Positions 1 through 64,000 of a DNA stretch of 64,000 nt are shown piece after piece (positions within the stretch are counted from its first letter, which is position 1; every line of letters starts with the position of its first letter). The notes under the pieces are model-generated. The model was not told the DNA's origin and ran no database searches. It saw only the letters and a list, made by a program, of their open reading frames with translations. Origin of the DNA: Eukaryota sp. GEM-RC1 (taxonomy: Eukaryota); the NCBI GenBank assembly GCA_040285855.1, contig JAUFOQ010000001.1, positions 1,922,001-1,986,000 on the forward strand, given 5' to 3'. Both the position numbers and the translations under genes were made by a program.

Positions 1-3000
1 TAACAGATAAATCATTTATATCATATTGTGTAATTATATAAGGTGCCCCATCATAAGCGTTTGTATTATTTATATAAAGATAATCATTAGTAATACTATA
101 AGACCTCAATTTTGCAGAATATAATGAATCAATAGATAAAGGTGGTTCAAATAATAATGAAGAACTATTATCAAAATAATTTTTATTTAAGCGTTTAATC
201 ACAACATATGAATTTTCTAAAGGAAATTCTGAATTAAGATAGGGATCATCATAATCATAAATATGATTAACAATACTAATAGAATCATGATTCAAATGAG
301 AACGTGTGAATTTTTCTTTAAACTTTTCATTAGTAGATTTATTAACCCTATTTTTATTTGATGTAATGAATTCCATTTTAATTTTAGGATCATTTCCTTC
401 ATACCAGAAATTTTCTATATTGCTAGGCATTGAAATATTAAAAACTTTATTTAATGATATAATAAATAAATACGTATCCATACGTTCTTCATTCCATTGA
501 TCGTCTATATCAATATACTCATAATTTTTACCAATATATCCAACAATAAAATAATATGGTTTATCTAAATCTATTTGTATTATATGAGGCACAGTTTCCA
601 AAAATACATCTTCATCTGTTTCTCTCAATGGAAGACTTACAGTAGAATTAAGTGTCACAGTATTGTTTTCATTTAAATTGTATATCCTAAATTGAACAGG
701 ATCATTCCAAAAATTAGATATTCTCATTATCCACCCATTTCGAATCGTACTCAACGTACTATGTGAATTAATATATTCATCACTAAAATTAATAGGAATC
801 CGAACTATTTCACGATTATTTATAATAAGTAAATCATCTTTATCCATAACTTTCCCATTATTTATATACACAGTATTTAAAGGTGCAGATACTGCATTAG
901 AATGAGTATTTTGTTCAGCCTCTTGATATTCAGTATATAGAAAATTTGTAGAATCATAATTATAATTACCCACATTAATTGGTTCGGTTTCTGAGTTTTT
1001 TCTAACAATATCGTAATCAATATGATTTACCATATTCATTAATGTTCCAGTTTCATTTTCATTTGTTTCATGGGGAGTCCAATCACTTGGTTCTTCTGAA
1101 TGCTCTGGAAATGGTTCGTAGCTTGTTTCTATTGGTAGTTTGTGATTTGGTAAATCTTCTGGATCATAATCATCATCTCTAAATCTATACATTCCATAAT
1201 CAGTCAAAATGGTATTTGTTAATTTTATTTCTTCATCACCTTGTTGAAACAATTTTCTAAAATCAATCTTGTCATCGCCCATTTTAATTTGAGAGTCATT
1301 AATTTCAGTGTTGTTTATCTTTATTATTTCCGTCATCAATGAAGGTATTAATTGTGGTTCCTCAACTAATGAATTTACAAAGGTATTAGCATTTAAATTA
1401 TTTATTTTTTGCACGGTTAAATCATTGTTTTTAAATGTTAATTTAGAATCACCATTTTCCACCACAAATTCTTCAGTGTAATTTATTTTATCAGTTTTGA
1501 CTGATGGTATTGTTTGTTCTTCTAGCCATGTATTTGAATCTCTTAATAATTTAGCTCCACCAAAATCGTCAGCCGGAATACCATTAATTATCTCTGTAGT
1601 AATTTTGGTAGTTTGTATAGGTTTGTTAAATGTTATCTCTTCACCAAAAGTTATCAATAATTCAGATTCAAATGCTGGTCGATATATATAATTATTTCCC
1701 CTAGGTACAACAATTAACTTATCATGAGTAATTGCTTGATATGGTCCAATATTCCCATCCTCATTGGTTAATAAAATATTAATAAATTTTGCAAGATTAT
1801 TTTCAATCGTATACATTAATCTTCCATTTTGACTAAATAACGAAAAGTAATTTCTATAAACATGTCTTGGATTTGTCATGGCATTTAAATGCAAATCTAT
1901 ATTTATATCTGTACCAATTTTTCGTAAATAAACCTTACTATTAGAAAATACCCCATCTCTATTAGTTGAAATAATATAATAACCATTTTGTAAAGGTGCA
2001 GGGAATCCACCATATGATTCATCCCCATCTAATTCATAAACGAGTTCATCATCATCTAATGGATAATTGAGTGAACATATTCTATTCGATCTTCCTGGTT
2101 CTCTGAAATAAATTTTATTATTATAATAAAATACTGGGGCTAATCTTGTTGAACTTACATTAATACCAATATCATCATCATTAATACTTTTAACAAATGA
2201 TTTCCATTCATTATTATTGACATGTTTTTATATCTATATACTATCATATCATTTCCCAAATAAACAATATCATCAGCAGTATCGTCATTTAATATTTTTG
2301 TCAATGTATTTGTGGATGTGTCGTATTTAAATAATTTCATTTCACCAGATTCTTCCATTTGAAATACAAAACGATTATCACCACAATAAGCAATTTCTCT
2401 AATTTCAGCATTTAGTGAAAATAATAATTCACCATTACCTTCATATTCTTCACCCGCTCCTCGTGTTATAGAATCATTATAATTAATTTCACCTGAACGT
2501 AATTTTGATGTAACGATGTTTGTAAAATATTGGGTTTCTTCCCATGTATTTGAATCTCTTAAAAGTTTAGCACCACCAAAGTCATCCGCATCGACTCCAT
2601 TAATTGTAGAAATTTGTACTTCATCAAAGGTTTGTTTTTCATCCCATGTATTTTCACTTACCAATAACTTGGCACCTCCAAAGTCATCAGCAGGTACACC
2701 ATTAATTTCTTCTAATTGAATTTTATCAATCAATACTTTATCTTCATGTATTTTAATTTGCGAAATAAGTGTCACTATAGATTCTAATGAAAAATTAACT
2801 TTGTGAAAAATGATTGACCAAATAATGCATTTATAATTCCTGAATTATATACATCAATTTGTCTACAACCGGTACCAGAAATATCAGCGAGTTTTAAAAT
2901 AAATTTTGGTGAACTGTCATTTATTTTATACAGATTTGCTTGATCATTTACAATAGCCACAAAATAATCTTCATATAACCCAGTTGGTCGCACAGCACTA

Positions 3001-6000
3001 TCAAAATCAATGTACCTGTGAAACTTTCTTCATGTACTAAATAGATTTCATTATACAGTACCATATTACTGCTACAGAAAAAGTATTCATCGTTAAATGG
3101 ACTTATATCACCCAGACCATTTGCAAAATCTTGAGTATTACCAATATGGATTTCGTCTCCATTAAATGGATATTCTATTTTATATATATTAGTCCAATTA
3201 CTACCATAAATATAACCATTCATATAATAGCTAACATCAAAATTAATTGTTTTTGTTTCTAAAATTGTAGTAGGATTATCTTTGGATCGTATTTCAAGAG
3301 TATTATTATCAGCATCATAAAATCCAAACTTATCATCAATAGAAAATAATTTACATTTTAAATCATCCAAACCAGTTATCAATAATGTAGTAGTATCCCC
3401 ATTTATGTAATATAAATATCCAGTATCAAATATAACATTCATAATTACAATATATTCATCATTTGATATTTGTAATAGATAAACAACCTCTCCCTCTAAT
3501 TCAAATGATTTTTTTTGTGTAAGTTGGTTCAGGAAAAGTATGTATAGGAAAAGAAATTTCATTAACTCCAATATTATCAAATATCTGATTCTTGGTCCAT
3601 ATGTTTTCTTCATTGATTATATTTGTCGGCATGTATGTTGATAAGGGTTCGCCATTTAATTGAGTAACCCATAAATTATCAATAATTTGCGTTTCTTCAA
3701 TATCAGATCTAATAAATTTAGATGGATTAATTCCATTTAATGTGGTTGTATTAATTCCATTAAAAGTTTGTATTTTATCATAGGTATTTGCTGATCCTAA
3801 TTTTGCAATATTACCTTCAGCATATGTGGTAGTTCCAAGAGTTATTGATGCATCTCCATTTTGGACAATATTACTTAATTGGATATTCTTATCAAATAAA
3901 TTAATAGCGTTTGAGCCATATGTAGTTCCTAACGCTTCAAAAACACCATTAACTTTAAACCTGAAATTCATTTCATCATAGACATAAAATGGAACCGCAA
4001 CCGAATTGGAAAATGTATATTTATAAATACCATCACTTAATTTTAAATATAAATGATTTTCATATTCCCAAGCATCAAAAATTTCATGTGAAAACTTATT
4101 TGTAACAAATGGCATTTCTGGATTATTAATTTCGTGAATATTTCCGTAATATAAATAAGAACCTGATTGTCTAATATAACGATCACCGCCAACATAAATA
4201 ATAGAATCAGGTAAATCATATTTTTTAACAAAATATCCAGCTTCATGTACAAAATACTCATTAAATTCATTAATCAATACAAATTCTAATTCTTTATTAT
4301 ATCCTTGAATTGCATTAATGTTTATTATTCGTTTAAACTCTAATTGAATTCCATTAGATGAAATCTCCATTTTATATTTTTCCAAGTAGTCACTGATTTT
4401 CAAATATAAATAATGTTCAAATAAATCAACAAATATATCGATAACGTTTTCATCAAATTGCATGTGATAATGCTTTCCCGTATTTAAATTATATAAGGTT
4501 GCCAACATTTTACGATCATCACTATACTTTCTAAAGGTAAATAACAAACTACCTCCTTCTTGATATCTAATAGTCCAGAGATTAGAAATCTCAACTTCTC
4601 CAGCAACTTTAAATGGAGCATAATAATCTAAAGCAATTAATTCATTATTATAAAACCCAAAGTTGTGATGTACATGTCGTTCTGCTAATTCAATTCCACT
4701 ACCCACATCTTTATCTTCTTCTTTATACATGAACGCACTTGATTCATATTTAACATACCAATAATCATCTCGAACAATAATTTTTTCTGGATCTACTATA
4801 GAGTGATCATATTCTTCACCACCATTTGCTTTCAATTCATCATAGGTACCAACTTTGGATCCAGATAAAAACTTTCCATTGTTTAAATAGATAAAATCAT
4901 TAGTTGAATCGAGCTCACTTGGACCTTCATCTAAAATATAAAAATCATTTCCATTGCGTAGATAAACTCTATCAGCGACATGAACATCAGTAATATCGTC
5001 ATTTATAGGTTCTTCATTAATCACATCACCCAATACTTTTAATATTTTTATTCCACCAAAACTCTTTAAAATTAATGCATAATCATAACCAGTAAATGGG
5101 ACAATCCAAGCTTTATGAAATTCTCCAGTAATCTTTTTATATGGCGGATTTTCAATTGACAAATCTACAACAAATCCAAAGTCATTATCATATTGAAATA
5201 AATAGTTTTGATATATATCTATTTTAAATGATCTGTCAATCTTAATTGGTGCAAAGGGATCACGATTAATATAAAACTTGTTTAATGTTCCACCTCGCAT
5301 TACCCAATTATCTCCAACTCTAATTAATTCAGCAATATTATCTTCAACTATTTCTACTAATGAAAAAGTTCCAAGTGTAATATCAGAGACACCAAATCCA
5401 TTAAACAATTTATTATTAACCATTAAAGATGGATCATTATTTTGAAAAATATCATTAATTGAAATTGTCCTATTTTTTGTTTTTATTAAATCTTTTGAAT
5501 AAGATGTACCATTGAGATTTAATGGATCATTCAAAAATAATTCACCCTTATGACGTTTAATTGAAGAGGTTAGTTCTTCGGAATCTTCGTCCGTCTCTTT
5601 TAATAAAATTTCATTAAATGTTTGAGGTTCAGTAAACTCGTTTTCTCCATCCAATCGAGCAATTTCACCTTCCTTGTATTCGGTTTCTCCCAAGATTATT
5701 GACTCATCTCCATTTTGAACAATTTGATCCAATTCAATTGTGTCGATATATTCTTCATCATCTTCATCTATTTTGGTCAATTCAATCGTTCCATCTCCAT
5801 AAAGAGTATCCCCTTTAATAATTGGTTTATCAAATGCGAACCCTTTAGAATTTATCCCAATAGCACCTTCCAACTCATCAACCTTTAATTTGATATCGGG
5901 AAACGTTTGTGTTTTTACCCAGGTATTTTCTTGTTTTAATAATTGATTACCACCAAAATCTTCAGCATCAATTCCATTAATTTTATTAACATCTATTTCA

Positions 6001-7244
6001 CTAAACGTTTGTTCTTTGGTCCATGTATTTTCTTGAGTCAATAATCTATTACCCCCAAAATCATCAGCATCAATTCCATTAATTGTTTCAACCTTTATTT
6101 CATCAAAAGTTTGGTCTTTAATCCAGACATTTTCTTTATTTGTTTGCGGAATATAATCATATAGGAAATCGTCAATAATTTCTTCTTCATCAATGATTCG
6201 TTTAATGGAGAACTTATCAGCATTAAAAGTTGTTGGTCCAATATTAACAGAATTAAATTTTGCATTATCTCCTTCTTGGATTATATTTTCAATATCAACA
6301 TTTCCAATTTTTTTATCAGTGTATATGGTTTCACCTAATAACATTTCGTCATCACCATTTTGTACAAGTTTATCCCAATAAATTTTATTTTCCAAGGTTT
6401 CAACATAATCTGTATCATATGATGTTGTTAATATAGATAATGGTTTTGTTAATGATGCTCCATCAATAGATACATTTAACACGTTTCTAACATTCAAATT
6501 TGATGTTATTTTTAATGCCTCATCAAGATAATATATATTACTATTTCCAATCAATAATTTTTCCAATTTCAAGTTTGTCATTTCTAATCCGGTATCATTT
6601 TTCCATATTTCATAATCACCAATATGAATACGATCAAAATTAAAATCATTGATATAATCGTTTAATATAATGTCATTAATTTTAGCGTTTAATAAATCAA
6701 TATATTCAGAATCTATTGTAAATGCTGGATGACTAATTTCATTGGCTGTTATTGAAATATCATTAATCAAAGTTTCGTCATCTTTTACTATAATATTACC
6801 AAACATGGTTGAATCCAATTTAGCAGTAAAATGTTTACCAACTTTAATTGAATAACTAGAGTCTTTTAAATTCCATAATAATAATGTTTTATTAATTTCT
6901 TCATTCCAATCATGACCAATTATTGTTGAATTAATTCCACTTGAAATATTATTTCCAATTATCGTTGAATTATTTCCACTAACATTACTTCCAATGATTA
7001 TTCCATTATTGGTTTTATTTATAATATTTATTCCAGACGTTCCTAAATGAGATTCAAGATTTGAAATATTTATTCCATCATTAGCTATGCCATATCCTAA
7101 AGATATTGCGTCAGTGTAATTTTTAATAATTCCTCGTTTATTAGTATTACTCAAAGTTAATGCGATGGAATTTAATAAACTATGATTAACTCGATTGGGC
7201 AATGTTGATCCATATGAATTTGATCGATAATCATACAATACCAT
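1..7244 (-). CDS. Giant (>2,400 aa) fibre/adhesin-like repeat protein, split by frameshifts and running off the window edge
   Basis: ORFs 3501-7244, 2948-3613, 2784-2993 and 2155-2775 join through small indels at about 3510, 3015, 2807 and 2227. An unlisted frame then appears to stay open from about 2230 to 1. Five copies of INGxxA(D/E)DFGGxxLLxxxNTWxxxQ are spread across the pieces. Confidence 0.7.
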
Positions 7245-7284
7245 TTTATCTATCTGAAATAATACATATTACAAAAAAAAATAT

Positions 7285-7824
7285 TTATACAAAATCTACA
7301 TCAGCTTCATCAACTAGACTATTTACCATGTAAGCTTTGGTTGTAACTTCAAAATCAGATACATTAAATGAACAAACGAGTCCTACAAAACCAATTTCTT
7401 TTCCAACAGACTGTTGGTATATCATATGACTTTCAATGTCAACAGATGAAAAGAAATTGCTCATGTTTGGATGAGTGTGAATCCATCCATATACATATTT
7501 AGTATCACCAACAAATTCTAACAAACGCACAGCTTCATCAGAATCATCTAAAATATCAACAATAATTGACGTTCTTGATTGATTTCTTGGTATAAATATT
7601 TCATCAATAACATTACTTCCGGATTTACCAATAAGCAATGCTCCCATCTCAAGCTCGGGATTAGCATCATTTTTTACAGTGTTCATGAAAATATCAATAA
7701 CACTATTGGAGACGTATAAATACTCTTTTCTTGGTTTTTTTCTTGCGAGTGCAGAAGGAAGAGGAATTCTTAGGCGTTTGCCCAATTTTGGCGCTTCGTA
7801 TGAACCACGATTGAAGTTTGACAT
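7285..7824 (-). CDS. JAB1/MPN+ (JAMM) metalloprotease, deubiquitinase-like
   Basis: LEMGALLIG plus GWIHTHPNMSNFFSSVDIESH, a complete E...HxH-x7-S-xx-D motif. Confidence 0.9.
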   Translation of the reverse strand: MSNFNRGSYEAPKLGKRLRIPLPSALARKKPRKEYLYVSNSVIDIFMNTVKNDANPELEMGALLIGKSGSNVIDEIFIPRNQSRTSIIVDILDDSDEAVRLLEFVGDTKYVYGWIHTHPNMSNFFSSVDIESHMIYQQSVGKEIGFVGLVCSFNVSDFEVTTKAYMVNSLVDEADVDFV

Positions 7825-7921
7825 CTAGTAAAATTAAATATTCATTTTTATGCATTACCTTCATTTTTCTTACTTAGGACCAAGTGATCTATATATGTTT
7901 GCTACAATATTGCTAGTAACC

Positions 7922-8401
7922 TCAAGTTTTTTTATTATATGTATATGTACAAACAATCGCAATATTTGGAGGACTGTTATCTGGCATATAAGCGCTAATA
8001 ACATCAATATTCATGTGTCCAGTCTCATCAACACTAGAAAACGGAGTGGTATGACCAGGATGAGTATGAATCCATCCCATTATTTGCTTTTCTGGTTTTG
8101 TTGATAAAAAATTGGTTAACTCCACACCTACTTCATTTGAATGTATAATATCAATATTACCATTGGTTCTTATTTGATCTCTTGGTATATATACCTCATC
8201 AATTACATCATTTTGACCAATGAGTATTCCTCCAATTTCTGTATTAAGGGGATCATTAGGTACTCTAATTGTTCGATCTAAAAATGTTTCAATTACTTGA
8301 TTACTAAAAAATACATAACGTTCAGGACTTTCTGATTCATACAATACACATAATTGTTGTGCATCATTATTACGATTTCTGTGACTCGTTACGTATGACA
8401 T
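7922..8401 (-). CDS. JAB1/MPN+ (JAMM) metalloprotease, paralogue 2
   Basis: TEIGGILIG plus GWIHTHPGHTTPFSSVD. Start moved to the ATG at 8401 because the ATG at 8425 lies inside the promoter-like motif. The C-terminus may be cut by an indel in the A-run near 7930. Confidence 0.88.
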   Translation of the reverse strand: MSYVTSHRNRNNDAQQLCVLYESESPERYVFFSNQVIETFLDRTIRVPNDPLNTEIGGILIGQNDVIDEVYIPRDQIRTNGNIDIIHSNEVGVELTNFLSTKPEKQIMGWIHTHPGHTTPFSSVDETGHMNIDVISAYMPDNSPPNIAIVCTYTYNKKT

Positions 8402-8450
8402 ATATATTAAAGCGAAAATATTCATTTTTAGAATAAATATTATTTTTTCT

Positions 8451-9020
8451 TTATAATTCTAAAATGTGATATTCAGAATGTGGAATAGGCATGACATTAC
8501 AATGGGGAGCTATACAATATTTTGTTGTTAAACCTCTTCCTAAATAATTTTTAGGAATATGATATGTACCAGTTTCACATGATGCATTATATGAATTTGT
8601 AGTTATTAACAAACATATAGCTCGTTCATTTTTAAATTGAGCAGTTGCTTGATTTAACAAATCAATTCCATCTAATCCATGTGTTGATTCTCTTCTAACC
8701 AAAGCCCATCCCATGAAACTTAATCCAAACATTGCTGCTTGTTTTTTAACTAAGGGATCTTCTAATGCATTAACAATAAAATCATCTCCATATAAAATAT
8801 CTGGGAATATTATAAAACTAACAACATTGGATTTACCATAAAGTAAACCTGCAAATTTTAATTTTGGATTGACTTCTACATAGTGTATGAATTTCATTAT
8901 TAATTCATTAGGTAGTTTGATTTCTTGTAAAGTTGGATCCTCAATTGTTTTTACGTAAATGCTTTGAGGATATAATGAATCAATTGATTCTAACTCAAGT
9001 CGTTTTCTAGTTTTGTCCAT
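8451..9020 (-). CDS. Degenerate MPN- (non-catalytic JAB) paralogue 3
   Basis: KFAGLLYGKSNVV and MGWALVRRESTHGLDGIDLLNQ align with the two neighbours but lack E and HxH. Likely start is MDKTRKR at 9020. Confidence 0.6.
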   Translation of the reverse strand: MDKTRKRLELESIDSLYPQSIYVKTIEDPTLQEIKLPNELIMKFIHYVEVNPKLKFAGLLYGKSNVVSFIIFPDILYGDDFIVNALEDPLVKKQAAMFGLSFMGWALVRRESTHGLDGIDLLNQATAQFKNERAICLLITTNSYNASCETGTYHIPKNYLGRGLTTKYCIAPHCNVMPIPHSEYHILEL

Positions 9021-9077
9021 ATCTATTTGTGTTGAGAATAAATCATTTTTTTTAAAAAAATAAAATTTATTTAACAT

Positions 9078-10506
9078 TTAAAAATCTAACATTGATTCAA
9101 AATTGTCTTCAATAAATGGTTTGTTTGGATCATTAATTTCAGTATTTACTTGAGATCCGCCACTTAATGGGAAGAAATACCCATATGATGCATATGAAGA
9201 GAATGCATAAATTTTTGTACATTATTTAAAGTAGGATTGATTGTAGTAATGAATATTGAATTATTAATCTTTTCAGTATCACGAGTCCACATATTTCCTG
9301 TTTGTATCATTGGTAAATCGATATCTGGAACAATTGTTTCAGTTTCATCACCAATAATACCATAAGCACTACCAATATTTCCATCCTTGGATTGAGCCCA
9401 TTTAAGAGTATAAACAATTTGTTTAATGCCTCTTGGTTCAACAATTCTCATGGCTTGTTCCGTATATTTGTTTTCATCTTTTCAACAGGCGAAATAACAA
9501 TCTTGTTATCATGCACATATGTTGCAATATTATGTTTTTAGCATTGGATTCAAAATGAGAATATACTGGCAATTTAAGTTCTTCCAATTCACGATCCAAT
9601 TTAGGACTAATCATTGAACTTAATTCATAATTAAAATCCTTATAAATAGCATGATCAATATCATATACTAAATTAAAATTAACATAGACACTAAAAGGTT
9701 TCTTTCTATTTTGAGGACCCAACATTTGTGCAGCGAGAACTTGTTTTGCAACAAATGCTTTAAAGGAAACCCTTCATAAACTCCATTATTAGGATAATGA
9801 TTTTGATATTCCAAAAACAATGTTTCAATAAATGGACGAAGTCTATCAATTGGTGACTTATTTGCATTAATGAAAATGTAAATCAATCTCATGATTTCGT
9901 TAAATCGATAATCATATTCAATTGGATGAACATCCAATAAACTTGTTTGCATTGAATTTTTAACATGAGCCTGTTCTGAACTTTTTGGATTATGAGATCC
10001 TTGTTTATGTGTAAACAATCTCATGTAGCAATTTTAAATTCAGTTTTTGAAATGTCAAAGTTTGCAGCAATAATATAAGCCAATCTTGGTTTAAAATCTG
10101 TAGGAATATTGAAATCTGCAATCTCTCTATAAATTTGCAAAAACTTTAAATTTTCATCAACTCTAAATTCTGGTACCTTTGCGAAAAATGTAGATTCAGT
10201 TCCTAATGGATCTGTCTCTGGATTTGCTTTAGTAGCACCAAACATTATGGGAATCAACGCATTTTCTTTAAATGTATTTTTAAAATATTCCTCTCTAGGA
10301 ATTTCTTGTTTGATAATTTTCATTAATTCAGATTCTTTAAAACCACCTAAATGATTTTCAAAACCCGGATAATTATAATAATCTACTTTGGGTACACTTA
10401 AATTATGATTTACTCGAACTTTTGCATTTTCGTTATAACCCATGTTAATTTCAGGATTATAATGATCAACATATTTGAGAAAATCAATTGAAGTAATGAC
10501 GTTCAT
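9078..10506 (-). CDS. Hypothetical viral protein (about 470 aa), frameshifted
   Basis: Four abutting or overlapping ORFs (10021-10527, 9668-10024, 9474-9725, 9164-9451) with one promoter-like motif upstream at 10524-10531. Confidence 0.55.
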
Positions 10507-10554
10507 ATTAATTGAATGAAAATTCATTTTTTACGTAATAAAAAATAAGGGGAT

Positions 10555-11037
10555 TTATTGATTTAATTGACGCATCATGATATTAAAATAGTTGTCCAAG
10601 TTTTTATATGTTAACGGATGAGAAGTAGATATAAGCATTGTCACCCATAGTTTTTTAATATAATCAGCATTAGTTTGTGATTTATTAATGTATTCTACTA
10701 ATTTGCTCTTTACTGGATTATTATAATAATTAACTCGATAATATGTCATACTCTTACTCAACTCAATGACTAAATCAGGTAACCAAGTATCAACATTACC
10801 AATGTCTACATGTTTTATTCTAAATACATATGCTTTCAATATTCGCTCAAATAAAGACATCCATTGTTCATCTAATAGGATATAATCACGTAAAGTATGA
10901 TTTGTCACATTATACAAACTATTTGATTGTGGCAAATTCTCCATTAAAAATGGTATAAAACCATTATTTGAGGATCTATACAATTTACAAAATTTACACA
11001 ACATGTTTGCATATAAAACCATTTGTTGTTTAAACAT
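10555..11037 (-). CDS. Hypothetical viral protein
   Basis: 160-aa ATG-started ORF between AT-rich spacers; no recognisable motif. Confidence 0.6.
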   Translation of the reverse strand: MFKQQMVLYANMLCKFCKLYRSSNNGFIPFLMENLPQSNSLYNVTNHTLRDYILLDEQWMSLFERILKAYVFRIKHVDIGNVDTWLPDLVIELSKSMTYYRVNYYNNPVKSKLVEYINKSQTNADYIKKLWVTMLISTSHPLTYKNLDNYFNIMMRQLNQ

Positions 11038-11094
11038 TACAATACTAAAAAATGTTTTTTTATGATAATGAAAAAAAATAATATTTATTAGCCA

Positions 11095-12235
11095 CTAACA
11101 TATTCTAAGAATCTTTAATGGAGTTTCATCTCTAGCTTTTGCTCGCTTGGGATTGTTTAATAAATCATTATATAGTTTATAACCAAATTTAACTGAAAAA
11201 TGTCTACCTACTCTAGATGTTGTTATGTTTATCGGATATTTTATTTTTTTTGGTTTTAACAATTGGTTTATTTCTCGCAATTTTGCAGAATCTCCTCCCA
11301 TTACATTAATGAACCCATATAAAAATGTTGTTAATAATACTTTTACGGGATTTGATGCTTTTATTCCTAATATATACATTGCTCTAGGTGCAAGTGTCTT
11401 TATTCTCTGATAGTCTTTTACACTAATATTTCCTCGAATAAATACTTGCTCATAAATTGTATATGCAAATTTCTCATATGGTGTATTATTTAAATTATAA
11501 TCATAAAAATACATTCTAAATTTACTTACTAATCTTCTCAAATAAATTAAATATGGTTCAATAACGCTATATTTTTTAAGAACCTTTTGGCATTCAAATA
11601 AATAATTTTACAATCTTCAATATAAGTTTCATCTTCATTATCAAATAGATAAAATGGGAAATCATCCTCAATAATTTCATTTTGATAATTATCATACATG
11701 CATGTTATTGTAAGCATATTCATTATGATTGGATTTCTAAATCCATGTTCACCATATTTTTTCTAAAATTTGAACAATCATCATAATTATACAATAATCT
11801 ACTAAGATCTTTTTTGGGGGCAAATATCAACCTCTCCAAGTTTGAATGAGTATCAAATTCACCATGCTTTATTAAATCATAATCTTCGTCTTCCGCATCA
11901 AAATGAATAAACGTTGATGAAACTAATCTCAATTCACCTTCTGAATATAATAATATTGGTGATGTCTCATCTAATGCATTTTCAATAACACTTCGTATCC
12001 ATAAAGAATTTCCTAAATGTTTTCAAAATAATCATAAAATTTATATACTTTATTTATTCCATGTTTTTCACAATATTTTGAATAATTTCTATATTTTTCC
12101 TAAATGTGTGGTTAGACGGATTATTAAATATTGGCCGATTATCTTCCAACATTTCAAATGCTGAAGATATTCTTTTAATTCTCGTATTACATTTTCTTTA
12201 TCAAAATGAAATGGTCGCCGAGATTTGTTTGACAT
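11095..12235 (-). CDS. Hypothetical viral protein, frameshifted
   Basis: Fragments 11095-11541 and 11723-11932 plus shorter frames; ATG at 12235 preceded by the AAAAGTGA motif at 12255-12262. Confidence 0.45.
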
Positions 12236-12640
12236 TATTTAAATCATAAAAATATCACTTTTCTATTTATATGAGAATAAAAAATAAAATTTATTTAATC
12301 AATATATTTACTCATTGCCCAAATCAGATATTGACTTAATCAAATCTTCACCTCCATTACTTTTAAAATATGCTTCAATATCTTCCATCTGTAATAAATC
12401 CGTCAATGATTGTTTTATATCAACATTATCATAATTAGTCATTGACTCATTTTCTTTTCAACTGAAGCTAGAAACATGTTATTCATTTCAATTATATTAG
12501 GATCTGTTTCATTGAGATTTTCTAAATAAATCACTTCCCTAATCTTTGCAATATCATCTATTTTGTGACCTTTCTTAATAAAATGTTCCATTTATATTTA
12601 TATGCAATAATAAATTACATTTAAAAAAATTAAAATATCT

Positions 12641-13006
12641 TTAATTTATGTTTTCATGATTATACATTAAATATTCTACTTGTAATTTACTACGATAAAT
12701 AATCGTGTTTTCTAATACGGATATATCATCTTTATCCACAAAAGTAAAATCAGGAATTAGTAATCTCTGATCTAATAAATGAGAAAAAGTTTTACCACTT
12801 TTAATAGCATTCTTTATCATTGTGTGTATGTAATTACAAACAAACACATCAATACCATCGTTAAGTAAATCGCGGATACGATTCATTGCTTCATCATAAT
12901 TTTGTAATTTACCAAAATTACAAACTTTTCCATTATTTACTATCGCTAAGTGTCTCGATATACTCAATGGCTTCGTGCATTCGATCGATACCAAACACCC
13001 ACGCAT
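12641..13006 (-). CDS. Hypothetical viral protein
   Basis: 121-aa ORF with the AAAAGTGA motif 15 nt upstream. Confidence 0.6.
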   Translation of the reverse strand: MRGCLVSIECTKPLSISRHLAIVNNGKVCNFGKLQNYDEAMNRIRDLLNDGIDVFVCNYIHTMIKNAIKSGKTFSHLLDQRLLIPDFTFVDKDDISVLENTIIYRSKLQVEYLMYNHENIN

Positions 13007-13074
13007 TATTTAATAATTTAATCACTTTTTATTATAATCATAAAACAATATTGATATTAATAATACGCGGATCA

Positions 13075-13798
13075 TTAGTGCATCCAAATTTTTCTTTTTA
13101 TATGATGGTTTTCATGAAGTTCCAATGATAATGTCATTATAAATAAATTTACTAAAATAATTGAATCTAAAATATAATTATGATTTTCGATACAATAAAA
13201 TAAATAAAATATATTCATGAAATATGTCAGCATTGATGAATAATATATTACTATTTTTTCCATTTATTAATTATATAAACACCAATAACATTAATATAAT
13301 ATAATATAATTAATAAAAATATTGATTCAATAAATTGTTTATCGGTAAAATCATTATAAATAGATGAGAATACTAATATAGAGGTATTAAATACTATATA
13401 ACATTTAAACAATCTCATTTCTAATACATATCTAGAATTATTTTTTAGATATAATAATGCAGTTAAATAACAATTTGAAATTATAAATCGCAATATGGAA
13501 AAATGTGGTATAATTACAACAAATCCCCATAAAAGAGTTCCAAATATTAATAACAGAATAGCAAGGAAATATTTTGGTTCATAATTAATTTCATCATAAT
13601 ATAAGTTTTTGTGATAACGTTCTAATATCATTCGTTGTTTTCTTTTAAAACATAATAATAATAAAACCATTTGAAATACTTCATCGGTATAATCAAATAA
13701 TTCAAAGTACTCGATAATTTTCTTTATAGAAAAGTTATAATCATTGCATACAAACGCATTTCTTTAATGAAATTTATATGTTTTATTATTAAAACCAT
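13075..13798 (-). CDS. Putative multi-pass membrane protein, frameshifted
   Basis: ORFs 13251-13670 and 13075-13263 overlap at an A-run and contain several long hydrophobic stretches. Start is uncertain. Confidence 0.45.
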
Positions 13799-13847
13799 TA
13801 TTATAAAAATAAATTAATTGTATAGAAAAAATAAATATTTTTATTTA

Positions 13848-16800
13848 TTACTGGCCAATCTTTGTAAAAACTGCGTTATAATCTTGAACCGTAAAAGTAC
13901 GAACATATACATGATTATTATTAAGTGTAGTAATTTGATTGTTCATTTTCACTTCAATTTCATTTACTTTAGTTTTAAAAGTTTCATCTGTTAATTTACC
14001 TTGATAATAAAAGAATTGTCTAAATTGTCGAACACAATCATCTATATCAATACCAACCTTTGATTCTCTAATCTTGCTCATCAATTGACGCTTAACATCA
14101 GATACTGAAATAAAGGATGATTTAATATGTTCACTAACCAATTTCCTCATTTCAATAGGCAATGATTTGTATGGACCATATCCATCTAAATTCAAAATAT
14201 AGAGATCATTTACAATGTCGTTGGCACTTGTATTATTCATTAATCTCTCAACAGTTTTTGTATACTTTGTAGGTAATACAAATGTTGACATTGTACCATT
14301 AGCCTTATATGGCATATCTAATTGCAAACATCCAGTAATCTTGTTGATTACATATTGGACATGCATTAAATAGAATACACCAAAAGTTTGAATAATTTCA
14401 GCATTTAAAATCATTGTTTTTACTCGCTCATCACATAAATGAAGATTTCTCTCACATTTGGTATCAATACCATCTAATCCTTGCATCATTGACTTATACT
14501 TGTCCAATTCCTTGGCATCCATAAATCTATTGGGGAAAATTGTAATGTGGGTCCTTCTTGTACCACCATCAGTCAATTTATCAAATTTAGGAGGATTGTT
14601 TAATCCAATGAAAAGTTTACATCTAATCGACATTCTTCACCATCTCGTTTTAGTCCTCTTAATTGTCGTGAAATACCATTATCAGTATTTGCTTTAATCA
14701 AGTCTTCCTTGAATGGAGCTGGGGGTTCAGAAGCATAAACCGCTCTTACACCATTAATTAATTGTAAAAGTTTACCATCATGAGCATTAGCACCACCACC
14801 GGTATTTGTAGTCAATACAGAAGCATCTCCATTAATTCCATAATCTCCCATCATTAAACGGGAAGCATTTTGGCGAATAGTTTTACCATCACCACCATCT
14901 CCTAATTCCAACATTAATTTAGAATTTGAAATAGATGGCATAAATAACAAGGCAGCAGTCAAACAATTATTTGTCAATGCTTGTTCATCAAATGGATATT
15001 TACCAATAGTTAATTCATATGAAGGAGAAGTATGATCAGTCATGATTTCACTCAAAACTTTCACAACCTCCAACATTTTATCATGTTTTAAATTAGTAGA
15101 AAAGAATTCTTGATACAAATCAAATTGAGGGGTCTTGATCATATAATCTGGATATGAAAATCCTGCACTCTTTGTAACAATATAACGTTTAATAAATTCT
15201 TCATCTTGGGAAAATACAAACCGCTTATTCATATTGTGTTCATGTGGATTGATTAATAAATAACCATTTTGCAATCCAGTAATTGAACAATGTCCTTCAA
15301 CTGCTCGAGGATTTACATCATAAATAGTAATAGCTCGAGAATCATCATCACAAATCTTGTAAATAATTTGACATGTTAGGTTATTCAATATTCCATTCGA
15401 TTTTATAAGACTTAGTATTGTACCAAATGTCTTAGTTATTGAGGATTCTTTTTACCTTCAGTTTGGAAATCAAGTCTTTTTAAATGTTTGTAAATATCAG
15501 AAATCATTTTAATAAACTCACCATTATCATCCAGAAAATCATTCAAGATTCTAATCAATTGAGTAGGAGCTCTCATTTTTCATTCTTATTTAATGGAATT
15601 TGTTCACTTGAAAACCATTTATACTTTTCAATCTTTGAGAAATATGTATAGATTACAACATTACGATTTTCCTCACCGCACTTTCGATGTTTGATAGATT
15701 CGAAAAACGTTGGGTAATGTCTAATCATGAAATCAGCAATAGATGCCAAATTTCCATGCATCCAAGGAGTATGAAATTCCTTTACCATTTCCAAAAATTC
15801 TTCAGCCAATTGATCAAATTCAGTATATGACGGATCAAACTTTTTAATTAACGTGATTAAATTATAATAACCAGGTACAGTAATATCCGTAGACATTATC
15901 TTTTCATTCTGACATCATCAGGTGAATTTGAATCACATAGAATATTTTCCATCCATAGACCAAAACGATCATCTAATCCGTGATCAACCACGAATTTATG
16001 AATAGCTGTTCTAATTTTTAATTTGTTGTTATATTCTTGCTTAATTTCATTACGATACTTTGATAATTCAACGAATTGATTATAAATATTTCGATCATAA
16101 TTTTGAAGAATACTAAATTCACTTTGAACATCTTCTTCTTTTAATTCATCACCCTCAAATGGGGATAAATAATGAATATTTTGCCCAAATTGATTTACAA
16201 AGTTTTCTTTTAATTCATCAGCTCGAAGGAAAGTTCCGTCGATATAATTAAATTCTGTATAAAACTCAACAGGATTATCTTCATTTAAATTTAAAAAGTT
16301 TTTAATTTTGTAAACCTTTACAGGAAGATAGGGTTTTCGATCACCCATTCCTGGAGTAAATAGCCAAGAGAAGCATCCATCAGTTAATGGTTTTGCGTCA
16401 AATATTTCATTTAAATTATTTGATGGCAACATTTCCAATAATTCAGTGTCCATGTTAATCATGTACATGAATGCTTGATAAATCTTTTGTCTTGTTTCTT
16501 TACTAAAAAGTTTGTTTGACAAATGAATATGAATACCTCCTTTATAACCAGTGGTAACTTTTCGAATTTTTCAGGTAATGCAATGGTTAAATAAATAGGA
16601 TCTTGATTAAACAATAACTCTTCTTTTTAGTATTAAAGGTTGCTCTAATCGCGTGACTAGATATTTTTGTCCAATCAATACCATGAATTCACTAGAAGGC
16701 ATTTCATTCCAAATCAAATCGATATCAAAGTTTAATGATGAAAATTTAGCATTTGAAAAATTTAAAGGCCTATCTACATTGGATGTGATTATTTCATTAA

Positions 16801-16852
16801 ACAATCTATTACACTCATTTTTTTCATTAACATTTGTCGTTTGAAATGACAT
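13848..16852 (-). CDS. D5-like AEP primase / superfamily-3 helicase, split into at least 5 frames
   Basis: N-terminal LNFDIDL (DxD) and YKGGIHIH (about 16525-16545) primase motifs; Walker A LGDGGDGKT; Walker B-like RAVYASEP; motif C KLFIGLNNPP; arginine-finger DGGTRR. Confidence 0.85.
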
Positions 16853-16931
16853 GGCTTTTACTCCCTGTATTTATCATTTTTTTGATTTCTAATTTGGGTG
16901 GAAAAATCGAGTTTAAAAAAAATCATTTTTA

Positions 16932-17456
16932 TTAATCAATAATAAATATCATTTTCCAAAAGTTTTGAACCCATAATAATTGTTCAGTAAGTGTATCTGA
17001 CGGCACTTCAACAAATTTTAAATTAAACGCGACAAATGTTTCTTTAAATAACATGTCTACCAATTCCATCTCGGGAATATTTCGTTCTATAGGATGTTCA
17101 GTATCATTAAAATACACAAAAATTACATGTTGATACAAACCATCTCGTAAGTAGTTACCTATTGAATAACTATCATTTTTATACCCATAACACAATGAGT
17201 TTATGTAATATTCTAACAGTTCATTGGTTGCAATAAATAGGTTTTGATCAAACATTCGATCACGAAAATCTTCATTTACATGTTGTCCAAATAAATCAAT
17301 TAAATATTCAGGTGGATGAAACCCAGAAGATAATAACGCATTATATTCAAGACCTTCTCGGGTATTCATATTAGGATACACACACTTTTCATATTCCATC
17401 ATGTCAAAGATGGGTTGTTTTATACGAGTATCACCAACAAATACAACTATTGGCAT
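16932..17456 (-). CDS. Hypothetical viral protein
   Basis: 174-aa ORF with the promoter-like motif at 17473-17480. Confidence 0.6.
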   Translation of the reverse strand: MPIVVFVGDTRIKQPIFDMMEYEKCVYPNMNTREGLEYNALLSSGFHPPEYLIDLFGQHVNEDFRDRMFDQNLFIATNELLEYYINSLCYGYKNDSYSIGNYLRDGLYQHVIFVYFNDTEHPIERNIPEMELVDMLFKETFVAFNLKFVEVPSDTLTEQLLWVQNFWKMIFIID

Positions 17457-17517
17457 TGCTATTTTTTTTTAATCATTTTTCTTGTATTTAAAAAATAAAA
17501 GTTTATTATATTATTAA

Positions 17518-17884
17518 TTAGTCTTCTTCCATTTGGACAAAATCCTGTTCCATTGCCAAAGATTCTTCATCTTCTAATGCTGCATTAATTACATCTTGAC
17601 GTTGTAATTCTGATTGATAAATATTCCAAGTATCTAAACAAATTTGTGATGGTAAAAGGATTCTTCCAATGAGGTTCCATGTAAACGTCGTTTGATTCTG
17701 ATATTACTATCACCAAATGTATTAATTGCATCAGCAATACTATTTTCAGTAATTACTAAATTATTTTTTCTAAATCAGTAGCACATTGGGAAACAATACC
17801 ACTGACTTCAAATACTTTAGCAATTGGAATTGTGACAGTTTTTGAATTATCATGAATTTGAAATATCTCATCAGTATAATGCAT
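17518..17884 (-). CDS. Small hypothetical viral protein with acidic C-terminus, frameshifted (not in ORF track)
   Basis: ATG at 17884 (MHYTDEIFQI...) with the motif at 17903-17910; ends ...EQDFVQMEED in another frame. Confidence 0.45.
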
Positions 17885-17935
17885 TTTTTATAAACTAAAT
17901 AATCATTTTTTATTAAAGCAAAAAAATTCATTTTA

Positions 17936-19274
17936 TTATGTTCTACAAATAGGACATACTACTTTATTTCTTGATTTTGCATATCCCATTAAGCAATCTC
18001 TACAAATATTATGATTACATTTTAATGTAACTATATCAAGTTCTTCTGTATTGGATTTAGGACCATTAAATTCAACCATACATACAGGACATGATTCAAT
18101 TCCATAATAGAATTTATCAAATTCTGCATAATGTATTTGAAAGTTTATAGTAAGAAACGGAATAACATTTCTATTATGGTTAACAGCAAATTCTACAAAT
18201 GATATAGATGTTTGTAATGCACTTGAAAATTGTGGGAAAAACATATAAGATTGAGTAAATGCATATTTGCAAAACGATTCATTACTTATTAAAAATTTGG
18301 GAATAACTCCATTATTAACATGATAGTTAAATAATGCTTCCTCTCTATTCATTCCATCGCGAAATGGAATATCTATTACCTTTGATAATATAGTTCGATC
18401 TCTTTGGAATTTATCAATACAAATATCATAATTAATAGCATATGCACTAACCGCTGCTAATGCTAATTCGTAATTATCTTTTAATTGAGACTCCAAATAA
18501 ATATAAGGATATCTATTGATAAGTTTTAGAGATAAATCTAAATCATTATAACACTTATCAATTAATAAAGGTCCAAACTTGTCTACATCATGAATTGCAA
18601 ATTCCAATGCTTCAGGTTTTCTATTAAAAAGTAAAAGTCAACCAGTTAATACAATTTAAAGAAAGGATTGCATTCTTAAAATCAGTAATTGAATCTATAA
18701 TTCGATTAATTGAATCATCATTTAAGAATTTAAGGTTACAATAATCCAATATTTTAATATTGCCTTCTTTTATAATTCGTGTTATAAACCTCTCATTTGA
18801 ATATATTGATCGAACAAAAGGTTTGATACTATCGAACATTTCAAAATCAATAAAATCAGCAGCAAAATCATATAATTCTTCAGGAATCATATCAATAGCA
18901 ACTGGCTCTGTTTTCATTACAAACTCAATTATTTCTTTATTACATTTCAACTCTTTAGGAAGACCTTGATAATAATTCCAGTTATTTGTGATTGAAGCTT
19001 TTAATATTTTCATATTACCCTGAACCAATGTATCATCAATCTTTTTATAGTTATTTTCAATAGCATGAATTATGATTTCCTCATTATCTTTTAAATTACA
19101 AAATTCATAATTATCACAATCACATGATATTGCATGTTTAACAATATCGATATCGTTTTTACATTTATCAGGTAAAGTCCTAAAGATCTTAGGTTGTGTA
19201 GTTATCAATATTTTCACAAGCATTTGGTTATAAGTTTTTAACTCAGCAATTTCTTCAATTAAATGATCTGACAT
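17936..19274 (-). CDS. DUF4116-like helical repeats plus C-terminal RING finger (E3 ligase-like), one frameshift
   Basis: Repeats such as LPKELKCNKEIIEFVM and LKDNYELALAAV; RING CPVC...LKCNHNICRDC...CPICR. The two ORFs join at the T-run near 18627. Confidence 0.8.
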
Positions 19275-19330
19275 TTGAAATTAAAAAAAAATCATTTTTT
19301 TTTATTATTATTTAAAGTAAAAAATACTTT

Positions 19331-19570
19331 TTATTCACGATCTAAACACAATACGCAGATATTGTAAAATCCTTCACCAACTTGATAGTACATGTGAGAT
19401 GTTGTAGATTTACATTTCTTGCAAAACTTTAATTCTCGATGATAGGTTGGGTCATTTTTACGACGTTTTAGAATTTTGATATTTGGTTTAATATCACTGT
19501 GAATTAACCCTCTTAAAATAATTGGTCGATCGCTTTCCAAGACATTATCATTAATCACAATCTTTTCCAT
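19331..19570 (-). CDS. RPB9/TFIIS-like C-terminal Zn-ribbon protein
   Basis: NDPTYHR...CKKC...MYYQ...YNICVLC resembles the RPB9 pattern DPTLPR...CxxC...FFQ...YVCxxC. Confidence 0.6.
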   Translation of the reverse strand: MEKIVINDNVLESDRPIILRGLIHSDIKPNIKILKRRKNDPTYHRELKFCKKCKSTTSHMYYQVGEGFYNICVLCLDRE

Positions 19571-19585
19571 TTTATTGATTTTAAT

Positions 19586-20399
19586 TCATTTTTTATTAAA
19601 ATCACCACGAATTTTATTCCAATCAGTTGCGTCATTATTTACGATAAAATTCACAAACATATCAACATACTTTTCATGTAAATCATCAACATCAACAAAA
19701 CATGTTAATCCAATGGGGTGTATTCTATCAATTTGATCAATAATGAATGATGCTTTTAAAATGTGATATTCATTAGATTTAATTTTAAATTTAAATTGTG
19801 ATAGGAAATTTTGAAGAAACAATAAACAACGTTCAAAAACATCCAATCGTCTTCTCAATGCATTATCAATTAGATCCAACCTTGGTTTTAAATTAATATT
19901 AAATCCATCTTTGTCAACGTGTATAAAAAATTCAATTTCGCAATTTGGTCTAATATATTCTTGTAATGCATAACCGTGTTCATCTTCTAATATTAATAAA
20001 TCATCCTTGTTTACAAATTCAGGCGGATTGTATCCAGGCATTCTAGATTTCTTCAACCACATGTTTTCCTTTGCTTGGTTGAAATCTTGTAAAAATTTAA
20101 TCTTACTTGCACTTGGTTCTTTTATAAAAATGCGGGTGCCAAGAAAATATGATCAGGAATATTTCTTGAATTTATTTCATCGCACACTTGTTTCATAATC
20201 TTATAAACATTTTCCTTTTTAATGTTTTACAAATATTATGTATTTGGTTTACTTTTCCCTTTAGGCGTTGATGTTTTAAACCTAATTGGGTATTTTTGAA
20301 TATATAATCGGAATCTTCCCAATTATCACTATATTCTACATTTAATTTATCTAATGCTCTTTTATAAGCAGTATTGTGTTGCGATACATATACACGCAT
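19586..20399 (-). CDS. Tubulin-tyrosine-ligase (TTL/TTLL)-like ATP-grasp protein, two frameshifts
   Basis: Joined translation gives KVNQIHNICKTLKKE, FLAPAFFI, FLQDFNQAKENMWLKK, YALQEYIRP and YHILKASFIID, in the same order as the TTLL motifs. Confidence 0.55.
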
Positions 20400-20662
20400 T
20401 TTAAATAAAATAATAAGTTATTTTATAAAATTATTTCCATCACTGATATCTATAAAATCACTTATATCATCGGTAAAAGGTATACTGGTAGACTTTTCAT
20501 ATGTATAATATATTACATATAAAAAGATAATACCATAGCAAAGATTCCTATTGAGAAAACACGATCCATTTTATATATACAAAAAAAATATTTTAAGTAT
20601 AATATAGTAATGGATGTACGTTTTGATAATGTGAATTCAAAATTAACAGTATACACATTAAA

Positions 20663-21310
20663 ATGTTTTTGAATGAGGTATTGGAAATTTATAAAAAAGT
20701 TGGTCATTCTAGAGAATCTAAAATAAAAACTTGGATGGAAAGTAATGAGACTAAATTAGTAATGATCTTGGGACAATTATCATCTTTTGATGAAGAATAT
20801 TTATATCACGAAATCATGTTTATGTGTGGAAATGTTCATTTTAAAAATATGGTTTTGAGTGATGATGCACGGGCATTTCTGTATTCATTAGCAAAGACTC
20901 ATAAAAAAATACAACAAACTCGTTATGAAAAAATCGTGCAAAAAAAATATTATCGAGAATTAATTGGTTATGGTAAGGTTCCTGATTACTTGATTGAAAA
21001 ATTTCAAGGATTAGAATGTGACTATAACATTGATGCATATAAACAATTAAGATCTGAATTGCGAATGCATTTGACCTCACCATATTATAGATTCATTCCT
21101 TCTATAATTAGAACAATTACGGGAAATTATATTAATCCAGGAATTGGATCACAACGTGAATCAATAATTTTAGATTTAATGGAAGTAGAAATGTCGAGAG
21201 TTCGAAAAAATAAAAACATATTATATTCATTAATTGTTAAATTAGGAATGGAAGATAAAGTATATTTTAAACTATGTAATCTAATTGATAATGCAAAGGT
21301 CATATTTTAA
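20663..21310 (+). CDS. VLTF3-like (poxvirus A2 family) late transcription factor
   Basis: VPDYLIEKF...YYRFIPSIIRTITG...KNILYSLIVKLG resembles the NCLDV VLTF3 pattern IPxxxI...YYExIPxIxxxITG...YxLxxxLG. True start may be the ATG at 20610 with an indel. Confidence 0.65.
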   Translation: MFLNEVLEIYKKVGHSRESKIKTWMESNETKLVMILGQLSSFDEEYLYHEIMFMCGNVHFKNMVLSDDARAFLYSLAKTHKKIQQTRYEKIVQKKYYRELIGYGKVPDYLIEKFQGLECDYNIDAYKQLRSELRMHLTSPYYRFIPSIIRTITGNYINPGIGSQRESIILDLMEVEMSRVRKNKNILYSLIVKLGMEDKVYFKLCNLIDNAKVIF

Positions 21311-21710
21311 ATTAAGTGATTTAATTGATAATGCAAAGGTCATATTTTAAATTAAGTGATTTAATTGATAATACAAAGGTCATATTTTAAATTAAGTGAT
21401 TTAATTGATAATGCAAAGGTCATATTTTAAATTAAGTGATTTAATTAATAATATAAAGGTCATATTTTAAATTAAGTGATTTAATTAATAATATAAAGGT
21501 CATATTTTAAATTAAGTGATTTAATTAATAATATAAAGGTCATATTTTAAATTAAGTGATTTAATTAATAATATAAAGGTCATATTTTAAATTAAGTGAT
21601 TTAATTAATAATATAAAGGTCATATTTTAAATTAAGTGATTTAATTAATAATATAAAGGTCATATTTTAAATTAAGTGATTTAATTAATAATATAAAGGT
21701 CATATTTTAA
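21281..21710. repeat. 40-bp tandem repeat, 10 full units plus a 30-bp partial unit
   Basis: Unit TTAATT(G/A)ATAAT(G/A)(C/T)AAAGGTCATATTTTAAATTAAGTGAT starts every 40 nt from 21281; no spacers. Confidence 0.97.
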
Positions 21711-21750
21711 TAAAAAAAGAAACACATATAATCTATTTTTCATTTACTAA

Positions 21751-22590
21751 ATGTCTTTGTTGGATAATCGTGTTAGACACAATATGTTTTTGGAATATAA
21801 TAGAGTCCTAAATAAATTTAGTCGTTTAGGTTCTGATATTCAAACTAAAATACAAATTGTGCGTTTAATTTTAGCAAAGAATTTTAATGCAATCATGCCA
21901 TTGAAAAACTTTTTTTGATATTGAAAATCTATTATTGTTATTAAAACTAGGAAAAGGAGTTTTGAGTGAAACTCAGTTTAATAGATATAAAGACTATATC
22001 CCAGTTCCATATAATCATTATGTTCATTTAGTATCAGAAATGAAACAAAATGCAATGACAATCAATGGTTATAATGAAGATGATGTAATCTATGCATATT
22101 TGTATTATCAATTATGTGATGAAATCTATGATTTGAAATCAATGTTTTATGCATTGAATAATAACTCTTTAGATATTTTGGGTACATTTGGTTTGAGATA
22201 TTTGGCAAAAGTATGGATGGTAGAATTAATGATTTTATTGATGCATTAAAAACAATTAAACCGAAAGAACAACACTTGCCTCATATTTATGCTTTTGCAT
22301 CTGGTCCCTTCTTTGAATTAGAACATGCTAATCCATCTGATATAGATCTTTCTCGTGAAATTTACTTGGCCAATAAACAATTAGATATCACTCATTACAA
22401 GGTACAATTTACTTCACATATTAAAAATATTCCAATGATTAAAAAGAATACTGAAGCAATTGAAAGTATTAATGAAAAACTTGATCAAATTAATATTGAT
22501 GAACTTTCTGATTTGAAAACACAAATTGAATCTTTAAAGAGAATGGTTAGCGCTAATACAATGGCGATTAAAGCAATTAATAGTGAATAA
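21751..22590 (+). CDS. Hypothetical viral protein with coiled-coil C-terminus, frameshifted
   Basis: ATG at 21751 in a TAAATG context; continues through 21935-22249 and 22213-22590. Confidence 0.55.
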
Positions 22591-22613
22591 AAAATAAAAC
22601 TAAAATTTATTAA

Positions 22614-25600
22614 CTAATTTTTTTTAGCAACTTTAATTTTAGGTTCAGGTTCATCATTAACAGCTAATCGCTTTAATGATTTAGTAGTTACGTAATCTTT
22701 AATATCTTCATATTCTTCAATTACAATACCTAAATGATATAAGGCAGGATAAATCATTCTAACCAAATAAGGATTGATTGGAATCTCTCTGAGTTCATCT
22801 GCGAAAATTTCCTTTTTCCTTAATACAACTCTAGAAGTCTTTTCTCTATAACCACTAGAAAGATGATCCTTGGTTGAATGATATTTAATATCTTTACCAG
22901 CATCAATTGTATTATAATTTTGCGCCAAGGACGCACATCCAGCAGCAAAATGTTTTGAATAATCCATTGATCCCATAGATAAACCACCCATTTGTCTTTT
23001 ACCACCAGGAGTGGCATTCAAGTTATTATAAGGCATTGCGGGATTACGAGCATAGGCCTTTCTTACGGCAAAATGTTGTTGTGTTGTATATGGGACAGTC
23101 ATTACAACCAACTTTTCTAAAATTTCTGAGCCATCTTTACCAATAAAGCTCTTTAAATAATAATCTTCATGAATATTATCAATTAAATTATATGATTCAT
23201 CAACGAATAATCTCGTACCTTGATTTCCCAAGTATCGTTCTATAATACCAGATAATACATAACCCCAAGTTTCACGTTTCTTCATTGATTTGGGATTAAA
23301 TATAATATCAGCAACCCAACCACTTTTAGCAATTGGCATATTGTGATAATCTGTTACTATAGCAACAATTGATTTTTGGGCACCACTGGCAAACTTATCA
23401 CCAGGAGTTGGATAATGGAACGTGTGTAAAATAATTTCTTTACGTTGAGTCCCAATAACACGTTTTTTCCCAATAAAAGCAATTACTTGCATATCAGTAC
23501 CAGCCAAGTCATATTCATTATATTTAATATGACGTGCCTTACCATCAAAGGTATATGCTTCAAACAATTCACTATATTGTGTTATTTGAGTACCTAATGG
23601 TGGCATTCCATCCTTTTCGAAATAAACATTATCATTTACATGTTTACAATTTAATTCACTCATGTCACTCATATTAAATTCAATTGTATGTGTGGCAATT
23701 GTTGGTGTACAATCTCTAAATCTAGAAGATACTTGAATTGCATCTTCTTGAGATTCACCTTCATAATAATGAACAACATTTAAATGAATTCTATTTCTAT
23801 GAGCTTCAATAGGTCCTTTAATCATGTATTTTGAGTATTTCAATAGGGTAACTTCAATATTGGTTCCCTTGAATGTATGACTCTCAGATCCAGACTTATC
23901 AGATCCAGCATTTTTAGTTTGATTGGAATCATATGCTGCACGTACTCCCTTGACATGATGAATATATGGATAACCGCTACCGATAATACCATAATTATAT
24001 CCAGGTAAAGTCAAATGAGTTCTCTGAATAATTGGTCCATTATTAATCAACATTGACCATTTTCCCATACCATCGATCCATTCAATGAATCCTTTCTGTA
24101 TGAGATAATCCCATGTGATTAAATTTCCGTCATGTCTTATTTTATCTCTTAAACATTCCAACACACTTTTAAATTCATCAATCTTTCCTTCATCAAATAT
24201 TTCTTTAAATGGTACATAGGGTTGCATATGTCTGCCTCCATAAACCATAACATTTAAACGTGTATCAGTTAAAACAAATGTAACATCAATGGGTTCTTTT
24301 CCTTCACGTTTTGCCATCTTTTTAGAATATACATAATTATGTAATTCATCATCATTATAAACATACCCAATAGGTAAATTATCAACTAATACTTCATAGG
24401 GAACAATATTTGGATCATAATCTTCACTAAATGAGCCCAATGCTTTTAATTCATTAATATATTTAAGGTTGTCATTAGCCAATGATAGACGAACATAATT
24501 TGAAAATTGACAATGTTCTCCAATATTTTTATTTTCTGGTTGTTGAACACTACATCTAGTAGGATATTCACTTTGATGTGTTTGTTTAATTAACCATACT
24601 TTTTTAGATGCAGCACGATCAATGGTTCTAATAAGTGACATGTTTTGTTTAGAAATATTATCTCCCAAAGATTTATTTTCATAATTATCACAAACTTTAC
24701 CAACAGTAGATTCAGATGAATTTAATTCATTACGAATATAATTAGACATTTCTAAACCAACTCCATTAAAATTAATGCCTTTAAGTTCATTTTCAAAATT
24801 AGCAAAATCTGCATCATTACGTTCAAGGTATTTTTCAAAAACCTTTGTAATTTTTTTAGTTACTTTTTTTGGAATAATAGTCTTGTTAATAGAATCTAAA
24901 AAGTTTGCATAGGTTTTATACCTAATTAGAGTTTCATCTTTACGTACAGATTCTTTTGAGGGATCTAATAACAATAAAAGATTATCTCTAATAGTAATTC
25001 CTAATTTTCTAGCTTTTGCCTTTTTACTTACATTGATATTTAAAACAAATGTATCCATTAAATAAGCTGTTTGCTTAATAATTTCTTCATGAGTATGTGA
25101 TTCACGATAGCTTGGTAATAAAATCATTGTAGCAATTAAAAATAATACTTCTTCATGATTTGTTGGCCATTTATATTCTTTTACACGATTTTTCAAATAC
25201 CATGAATTATAATAAAAATTACGAATCAATTGACGAATTTCATGAGAATATGCTTCATTTAAAGGAGCAATAAAATCACAAATTTCTTCAAGGTTGAAAA
25301 ATCCTAAATACCAAAATAAACAAATAACAGGAATTCTATTATTTAGACGATTAACATCATCATCAAGTGTAGGATACATGAATTTGTTTTTAGATTGCAT
25401 TAAAAATAGACAATCTAGTCTACCCTTATCAGATAATGTTTGTATACGAAGTTCATAGATATTTGAGTATCTACCTTTACTTGCTAACAACATGTCAGAT
25501 CTTGGACCATTATCACGATTTGCTCTAATGGCATTATTTAATGGAAAATCATTACCCATCATTACAATCTTTGGAATTCCTTCAATGATCAAATAACCAC

Positions 25601-26123
25601 CTTCATCCATGCTTGGATATCTACCACCAACATTTGGAAATATAGTTTGAGCTTCATGACATAATCTAGATTTTACTAGAATTGGAAATATTTTAATAAT
25701 TGGTTTGTAAACTACTTTAATTAGTAATTCCTTTTCCAAATTATATGCATAGGCAGTTGTTTGTTCAACTACTTCTATAGCATATGTTGTGTCAGTTTCA
25801 ATACAATCAATAGGTGTTTTAGTTGGGGGTCTAATTTCTAAACAATCAACTACAGTACGACCATAACCATATTTATATGGGACCATTCTATCAAAAACAT
25901 TTGAATATGTTTCTTTTAAATTTTCTAAAGTGCACCAATCATCAAAATTTTCAAGATGTTTATTTGATGTTTTATGTTTCTTCCAATATACATCACTCAA
26001 AAGTATCATTACGCGTTCTCTATCAATTTCATCAAAAGATTTTATATATTTTTTGAAATATTTAGGATCCACTCCCAATACATTTTCTAGTTCGTAATCT
26101 TCATGGGGACGTCTGAATTCCAT
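22614..26123 (-). CDS. RPB2: DNA-directed RNA polymerase second-largest subunit, highly divergent viral type
   Basis: Intact 1169-aa ORF with DEGGYLIIEG, QPENKNIG, SQEDAI, PGDKFAS, DIIFNP, QQHFAVRKAYAR and GGLSMGSMD. Confidence 0.93.
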   Translation of the reverse strand: MEFRRPHEDYELENVLGVDPKYFKKYIKSFDEIDRERVMILLSDVYWKKHKTSNKHLENFDDWCTLENLKETYSNVFDRMVPYKYGYGRTVVDCLEIRPPTKTPIDCIETDTTYAIEVVEQTTAYAYNLEKELLIKVVYKPIIKIFPILVKSRLCHEAQTIFPNVGGRYPSMDEGGYLIIEGIPKIVMMGNDFPLNNAIRANRDNGPRSDMLLASKGRYSNIYELRIQTLSDKGRLDCLFLMQSKNKFMYPTLDDDVNRLNNRIPVICLFWYLGFFNLEEICDFIAPLNEAYSHEIRQLIRNFYYNSWYLKNRVKEYKWPTNHEEVLFLIATMILLPSYRESHTHEEIIKQTAYLMDTFVLNINVSKKAKARKLGITIRDNLLLLLDPSKESVRKDETLIRYKTYANFLDSINKTIIPKKVTKKITKVFEKYLERNDADFANFENELKGINFNGVGLEMSNYIRNELNSSESTVGKVCDNYENKSLGDNISKQNMSLIRTIDRAASKKVWLIKQTHQSEYPTRCSVQQPENKNIGEHCQFSNYVRLSLANDNLKYINELKALGSFSEDYDPNIVPYEVLVDNLPIGYVYNDDELHNYVYSKKMAKREGKEPIDVTFVLTDTRLNVMVYGGRHMQPYVPFKEIFDEGKIDEFKSVLECLRDKIRHDGNLITWDYLIQKGFIEWIDGMGKWSMLINNGPIIQRTHLTLPGYNYGIIGSGYPYIHHVKGVRAAYDSNQTKNAGSDKSGSESHTFKGTNIEVTLLKYSKYMIKGPIEAHRNRIHLNVVHYYEGESQEDAIQVSSRFRDCTPTIATHTIEFNMSDMSELNCKHVNDNVYFEKDGMPPLGTQITQYSELFEAYTFDGKARHIKYNEYDLAGTDMQVIAFIGKKRVIGTQRKEIILHTFHYPTPGDKFASGAQKSIVAIVTDYHNMPIAKSGWVADIIFNPKSMKKRETWGYVLSGIIERYLGNQGTRLFVDESYNLIDNIHEDYYLKSFIGKDGSEILEKLVVMTVPYTTQQHFAVRKAYARNPAMPYNNLNATPGGKRQMGGLSMGSMDYSKHFAAGCASLAQNYNTIDAGKDIKYHSTKDHLSSGYREKTSRVVLRKKEIFADELREIPINPYLVRMIYPALYHLGIVIEEYEDIKDYVTTKSLKRLAVNDEPEPKIKVAKKN

Positions 26124-26177
26124 TTCATTAAAAAAAAATTCATTTTTATATTAAGCATTAAACTACATAATAAAGGA

Positions 26178-27421
26178 TCAAATACTCAATTTACCTCCAT
26201 TTAATGTGATTTCGCTTCTTTTATTATGCATTCTTGATAAATCTTTTAAAACAGTTGTAAAGAATTCTAAACATTTTGGTAATAATATCTCATTACCTAC
26301 TACATTCATCAATCTCAACGCATATTGCCATGCCTTATTAATATCCAACATTAACATATTTTTGAATTGTAATTCTGTATATTTTTTCATGTAATCTTCA
26401 TAACTTAATTCGTTTTTAATATATTTCTCACACAATTCGTAATTTTTATTATATCCATTACTTTGTTTAGTCATTAATGACTTATTTAATTTATCTAATT
26501 GTTGACTTTGAATAAATGTTGGATATTTAGTTTTTAATGTTTCAAATTCAACCTGAGGAATAGTTTTTAAATTAAATCCAGGAACATAATTTTGGTACTT
26601 TTCAAAAATATCAAAATTACATTGCATTAATTTACATTCATTCCAATGAAACAAATGTTCACAACAAGCACACAACACATGATCAAAATTTTGATAATTA
26701 TAAATAAGAACATTACAATGAGGACATGATTTTGAATTTAATCCTAATTCATTAATTAACTGAACGTCGGTAATATCACATACATGATTATCATTAATTG
26801 GTTTCCAACAATCTTCACAATATTGTGTCTCACAAATAAAACATTTATTATTAATTACATAACCATTGCACATTTGACATGGTTTTGTTGGGTGAGTATT
26901 TTTGAAAATTCATTCATATTATTTTTTAATGCAGGAATTAAAATAGTTTTAATTTCATCAATACTTTTTTTAATATCTTCATTTTTAATGGTATTTTGTG
27001 AATAATCCATTAATAGATTTTTATTTTTGGATCACCTGTTAACTGAATTCTTGCACTTTCAATTTGTTTTTTCAATTCATGTGATTCCATCATTAATTTT
27101 GTAATTTGTTCATTATATTCTTTTATTTTTTCCTCACTTTTAGATTGATTAATAATAAATGGAATTTTCGCTAATTGTTGAATGAATTGATTTTGAATAT
27201 TGTGTTTGATAGTTTTTTCATAAATGTTGATGTAAAGGTGGTGCTTAAAAAATCCATTGACCATTCAGTATTACAAGCAGGACAAGTTGGTTTTAGTAAT
27301 GATTTATCCAAATGTTTTTAACACAACCTGAACAAATATTTGATTCACAATCACAAATAACTCTAAATCTTGTTTTTGTAAATTTTCGATCACACTTTAT
27401 ACACTTAAAGAGATCTGACAT
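26178..27421 (-). CDS. RING-IBR-RING (Ariadne/RBR-like) E3 ligase of NCLDV type, frameshifted
   Basis: N-terminal CIKC...CDC...CSGC...CPAC; then PCQMCNG...KCFICETQYCEDC...HVC and KSCPHC...DHVLCACCEHLFHW. Confidence 0.75.
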
Positions 27422-27455
27422 TTATTCAAAAAAAAATATTGTTTATTGTTTATTT

Positions 27456-27650
27456 TTAATCATCCTTGATTAATTCATTGATTATTTTTTCAAGTATGTT
27501 TGTTGTAATAATTCGATCTCTTTTACATTTTGTTTTAATAATATCTATAATAACGTCATATATAAACTTTTCAAATATCCATTTCATAATAATAATTCTG
27601 TACAAATAAAATGGAAATAAAATAGATATGATTATTAATAACTTTATCAT
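27456..27650 (-). CDS. Small protein with N-terminal hydrophobic segment
   Basis: 64-aa ORF with the promoter-like motif 16 nt upstream. Confidence 0.5.
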   Translation of the reverse strand: MIKLLIIISILFPFYLYRIIIMKWIFEKFIYDVIIDIIKTKCKRDRIITTNILEKIINELIKDD

Positions 27651-27675
27651 TTATTAAGTTGATTAATCATTTTTA

Positions 27676-27831
27676 TCATTTTCGAGTGGTTGAGGTCGTA
27701 GATCGAGTTATACTAGATCTCGTAGTTGGCTTTGCTTTAGGCTTTGCTTTGGGCTTCGTAGATGGCTTAGGTTTAGGCTTAGTGGTCCTAGGCTTAGGCT
27801 TAGTAGACGGCGAAGATTTTTTAGGAGGCAT
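27676..27831 (-). CDS. 51-aa very basic K/P/T/S/R-rich protein (H1-tail/protamine-like), below the ORF-track cut-off
   Basis: MPPKKSSPSTKPKPRTTKPKPKPSTKPKAKPKAKPTTRSSITRSTTSTTRK; no acidic residues; locally higher GC. Confidence 0.75.
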   Translation of the reverse strand: MPPKKSSPSTKPKPRTTKPKPKPSTKPKAKPKAKPTTRSSITRSTTSTTRK

Positions 27832-27852
27832 ATTTTATAATATGAAAAACAC

Positions 27853-28371
27853 TTATTTAGTATAAAAATAATTTAATATTCGTTTATATAGAAAGGGAAC
27901 AAAAGTGATTTCACTAAATTTGCTAAATGGAATCCATTCCAATCGAATAGATTCATAATATGGGTTAATTGTTTTCGGATCGATATTTTTATATCTATCA
28001 TTATAACTGTTTACTAGGTTTTTCCATTTATCTAAATCGTCATCAGATATCTCATGTATCTTTAACAAATATTCAGAATTGGCTATACCACAAGCATCGC
28101 ATTTTTTAATTTCAGGAATTGTAATAATGGTTGAATCAATATTTCCACTTTCTTCCATAAATTCACGATGTATGGTATGATAAATATCAACATCGTCTTT
28201 ATCAACTCGTCCTCCCAACACACAATAAGCTTTACCTTGTCGTCTGTTTTCGTAATTAAATAATAAATATGTTTCGTCAGGAGTTTTATAATATGGTAAT
28301 AAACCACCAGCTCTATAATTATCAACAGAATAATAATCTCTTTTATTTCTTCGCATGATAAATGTCGCCAT
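27853..28371 (-). CDS. Nudix hydrolase (possible mRNA decapping enzyme)
   Basis: Nudix box LGGRVDKDDVDIYHTIHREFMEESG. Confidence 0.88.
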   Translation of the reverse strand: MATFIMRRNKRDYYSVDNYRAGGLLPYYKTPDETYLLFNYENRRQGKAYCVLGGRVDKDDVDIYHTIHREFMEESGNIDSTIITIPEIKKCDACGIANSEYLLKIHEISDDDLDKWKNLVNSYNDRYKNIDPKTINPYYESIRLEWIPFSKFSEITFVPFLYKRILNYFYTK

Positions 28372-28406
28372 TACTAAATGATATATATTGCTTTTAAAAA
28401 AAATAT

Positions 28407-28907
28407 TTATACATGTACAAAGATAGATTCACACAATTTGTCAAAATACAAGTTATCATAATTATCCTCATAAAACATATTAAATGGAATGTTTTCTAAT
28501 TTAAAAGAATAATTATGTCTACTACACAAAATTAATTTAATAATTACAATAGGAATTGTCCTGGCGATTTCAATCGAATTGATTTTGTTAACCAATTTGG
28601 ATTTGGGGAACTTGGTGAAATGAAAACATTTTAATTTAGTCAAGTCAATTTTTTTGATAAACAAGCTGATATCAAAACATAGATAATGATGTCCTTTGTT
28701 GTTTCCAAAATATGCCAAATTGGATTTATTAATTTCTTTTAATGAGATTGGCAAACCAAGATAATTTATAATCCCCAACTTCACATCAACCAAATCGTTA
28801 ACTTCAAATATTGGCAACTTGATCATTTGTTTCTCACCAACTTTGATTATTTGGTGTGGATACACACAAAATAGTTCTGAATAAATGACCAAAAGTTTAA
28901 TATACAT
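28407..28907 (-). CDS. Hypothetical viral protein
   Basis: 166-aa ORF with the promoter-like motif 15 nt upstream. Confidence 0.6.
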   Translation of the reverse strand: MYIKLLVIYSELFCVYPHQIIKVGEKQMIKLPIFEVNDLVDVKLGIINYLGLPISLKEINKSNLAYFGNNKGHHYLCFDISLFIKKIDLTKLKCFHFTKFPKSKLVNKINSIEIARTIPIVIIKLILCSRHNYSFKLENIPFNMFYEDNYDNLYFDKLCESIFVHV

Positions 28908-28947
28908 TATCTTGGATAATATTCATTTTTTTAAAAAAAATTTATAA

Positions 28948-29868
28948 TTAAATCTGTAAGATTGGAACATCCTCAACCATTGCATGAATATCAAATATAC
29001 ACATGAGAGGATTTTCAATAACATCAGATGTAATTTCAAATTCTTGAACACTATCTAAATAATAATAATATTCTTTAATCATTTTAATTACTCTAACATT
29101 AGGTCTATCAATGAATACTCTTAAAATTGAATCTTCATTTTCAGATACAGAATTATATACATAATAAAACAAATTCTCGTGAGTTTTAACATATGTATCA
29201 TGTTCTACTTTAGTTAATTGTTTAAATTTTACAAAATCTAAATGTTTCAACTTGGTAGATAATGGTAACATATTTTCTCTATTTAATAGGATATAATAAA
29301 CGAACAACCCAATACAAGTTTTCATTGAACTATCTCTATATCCACCATACCAAAATAATCTAATCAATGTTAAATACGTAACCAATTCATATGCATTAAA
29401 ATTATAATTATACGCAATTGATAATAATATTGGTATTTTTAAATCTCTAAATGGGATTTCTGATGATAAAAATGGAGTCAATATATATTGACAAGTTGAA
29501 ATTTTATTAATCTGTTTTAATAAATTAAATTCAAATACTTTAATCATACTTTTAATTAATACTCTATCGTTAATATATGTATATGCCATGCACATGATTA
29601 CTTGTAAATCAAGCATGTTTTTTCTAAATTTGTTATGTGGTCTTATTTTGTTTTCATAAATCTTGAATATATCATTCAATTGATCTTCTGTTAAAATTAA
29701 ACCATATTTTTTTATTATTCCTTTAAATCTACTAGAATTAAATATCTGTTGGGAACTTTTAGTTTGTCCACCATTGATTCGATGTTTTTCTTCATTGAAA
29801 GACGTAGGAACTTCATTTTGATGCACAACATATGTTGGCATTTGAAAAGTAAAGTTTAAGAACGACAT
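28948..29868 (-). CDS. Hypothetical helical protein, weakly TFIIB/cyclin-fold-like
   Basis: 306-aa ORF with the upstream motif. Segments IFKIYENKI...LQVIMCMAYTY and KTCIGLFVYYIL loosely recall TFIIB cyclin repeats. The function call is weak. Confidence 0.4.
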   Translation of the reverse strand: MSFLNFTFQMPTYVVHQNEVPTSFNEEKHRINGGQTKSSQQIFNSSRFKGIIKKYGLILTEDQLNDIFKIYENKIRPHNKFRKNMLDLQVIMCMAYTYINDRVLIKSMIKVFEFNLLKQINKISTCQYILTPFLSSEIPFRDLKIPILLSIAYNYNFNAYELVTYLTLIRLFWYGGYRDSSMKTCIGLFVYYILLNRENMLPLSTKLKHLDFVKFKQLTKVEHDTYVKTHENLFYYVYNSVSENEDSILRVFIDRPNVRVIKMIKEYYYYLDSVQEFEITSDVIENPLMCIFDIHAMVEDVPILQI

Positions 29869-29938
29869 TTATGAGTCATAAAATCATTTTTTATATAAAA
29901 AAATAAAAGTTATTTTATTTGCTAAAACGTATTAAATT

Positions 29939-29988
29939 TTTCATTTCATTTCAATTCATTTCATTTCATTTCAATTCATTTCAATTCA
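29939..29988. repeat. (T/A)TTCA pentamer microsatellite overlapping a stop codon
   Basis: About 10 units of TTTCA/ATTCA, reading GAAAT/GAATT on the coding strand and overlapping the end of ORF 29976-30851. Confidence 0.85.
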
Positions 29989-31159
29989 TATGACAATTTA
30001 ATAAGTTTTTCATTATTCATAAAAAGCTCACTAATAGTTTTAACATCATTGATATCGATACGAACAATGAAATCATATTTAAAAATCATTACATTGGTAT
30101 ACAATTCAACTTCATTAGGATACATGTTACTTGGACTTGGAATAAAATCACCATGACTAATAAGCACTTCTTCCTTAAAGTCATCAGCATAGAGATAGTT
30201 AACCATGCAGCAAGGAGAATTATAAATATGCATTAACGCATAATATACCACATTAAATGAATAAAACATTATAGTATTAGATCCAACTAAATCTCCAATT
30301 AATTTCGAAAATGACAACATGAATTTTAAATCATGATTATCATAATAATGAGATAAAAATCCAGCATGTTTTTCAAAATGAATTTCATTTCCTTGAAGGA
30401 ATAAAGTTAATTCTCGTTCACGATATTGCATTTCTCCAGTATTTTCAGATTTAATATAATTGTTGTACAATTCTACCATTTGAGGTAAAAGCACAAATGC
30501 ATTTAAATTTAACTCAAATTGTTCAGTAATTGGATCATATGTGATTAAGTAATTAATCAATCGAAAATCTAAATTCTTTAATTGAATCTTTGCAATAGAG
30601 GTAGGAATGCTGTTATAAATTAATCGTAAAGTAGAAATATCAGTTTCTGATAAATTATACATTGATAAAAATATATCCAGACTAGCATAATAATGCATAT
30701 TGTTAATTTCTTTAAATTGCTTACGAGTAAAAATATTTAACTTGGCATCACGTTTCTTTGCTGAATGATTTGACCAATTACAAATAATATCATAAATCAT
30801 CATTCCACTTAATACCCATTTAATCAAATATTCATTCTTTTTTTCAGGCACACAATTGTATCCTTCAAAATTAATTACTTTTCTATATCTTGATTCTAAT
30901 TCAAGATTTAATTCATCTTTAAAACAGATAATGGGATATTACCAGCAGGCAATGATTTTGGTTTAGTGATAAATTCATGCTTGGATATTTTTGATATATA
31001 ATCAGCAATATTTGTTGCAGCATTAGGAATAAAATTATCTAATCTCATTCCCATTCTATAAATTTGAAAAACCTTTTTTAATTTACCATTTTTAGATTCC
31101 ATCATTGCGGTATACTCTAAAATGTTTTTATAAAAACTTGAAAGATTGCATTCCAACAT
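29976..31159 (-). CDS. Hypothetical viral protein, frameshifted
   Basis: ORFs 30908-31159 and 29976-30851 with a single upstream motif at 31175-31182. Confidence 0.55.
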
Positions 31160-31207
31160 TAAAATGGATAAAAATCATTTTTTTATAAATTTAAATAAAA
31201 AAATTAT

Positions 31208-32270
31208 TTATTTATTACCCATTAATACTAAAATATTTTCATCATATTCAGATTCACTAGTTTTCTTATATTCATGTACAAGAAAATCACCACCATCCTT
31301 TACAACAACTTTTACAAATGCTTGCTTTTGGGGAGAAGAGAAATACTCAACAATTGCATTAGTATTTTTTTCAATTTTATAACAATTATTATAATCAATA
31401 ATTGTAATTAAATCTGATCGTTTTTGAATACTTTCAGCATCCTTGTGCATTTTAAATTTAGATGACAATGGAGATATTTTCAATAAACCACAAATTTCAT
31501 TATGTAATTTTTCCTTTGTTTCAATATGTGAATGAACAATGGCAACCGGAATTCCAAATGCATGATACCCAATAATGAAATAGACCATGTTTATAGCAAT
31601 AAAATCAATTTGTTTCATTGGAGGAGCCACTTGAATAGTTCTTGGTAAATTGATTAAAGAATCAATATTTAAAGACAATTCAATAACACCACGTGAATAT
31701 GCTTCCTCATTAATATCAACTAATGTTGCATAATGTAATGGATGAATCATATTTAAATCAAATGATTTTAATTTTGTTTTTTCAATTGTTCAAATGCACT
31801 GGTAGTTTCTTGAGATAATTCATCACCAAAATAATAATCTAATGATTTGAAATAATTAGATACTTTTTCCGATTTTAATGAATTATAATCAAATACTTTA
31901 GGTGTAATGAATAAATCAGATTTAACCTTTGACAATATACCATTTTTTCATTAAATAACCCATATGTTAAATGAGAAATACATATCAATAAAAAGTCTCG
32001 ATCAAACTCAGGGTTGTCACCAATAAGGAAATGACTATCCTTGTAAATATTAAATAAAACCTGAACTGATCTTGATAAATGATCATTGATAGTAGGAAAA
32101 TTAATCACGTGATTATTATATCTAAATTGGTTAATAATATCCTTTCTCAATGAAAATAGCTTATCCATATTCAATTTACCATTTACATGCATTGAATAGA
32201 TTTGGAAATACTTATCAGGCTTACCTTTTAACTTACTGAATCGTTCAAAGAATGAAAGATACGTACGCAT
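31208..32270 (-). CDS. Hypothetical viral protein, frameshifted; probable paralogue of 29976-31159
   Basis: ORFs 31875-32291 and 31208-31750; N-terminal KLKGKPDKYFQIYSM versus KNGKLKKVFQIYRM in the neighbour. Confidence 0.5.
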
Positions 32271-32332
32271 ATTATTAGAGATAAAAATCATTTTTTTAGA
32301 GATTAAAATGTGTGATTTTTTCTCTTACTAAA

Positions 32333-33120
32333 ATGTTACCAACAATCTTACAAGAAAAGAAATTTAGTATTCCTGACTATGTAACCAAGGATTTAAATTT
32401 AATAACTAATCGAGAAATACGAGCGGTTGATGCAATATTGCATGTTTTAAAAGAAAAACAAAAACTTACTGATTTAAACAAGTATTTATATGCTCTTTTA
32501 GCCAGAACAGGTGCTGGTAAATCCACAGCATTAATAAGTGAATTATATTACGAATTTCCGGATACAAAGATTGCCGTATTAGAACCAAGAAAAAATCTAT
32601 GCATGTCTAATAAAAATGCAATTCAAGAACATTCAATGAAAGATAAAAGAGGTGCTATTACTGATGACAAGATATTTGTAGCAACTGGTGATAATGACAT
32701 GTTGAAATCAATAGAAAAAAGACAAGCGAATATTGGTTTTTATACGATTGAAAAATATCATTATACTGAATATAAAAATGTACAGTTTTTGAATTTTTTA
32801 ATTATTGATGAGGTTCACGAAATGAGTCATCAATTAGTTAATTTAATTTCTGATTTAATTGAAAAATAGAAGAATCAATTAAAAAAAATACCCCCTTTCC
32901 TATTGTTATATTAATGTCTGCTACATTTGATCCGCAATATATTTTAAATTATTTTGGAATGGATTCAGAATCTTTATATAATAGTGGTATTGTTGAAGGT
33001 GAATCTAATTTTAATATTCAAGAATTCTGGGTAGATCATGAAAAAAGAAAATGGTTACAAAGGAATCTGAAAATGAATTTCCCATTTCTACATGGAAATT
33101 AAATTATACTGATCGCAAAT
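32333..33120 (+). pseudogene. DExH-box RNA helicase (poxvirus NPH-II / ASFV B962L-like), truncated after motif III
   Basis: LARTGAGKSTAL (I), VLEPRKNL (Ia), IIDEVHE (II), MSATFD (III). The second RecA domain is missing; the retroelement follows directly. Confidence 0.85.
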
Positions 33121-33170
33121 CATGATGTTTCTTGCCCTGATTTTGAGTGTGATTGTGATTGCGATTGTGA

Positions 33171-35306
33171 TTGCCAATCAAAATCCAATCAAATTTTTCA
33201 AATATTTCAAACTCAAATTTTTCTTCTCAAAATTTTCAAATTTCAAATTTTTCCGATCAAATTTTTCCAGATCAAAATATTCCAAAATCAAATTTTTTAC
33301 CAGAACCAACTTTTTCACCGGTTACTGAAGGACCCTTGTTGTCTAGAGATCCGACTTATACACTGGATTCTCAATCTAATTTATCTGAATCGTTGGCTGA
33401 GAGTGGGGTCCACGGCCCTGACTCTGTGTCAGTCGCTAAGGAGCACCGCGGGGAAGAGGCGTTATGCCAGATACCCGTAGGACCTGAGACTGACTCGCAC
33501 TGGTCCGTGACTAGCAATAGTCGAAAGCCAGTCAACGATAATGAGCAATTTAGATGCTTTGTGCCACGGTGTGGAAAGGTCCTTCGGGATCGACAAGCAC
33601 TGACCAGGCACATAGCTGGACACAACTTGTCAGAGGATGTCTTGTTGCAAAACAAGTTCATCTACTGTACATGTGGGTCACTGGTTGCACAACTCTCGCT
33701 TAGGATGCACCAGTTGAAGAAGGGATGCAAGAGATCCTCTGTCGACCGTTTGACTTGTTTTGTCGGCAGTTGTCGGAGGAAGTTCAATCAAAGAAGGAAC
33801 TTTACAAGGCACTTGAGCCTATGTCACAAAACTGTTTCCGATGACTTGCTTGCAACACACGACTTTTGCCGTTGCCGCTGCAACAACATCTTCTCTTCTG
33901 ATGGTCTTGCCTTACACCTCAGACGCTGCAAAGCTCCTGTTGCGAAATCAGAAAGTCCTACTGTTGAACCCACTACTGAGCCTCCACTTGATGAGTCCCC
34001 ACTGTTTGATCTCCCCTCCCCATCTCCATCAACTAGTGTCTCCTCAGTTGTTGATGTATCTGAGTCTCCTCTGAAGTCGCCCTCGGTACAAGGTGTATCC
34101 CCTACACCAAAAGACTCCTCTGAGCATCTTTTGACCTCCTCCCCACTTCCAGAAAACAACTCATCAGTCATTTCTCCTGTTGACTCAGCTAGTGAATCCT
34201 CACCTTGTGGTTCTCAGTCTTCTTGTTCATCATCATCCTCCTCTTCTTCTTCATCTTTTCCATTCTTTCCTTCCCCCTCACTACCGTCTTCCTCTTCATC
34301 CATCCCTCTAAGACCATCTCCTCCAACCGGTCCAGAACAGCTTTCTCTTCGTCAGAGCTCCCTGGATATCTTTACCGATGGATCTTACTCCTCAGTCACG
34401 AAGACTGCTGGCTTTGGAGTCTTTTACTCTTATGATGATAAGGAAAGTCGCATCTACGGCCCTTCAGCATCGACTTATAACTGTGCTGAGTTTGAAGCTG
34501 TGGTTGTAGCTCTGCAGAGCCTAAAATCACTTGATTCTCCTCGGCGAGTCACTGTCTTCTCTGACTCCTCTCTAGTAGTTGATGCCTTGAACTTAAAGGC
34601 TAGGCTACGTGAGAAACGCCTGGCTGTATTTTACAACCGAATATTTGCTTTGCTAGAAGATGAATTGCTGAAGCCTTTCTCTATTTCTTTCAAGAAAATC
34701 CAGGCTCATAACCACAATGCTGGTAATGATGAAGCGGATCGTCTTGCCAAACTTGGCGCTTCAGGTCTGTCCTCTACAGATGCTGATCTTAACACTGTAT
34801 CTGATCGGCCTCAAGACAATCCAGTTGCTCCTGAAGTTGCTCCTGAATGCGATCTGCCCGCTCCTGATTCTGTCCTTACTGATAATTCCCAGAAATGCTT
34901 CTTGTGTCCTTTAACCTTTGCCCGAACTCGCTCGCTATGTACTCACATAGATCGGTGCCACCCTGAAGTAGACCAAGACACTCTTCTTGCTCATGGTCTT
35001 TGTCGTTGTCCTGCCTGTCCCAAGGTTTTCTCAACTCGAGGATTTGACAACCACTGGAAAACTCACTCCAGTGGTGAACAACAGTCCTTCATTCCTGAAC
35101 TCTCGCCCGATACACTGGTATCATTACTTACTTCATTTGCTTCTCTCCCTTACAGAAGACTTGGAAGCCAGAGGATCTTGGAACTCTGTTGTCTCCTTCA
35201 TCTCTACTTCCTCCCTGTCCTTAGAACAGAAGTGTCGCTTTCTTATGATCTTGCCTGTTGTTTGTTTGAAGCTGAACAGAGGCTCCTGCATGATCAATTT
35301 ACTTAG
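33171..35306 (+). CDS. Retroelement N-terminal part: three paired Zn-finger modules, Ser/Pro-rich linker and RNase H
   Basis: CFVPRC...HIAGH, CFVGSC...HLSLCH, CFLC...HIDRCH, each followed by a second CxC/CxxC finger. RNase H: IFTDGS, NCAEFEA, FSDS, QAH...GNDEADRLA. Confidence 0.88.
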   Translation: MPIKIQSNFSNISNSNFSSQNFQISNFSDQIFPDQNIPKSNFLPEPTFSPVTEGPLLSRDPTYTLDSQSNLSESLAESGVHGPDSVSVAKEHRGEEALCQIPVGPETDSHWSVTSNSRKPVNDNEQFRCFVPRCGKVLRDRQALTRHIAGHNLSEDVLLQNKFIYCTCGSLVAQLSLRMHQLKKGCKRSSVDRLTCFVGSCRRKFNQRRNFTRHLSLCHKTVSDDLLATHDFCRCRCNNIFSSDGLALHLRRCKAPVAKSESPTVEPTTEPPLDESPLFDLPSPSPSTSVSSVVDVSESPLKSPSVQGVSPTPKDSSEHLLTSSPLPENNSSVISPVDSASESSPCGSQSSCSSSSSSSSSSFPFFPSPSLPSSSSSIPLRPSPPTGPEQLSLRQSSLDIFTDGSYSSVTKTAGFGVFYSYDDKESRIYGPSASTYNCAEFEAVVVALQSLKSLDSPRRVTVFSDSSLVVDALNLKARLREKRLAVFYNRIFALLEDELLKPFSISFKKIQAHNHNAGNDEADRLAKLGASGLSSTDADLNTVSDRPQDNPVAPEVAPECDLPAPDSVLTDNSQKCFLCPLTFARTRSLCTHIDRCHPEVDQDTLLAHGLCRCPACPKVFSTRGFDNHWKTHSSGEQQSFIPELSPDTLVSLLTSFASLPYRRLGSQRILELCCLLHLYFLPVLRTEVSLSYDLACCLFEAEQRLLHDQFT

Positions 35307-37638
35307 GTTCTTGTCCGAGTTGTCCAAGGTTCAGCTTGGTGGATCTATTGCTGATCTACTAGCTAACCTTAGTTCTTCTGCTCCCCCTAAGTCCACGAAA
35401 GCTTCTTCCAGGACGAATACCAAACGGGTCCGCGAACTTATTAGTGACAACGAACTGTCACGAGCTCTTAGCATGCTTTCTAGAACAAACTCTAGTTGTT
35501 CTTTGACGAAGATTGAAGTCTTAGAAGAACTGAACCGCCTCCACCCACGAGATGAATCTCTCTCATCGATCGAAGTACCGGAATCTACTCCTTTCAGTGG
35601 ATTTCCAATCTCCTCCATTTCGAACGCTGCTCTATCATCTCCTGCTACTGAAGGTGGTATCTCGCATTGGCATGCAAAGTTGCTGAAGCCAGTCCTCTCT
35701 TCCGATCTCTTAAAATGCCTCCAGTACCTCACTGTGGGTTTGGCCAGGGGATCAATTTCAGACTGTCTTCGTTGGGCCTTAACTGCATCTCGTCTCTCAG
35801 CCATTCCCAAATCCTCCCGTGCTATCCGACCAATAGCTGTTGGTGAACTCTTTTATCGGATATCTGCTAAGGTACTGCTTGAAAAAGTTAATACGGATTA
35901 TCTGATATCATCTAACCAATTTGGAGTGAAGGTCCCTGGTGGTGCTGAAACTGTCATTCACTCCATCAGAGGCCAACTTGGCAAGAATTATTCTCACTGT
36001 ATTCAATTTGACATTAGCAATGCATTCAACGAAGCTGATCGTTCTAAGCTAGTTGAAGCTGTGTCGAATCACTGTCCCCGTTTGCTTCCTTTCCTGCAAA
36101 CATGTTACCTTTCTCCGTCTGCTCTCTTTCATAGTGGAACTGTCATCTACTCTGAAAAGGGTGTCAAACAAGGTGACCCTCTTGGCCCTTTACTCTTTTC
36201 CACCATTCTTGTGGATTCTATCAACTCCCTCCAATCCATGTTCCCTAACTCTCTATGTCTAGCTTACCTAGATGATCTCTTTGTTTTGACTTCAGAAAAT
36301 GATGTTCCGTCCCTTCTTAGTACTGTCTCTCGTCTTTTTTCTGATCTTGGTCTCCATGTGAATGAAGATAAAACTGAAGTTCACACACCTGATCAGACCT
36401 TTCGCGCCCTAGGTGCCTACATTGGTCCAAACGCTGAACAGCTTTTAATTGATTCAGTTCCATCTGAATTCAACCGTCTCCTAAGCTGTCTCGACTCTTT
36501 GTCCCTACAAGAACAACTCCTTCTTGTACGAATCTGTATTAACACAAGGATTGGATTCATAGCTCGAGTTCACCCACCGTCCGAATGTTCTCAAGCTCTC
36601 TCTCTTTGTCACCAAAGTCTTCTTGATTTTCTCACAATCCACATTGGTCTGACTATACCTTTCCCTGAACTGGTGTCTTTACCAGTCAGTCAATTTGGTG
36701 GTCTTGGTCTCACCAACTACCAGAAAATTTCTTCTCTCTGTCATGCAGCATCACTTTTTCTTGCTCATGACACCCTCAACAAACACTGCTCTTTTTACCC
36801 TCTAGACGACTTTGATGTCGCATCTGCGATGTCACTCATTCATCCCGTGCTTCCTGACCCAGAAAAAGCAACCAAAGTTCAAGCTCTCTTAACTCTAACC
36901 CATAACTTAGAGACTCTGAATTCACTGGTAGCTGACTTCCCTGCGTCAGAAAGACCAGGTGTTCTCTCCACCAAACAAATACTTTCTCCTGTTGAGAACA
37001 TCACTGCTCTTCCAGCTAGCTACTGTAATGACTTTCTTATGAATTGCAAACCACTAGCCCACTCCTCTCTTGTCTGTCTTCCTGCTTCTTCCAGTAAGTC
37101 TTTTACTGATGATGCTTTTCGATACTTTCTAAAAGCGAGACTTCTCTCTTTGCCCTTGGTAACTGAGTGCCCTCTATGTACTCATTCCGTGAGCTCAGTA
37201 TATCATAGTGCTAACTGTGAACAACTGAGTCTTATGCGAATTGATAAACATGACTCAGTTATCAGGCCTATTGCATCTGCAACTGGTCTCCTTCTCGAAC
37301 AGCCCCTGCCGAGCGGTCGCATTGATCTCCTGAAATCTGACTCTTCAGAGGGATATGACCTAACTCTTGTCGGTGGACATTCCACTTCTCTCTCAGTCGC
37401 TGTCTCTCGGGCTAAGAAGTCCAAAATCTCTCTCTACTCTCCTCACGTACCCTCCGTGGTACCTCTTGTTGCTCATCTCTCTGGTGGCTTGGACCCTGGC
37501 TTTGTCACTTTCCTTAGAAAGGCTGAGATTGGCCATCTCGGCAATGACATTGCCATCTTGATCATGAAGTTTAGTTATAAGATGCACTGTGTGTATCAGA
37601 AACTAGCTTCTGGTGTTTTAGTCTCTGATATTTCTTAG
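34987..37638 (+). CDS. Retroelement reverse transcriptase, Zn knuckle and restriction-like endonuclease
   Basis: RPIAVGE, QFGV..PGGAE, FDISNAFN, GVKQGDPLGPLLF, AYLDD, GGLG, CPLC...HSANC, RIDKHD, GRIDLL...YDLT...K. Probably continuous with the upstream ORF via a +1 shift near 35150. Confidence 0.92.
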   Translation: MLMVFVVVLPVPRFSQLEDLTTTGKLTPVVNNSPSFLNSRPIHWYHYLLHLLLSLTEDLEARGSWNSVVSFISTSSLSLEQKCRFLMILPVVCLKLNRGSCMINLLRFLSELSKVQLGGSIADLLANLSSSAPPKSTKASSRTNTKRVRELISDNELSRALSMLSRTNSSCSLTKIEVLEELNRLHPRDESLSSIEVPESTPFSGFPISSISNAALSSPATEGGISHWHAKLLKPVLSSDLLKCLQYLTVGLARGSISDCLRWALTASRLSAIPKSSRAIRPIAVGELFYRISAKVLLEKVNTDYLISSNQFGVKVPGGAETVIHSIRGQLGKNYSHCIQFDISNAFNEADRSKLVEAVSNHCPRLLPFLQTCYLSPSALFHSGTVIYSEKGVKQGDPLGPLLFSTILVDSINSLQSMFPNSLCLAYLDDLFVLTSENDVPSLLSTVSRLFSDLGLHVNEDKTEVHTPDQTFRALGAYIGPNAEQLLIDSVPSEFNRLLSCLDSLSLQEQLLLVRICINTRIGFIARVHPPSECSQALSLCHQSLLDFLTIHIGLTIPFPELVSLPVSQFGGLGLTNYQKISSLCHAASLFLAHDTLNKHCSFYPLDDFDVASAMSLIHPVLPDPEKATKVQALLTLTHNLETLNSLVADFPASERPGVLSTKQILSPVENITALPASYCNDFLMNCKPLAHSSLVCLPASSSKSFTDDAFRYFLKARLLSLPLVTECPLCTHSVSSVYHSANCEQLSLMRIDKHDSVIRPIASATGLLLEQPLPSGRIDLLKSDSSEGYDLTLVGGHSTSLSVAVSRAKKSKISLYSPHVPSVVPLVAHLSGGLDPGFVTFLRKAEIGHLGNDIAILIMKFSYKMHCVYQKLASGVLVSDIS

Positions 37639-37714
37639 TAATTATTATTATGTATATTATTTAACTACCTATAAAAAACTAATGATATCTGTGACAGCAG
37701 TTCTAAAAACGGAA

Positions 37715-38200
37715 TCAACAGTTAGCTCTTTGGTTGGCGGGACCGTCGGTCTTGGGATGCTCGTCTATCTGTTTCACGTGGTAAGTATAGTAGACGGTAC
37801 TATTCTCAATGGAACGATCTTCCCAGGTGGTGGTACCGTCCAACAAGCGTACTAGGTACTTGGGGTCTTGTGGATCAGTGAAGTCGTGGTCAATAAGCTT
37901 GTCAATAACTACTTCTTCGGAGTCAGTAGCAGCGTAGGCTTGCAAAACATTGTCTGCGTGGTTAGTAATACATGTGATCTTATTACTGAGAATACAGTTC
38001 GAAGGATGAAAAGAGACAGACTCGACCAAATAAATGCCAGTCCATTTACCATGGGTTTTAGAAGGGTGTTCGCATAGCTTAAGGACAAAGTCACCAGATT
38101 CGTCAATAAGCTTGTTGTTGGTGGTGTTGTTTGTGGGAGAGAGACGTTTTCTTGAGATTGGAGGTCTGTTCCGCCTCTTTCCATTTGTTGAGAATGATAG
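37715..38200 (-). pseudogene. Ty3/gypsy integrase C-terminal relic (GPY/F-like and chromodomain-like)
   Basis: GDFVLK...SKTHGKWTGIYLV followed, in a shifted frame, by VIDKLIDH...KYLVRLLDGTTTWE. Confidence 0.6.
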
Positions 38201-38686
38201 AAGTCTTTTGCGTTAGTACATAAGAGTTAGGTTGGATGTGATTGTCATGGGCACATTCTTGTATAACTTTCAAACTTTCGCAGGGCTAAAGCAGGGTTGC
38301 GATACCATTGGGCTGGGCTTGACTGTGATGTGACTTATTTGGACAGCTGTTATAAAGTACTGGCCCATGTAAGACACCATTAGTATATTAAATAAATACT
38401 GGCCTTGTGGGATGGTCCAATCATCACCCACCAATGTACACCCAGTTGTTTCAATAGTGTCTAGAAAGAGAGGTCTGCTCTAATAATTCCTGATGAATTA
38501 CTGGGCTCTCAGTGTACTTCAGAGTTTTAGCTGTAGTAGGTTTGTATTGACCATCAGTAGCAATCTTCATAGTGAAGTTGAATGACCTTGACTCAACCAA
38601 ATTAACACTAAGGAACTTCTATGCTATCAAAAGAGAGACTGACTAAATCACCCACTTTTTACACAACTTTACTTATCAGTTTTCTA

Positions 38687-39157
38687 TCAACTAATCCTCT
38701 TCAGTGTTACTATTGAAGAAGTATTACATCCTAGTTTTTTGGAGTATCCTTCTTCTGTAGTATCCTTAAATGGTTTAAGAAGTTGGATTAAGTTTCGAAT
38801 AGTGAAAAGAGAAGCTGAATCGATACGAAGGTAACTATATCCATTTTCTTGTGAACGAAATTGTTCGATTGAAAATGTCTGTTCAGCATAGTTTTTCAGA
38901 ATCATCATGATGATCAACGTACTGTTCCAGCGTGTTTTGACATCCAAAGGAATTGTTTTTGGGGTAGCAATTCCGTTTCTTTTACAAAATTCTACATAAG
39001 TCTGCTTAAACAAAGAGGAAGTATGTATCAAAAAACAAAAATTCCTTACAATTTGAATACGTTCTTCTAAAATTTTGTGGGCTTTTCCTACAACAATGTT
39101 CAAGAAATGAGCAATACAACGTCTTAAAAACATGATGCTGTAAGAGACCAAATACAT
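38687..39157 (-). pseudogene. hAT transposase fragment
   Basis: RCIAHFLNIVV (CxxH) and DVKTRWNST motifs. Confidence 0.85.
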
Positions 39158-40522
39158 GTTGTGTTCAAGTATTAGAAAATTGAATCATTTGTTGAACCAC
39201 TTCTAAAAGCTTTAGAGTTAAATAATTGAAATGACGAAAAATAGAACCAAGTTTCTGGTAAACGTAAAGCAAATATTGTTATGGTTGAATAGTATCGTAT
39301 TTACTGTTTTAAAACAATTCACCTAATCACTTCCAAAGCTTTTCTAGCCTTGAGTTTTATGTTCAGGACATATACATTTGTATACACTGAGATATACACT
39401 AAGTAACAATTCTATATACAGTTCATACACACATACAACAACAAATACAGGTATATAAATTACTTAATTCAGCAAAAGTCTAATCATAAGCCACAACACG
39501 TTTAACAGTCTAACTGAACGTCCAGTGCTATAAAGCAGAATATCCACATCAATGACTCAACCTCCACTTCAGAATCTCTACTCCACAATAATCTCAAAAA
39601 CCTACTAAAATTGACAAAGAATAGCGTTTTTCTGAAACTGAAAATGTCAGCATTGTAGAGTGTCAGGAACAGATGCAAATTCATGTTCCTAAAAAAAACA
39701 ACTTGGACAAGTAGTAATGAACTGAAAACTAAAAAATCAAAAAACTAACGAACAACTCTGTATTGTTTGTATATTATTTCTATTACTTAATACAATTTCT
39801 TTTCTTTATATACAATTGTTTTGTTTGTATTCTTTTGCAGGGCTACTCCGAGTCTCTGACACGGTCTCACTTTTAACTTCACAATAAAGAATATTAGCCT
39901 AAAGACACCAGTTTCTCAATATCAAACAACTAAATTGAACAACTGTACTTACGACAAAAGATTAACAATTTGATGACGATTTTAAAATTGAAAATTGAAA
40001 ACAATAATTCAGAAGATAGTTTATTTTTACGTGCTGCTTAATCAAGCTTTGGACAAAAGACTGTGTTTGATAAGCAATCAGCATTACCACGTGTTCTTCT
40101 TGTTCTACATGAGAAAATAGAAATTCAAGTATCCTTTACATCCTTCACATTCTTGTTTCACGTCTGACTGCTATAACTAACGACAATCAGCATTTGTCAA
40201 TAAAAATAGTGCATTGTATACACAGATCTATTTACAAGGAAGTACTACATTTCGTCTAATCGCTCCACTGATTTCAATCGAGTGTTAGAATAAATACTTT
40301 TCAAATTGACGTATCTGCGCGTAAGTTTTGAAGCACCCAGTAGGATTTCCATGGTGTTCGTAGTAACTACATTCTTCAAATCAGAGAGAAATTTTGAAAA
40401 GCAAATGCATTCTCAGCATTCTTGTAATGTGCCACCAACATATGATTATACAACATATTTTCCTCGCCAAACCAACATTGTTTCCAATGCTCCTAGTTCC
40501 GGGAAGAAATGCCCTGAAACTA

Positions 40523-42605
40523 CAGTATTCAGTGTATTTAGTCTGGATAAAGAATTAGTCTGGACTTAAATTAGTCTGGACCATACTAATTTATATTTTG
40601 ATCTCTTTCAAAAGATGGATTTTTTTACAACAATTAGTCTGGATAGCACAATTAATTGTTTAACATACTACACAACAAAGATATTAGACATATAAGTACT
40701 ACACTCTTCAGTAGCTGGTTGTGATTTCATTCAATTTCTTCACCCAATGTATGGTTCTCCAATTTTACAATCTTTCGCAAATGCAAGAGAGTCTCAAGCA
40801 CCTCGTGTCTTTCTTGTACAAGACTCATCAGACGATGACCTTCCTGAAATCCCTATCGACCAGCAACTCTCTCCCGAAAATGAACCTGAAAGACGTCGCC
40901 AGCGCCGCTGTCAAAACGTAGTTACACTTGCTGATAGAAAGAAGGTACTGGACTGGATGGAAACTTTTGTTCAGGAACATGATACTGAAACAGGACTGTT
41001 TGCGTCCACAGCACGCAAGTTTTCGCAATACTTCGGCGCTACAAGTTACAAAGCTAATGTAGAAAAGGCATCCAACTGGTGGAAGACCAGAGACACTTTC
41101 TGTCTTAAGTATTCAGAACTGACCAAAAGTGTTTCGTCACTGCAAAATGGTGTTAAAAGGACTATCCGTCGAAAAAGTTTCAATGGTAGAGGGCGACAAA
41201 GGTCCGATTGGGTTGTGTGGCTCTACGATATCCTTATTGATGAATTTCGGCGTTTGACTCGAGCTGGACTAAATGTTTCGAACTCTTTATTATTGGAAAT
41301 GGCTCAACACCTACTCTACCATTCTGATCATCCTATTTTCATTGCAACTTACGTTTGTCCAAGAGATAAGAAGCAGCAACCAATCGTTGAAAAGATCACA
41401 ACATCATGGATACAAGCATTTACAGTTTACTTCAATTTAGTGATTCGAAAGCAGACTGGTAAATTGAGTATCTCTCCTAGTAAAACAGCAGAAATCGAGC
41501 GTGAAGTTGCCTTTCACTTGGGGAAACTCAAACGCTTATTTGACAGTGGGGACTTAAACGAATACCTGGTGGAAAATTTTGATGAAACACATTTCATTTT
41601 GAATGTCGACTCTGGGTATACTTTAGCTCAAAGAGGTCAGAAAGAAATTAAGTATGCAGATGTTGTATCTGGTACGGTGGGATTTACTATGGTCGTCAGG
41701 TTAACAGGAGGAGCTCAAGGTAAGTTGACACCAATCTTTATTATTTTTCAGAATGCGAGTTCGTCGTATCCAATTCGTGATGTTGATGATGATATGCCTT
41801 TAGTTGGATACCGTTCATCAAAGAAGGGATGGATGACAAGAAAGTTGCTATCACAGTACTTTTCGAATCGTAAGGTATACAAGCGAGATCGTTATAACCG
41901 GCAGAAAATCATTTTTTGTGACAACGCTCCATGTCATATGAAGAACACTGAAGTAGATGAAGCACTTAACTCTTTGAAAGCGAAACTCGTATACCTTCCA
42001 AAAATGCAACTCATCTAGTCCAACCTGCTGACAGTTTTGTCATTCAAAAACTAAAAACAGTTTGGCTCAGGAAATGGAACAAGAAAAAGAAAAGACATGA
42101 TAGAAAGTGGACTATGGGCATCAAGTGGAAAGTTACAGAATCCAGGAAAGCACTACTCTTTGGAATTGGCAGAAGAGACTTTGAGAGAAGTAAACGACCA
42201 AAGAGATAAAAACGGATTAACGTATGCTCGTAAAGCAATGATTCTTTGTGGATTGTCGTTAAACACAAACGGATTATGGGAAACGAGACAGTTGAAACCA
42301 GAGCTGCAAGCAATCATAGCTAGGTATCCAGAAGAGTTTGACGGAAGGTTGCCAGACACTGTTTCTGACAGTGATTGGGTTTAGGGTAGATATAGTTGTA
42401 TGTTTCATAGTGTATCTGATACTACAAGTTGTAAAAAGTTGATCCAGATTAATTCTTTTCACTTAATATAGTCTGGTCCAGATTAATTCTTTTTTATATT
42501 TAATAGTCTGGACTTAAATTAGTCTGGACCAGACTAATTAAAGTTTTGAGCTATAAATATCACACTAGAAATTAGTCTGGTTCAGACTAAATACACTGAA
42601 TACTG
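40523..42605 (+). mobile_element. Complete pogo-like (Tc1/mariner superfamily) DNA transposon
   Basis: Perfect 23-bp TIRs CAGTATTCAGTGTATTTAGTCTG (40523-40545 / 42583-42605), TA on both sides, subterminal TAGTCTGG repeats. Confidence 0.95.
40747..42384 (+). CDS. pogo-like DDD transposase, two frameshifts in A-rich runs
   Basis: NFDET, FCDNAPCH and, after adding one A at about 42003, LPKNATHLVQPAD. A second shift near 42090 leads into ORF 42097-42384. Confidence 0.88.
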
Positions 42606-44431
42606 TAACTTTTGCTCCAAAGATACACCAATAGAGTTCGACTTAAAACTCCCGAAATTCTTAAACAACCCTTATCCTGGATCGGATACTTATACCGTTT
42701 CCAACCTCCTCCCTATTACTTCCACCACCTTAAACTCTAGCAAAATCTCTTCATACAAGCTCTCTAGCGACATCGTCTCTGTTCCTGAGGAAGTAACCTC
42801 CCCGTTGAGGCGAAAAAGGACGTTAGCTACAGCTACGGACAACCTCACGCTTTGAACTCAGTTCTTAGCAATGGCGCGAACGATCGAAGCATGAGAACCT
42901 GGATGCGGAGACTATGTTCAGAACTTCTTCCCCTCCGCACTCTAACTTGATGAAACTTATGACAAAAGATCACTTTCTTCAACTCGAGATCTTGATGAAA
43001 ACACTCTCAAGGTCATCGCTTGCCGAAGTTGAAAACAGATTAGATGGACCGCCCTTGTAGAATTTTCGAAGAGTCGCCGTCTGATGAAGAACATGTCTTG
43101 CCTATTGTTGTACCTCCTGTTGCCGCACCTGTTGGAGCTGTCTCCGGGTTGCTGAATGCTTGCCTCGAAGCTAGAGATCTCTTTTCTCCTCCTAGATCTC
43201 CTCCCATTGTTCATCGTTGATATTAAATTGATTGCACAATTGGCAAGATCATCTTATCTTCATCTTATTATAAATACAAAAATAAACATTGTTAATCAGT
43301 GTTGAGAATTCTGTGTGGGGAAATTCCTTCCCCACTGAATAGAACTACAGAGGAATAATAATACTAGGAAAAATATATAAGATGACAGAAACACGTTCAT
43401 CCGAATACAACAGCCAACAGGGTCTTCAAAGCTCGGCGGCTACGACTTGAAAACGAAATGTATAGGGACTGGTAACAACAAAGATGGATTAACACTAGTA
43501 GTTATGGCAAGCACGAAGTTCTATTAGAAGGCATTTACCTCGAAAGGGATGCTTGCCGGTAAGAGAACTAGCTACTGCATCCATGTTGGAAATCACAGTC
43601 ATACTACCACTACCTCAGATTAGTTAATAAAGTCATCATACTGAAAGAGACATCTTGATACAGATGTTGAAGCTGTGAAAATATTGAACAAATGCAAGTT
43701 ACTAGCCTTCTTAAGGATATAGGTCAAAATTCAAGGAGATACCTCACGAATCTTGGTGACTCAACAGGATTTCTGTTGTGACTGAGCAACACGTCATGTT
43801 TCAGGTATATATGTATGATGTATTCAGTACTGGGAAACAAGTACATGTACATGTTCTTTTATATAAAACAACTTGAAGCTTCTTAGATTTAGTCCTTTTG
43901 TGTTTCTCTTATTCAGGACATTGCTTCCACTTCTATTCTGCTTGTACTTTGCACCACTTTCTTTCACAATCTTGATGTTGCTTTGAGAAGAACCCTCCCC
44001 ATGTACTCTTTCAACAAACACCATCTTAGACCCACTCAAACAATACACCACGTAGAGAAGTTTCTTCGACTCAATTATGTCTTCCCTGGTGAATTCAACT
44101 CATCCCATGGTTCTCTAGTAAGTGATAATGTCAAATACCGAAGGTTGTCAGTATTCTAAGAAATTTACCGATTCAATTCTATGGACCTTCTTCAACGAGA
44201 AGCAGAATGGTGAAAAGTTGAACCAGTTCTCCAAGATAAAAGAGGGTTGAAGTTCTTGTTGAAGCAAATTTCTTTCTCCACATCATAATACTGGTTTCAG
44301 TACAATTTATACACAAATATATATAATGAAGTAAAACATGGATACTGTGATTTTCACATGAGATCCTTAATTCACATTTTCACTCTCAATTTTGGACCCA
44401 ATTTTTTCCTTCTTTCGTTTAGTGTTTCCAC

Positions 44432-45303
44432 CATAGATGGGAAATACAGAATACATGTATTCTGTGTATTTTGTATTTGTATTTGTATTTGTATTAATAC
44501 CAAGCCCTTATTTGTATTATTTGTTTGGTATTTTTAGTATCAGTATTTAGTCTTATTTATTCCAATTATTTGCATATTCAATGCAGATTCATGTGACAAA
44601 AATACTGCTTGAGTACCAAATACATTGTTGCTTCTGCAAAGGTACGTACAATTGTAGTATGAAGTTGTGTGTGTACAGTAAATTCTAATTCATCAATTAT
44701 GTTATGACTTCTACTGACTCAAAGAAACTTGTCTCCTCTCCCACTATGTTGTTTACATCTCAGCTGCCCGGATATTAGCGCAACAAGGTAATCTCTGACA
44801 ACCTAATATAGAATAGGTGCTCGTTGAAATGGAGAGTCAAGGGGCATGGTATTTATTTCTCTTCAATTTTTCTGAAAAATAAGGGGAGAAACTTCATCTT
44901 TGGCTTGATTAAATGCAATTGTTTACAAACACCAACTGTAATCACATCAGAGACCTTAGAAGTTGAATCTACCAGTAGATGAAGCTGTATACTTTTAGTT
45001 CATAATTATCTTGAGTGCTCACCCACTCTCTATCATAGTATTTGGTTTTTGTTGAGTTTCTATAGTATAGAACCAAAGTTTAACTACTTGTGGCGTGAAA
45101 ACGATGAAACGCAGAAAGTTTTTCGTACTACCACTTCATATTATAGTTGATTATTTGATATGGTCTTATCAAAGTAACACATATGTTTCCACCTGAAATA
45201 CAATTGAAATACTCACGTGATAGAAATAGTGTATTTGTATTCGTTGTATTTGTATTTGTATTTGTATTAATACAGAGGCATGAAGTTGTATTTCACATCT
45301 ATG
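44432..45303. mobile_element. Non-autonomous hAT-type element (MITE-like), 872 bp
   Basis: 16-bp TIRs CATAGATG(G/T)GAAATAC with one mismatch; exact 8-bp TSD GTTTCCAC (44424-44431 / 45304-45311); subterminal GTATTT repeats. Confidence 0.9.
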
Positions 45304-46969
45304 GTTTCCACAACACTTTTCATTGGATGACCATAAACAACACGTTTGTGTCTTTTATAGTTCTCTACACAGACTATATCCTTGCTTGCGGATGCTCTTG
45401 CTTCCTTTCTTCGTCTTGATTCAACCTTTTGTTGAAATGAAATGCCACAAACTGTGACAGATCATCTTTTACACTCCTTCCCAGTCACTGGGTTGGTCTT
45501 TGCATCGAATCATACGTTGATTTTATTTCATCAGAACGACTCTGAAATTGTGAAAGTCTTCTCATGCTTCATCTATCTTTTGTATCGTCACCATCTTCTC
45601 TGCTAAGTTGTACTTTATGGACATCATTTGGTTTGTAGATACTGAAATGTAAGGATCTTTTATGAGAGAACACGGGTGTGCAGGATCTGATAACTGTGTA
45701 GAACTATTTAGCGTCACTGTAGGATACGTTTCTGTATCATTTGTTTCATAAAGAATACAGTTTTTGCTTATGTTTTTCTGGTCCACTGTCTTTTATGAAC
45801 AAGGTAGCGATGAGGTGACACGCTTTTATTGAGATAAGTCTGAACTACTTTGGAGATTTCGTGTAGGAACAGAAGAGGTTTCTGGGAAAGAACATTCTCA
45901 ATAAAATCACCGTCATAATTACTGAGAATACAACAGGAGTCCTGAGGATGTACTAGTTTGGGGTTAAAGAGATCTTTGATCCATCTACTGATAGTTGTTT
46001 GGTGAAACCAGAATACTTGAGAAATTTCGGACTGAGAGCGTTCAAGAAAAAAGTATGTATGTAACTCTGGTCCGAACTCTGGTATCGGAAGTGGTGTGAT
46101 AACGGAGTTTTGTCAAGTCAGTTATGGCAACATCATCCAGACGCCGAACTCCTCCTGTTCACTGTGAACAAGTAAAAGATCAGATTTATAGGGCATATCA
46201 GCTGGACAAAAATGAAAGACTAGAAATTGGGAATCAGGACAAAAATGGAGTGAAAATTCTTGATAAGCAGTGAAATCAAGACAAAGGAACAATTAGAAAC
46301 CCATGCTGAATTAATTACTGAAATTTTCGGAATATTAAACAATAGAAGTCCAATTGGTGCTGAATTGGAAAATGTTATTAAGCACCCGAAATAAAATCCA
46401 CAGTATGTTCCTAAATTTAATCTCTGCATCGTTTTAAAAAATTGAAAACCATACAATGTCATCATTTGAGAAGTTCAATCGCCAACAATGTGAGTGATCA
46501 GAAAATGAATCAAAATATGTCGAACACAGACAAGCCATGGTACACATGAAAAATATCTGGCCAAACAAAAATAGAACATGGAAATCAAGCAAGTCGAAAC
46601 TCAACCACAAACCTGCTACTGTACTGTACCATCTTCCTTGAAAGACCTCTTCAATCAAATCCTTTTCCCTTTTTGGTCATGTTGCATCATTGAGTAACAT
46701 CGTGAACGCAACACAATCCTCACAATTTGAACAAGTCTGCTGAACCATGAGTTGTCCTTTTGTTGGATGCTTCAGTCTTGATGGTTGTCTTCTACTACTT
46801 TGTATCACTTCCGTTGATGATCTTGCATTTCTTCCTCCATTCATCTTACTTTCACTCTAACACAATGCTCAACACTCTATCATCGCCGAAACTAAAATCA
46901 AATCTGGGGACATCGTTCTCCCCTCTTTTCTCAGTGTATATACTTGAACCGTTTGTCTATCATATATCC

Positions 46970-47190
46970 TCAAATCACCAATGATAGTTACTTCATTCTT
47001 CGTGACTTCGATGTCGTTCCTCCCGCTGCCTGAACTAACATCGAACTAACGCTAAACCAAGATGGAGAAGTTGGTGACGGAACAACATCAGTCATGATCC
47101 TCGCTTCTGAACTCCTTGCCTACGCTAAACCTCTCTTCAACAGTCACGCCACCATCATCGTTGAAGACTACAACAACCTTGTCTACCAGT
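46970..47190 (+). pseudogene. CCT/TCP-1 chaperonin gene fragment, copy 1
   Basis: ITND...QDGEVGDGTTSVMILASELL with an in-frame stop nearby; part of a larger repeat from about 46690. Confidence 0.8.
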
Positions 47191-48539
47191 GTTAAGTGAT
47201 GACTTTCATTTCACACCTATCTGTTGTCCACCTTTTGCTTTTCCCCCCTTTCAAGATACTTATGGGTGCTATCATTGGACTTCGTTTTACAAGGACTGGC
47301 ATTTGACCTCTCAGACTTGAATACTTGCGAGGATTATACATTCCGTGTTATTTATACATTTGTTGTCCTAATCAACACTCACTCTAATGACGTGACTGAA
47401 TGTGGTTGTTTTAACATCTCGTAATTTCCGAACTGTTGAACATGAGATGGTTGAGCATAATTTGTCATTTGATTTGGGAGTGTAAAAATGCATCTTGTCT
47501 TCCTCTTTTTCTTTCTGTCAGTTACTTAATAAGTCTAACCAATCATCCGCTATTGAATAAATACATTTGAGATCACGTCTTTATCTTAACCCTATGCATG
47601 CCACATGTCAATTTGGTTTTTGGACACAGAATAGGACCTGTTTGTGGAAGTTATGGATAACATAATGTGAGAGGGTTTTAAAGAAATGTGGATGGTGATG
47701 TGAAATCGATTTGAAATGGAGTTCGCTGACATAGCTTTTGATATACTTATTAGCAACAAGAACGAAGTTTCAAACTTAAGTCTAGTTGTGGTTAATAAGT
47801 ATGTTATCGGCTCGATATTATGTATAGTCCTTCAGTGGAGGTCGTTTCCACCCTAAATCAGATTATTTATGACGAAACCAAGGAAATTGACGTTAATATG
47901 AATGTTGTCATTCAGTAACCACATGATGACATCATACACCCTAAAATGACGAGAATAATTGTGAATCGTCATGTTTATTTAAATATCTTTATGTTTTAAC
48001 CCCAAATCATGATAGTGAGAGCAAATTTCGTTATTCATTTGGCCATTTTTAATATTTACTTGAATAATGACAATGACAACAATGTCATTTCAAAGACTAA
48101 GTTTTCAGTCCGAATTTCCAGGAGTTTGACTGATGCTTCCTTAGCTTCAATCACTTCTTTAGCAATCAATTGATATATTGCATCGTTTGCCTTTTCAACA
48201 CATCATCTTTATCAATTGTTGCACTAGGGTTAGTAAAAAGCTGACAGATCTTAGATGGAATGGCGGTGGTTGTCACAGTTGGGTCTTCAGCATATAGGCT
48301 AGACCAGCTAGCCCATGCTGTGTCAGAAGCATCAATAGATGGATTTTCTTGTTGTAAATGTTCGACGGTTACTGACCGAGCTGCTGTTTTGTCTGTTGTT
48401 TTAAGATATTGGTTATACTCTTTCGAAATCACATTATCCACTCCGACTTTCACAGAGAACGCAGAAACTTTTCTATTTTTAGGAGTAGAAGACAATCAGG
48501 CGTTGACCCACTTTTTGATTGTAGTTCGATCAACCCTTT

Positions 48540-49656
48540 CAAAATTCCATCCTGTACCGTAGGAGAAAAGGAATTGGTAATCTGCTTGAGGGTGAGACTT
48601 GACTTCAGAAGCAGTACGTGCGAATACCAAATCGTGTTGTCAACAACGTAGAACAATCCACAGCAATATCAAATCGGCATGACGATATGACATTGGTCCC
48701 AAATCTTGTTGCTGCTGGTTTCAGAAGTTCTCCATTACTACACTTTCGGAATAATGACAAAACTTTTACCTGATTCTTCACAAATTTGATTAACTTGACT
48801 TTCCACGGTTACGAACAAGTTTTCTTCTCCATCCGGCAAACTCAGTTCTACACGAGCTAGAACGGCAGACTTCAATTCGTCAAAGCTCTTTTGACAGATA
48901 TCTGACCACTTGAGTCTGGTATTTTTCTTTGTTAATTCGTGAAACCGCTTAGTAAGCGTGGCAAAATTGGGGATAAATTCGCGGACGTAGTTAAAGCTCC
49001 TATAATGGAACAAAGTTCGGATACTGTTCGGGGAGAACTCAACTCAACCAGGGCTTCTATACGAGAAACATCAATAGACTTCGTTTTTGAAAACAGAGCC
49101 TGAAACTTTGATTTCAATGCCCTTGTGCACAAACTTGCATTTATGGGCAGCAGAGCGTATTCTTTTAGATCTTGCAATTTGTAAAGTTCGTCTGATGCAC
49201 TCAAGGAAATCTTCAAATTTTGTTCCAATGCAGATGAGATCGTCAATTTAAACGGAGGTAGAGTCAGATTAAAATAGTGAAGCCATGAAGTTCTGAAAGT
49301 ACGTTGGTACATTAGAAATGCCAAAGGAAGCACGTGTAAACTCAATGGCTAGTCCTGTGACGGCAATTGCGGTTTTTGGGATGTCTTCTTCCTTGATAGG
49401 AAGTTGTAAATGCTGATGGTACGTGCATGTTTGAATGCATGTTTGAAGATTCAACTTTAACGTATGGTGTTTTCTTCTGAAGTTTGCGGCAGTTTGCTTT
49501 AACATGGCCAGGTTCATTGCAGTAAAAACAGGCGTTGGATTTGCTGTCTAGAGCACCGTTTGTCGCTCTTTCTTGGGAGGAGGTAGATTTTCTCTCAGTT
49601 ATCACAGTTTTCCCATACAGGGTGTGTGGGATAATGTTCCAGGAATGGCTTACCAT
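48540..49656 (-). pseudogene. Ty3/gypsy gag-pol relic (Zn knuckle, RT, RT-RNase H connection)
   Basis: CFYCNEPGHVKANC; QLPIKEEDIPKTA...FGISNVPTYFQNFM; FNYVREFIPNFATLTKRFHELTKKN..LKWS; multiple frameshifts and deletions. Confidence 0.85.
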
Positions 49657-49830
49657 ACGGGACCAAAAGGTTTTATGAACAATCGGATTCTTAAAGAGTA
49701 TTTTGCCGAAAATAATTTTGTTTTTTTTGAAAATACCTTTTATTAATTTCTATTATCAAATTCAACGACTTTTTCTCAGGATCAGTTAAATAAGGAGATT
49801 GGTAAAACTGACCATTTTTCCAAAAAAAAA

Positions 49831-50060
49831 TCAAAATTGATCTCTATCCACTACAATAATGAAATCTTGGAGATGAGAGCAAACATGCACATCAATCTTC
49901 TTCATAGCACCCAGAAGATCTTGCTGAGCCGCACTTTTATATCTTTTCAGGATTGAATGATTTCCATCAGCTCTGTTCTTGGTAAAGGTACCCACATGAA
50001 GAACATTTGTTAAGTAGCAGTGAAAAAACTTCTCACATTTAGGCATAATGCTGGATCTCA
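49831..50060 (-). pseudogene. Mutator/MULE transposase fragment
   Basis: LHVGTFTKNRADGNHSILKRY matches the MULE pattern HxGxxTxNRxExxHxxLK. Confidence 0.55.
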
Positions 50061-50275
50061 AATATATTGTGATCAAAAAGGGCAGAACAGTCAAAAGATC
50101 TCAAACTTTCTAAACATGAAAAAATGATTTGAGTGCAGTTGCCATTCATAAGTCTTTCTTTTCTTACCCTTTTCCGTAAAATTCCAAAAAAAGTTTCAAT
50201 TGGGTTAGATTCTGGTGAATACGGAGGCAAAAGTAGATATTTTATCCCCACTGTTTTGACTGCATACCTGGGCAT
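50060..50275 (-). pseudogene. Tc1/IS630 transposase C-terminal fragment
   Basis: LLLPPYSPESNPIETFFG. A second small LPPYCPEMNPIE fragment lies at about 53114-53160 (+). Confidence 0.8.
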
Positions 50276-50929
50276 GACGTCACGACGTTATTGTATTTTT
50301 TGTGAAGTATTATGACATATCATTTATCGCTAATTAATTACTGCGAAATAAACATGAATCTTTTGTCGCACGACATTTTCCAAACAAACTTTATTCCTCA
50401 TTATAGTTGCACTCTGACTTTTTCTGATATTCCTTGTTTATATAAGCATAATGAATATGTCGTTGAAATACACTCTGATTCAAAGGGACAATCAGATACT
50501 GAAATCCAAGCTCATACTGACTCCACACTCTCCCCGGAGCCCCCTTGTGGCTATCATAAACACCCTGTAAGTTCCAAAACTCATCCTGCGTGGACTTTAG
50601 TATGGACACGAAATTATGCAAATAGCTGTGGAGATCTTGTTTGTCGAGGATGTGGACGTCAACAACGGAAGACAAGCATAACTAGGATATCACAATGTCA
50701 AGTCTATACAAATCTGACTTTACACAGTTCAATTCATGAAACAACTCCATCCATCACTGACAAGAACTTGGATCCATCCCCATCTTCTATTACATCTTTC
50801 TCACAATCTCACATCAACACAATCTCCGCTCCACCTTCATCATTCCTTCATCTTTCTCACAATCTGGACTGTTACACGCCAATATATTGTTGTAACACAT
50901 AATTCTAACTTAGATTTATGTGTTATAAC

Positions 50930-53023
50930 CATAGTTGCAAAAATACAAAAAACAGTATTTTTTTGTATTCTGTATTTTTGTATTATGTATTGCATTTTTT
51001 TCTGAAAAAATAACTGATTGGGATATTATATCCTATAAGTAAAGTTGAGTAATCAGTTTATGATTTAGTCATTCCCAAGAAAAACACTATAGATTTGTTA
51101 CTAACTTTAGTTTGAGTTCTTTAGGTTTGTAAAATTGTGTTAATGGCGACAAGGACAACATTGACATACAATAAAGAGGAGTTTATATTAAACGAAAAGT
51201 CGACGATCAATTGTTGTCGTAAGATAGAAATTAAGTCTTTATAAATCTCTTTCCTTAGACAAAGGCGTTGACCAACAATAATTATTGAGGCCCTATAACC
51301 AAATCACACCCCACTCACCTCACCGTAGGATTAATGAAGTTCTTCTACTTCCAAGTTAATGGATGTTCGTGCTGAGTATTCCTTTCTGCAGGAATACTCT
51401 GCATATATGTGCTGTCTATGGGAGCTAAAGGAAGTCCAATATCTCTCAAAGACTGTGTTGAAGAGTTGCTATTACAAAGCCTCTATCTCACTAATTGGAC
51501 CGTTAAAGACTCGGACTCAGAGTTGCACAAAAACGTTGTCGAATATGGAAAGATATGCTTGCATTGAAGACGCCTACGCACGCTTTAGGTCCATACATAT
51601 GGATACTTCGGAGTCAGAGCCAAGGGCTAAAGTTTTCTCCTACCTCCAGAAGTTCCTCGCTGTCAAAAAAAAGAGCTCAAGATTTTGAGTTATCTGAAAA
51701 AGATCTTCTAGCTCATTGAAAAAAGCCGACGGAAATCACCACCAGGTTTAGCCGAAAGCTTGGAGCAGAGCATTAAGGATGGTGTGATCAAGACACTCTC
51801 GGAACTTGTTGAAGTGACCATCGAAGATAACATAGATCTGGAAAGAACTTCACAATGCAAGCTCCGATTTCGTCGTTCTAACAACAAAGACTCCGTCTCT
51901 CTCAGTGATCCCACGGATAAGTCCAGAAGATCAGAAGCCTTCAAGAAGAAGTTATGTTTCAAATGCCATGAAGAAGCTCACATTGCTTCTCAATGCCAAC
52001 AAGACATCAAGCAAACTCTTCACGTGAACTTCCTTTAAAAGCCACTCAGCGGTCTCCATCAGTAGAAGGAGAAGTACAGTAGTAGTGTTGTGGTAATGTA
52101 GAAATTAAGTCTTCATAAATCTCTGTCTTGCACAAAAGCGATGATCATTACACGGATTTAGAGTTACTTTACATCTCTATGTACAGAACCTGTTACTATT
52201 GACGTCTACTATTCACCTCATTTGTTACTTACAATACTCAGTGTAAAGGACCAACTAAAACTTTTGTGCACTAAAATAAGATAACAGCTTACATTCTTAA
52301 ACAGAAATTCAGGCATTGTATCTCCTACAAAAATGCAACAAATGTCAGAAATGCATATGACCCAGAACTCATGTACTGGAATGGTTAAATAAGCGCAATT
52401 ACTGCTATCTGGTAATAGGCAACATTCTTGTAGTCACTTATCATTTGGACTTCAATCACCACTTCCAGTTCTTTAGGAATTACAGCTCACTTCATCAAAC
52501 ATTCTGAAATAGTTTCGCTTACTCTGGATATGAAGAAATTGACCCAGCGTCATACAAAAGAGGTTGTTGCTGCAGAACTAATGGATGTTGTGGATTATTT
52601 TGAAATCAACAACAAATCAACTGTATTACAACTGACCCATATCCAAACAACAATGATCTAAGATTGTCGTTTGAGCATAGACACTGTTCTGCTCACATCA
52701 TCAACAGAGTTGTTGGAGATGGACTCGATTTGAAGTCGTTGAAATGCTACTCGGTAGTTTTCGACCATTTATTTGTTGAAAAATTCTTTGACTACGCCAC
52801 ACTCGACGTATTCTCCCTCTTCGATACTTCTGTACTTGATCTTGTACCGTTTGCTGCTGCACAAGCTCTTCTTCGTTCCCTTCTTCCCACCGATTACACG
52901 ATGAAAGAAGATCATTGATTATGTTTGAAATTGACCCTGACGATGCTCAGTTGAGACAAGTGAACTCAGACGACTTTGTATTCTGTACTGTATTAATTTT
53001 TGCCCGTGTATTTTAAAACTGTG
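50930..53023 (+). mobile_element. Decayed hAT element with internal transposase relic and a nested LTR element
   Basis: Left end CATAGTTGCAAAAATAC matches 62877; degenerate right end GTATTTTAAAACTGTG at 53008-53023; internal WTS...LGITAHFI and HCSAHIINRVV at about 52440-52720. Confidence 0.65.
51212..52152 (+). mobile_element. Miniature LTR element with about 66-bp LTRs and a gag-like relic only
   Basis: Direct repeats TGTTGT...ACA at 51212-51277 and 52086-52152; purine-rich tract before the right copy; internal ORFs ending in CFKCHEEAHIASQC. Confidence 0.7.
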
Positions 53024-53035
53024 TATAAAATTTAA

Positions 53036-54310
53036 ATGATTGTACTGGATTTGGGTCTAAGAATTGGATTTCCCATCTTTATTCGTGAGAATTGGAACTA
53101 ATAGTCCGCAGCTCTACCACCTTATTGTCCAGAAATGAACCCAATTGAGTCAATCTTTAGGATGCTATTTCGGTTGAATTTAGTAATTCTCGTCCCAGCT
53201 TGATGTTTCCGAAGCATTTCATGGAACGCAAACTGCTTTGTTTCGAACTGTAAACAATAATCAAATATTAACACAAATATTTAACAACTTAAAACCATGA
53301 TAGTATTCAGATATCAACAAAATTTGGTGAATACTGAATAAACTTATCATAATTAACATAACAAGTGTTTAAACTAAGTAGCACATATAACCAAGTAAAT
53401 AAAGAAATTTGCTTTCACTATAAAATTTGAAGTTAGAATTAAATGAAAATTTAACTAGTAAAATAAGTAAACGACAAGATGATTCTCGAGTATTCTGTTC
53501 ATTGAAGGTGGATGTTTAGGTTGAGGTAAACTTCTTCTAACAAACTTCTTAATGTTGAGTTCCTTGGTTTCATCTCGAAAGAAATGGGGAGAAGCATGTT
53601 GAAATCTTCAACGATGATGGTGAGGTGACTGTTGAAGAGAGGTTTAGCGTATACAAGGAGTTCAGAAGCGAGAATCATGACTGAGGTTGTTCCGTCACCA
53701 ACTTCTTCATCTTGGATTAGCGCTAGTTCGATCTTAGTTCTGGAAACGGGAGGAACGACGTCGAAGTCACAAAGGATGTGGTGAACGTCATTGATCATTT
53801 GAAGGAGATATGATCAACAAGAAGGTTAAACTTAGAGAGAGAAGAGAACAGAAAGTCACCAACAGTTTCAGCTTCGCCGATGATATAGAGCTGAGTATTG
53901 TCTCGGTGTGGAAGTGGAACTTTTAGTGTATGTAAGATGAATAGAGGGAGAAAGGGAACGTCATTGAGGGGCAATTGTGAGCGGATCTAAGTAGTGTAAG
54001 ATGATGTTGTCAGAATACACAGTCTACGGACATGATGATAACGATCGATACAAGATGCATGATCACAGTTCAAACATTGTGAAGATTTGTTCAACTTGAC
54101 ATAACGGTGTTATGATAACATTACTGTACTACATATGTAAAACTAGGAGCTAACGACGTCTACTCTCTTCTTGAGTTCTCTCTTAGTGTTACTTATTGTA
54201 TAAACCTTTCAGTCCTTCCGTTTCACGATCACACTTTTGAAGATGTTCCTTTGTGTTACAAACGTCATCAACACGTGTGTTCTGCAAGGGATAAGTTTTT
54301 GACAACACGG
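53036..54310. repeat. Dispersed repeat carrying CCT fragment copy 2 (- strand, about 53600-53800)
   Basis: Collinear with 59046-60680; contains QDEEVGDGTTSVMILASELL. Confidence 0.85.
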
Positions 54311-56111
54311 AAACGGTCTATCTTCATGAGCGATCTGACAAACCACTTCATGTCATTTTCTCAAGGTGACACTACGACGACTCGTATCGCCGCCTCTTTT
54401 CATTCTACATTGATCTTCCTTTCAGTTCCTTACTCAAGTCACTCTCTCTCTCTGTTAGCCTTGACATCCTGCTAGGTATCTCTCCCATTGTTGATCTCTT
54501 GAAGATATAGTAGCTTTATTCTATCATTGGTTTTGTAAAAGATCAAATTAGAGTAAGACTGCCCACACCGTAACAACGTGATCAAGAGCCGAAGTCTACG
54601 GAAATCATCGAGTGAATGAAGAAGTTCCTCCCCAACATCAACGTTTGCTCTCTAGCCATTCCTTCTCTCTACCTCCTGAGTCTTACCAGTTCTCGAATCT
54701 TTTTCTCTATTCCCTTATCATAACTGTCTTTCCTTTCTTACCATTACTGCCTTGCTCATTTCATGCCATTACCACTGTTTAGTCTACGGTTTGATTTGAC
54801 TCTTCGCCTTTCTTGCTAACTTCTTGTGTCCAAATGTACTGTTCTGTCCTTCATTGGTCCTCAACTCCTCAATAACTTCTTCTTTTACTTCCATTGGCTC
54901 ACTCTTTTTATTAAAGAGAGTGTTTCTCAGGTTTTTCTCTCAGTTGACTTACGAATCGATAGTTGTAGTTCTTCCACTTCTTTCAACCATACTCACCCTT
55001 GGGGAGATAGTGCCAAATATGTCATTCGTAGATTGCAGGCTCAGGTCATTGGTTTTGTACAAGTTCACTTCCATCGGCCTAGCTGTCTGATCTTTCTTGA
55101 TTTAAGAGAACTGTGTCATTCGGAAAAAAGAAAGAAATATTATCAAACACCCATTTTCTAAGATTTATCTCAAGACGGTTTCTTTTCAAATCTTTCTACC
55201 TTCACTTGATCTTGTCAGTAAAAAATGACATTATCATCTTGGCATTGGTCTTAGTTAATTCTCTTTTGTATTACGTTATACACGTACATTTCGTGATTCT
55301 ATATGATTTCAGGAAGAAACTTCCTTTACTCAGAGTCTCTTGTTACGATTTATTCAGAAAACTTTCATAATCTGATTTCACACACGTCAGTTTTCTTAAA
55401 GTTAGTTTATCTATACTATTGAATTTTTAATGACATTGTACTTGTGTTTAGGGATAATAGTCTAATCACTTGTAGTTTTTTTTGTTTGAAAGAGGAAAGA
55501 AGGTGTATCATCAACTGAGAATACTCGGACAGGTTTAGTGAAAGAGCACAACAGCTTGCAGCTGCATTTCAGCAGCTGATGACCGATGGCTTGGTTAGCT
55601 GGAAGTTGATCTTCTTTCGAACCACAGCTACGTACTGTCTTTGTCCCTCTTCAAAGCAGTACTCTTCTATTGTTCTGCGTGGATCTGAGCCACAATCTCT
55701 TCATCCTTGGTGGAACACTTGGTACCACCAGATTGCTGACATCTTCAACAATCAGGTTATGAAACCAGAACGGGTTAGTGATGGTAGAATACTTTTGGTT
55801 CGTGATAACTGAGGAATTTTAGACCTGTTGACACAAATCTCAGGAGAATTTTTGTTAAAAATTCTGTCACAATTAATAAATTTGGGAGGCATACTAGTTT
55901 CATCTTCTTCATCATTTACCACAAAATCATCCAAACTTGTTGAAATTAAATCATTGTCAGAATCATCACCAGAATTTCATCCTGTTATTACAGCTTCTGT
56001 GTCAATTAAATTTGTGTTGTCTAGATGATTTAAACCATTTTTGTCCAATTAAATAATTTGTTTTTCATTATCTTCAATGATTTTTCACCAACTTCGCCAA
56101 CATTGTCATAA

Positions 56112-56476
56112 TTGTCCGTCCTCCTCCAAAGAAGAAATCTGAGGTGTCTGAAGTATTACCACTTCTGGATGAAAGTGTTTTATTTTGGGCTATTGATCTC
56201 AACCACAGCAAACGGTGTGGTTGGTCGGTGGGTTCACTTAATGGCCCAGTTGAAGCCTCTGGGATTTGTTTGTCCCCAAAACCGAAAAAAATTAACCATG
56301 CCCCTGCTCTCACTCACACAACTGCGAATACTTGTATCGTTGAGAACTTTAAACTGTATCTCATCGAATTAGCTTCTCAAGTTGTGGATGCCCAGATGAG
56401 CAAAACTATACTACAAAGACGGTTAATTGAAGGAAACAGACGATCTTTACGACCAAATCGTTCAAGTGGGGAGTGA
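56112..56476 (+). pseudogene. Possible piggyBac-like transposase C-terminal fragment
   Basis: KYYHFWMKVFYFGLLISTTAN / FWAIDL and FKLYLIELASQVV loosely resemble the piggyBac post-catalytic region. Weak. Confidence 0.3.
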
Positions 56477-58329
56477 GTCACTTTCAAGAAAGTGAGTTAG
56501 GATTGGGGTTGTTCACAATAATTACTGTTGGTCTTTGTGCACCAGTATTGGTGAGGGAACATACTAGAGAGGAGCAACCTATATTTTAGGGAAAGAACCT
56601 CTTAAGATGAAAAAAAGGCAGGATAACAGCCTTTTGATAAACTCAGTGCATTGACTGAAATATTTAAATATGGTTTCCTTTTGATGTTTGACCGATCATC
56701 AAATACAAGTGATCAACCATTTATGTTGAGATTTGCCAGGAACCCATTAATTAAAAAGAGGTTTAAGTCGCTGTACACGTCATCAATCCTTGGTCAGGGA
56801 GGATCATTGGGTTCAGAATGGACAAGTGAGAAGGTCTTCATTCACACGGCACGTGTTGAATTTAGTTTTCAACAGGATAGAAAGCAGCTTGCAGGAACTT
56901 ACTACTAGTTCTTTCAGTTGAAGAATTAAATTGTCATATGAGCGCTGATTATCATAAATTGTTCACATATTTTTTCTTTTCTTTTAATCTTTGGTCGTTC
57001 AAATGAGTACTAAGAGGTCGTATACAAGATGACGTGATCCGAACGATGGGGTGAAATTGAAGCGGGTGGTTGTGTGGTTGCGTGGTTGTATTGTAGTGCT
57101 GTTTAACACGGTGTTGAGTGTTAATTTCACACTGTGAAAGTGTTCTGAACTTGTTTTAACCGAATGAACATGTGTTTCTGTAAGGTGGTCTAGTAGAAGA
57201 TTAGATGGGATGTCCTTTTTGGTCGTTGTTCGTTGTTTGGTGAAAATAAACTGAGTTACAGTTATGTCAGAACATTTTGAGTTAACAACAGTCCAATAAA
57301 GTTCGTCAACTATACCAATTCATGTTCAAGTTTTGTTGATCAAACGTCATTAAACACTGAGTTCAAACAAACGACACACCATGATTACTGTTAATGAAAT
57401 TGATTATGCCTAACTGTTCTTCATACTGTCATCGTCAATACAAGCCTTCCAGAACGTCTTCACAAAAACAACAGAAAATAATCTACGGTGTTTGGTTGTG
57501 TATAAGTCTGTTTCCAGTGAAACATTCTCTACGCGATGTATCGACTAGATCAAAAGACGAGTAGCTAACTGAATTTAGCAGTAAACTTGTCAATTAAAGA
57601 AACGGTTGCAACCTGACCCGTCGTGACCTGCCGTGGACGGCGGTGTTTGGACAAAGCGTCACGATGGGTTATGATGGATCACAGTAGTGATGGATAAATA
57701 TATATCGGATTTATGTGCAAAGAGGACCACACAACAAGAAAACAACAAATAAATAGAGGCTTTTAAAACGAACTGTTAGAAAAGTAATACTATTGTGTCT
57801 TTGTATATTTAATGCAGCGAGAATAAATCACTATATGCCTGGGTAAATTTTTGTCAATTATTTACTAGTTACAGAATGTTTTAATATATAACTATTTCTA
57901 AAAGATGTCTCTATCTATTATATTCATCTATTGCAGAATAGGGAGAATGAAAACAACTGAAGTTGTTCCATTTCATGCAAACAACTCAGTTATCACATGA
58001 CAGTTGGGTTCTACGTCAATCTCACTAAGGAAAGCCAGTCGAATATCACCCTCCAAAGCTCCTGGAGAACTCATATCATACTGCAAATCCTAATCCTAAG
58101 CCTTTCCCTTGAGATAACAATGATGTTCATTGTTTTTATTTTGTTTGAGGGCAAGCACATAAGAAAATGTAAATCATGCCCTTCTTGACAGCAGATCAAG
58201 AAAGACATTTAAGAACTCTTGTATTTGACATGTTTCTTCATCAGTCCAATTCTGTAGTGTTATTGTAAAGAACAGGGCTTGAAATTGACTTGTTAATTAA
58301 TTAAGTGTAATAAGAAACTGGCCCGAAAA

Positions 58330-58884
58330 ATGAGAGGGCAATTAATTGAGATGTTTATTGCAATTATATACCCCACAGCTCTTGAAGGGTTTTTATTCAC
58401 CCAAACTTATTTTGGAGTGACTTTGATTGATCGAACTCTTACTGATTTTGATATGTCCCTTAGTGACATTAAATTTATAGTTGGAGTTAACGGCGTAACT
58501 AACAGGTCGCTTGCAACCACATTAAACAAATTTATCATTGAAACACTATTCTTAAACGAACTTTCAAAGAGACAAGTAACGAAGTTGAAAGTCAAAATTA
58601 ATAATTTATTTTTCCCCGCTGTTGCTACAACCTCCGAATTATCTTCATTGCTTCAAAACTGTATACTCATTGATGCTACTGCTGACAACGCACTTGTTCA
58701 CTCGGAGTCTGTCTTTGAGCTGAACTATCCAACTTCTCAACGTGGGTTACTCCAAATGAATTCACTGAAGACTATGTGCTTTCCTGTTTTGAAAAATGAC
58801 CTAGCAACTCTTCTAAAGGAGGAAACATCAACTCAAGCAAGAAACATTTCTGTGGACGATTTAATGGCTCAAAATCCTCAGTAG
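58330..58884 (+). CDS. Hypothetical host protein or pseudogene fragment
   Basis: 184-aa ATG-started ORF that looks interrupted by stops downstream; no recognisable motif. Confidence 0.35.
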   Translation: MRGQLIEMFIAIIYPTALEGFLFTQTYFGVTLIDRTLTDFDMSLSDIKFIVGVNGVTNRSLATTLNKFIIETLFLNELSKRQVTKLKVKINNLFFPAVATTSELSSLLQNCILIDATADNALVHSESVFELNYPTSQRGLLQMNSLKTMCFPVLKNDLATLLKEETSTQARNISVDDLMAQNPQ

Positions 58885-59045
58885 TATGCCCCTGAGATCA
58901 CTTTGCTTGGGAAAAGTGGGCCAGAAATTACGCAGAAAATCCAACAGTAAGCGATATTGGTCCAGCTGCTGTACATCTTCGCGATCGTCTCCTGGGACAC
59001 TTTGAAATAGTAGTAAATTGTTGTTGTTGATAATGATGCAGGAAT

Positions 59046-60680
59046 TATTGTACTGGATTTGCGACTACAAATTGGCTTTCCCATTTCTATTCGTGAGAAT
59101 TTCAAGCACTCTGTGGTCAAGAGATCGCAGAGTATATGAGTATCTGTTTTCAGACGGAAGAATTCAGATAAAAGAAAATAAGCACTTCGATTCAGATCCT
59201 GATGTGGAATGGACTATTACAGTTCGGCACATCAAATAATCGGAACAAGATCACATTATTTTAAATTTATTGTCTAACAAGTTCTTTAGATTCTCTCCAA
59301 TGAGCTCCTTCAATTCCCAGAAAAGATTTCTTTTGAGATTTCTCCAGCTTAAATACGTGAGCAGAAGTGATAGCATGAGTGTCTCTGTGGTTCTTCTGCG
59401 TGACTCCTTTACTCATATTCATACAAAGCACACTTCAACATTTTCAAACTGATGACGATACTACAAAGCAAAAATTACGATGTTAAACCATGATAGAATC
59501 CCGGTTTGAACAGCTAATCATATTTAGATTTAAAAAAAGATTTGGTGAATACTCAATACACTTACCTTAAATAACGCAACAAGTGTCCTCGCTACATACT
59601 AAAGGAAGCTAAATCAATAAAGAAAGTTGCTTTCACTATCGTGATTGGATGTCAGAACTGAACGATAATTTAACAAATATACAAATAGTAGCATAAATAA
59701 ACAACTCGATGATTCTCAAGTATTCGCTTCATTTGAAGGTGGATGATATCAAAGTTGAGGTAATCTTCACTTAATACTTTCCCTAACAAACTCCTTAAAG
59801 TCAATTTCCTTAGTTTAATCATAAATAGTCTGAGTTAGGGGTGGAAACAACGTCAACTGGAGGAATATACATGAGTTCGAGACCAAGACAAACATACTAC
59901 CAAGAGTAGACTTGACAAAGTTTGAAACCTCCTTCTTGTTGTTTCATGTAAGTAAGTACGGCGAAAGCAATGGAGACAAGCTTGTTGTAGTCTTCATCGA
60001 TGATGGTGAGGTGACTGTTGAAGAGAGGTTTAGCGTATGCAAAGAGTTCAGAAGCGAGGATCATGACTGAGGTTGTTCCGTCACCAACTTCTTCATCTGA
60101 TGTTAGTGTTAGATCGATCTTAGTTCTGGAAGCGGGAGGAACGACGTCGATTTCACGAAGGACGCAGTGATCATCATTGGTGATTTGAGGGAGATTGGAT
60201 CGATGAGGGGTTTAAACTTAGATAGAGAAGAGAACAGAAAGCCACCAACAGTTTCAGCTTCGCCGATGATATAGAGCTGAGCTTTGTCCCAGTGTGGAAG
60301 TGGAACTGTTAGTGTATGTAAGATGAATAGAGGGGGAAAGGGAACGTCATTGAGTGGCAATTGTGAGCGAATCTAAGTGGTGTAAGATGATGTTGTCAGA
60401 AAAGACAGTCTACGGACATGGCGATAACGCTAGATAAAGATGCATGGTCATGGTTCAAACATTGCGTTGAAGATTTCTTCAGCACAATGTTGTTACGGTA
60501 ACACTACTGTACTACTTATGTAAAACCAGGAACTAACGACGTCTACTCTCTTCTTGAGTTCTCTCCTCTCTTTGTATCTTTCCGTCATTCATTATCTCCA
60601 TCTCACGATAAGTCTTTTCAAGATGTTCCTGTGTGTTGAAATATCATCAATAAGACACTTCTGTGAGGGATAAGTGTCAT
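59046..60680. repeat. Dispersed repeat carrying CCT fragment copy 3 (- strand, about 59985-60190)
   Basis: Collinear with 53036-54310; contains DEEVGDGTTSVMILASELF. Confidence 0.85.
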
Positions 60681-61310
60681 TGGCACGGGAAACGTTTTTG
60701 GAGAAGAAACTTTTATGGCAATGACAAAGAATATGAATCAATCACAAAGTACAAGTAAGAGGTGTACGCCATTATCTTAATTTGTATTACTCAATCTGTT
60801 AGAATTATCTACATTTGAAGAACAAATGGTGTTGTTCATATTTATTTTTGTCCATCTCATCTATAAAATGTTTCTAATTTGTCTTTTTTATCAGTTACTG
60901 AGTACGAAGTATGTGACCGAACTCGATTTGTGTTCAGTACTTTTTTGCCAATTTTTGAATTCTGAGAATAACTCAGAATTGCGAATGAATACCGTATGCT
61001 CGCAACCATTTTCACGCTGTGAAAAGGCAACTTGATTTAGACTTTATAGTATTCAGTAAGTTTATCCACACAATCTTGAAGTATAGTGATGGTATATTGC
61101 CGCCGTATTTGCAATGAGGAGGCTCTCCGTCACTGTGTTTCGAAGAGTGACTAATACTGTCCTATTTGATAGCCAATGGTACACCACCAGTATCATCAGT
61201 ATATGCACGTCAGTAATAGCTTTTATTTCACATAACAATAAACATCCATTATCATCTGTTCACACCACACGGAACAAACCCTCGGTCTAGTACCGGTCCA
61301 AACAGTGGCA

Positions 61311-62846
61311 CTAAACTGAGGGAAGACTGTACTTCATATAGCGAATATGGACACCAGTATTTCTCCTCAAAGATTTGACTTCGCCAATTCTAGCAAGAAA
61401 AATATGTTGGCATGAATTCAATTTTGATGATTTTTCCAAAAACTCCTTAACTCTTTTTTCAAAATTTTGTAGTATTTCATCAGAACAAGGTTGCAACTTG
61501 TCAAGATCATCAAGTTCCACAGGAACAAGCATTTTGAGCAACAAAACAAAATCCCTTCCAATGTCATTCTCAAGTGCATCTATTGCACCTAACAATGAAT
61601 TATAAAAGAAAATATCTGGAAAAGGCTTTCTAAAATGATTGTACAGACAATGACAAACTGAGTAAAGAAAGACGTAATAGTCTTCCATAATTGAAGCCAT
61701 TACATGGCGAAAGGAAGAATTTGTTCTTAAGCGAGGAGGGGCCTGTAGTGTATGAGCAAAGCATTGGGTGAAAACATGACGATTGGTGTCAGATATGGTT
61801 TCAACAAGTTCCAAATCAATTAGATGAGAAGTCAACTTGCCATCGTCATCGTTAAAAACAAAGTTAGGCAATCTACAGTCCAGATGAATTCTGCGAGACT
61901 CGTGAAATTCATTCAAAGTTCTGACACAAGAAGAAATAACATCCGACAGAGTGTACGTACAATTTTCTGTAGCAAATTCAATTGGTTTTCCAAGTTCGAG
62001 GGAAGAGTATACTAATGCAAAGGCTGTCAATTTTCCATTCCAAATCGCTTTCATCATTAAATCTTCAGCAGCCTGTGCGAGTTTCAAATTTAACATTTTA
62101 TCCCCCGATAGAAGGCCAGGAACATTCTTGTAGTAACAAAGTGGTTGTGTATTTCGAGCAACCCCAGTCACACAAGAAGAGGAAAATCCAACAACTTGAA
62201 TGTTATCAGTTGCAAACTCGTCAGGCAGACAAACAAAAGGGTGGTCTTTTAAGTCTTTAAAGGTTACAACGTGATCTAATTCTTGTCTATCTAAACTCAT
62301 CATGATGTGTGAAGCAAAGTTGCAGAGATGGGTGAAGTAGGTCGTTAACATTCGCAAACGACGATCACGGTTTGCTTCCTGGGCTGGCTTATCAGATTCG
62401 GGACAGTTGTTAACCAAATCATATTGAACAGTGGGAGAGGCAGTGCCGTTCAAGGTCACTTTTATTAATAGTAACTGGGGTGAGCACTCAGGTCCATGAG
62501 TTTTGTTTGGATTGGCAAAGGTTCCAACAATTAGTCCATAAAAAGGGCCGTGATAGGAGAACTGAAAGGCAGAACTGATAAACGTGGGTAAATTGGTGTA
62601 TAGAAACTGTTTTATGAGATCTCTGGGCATAACACCATGAAACATTTCGGGGTCTTTTAGTTCCAAGCCAGAAAGAAAGTAGACCCGTCCATGTCGGACG
62701 TAAGTGAAGCAGCAGTCCAAGTACTTGTGGACACTAAAGTAGCCGAAGGGAGGAACTAAATGATGGTCTGTGATTGTTCGGAAACAATGGAATTGGGACG
62801 GGAACTTCGTAGAAAGCTGGTCTTGAAGCTGTTGAATCAGTTCCAA
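61311..62846 (-). CDS. Crinkler/RHS-like protein: putative REase-fold domain plus protein-kinase-like domain; 5' end disrupted or unclear
   Basis: Kinase-like IHLDCRLPNFVF...LIDLE; N-terminal YLDCCF...GLELKD...IKQ resembles D...ExK...Q. No ATG start; in-frame stop at 62853-62855. Confidence 0.65.
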   Translation of the reverse strand: MELIQQLQDQLSTKFPSQFHCFRTITDHHLVPPFGYFSVHKYLDCCFTYVRHGRVYFLSGLELKDPEMFHGVMPRDLIKQFLYTNLPTFISSAFQFSYHGPFYGLIVGTFANPNKTHGPECSPQLLLIKVTLNGTASPTVQYDLVNNCPESDKPAQEANRDRRLRMLTTYFTHLCNFASHIMMSLDRQELDHVVTFKDLKDHPFVCLPDEFATDNIQVVGFSSSCVTGVARNTQPLCYYKNVPGLLSGDKMLNLKLAQAAEDLMMKAIWNGKLTAFALVYSSLELGKPIEFATENCTYTLSDVISSCVRTLNEFHESRRIHLDCRLPNFVFNDDDGKLTSHLIDLELVETISDTNRHVFTQCFAHTLQAPPRLRTNSSFRHVMASIMEDYYVFLYSVCHCLYNHFRKPFPDIFFYNSLLGAIDALENDIGRDFVLLLKMLVPVELDDLDKLQPCSDEILQNFEKRVKEFLEKSSKLNSCQHIFLARIGEVKSLRRNTGVHIRYMKYSLPSV

Positions 62847-62876
62847 TGCAATTTAAGGTCAAAGAACCGTATAAAC

Positions 62877-63716
62877 CATAGTTGCAAAATACAAAATACA
62901 GTATGTTTTTGTATTCTGTATTTTTCTGTATTATGTATTGTATTTTTTTCTGGAAAAGTGTATTTGTATTTGTATTTTTTGCATTTCATTTATCAGCCCT
63001 AAAATCCCTTTAATTGATGAAAATGACTGACGTAAATGAGATAAACACTCGATAGCGAGTCTTGCTGATCAATTATACTATTGTTTGGTACAATTGGGTC
63101 ATGCAATCTAGTTTCACTACTGTCAGTCAGTGATGAAGACTCAAAACCCTGATGAGACGAGCTGCACGACACTCAGATTGATCCTGTTTTGAAGATGTAC
63201 GGGTAGTCTTTTGTATAACTCCACGGCAGTTTTTTCCGTGGACCCAATGAACATTTGAACCCTCGGTGCATTTTGAAATCGAAAGAACAATTCGGTTGAT
63301 AAATTAAAAGAAGTCTAAGAATGCGTACCAAAAGGGGAGCCATGATAACCCTGAAGATGAATCACTTTTGCAGTCGTTGGACTCAATACAGTTAGTTTAA
63401 TACTTGCATTCATTAACAAGAAAAAAAATACACTTAATACAGTATTCAGTATTGTATTTTTGTATTCTGTATCTGTATTGTATTTTTGTATTCTGTATTT
63501 TTTGTACTCTATATTAGAGCTGCCAAACGGTTCGGCTCAAGCCGTAAACCGAACGACTTGAGCCAAGTCATATCGAAATTTGGCTTGGCTTACTCAAATG
63601 GCTCAAGCCAAAGCCGAACCAGTTTGGAATTTTACAAGCCAAACCATTCGGCTCAAGCCGTTGACAGCTCTACTCTATATTGTATAATTATTTTGTTCGT
63701 GTATTTTGCAACTATG
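62877..63716. mobile_element. Non-autonomous hAT-type element, 840 bp
   Basis: Perfect 16-bp TIR CATAGTTGCAAAATAC; exact 8-bp TSD GTATAAAC (62869-62876 / 63717-63724). Confidence 0.93.
63515..63672. mobile_element. 158-bp MITE nested in the hAT-type element
   Basis: Imperfect TIR TAGAGCTG...AACGG; exact 8-bp TSD CTCTATAT (63507-63514 / 63673-63680); internal GGCTCAAGCC repeats. Confidence 0.92.
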
Positions 63717-64000
63717 GTATAAACCCTTTCCATTAGACGGTATAAATGGCTGTAATCATATAATTACGAGACACTATGTAGATCAAGATTACCAAAATGA
63801 AAACAGCAATTAGAACAAATGATACTTCGAATATCAACTGTCATTAAAATTCAAATAGCCTACACAACTAGTACGCTTACACTGTTTAAATTGGTCACAC
63901 AAACCATTGTACTCGATCAAAACTGAGTATATATAGACACACACACGTTGCTGAATATCAAATATAATGAGCAATCATTTTAAACAAATACCAGAAAGGA

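Follow-up and report, generated by a model that had tools for sequence, protein, structure and literature searches.

The end of an asfuvirus- and poxvirus-related large DNA virus, probably integrated in an anaerobic protist

The window, as we call the whole 64-kb stretch of DNA analysed here, probably carries the end of an unnamed large DNA virus related to asfuviruses and poxviruses, in what appears to be a likely recent and largely intact integration into a chromosome of an anaerobic protist. The viral segment (1..33125), delimited by GC content and long open frames, is open to the left, where it runs off the window. Two aspects are new here: the 5′ end of a retroelement forms the viral edge, and one-base-short breaks resembling long-read error interrupt the viral reading frames.

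Viral segment and gene content

GC content steps from 26.8% (1-33,120) to 44.8% in the retroelement and 37.3% in the remainder of the window, and stop-free frames of at least 70 codons cover 91% of 1-33,150, in line with an earlier note that had described 33 kb of compact, AT-rich viral genes. The minus strand carries 33 of the 36 viral ORFs scanned. A Pfam scan of these ORFs gave no transposable element (TE) domain, as that note had also proposed; its remark that about half of the genes lack a recognisable motif was correct in that such genes exist, but understated the fraction, since 29 of the 36 have no Pfam match at E 0.001 or better. A double-jelly-roll (DJR) capsid, A32 packaging ATPase, family B DNA polymerase and RPB1 were not recognised within the window, and neither were the HK97 capsid, portal and terminase of mirusviruses.

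The left end (2..7244, minus strand) is occupied by one or more large repeat-containing genes (ORFs 3504-7244, 2951-3616, 2158-2844 and 2-2227), whose products share a ~34-residue repeat (paralogous matches at E 1e-11 to 1e-24) and whose DNA carries 102-bp repeats. These ORFs have no match of note in Pfam, PHROG or NCBIfam, and their products may play a fibre-like structural role. Two JAB/MPN metalloprotease paralogues follow on the minus strand, both with the motif intact: a deubiquitinase-like protein (7285..7824; Pfam JAB E 4.5e-8, HTHP..S..D motif) and a second copy (7922..8425; Pfam JAB E 2.4e-5) that matches the first at 38%. DUF4116 repeats followed by a RING finger (17936..19274, minus; Pfam E 1.5e-13 and 2e-9), a tandem array (21255..21710; 40 bp, 11.4 copies, 96% match) and a previously noted Nudix hydrolase (27853..28371, minus; Pfam E 0.001) lie further along. 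Three-frame translation of 26178..27421 (minus) gave a Cys-rich gene in five pieces, presumably a RING-IBR-RING-like ubiquitin ligase, a family name that we take from the motif pattern and that no profile matched.

The D5 gene that had been recognised by motif corresponds to a D5/C962R-like primase-helicase in about six pieces (13848..16852, minus). It draws three independent profile matches, each below curated cut-offs when taken alone (PHROG primase E 0.003, TIGR01613 E 0.003, AEP_C962R E 0.024), and displays AEP-like DID and GIHIH followed by a Walker-A-like GDGGDGKT, in order along 16,852-13,848. Two transcription-related assignments fared less well. The possible RPB9-like protein at 19331..19570 (minus) does have the CxxC...CxxC pattern, but RPB9 chains in the PDB match it only at a non-significant E 0.33-0.96. 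The claimed VLTF3 was not recovered: across the 33 kb of viral DNA that was searched, no ORF matched it in Pfam at E 0.05, nor did any of 25 chosen ORFs at E 5. The likeliest candidate for that claim (29976..31159, minus) belongs to no recognised family, with no match in Pfam, PHROG or NCBIfam and none in the Atlas (query 29,979-30,803); the VLTF3 of egoviruses is described as having needed its own custom profile (10.1101/2024.03.23.586382). The neighbouring 28948..29868 (minus) is a lead to a candidate TFIIB/cyclin-fold transcription factor through Atlas feature matches of 0.79-0.84 to Pox_A8, TFIIB, BRF2 and ORC6; its structure models reach a pLDDT of just 35-38, and hhalign against the relatives' TFIIB-like genes was not significant.

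An early-promoter-like motif, AAAAATGA, occurs 25 times on the minus strand of the viral part and once on the plus strand. It lies 6-45 nt upstream of 10 of the 25 listed starts, compared with 2.9% of 1,039 minus-strand ATGs (p 9e-10), and its spacing before those 10 starts is 23-29 nt. As a pointer to lineage, which the earlier note had taken it for, the motif is not diagnostic, because it agrees with AAAANTGAAAA, the early consensus of poxviruses (PMC5294985), and differs by one base from the mimivirus/pacmanvirus motif AAAATTGA (PMC11788076). By analogy with nucleocytoviruses, a polymerase encoded by the virus itself would transcribe the viral genes from AAAAATGA promoters.

Phylogenetic placement

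RPB2, the second-largest RNA polymerase subunit (22614..26123, minus), is intact at 1,169 aa yet extremely divergent (Pfam RNA_pol_Rpb2_6 E 8e-14), which agrees with its earlier description as strongly altered. The protein retains QED, GDKF, QK and the His of the hybrid-binding region, and lacks the C-terminal cysteines that five metagenomic relatives keep. Among 1.84 billion representatives, and itself aside, only P0002 (44%) and P0003 score above 100 bits; the closest kin, at 44-46% identity, are RPB2 fragments from the assembled genome of Skoliomonas litria, an anaerobic metamonad. P0003, a member of the metagenomic sister clade, is 23% identical to the window RPB2 (23-27% for the whole clade) and scores 116 bits directly, compared with 9-57 for eight other references. 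Asfuvirus RPB2s score ~50 bits and poxvirus-type rows 9-11, and a PDB search gave no match to African swine fever virus (ASFV)-type chains at E 0.001.

In RPB2 trees (LG+C20 PMSF), whose labelled rows included no egovirus, entomopoxvirus, mirusvirus or Proculviricetes sequence, the window and P0151 group with six metagenomic RPB2s (SH-aLRT 98, 64 rows). This grouping reaches 100/99 in a 28-row tree and stays at 100/99 when two long sisters and P0151 are left out (21 rows). The group in turn joins asfuvirus and poxvirus rows at 98/97 (28 rows), 95/99 (21 rows) and SH-aLRT 91 (64 rows), values that come from one gene on a long branch with three unlabelled rows inside the group. The window's stem is very long, at 2.9-3.9 changes per site, which counts against our reading. 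As to nesting within a described family, a question that the earlier note had raised, RPB2 falls outside the sampled poxviruses and asfuviruses: a clade with the former was rejected at AU p 0.021 (two chordopox-type rows, no entomopoxvirus) and one with the latter at AU p 0.007 (two rows only, P0045 and P0068).

The second marker is the N-terminal third of a B962L/NPH-II-type DExH helicase (32333..33125, plus; DEAD E 1.6e-9), cut off at the junction and broken in frame at about 32,865 and 33,044. In its tree, it groups with the helicases of two relatives, L001 and L002, at 98/96, among B962L-type sequences that include Pacmanvirus A23, in keeping with the type first proposed for it. In the window, L001 and L002 alike, helicase and RPB2 diverge in orientation and lie 3.5-6.5 kb apart. 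The relatives L001-L003 encode a viral poly(A) polymerase, an FtsJ methyltransferase and D5-like genes, and their genes that match the window are RPB2, the helicase and, weakly, D5; the window's D5-like gene has the Walker A and ANAHD in common with that of L002 (E 0.004).

An RPB2 that groups with viral sequences and a D5-like primase-helicase indicate membership in Nucleocytoviricota, and the grouping of RPB2 with poxviruses and asfuviruses points to Pokkesviricetes. The two tree markers, RPB2 and the helicase, together with the helicase family, back the proposal of a deep-branching nucleocytovirus on the poxvirus/asfuvirus side. The sequence trees support a placement with unnamed metagenomic viruses carrying asfuvirus-like genes, inside the group of poxviruses and asfuviruses. 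The B962L-type helicase is common to the sister clade, so it leaves membership in Asfuvirales undecided.

The virus may belong on a long branch within Egovirales, or be sister to it; this proposed order is the third in Pokkesviricetes, and it has structural genes of asfuvirus type and links to Parabasalia (10.1101/2024.03.23.586382). That the lineage belongs within the described order, in which case novelty would be confined to the host link and the endogenous state, is a real possibility that falls short of probable. Anaerobic metamonads and ciliates are the hosts proposed there (10.1101/2024.03.23.586382), and the window's sister clade is neither poxvirus nor ASFV-like, with P0003 scoring 167 bits to ASFV-type chains compared with 670 for P0045. 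Set against this, the window's clade is not sister to poxviruses in the RPB2 trees, which leave a four-way fork; RPB2 is distant even from the sister clade; and neither a histone doublet nor KilA has a match in the 36 ORFs, though these span just 33 kb.

Frame breaks

Roughly 30 frame breaks occur in the viral part; the earlier note had overlooked both these and the edge-forming retroelement. Of the 26 frame switches on the minus strand, 23 lack one base (p 9e-5) and 10 fall at runs of at least five, compared with a background of 7.2% (p 7e-6), overlapping gene boundaries perhaps accounting for about five of the 26. No in-frame stop was called in the viral part; given 30 test changes of each kind, the caller got all 30 deletions, 29 insertions and 24 stops right. 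Because the breaks are nearly all one base short, often in A/T runs and stop-free, they look more like long-read error than decay. Most are probably consensus errors at A/T runs, and the virus may be intact.

It is somewhat unlikely that the integration is real but decaying, with the virus dead and the breaks being genuine A/T slippage deletions in a host weak in mismatch repair. Such decay would suit breaks that are clumped by gene (none in RPB2 or 3,504-7,244, seven in D5), the truncated helicase, and the two TZLM1-RC RPB2 records, both C-terminal fragments a few residues apart. It would also suit an A/T run-length spectrum that resembles a 27%-GC reference locus and is not globally capped, and the six test stops that the caller took for gene ends; viral insertions in Acanthamoeba are described as eroding by mutation, TE colonisation and recombination (PMC12210455). 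However, some 30 breaks with no called in-frame stop at 73% AT would be unlike ordinary neutral decay, the AAAAATGA motif and its spacing are well preserved, and no TE lies inside the 33 kb.

Junction with host DNA

The viral edge lies near 33,120, as first reported: the helicase frame ends at a TGA at ~33,125, and retroelement 5′ repeats start next. This near-intact host non-LTR retrotransposon (33126..37680, plus; Pfam RNase_H E 2e-18, RVT_1 E 6e-24) comprises 5′ repeats, C2H2 fingers, RNase H, reverse transcriptase, a CCHC knuckle and a restriction-like-endonuclease-type tail. Its 5′ end faces the virus, forms the edge and cuts off the helicase, the remainder of which is absent from the 64-kb window. 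Its 3′ flank is unrelated host DNA, and no target-site duplication is present, the two flanks sharing no duplication >6 bp. Beyond it lies repeat-rich eukaryotic DNA (37681..64000) with a DDE_1 transposon, zinc-knuckle and other TE remnants and TCP-1 chaperonin fragments, matching the TE-rich eukaryotic neighbour described before.

Chromosomal integration itself is likely, and its recency is plausible, because no TE occurs across 33 kb and no in-frame stop was called. Viral DNA would have reached the nucleus, where either a new retroelement copy may have joined it to a host break, or a copy in the helicase may have recombined with a host copy, losing the remaining viral arm; both routes are proposed because there is neither a target-site duplication nor a second half of the helicase.

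We regard as unlikely an assembly mis-join through the retroelement repeat, which would bring in a free or episomal virus of the culture or a provirus from elsewhere. The junction does fall exactly on the 5′ end of an element that is 4.5 kb long and belongs to a usually multicopy class, a classic mis-join site, its flanks are unrelated, and the one-sided breaks suggest poor short-read correction, as if viral DNA were scarce in the library. Yet a mis-join still requires a host-element copy adjoining viral DNA, a skoliomonad assembly has pieces of a related RPB2 on a 4.04-Mb contig, and host TEs in the window show frame breaks too. Long reads usually span 4.5 kb, which also counts against it.

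An origin outside nucleocytoviruses, from a mirusvirus or other large DNA element whose fast RPB2 was misplaced by long-branch attraction, is very improbable: the stem is long, no capsid gene is in view and no labelled mirusvirus is among the tree rows, but the window RPB2 joins short-branched sisters and none of the long ones, neither the poxvirus branch nor eleven further long rows, P0003 outscores all eight other references, the helicase independently gives the same placement, and the helicase-RPB2 arrangement is common to L001 and L002.

Host and implications

P0002 and P0151 are annotated on a 4.04-Mb contig of Eukaryota sp. TZLM1-RC, the type strain of Skoliomonas litria (PMC11603281); a metamonad assembly therefore contains a related virus within a contig of chromosome scale. 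The record for the window RPB2 itself sits on a 3.98-Mb contig. The host is presumably a skoliomonad-like metamonad; the 37% GC of the window's host part fits the 35.8-36.9% reported for skoliomonad assemblies (PMC11316075).

What is known of giant viruses in anaerobic protists comes almost wholly from metagenomes and from scattered gene transfers. In the egovirus study, poxvirus ancestors are proposed to have infected anaerobic metamonads or ciliates, and in its account no virus is tied as a block to a host genome (10.1101/2024.03.23.586382). A long, apparently young viral block with kin in a free-living metamonad would link virus and host directly on this side of the tree and provide a host clue for the unnamed metagenomic clade. 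The fullest interpretation, which we consider rather unlikely in its entirety, is that the provirus is intact and perhaps latent, that it represents a new Pokkesviricetes lineage, of family or order rank, infecting free-living anaerobic metamonads, that a host non-LTR retrotransposon joined it to the chromosome, and that its RNA polymerase, with active-site residues kept and clamp cysteines lost, is among the most divergent of the functional viral enzymes yet seen. If this is true and the host is in culture, the anaerobe-infecting branch proposed as the poxvirus source would for the first time become accessible in the laboratory. Existing reads would allow capsid type, gene content and activity to be tested for this lineage, and the edge retroelement gives a hint, itself testable, of how a virus with no known integrase might become fixed in a chromosome.

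Comparison with known viruses

Like the giant endogenous viral elements of protists, the segment is a compact, compositionally foreign block beside TE-rich host DNA. The punuivirus reported from Chlamydomonas and the mirusvirus integrant said to reside in Aurantiochytrium are such elements, of other virus classes and hosts than here. The Acanthamoeba insertions likewise involve another virus class and host (PMC12210455), whereas here a near-intact non-LTR element forms the edge.

Poxviridae (Chitovirales) are similar in the early-promoter consensus (PMC5294985), the broad RPB2 group and the Pox_A8 lead, and differ in RPB2, given the 9-11 bits and the rejected joint clade. Asfuvirales (ASFV, pacmanvirus, faustovirus) resemble the window in the B962L-type helicase family, the weak C962R AEP match, the relatives' poly(A) polymerase, FtsJ and D5 beside the helicase, and an A-rich TGA early promoter (PMC11788076); again, RPB2 at ~50 bits and the rejected joint clade set them apart.

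Egovirales are described as a Pokkesviricetes-level lineage apart from poxviruses and asfuviruses, with anaerobic protist hosts proposed, metamonads included (10.1101/2024.03.23.586382). Their large DJR capsid, pp220/pp62 and 55-bp terminal repeats were not recognised in the 36 ORFs, which come from a 33-kb part of a genome expected to be several-fold longer. Egoviruses are known nearly only from gut metagenomes, with few basal members from sediment or aquifer, and their hosts were inferred from scattered gene transfers involving Parabasalia and rumen ciliates (10.1101/2024.03.23.586382). The window, in contrast, holds a contiguous block of more than 33 kb in a chromosome-scale contig, with its nearest kin in a free-living metamonad.

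Composition and gene content of the viral segment

The first 33.1 kb of the window have a GC content of 26.8%, against 44.8% between 33.1 and 37.7 kb and 37.3% beyond, and 91% of this stretch is covered by stop-free frames of at least 70 codons, which bears out the compact AT-rich gene block described in the earlier note. The Pfam scan covered 36 viral ORFs (the 38 of at least 80 aa minus two short overlapping ones), 33 of them on the minus strand. Seven have a match at E ≤0.001, namely two JAB/MPN proteins, a RING protein, DUF4116, RPB2, Nudix and a DEAD helicase, so that the RPB2, Nudix and DExH helicase motifs first read by eye are confirmed. The D5-like gene is also real, with motifs legible in the translation, but it is fragmented across 16,852-13,848 and its profile matches are weak; PDB searches with two of its pieces gave no match. 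RPB9 remains a weak lead, and the proposed VLTF3-like gene found no support in profile searches of the viral ORFs, leading us to drop that identity. For ORF 28,948-29,868, a lead below threshold points to cyclin folds of TFIIB type, which neither profile comparison nor folding backed: two models predicted for 28,951-29,868 were of insufficient quality (pLDDT 34.6 and 37.9), and the fold searches with them were uninformative.

Several further features lie in this part. The stretch 7285-9077 holds two JAB/MPN paralogues with an intact metal motif and a third neighbor of similar size that has neither the metal motif nor a profile match; together, the JAB/MPN, RING and RING-IBR-RING-like genes constitute a ubiquitin-manipulation set. 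The only plus-strand island holds an AT-rich 40-bp tandem array with short palindromes (21255-21710; 11.4 copies, 96% match), and our guess is an origin-like repeat. A small, very basic ORF at 27675-27831 (~52 residues, rich in Lys, Pro, Thr and Ser) possibly encodes a DNA-condensing protein. The gene at 19585-20399 (minus strand) lies in three pieces, has no profile match and contains a YALQEYI motif that we regard as reminiscent of ATP-grasp ligases.

Of 25 minus-strand starts listed by hand, 10 have the sequence AAAAATGA 23-29 nt upstream, versus 2.9% of all ATGs. This sequence matches the early consensus of poxviruses, AAAANTGAAAA, and is one base away from the mimivirus and pacmanvirus motif AAAATTGA, as given in the cited passages of PMC5294985 and PMC11788076. 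Since it fits the first and is close to the second, AAAAATGA marks a putative nucleocytovirus-type early promoter rather than a lineage, and its earlier use as a pointer to the pox/asfarvirus side is abandoned.

Divergence of RPB2 and its nearest relatives

The window RPB2 (22,614-26,123, minus strand) is intact, with a length of 1,169 aa, and the QED, GDKF, QK and His motifs are all conserved. In the PDB it matches an archaeal subunit best, at 54 bits, with ASFV-type and vaccinia chains absent at E 0.001, in keeping with its description as strongly altered. A search of 1.84 billion representatives returned 434 proteins at E ≤0.001, and besides the window RPB2 itself only two exceed 100 bits: P0002 (164 bits, 44%, 192 aa) and P0003 (118 bits). 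P0002 shares a cluster with P0151, and both are annotated as hypothetical proteins on a 4.04-Mb contig of Eukaryota sp. TZLM1-RC. According to the cited part of PMC11603281, this is the type strain of the anaerobic, free-living metamonad Skoliomonas litria. Among 30 proteins whose clusters were looked up, P0002 and P0151 alone could be tied to an organism. The two are nearly identical RPB2 C-terminal fragments, ~100 locus tags apart, and represent an unreported related viral region in the S. litria assembly, perhaps a duplicated one. At the RPB2 C-terminus (window 22614-23000), the clamp cysteines of the relatives P0003, P0060, P0029, P0122 and P0016 are replaced by histidines in the window RPB2 and P0151.

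A word-index search with the window RPB2 returned itself alone, and a profile search with alignment A3 gave no additional clade members and no informative names. No clade member turned up in viral-contig scans, whether the query was the window RPB2, P0003, P0122, alignment A8 or either of two clade motifs; one scan yielded a distant GVMAG, which served as outgroup material.

Phylogenetic placement

A FastTree analysis covered 119 RPB2s, made up of the 850-1,500-aa rows of the representative search plus the window and P0151. In this tree, the window grouped with P0016, P0122, P0029, P0060 and P0003. The asfuvirus-like label was given to P0045 from its score of 670 bits to PDB 8xx4/8q3b, entries that we take to be ASFV, versus 428 for Pol II, and to P0068 through its grouping with P0045. 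Poxvirus references came from contigs L006-L020, fetched with a sequence motif; their label rests on this motif, on contig sizes of 128-224 kb and on a length of 1,161-1,172 aa like that of vaccinia Rpo132.

Under a site-heterogeneous model, the window and six sisters form a group in 64 rows hand-picked across the first tree (SH-aLRT 98) and in 28 rows (100/99), and again after the removal of seven rows including both long sisters and P0151 (100/99). Together with asfuvirus, poxvirus and three unlabelled rows, this clade makes up a group (98/97; 95/99) whose members part at an unresolved fork, and the window RPB2 branch measures 2.9-3.9 changes per site. AU tests rejected constraining the window with the poxvirus rows (p 0.021) or with the asfuvirus rows (p 0.007), and the window accordingly does not nest within either sampled group. 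The helicase tree (37 rows, 204 columns) joins the window with the helicases of sister-clade contigs L001 and L002 and with two further sequences (98/96); the sequences around them are of B962L type, Pacmanvirus A23 being one. This placement agrees with that of RPB2. The segment is genuine and comes from a strongly divergent nucleocytovirus, whose lineage is Pokkesviricetes-related and lies outside the poxviruses and asfuviruses sampled, in trees that contain no labelled egovirus, entomopoxvirus or mirusvirus. The deep position proposed on the pox/asfarvirus side thus stands on the RPB2 and helicase trees, while the promoter motif and VLTF3 lend it nothing.

Three sisters lie on the metagenomic contigs L001 (1-16829), L002 (1-15632) and L003 (1-7190), which have 37-44% GC and carry viral poly(A) polymerase, FtsJ methyltransferase, D5-like and TFIIB-like genes. 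Their B962L-type helicase lies tail-to-tail with D5, and RPB2 is also present; L001 additionally has an NAD-dependent ligase and L002 an RNase H. In the window, as in L001 and L002, the helicase and RPB2 face apart, a few kb from each other. Other genes of the three contigs have no match in the window, and two-sequence profiles from six of their gene pairs gave no significant match there. The sister clade may belong to Egovirales, which the cited part of 10.1101/2024.03.23.586382 describes as including basal sediment members and as linked to metamonad hosts, or to a basal, still unnamed group among those given in the cited part of GVMAG v2 (PMC13524828).

Frame breaks and the state of the virus

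Trained on genes from the window itself, a frame-aware model reported 26 minus-strand frame switches, 23 of them one base short, and no in-frame stops; it recovered 30/30 deletions, 29/30 insertions and 24/30 stops in controls. Ten of the 26 fall at runs of at least five identical bases, versus a background of 7.2%. The helicase has two more switches of the same sign, a plus-strand gene has one of each sign, and four further breaks were seen by eye in the RING-IBR-like gene. An alternative genetic code was not invoked, as the standard code leaves RPB2 and other long genes open and the breaks are frame switches. One-base-short switches at homopolymers are typical of uncorrected long-read consensus, so the breaks would be consensus errors in a largely intact virus; this suggests that the viral part is poorly covered by short reads. 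Real decay would look similar, given slippage in a repair-poor host, and is favored by the clumping of the breaks and by run lengths that show no global cap. Around five switches may also be overlapping gene boundaries, which counts against consensus error. On balance, the virus is possibly intact.

The retroelement junction

The GC step and the eukaryotic repeats beyond uphold the edge proposed at ~33,120, and the edge itself proves to be the 5' end of a retroelement. The helicase, expected to span ~700 aa, stops near 33,125 after ~260 codons; the remainder of the gene was not found in the window, and a PDB search with the piece gave no match. Directly after the cut begins a non-LTR retrotransposon that is nearly intact: it has C2H2 fingers, an RNase H and a reverse transcriptase, and tail motifs that we take to be of CCHC and restriction-like-endonuclease type. 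It ends near 37,680, where unrelated host repeats adjoin. A plain insertion into the helicase is rejected because the second half is not downstream and any flank duplication is at most 6 bp.

The retroelement may instead have linked viral DNA with a host break as it inserted, or two copies may have recombined with loss of the rest of the viral arm; otherwise, the assembler may have fused two molecules through the retroelement repeat. The window RPB2 record is on a 3.98-Mb contig, and the viral segment is probably integrated. A doubled telomere-type repeat is absent from the window for the three units tried, and no DNA similarity was found within it between the viral and host parts.

The right half of the window is eukaryotic and repeat-rich, with DDE_1, zinc knuckle and TCP-1 fragments. 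A DDE_1 transposon at 40521-42607 has perfect 25-nt terminal inverted repeats, subterminal repeats and a transposase with frame breaks. A TCP-1 chaperonin fragment occurs in three diverged copies (46970-47202, 53570-53875 and 59962-60261), which lie inside a repeated ~6-kb unit and are perhaps borne by a mobile element. At 61314-62852 (minus strand), a 513-residue ORF carries HLDCRLPN, which resembles a kinase motif, and lacks a Pfam match at E 0.01.

Host and relation to known endogenous viruses

The host is likely an anaerobic protist and, at group level only, likely a skoliomonad-like metamonad, because it is a skoliomonad assembly that contains the closest viral relative, and because the GC content of the host is compatible with the skoliomonad range given in the cited part of PMC11316075. 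The main text of that genome paper contains no "virus", "NCLDV" or "endogenous", and a survey covering 7,103 assemblies of eukaryotes leaves these strains unmentioned in its main text, though its supplements may list the region (10.1101/2025.04.19.649669). Literature searches on viruses of Skoliomonas, TZLM1 or barthelonids, endogenous Nucleocytoviricota of Metamonada and Pokkesviricetes of anaerobes, with most subscription journals outside their scope, returned no description. Endogenous giant viruses are known as a kind; the lineage, the host link and the retroelement edge would be new within it.
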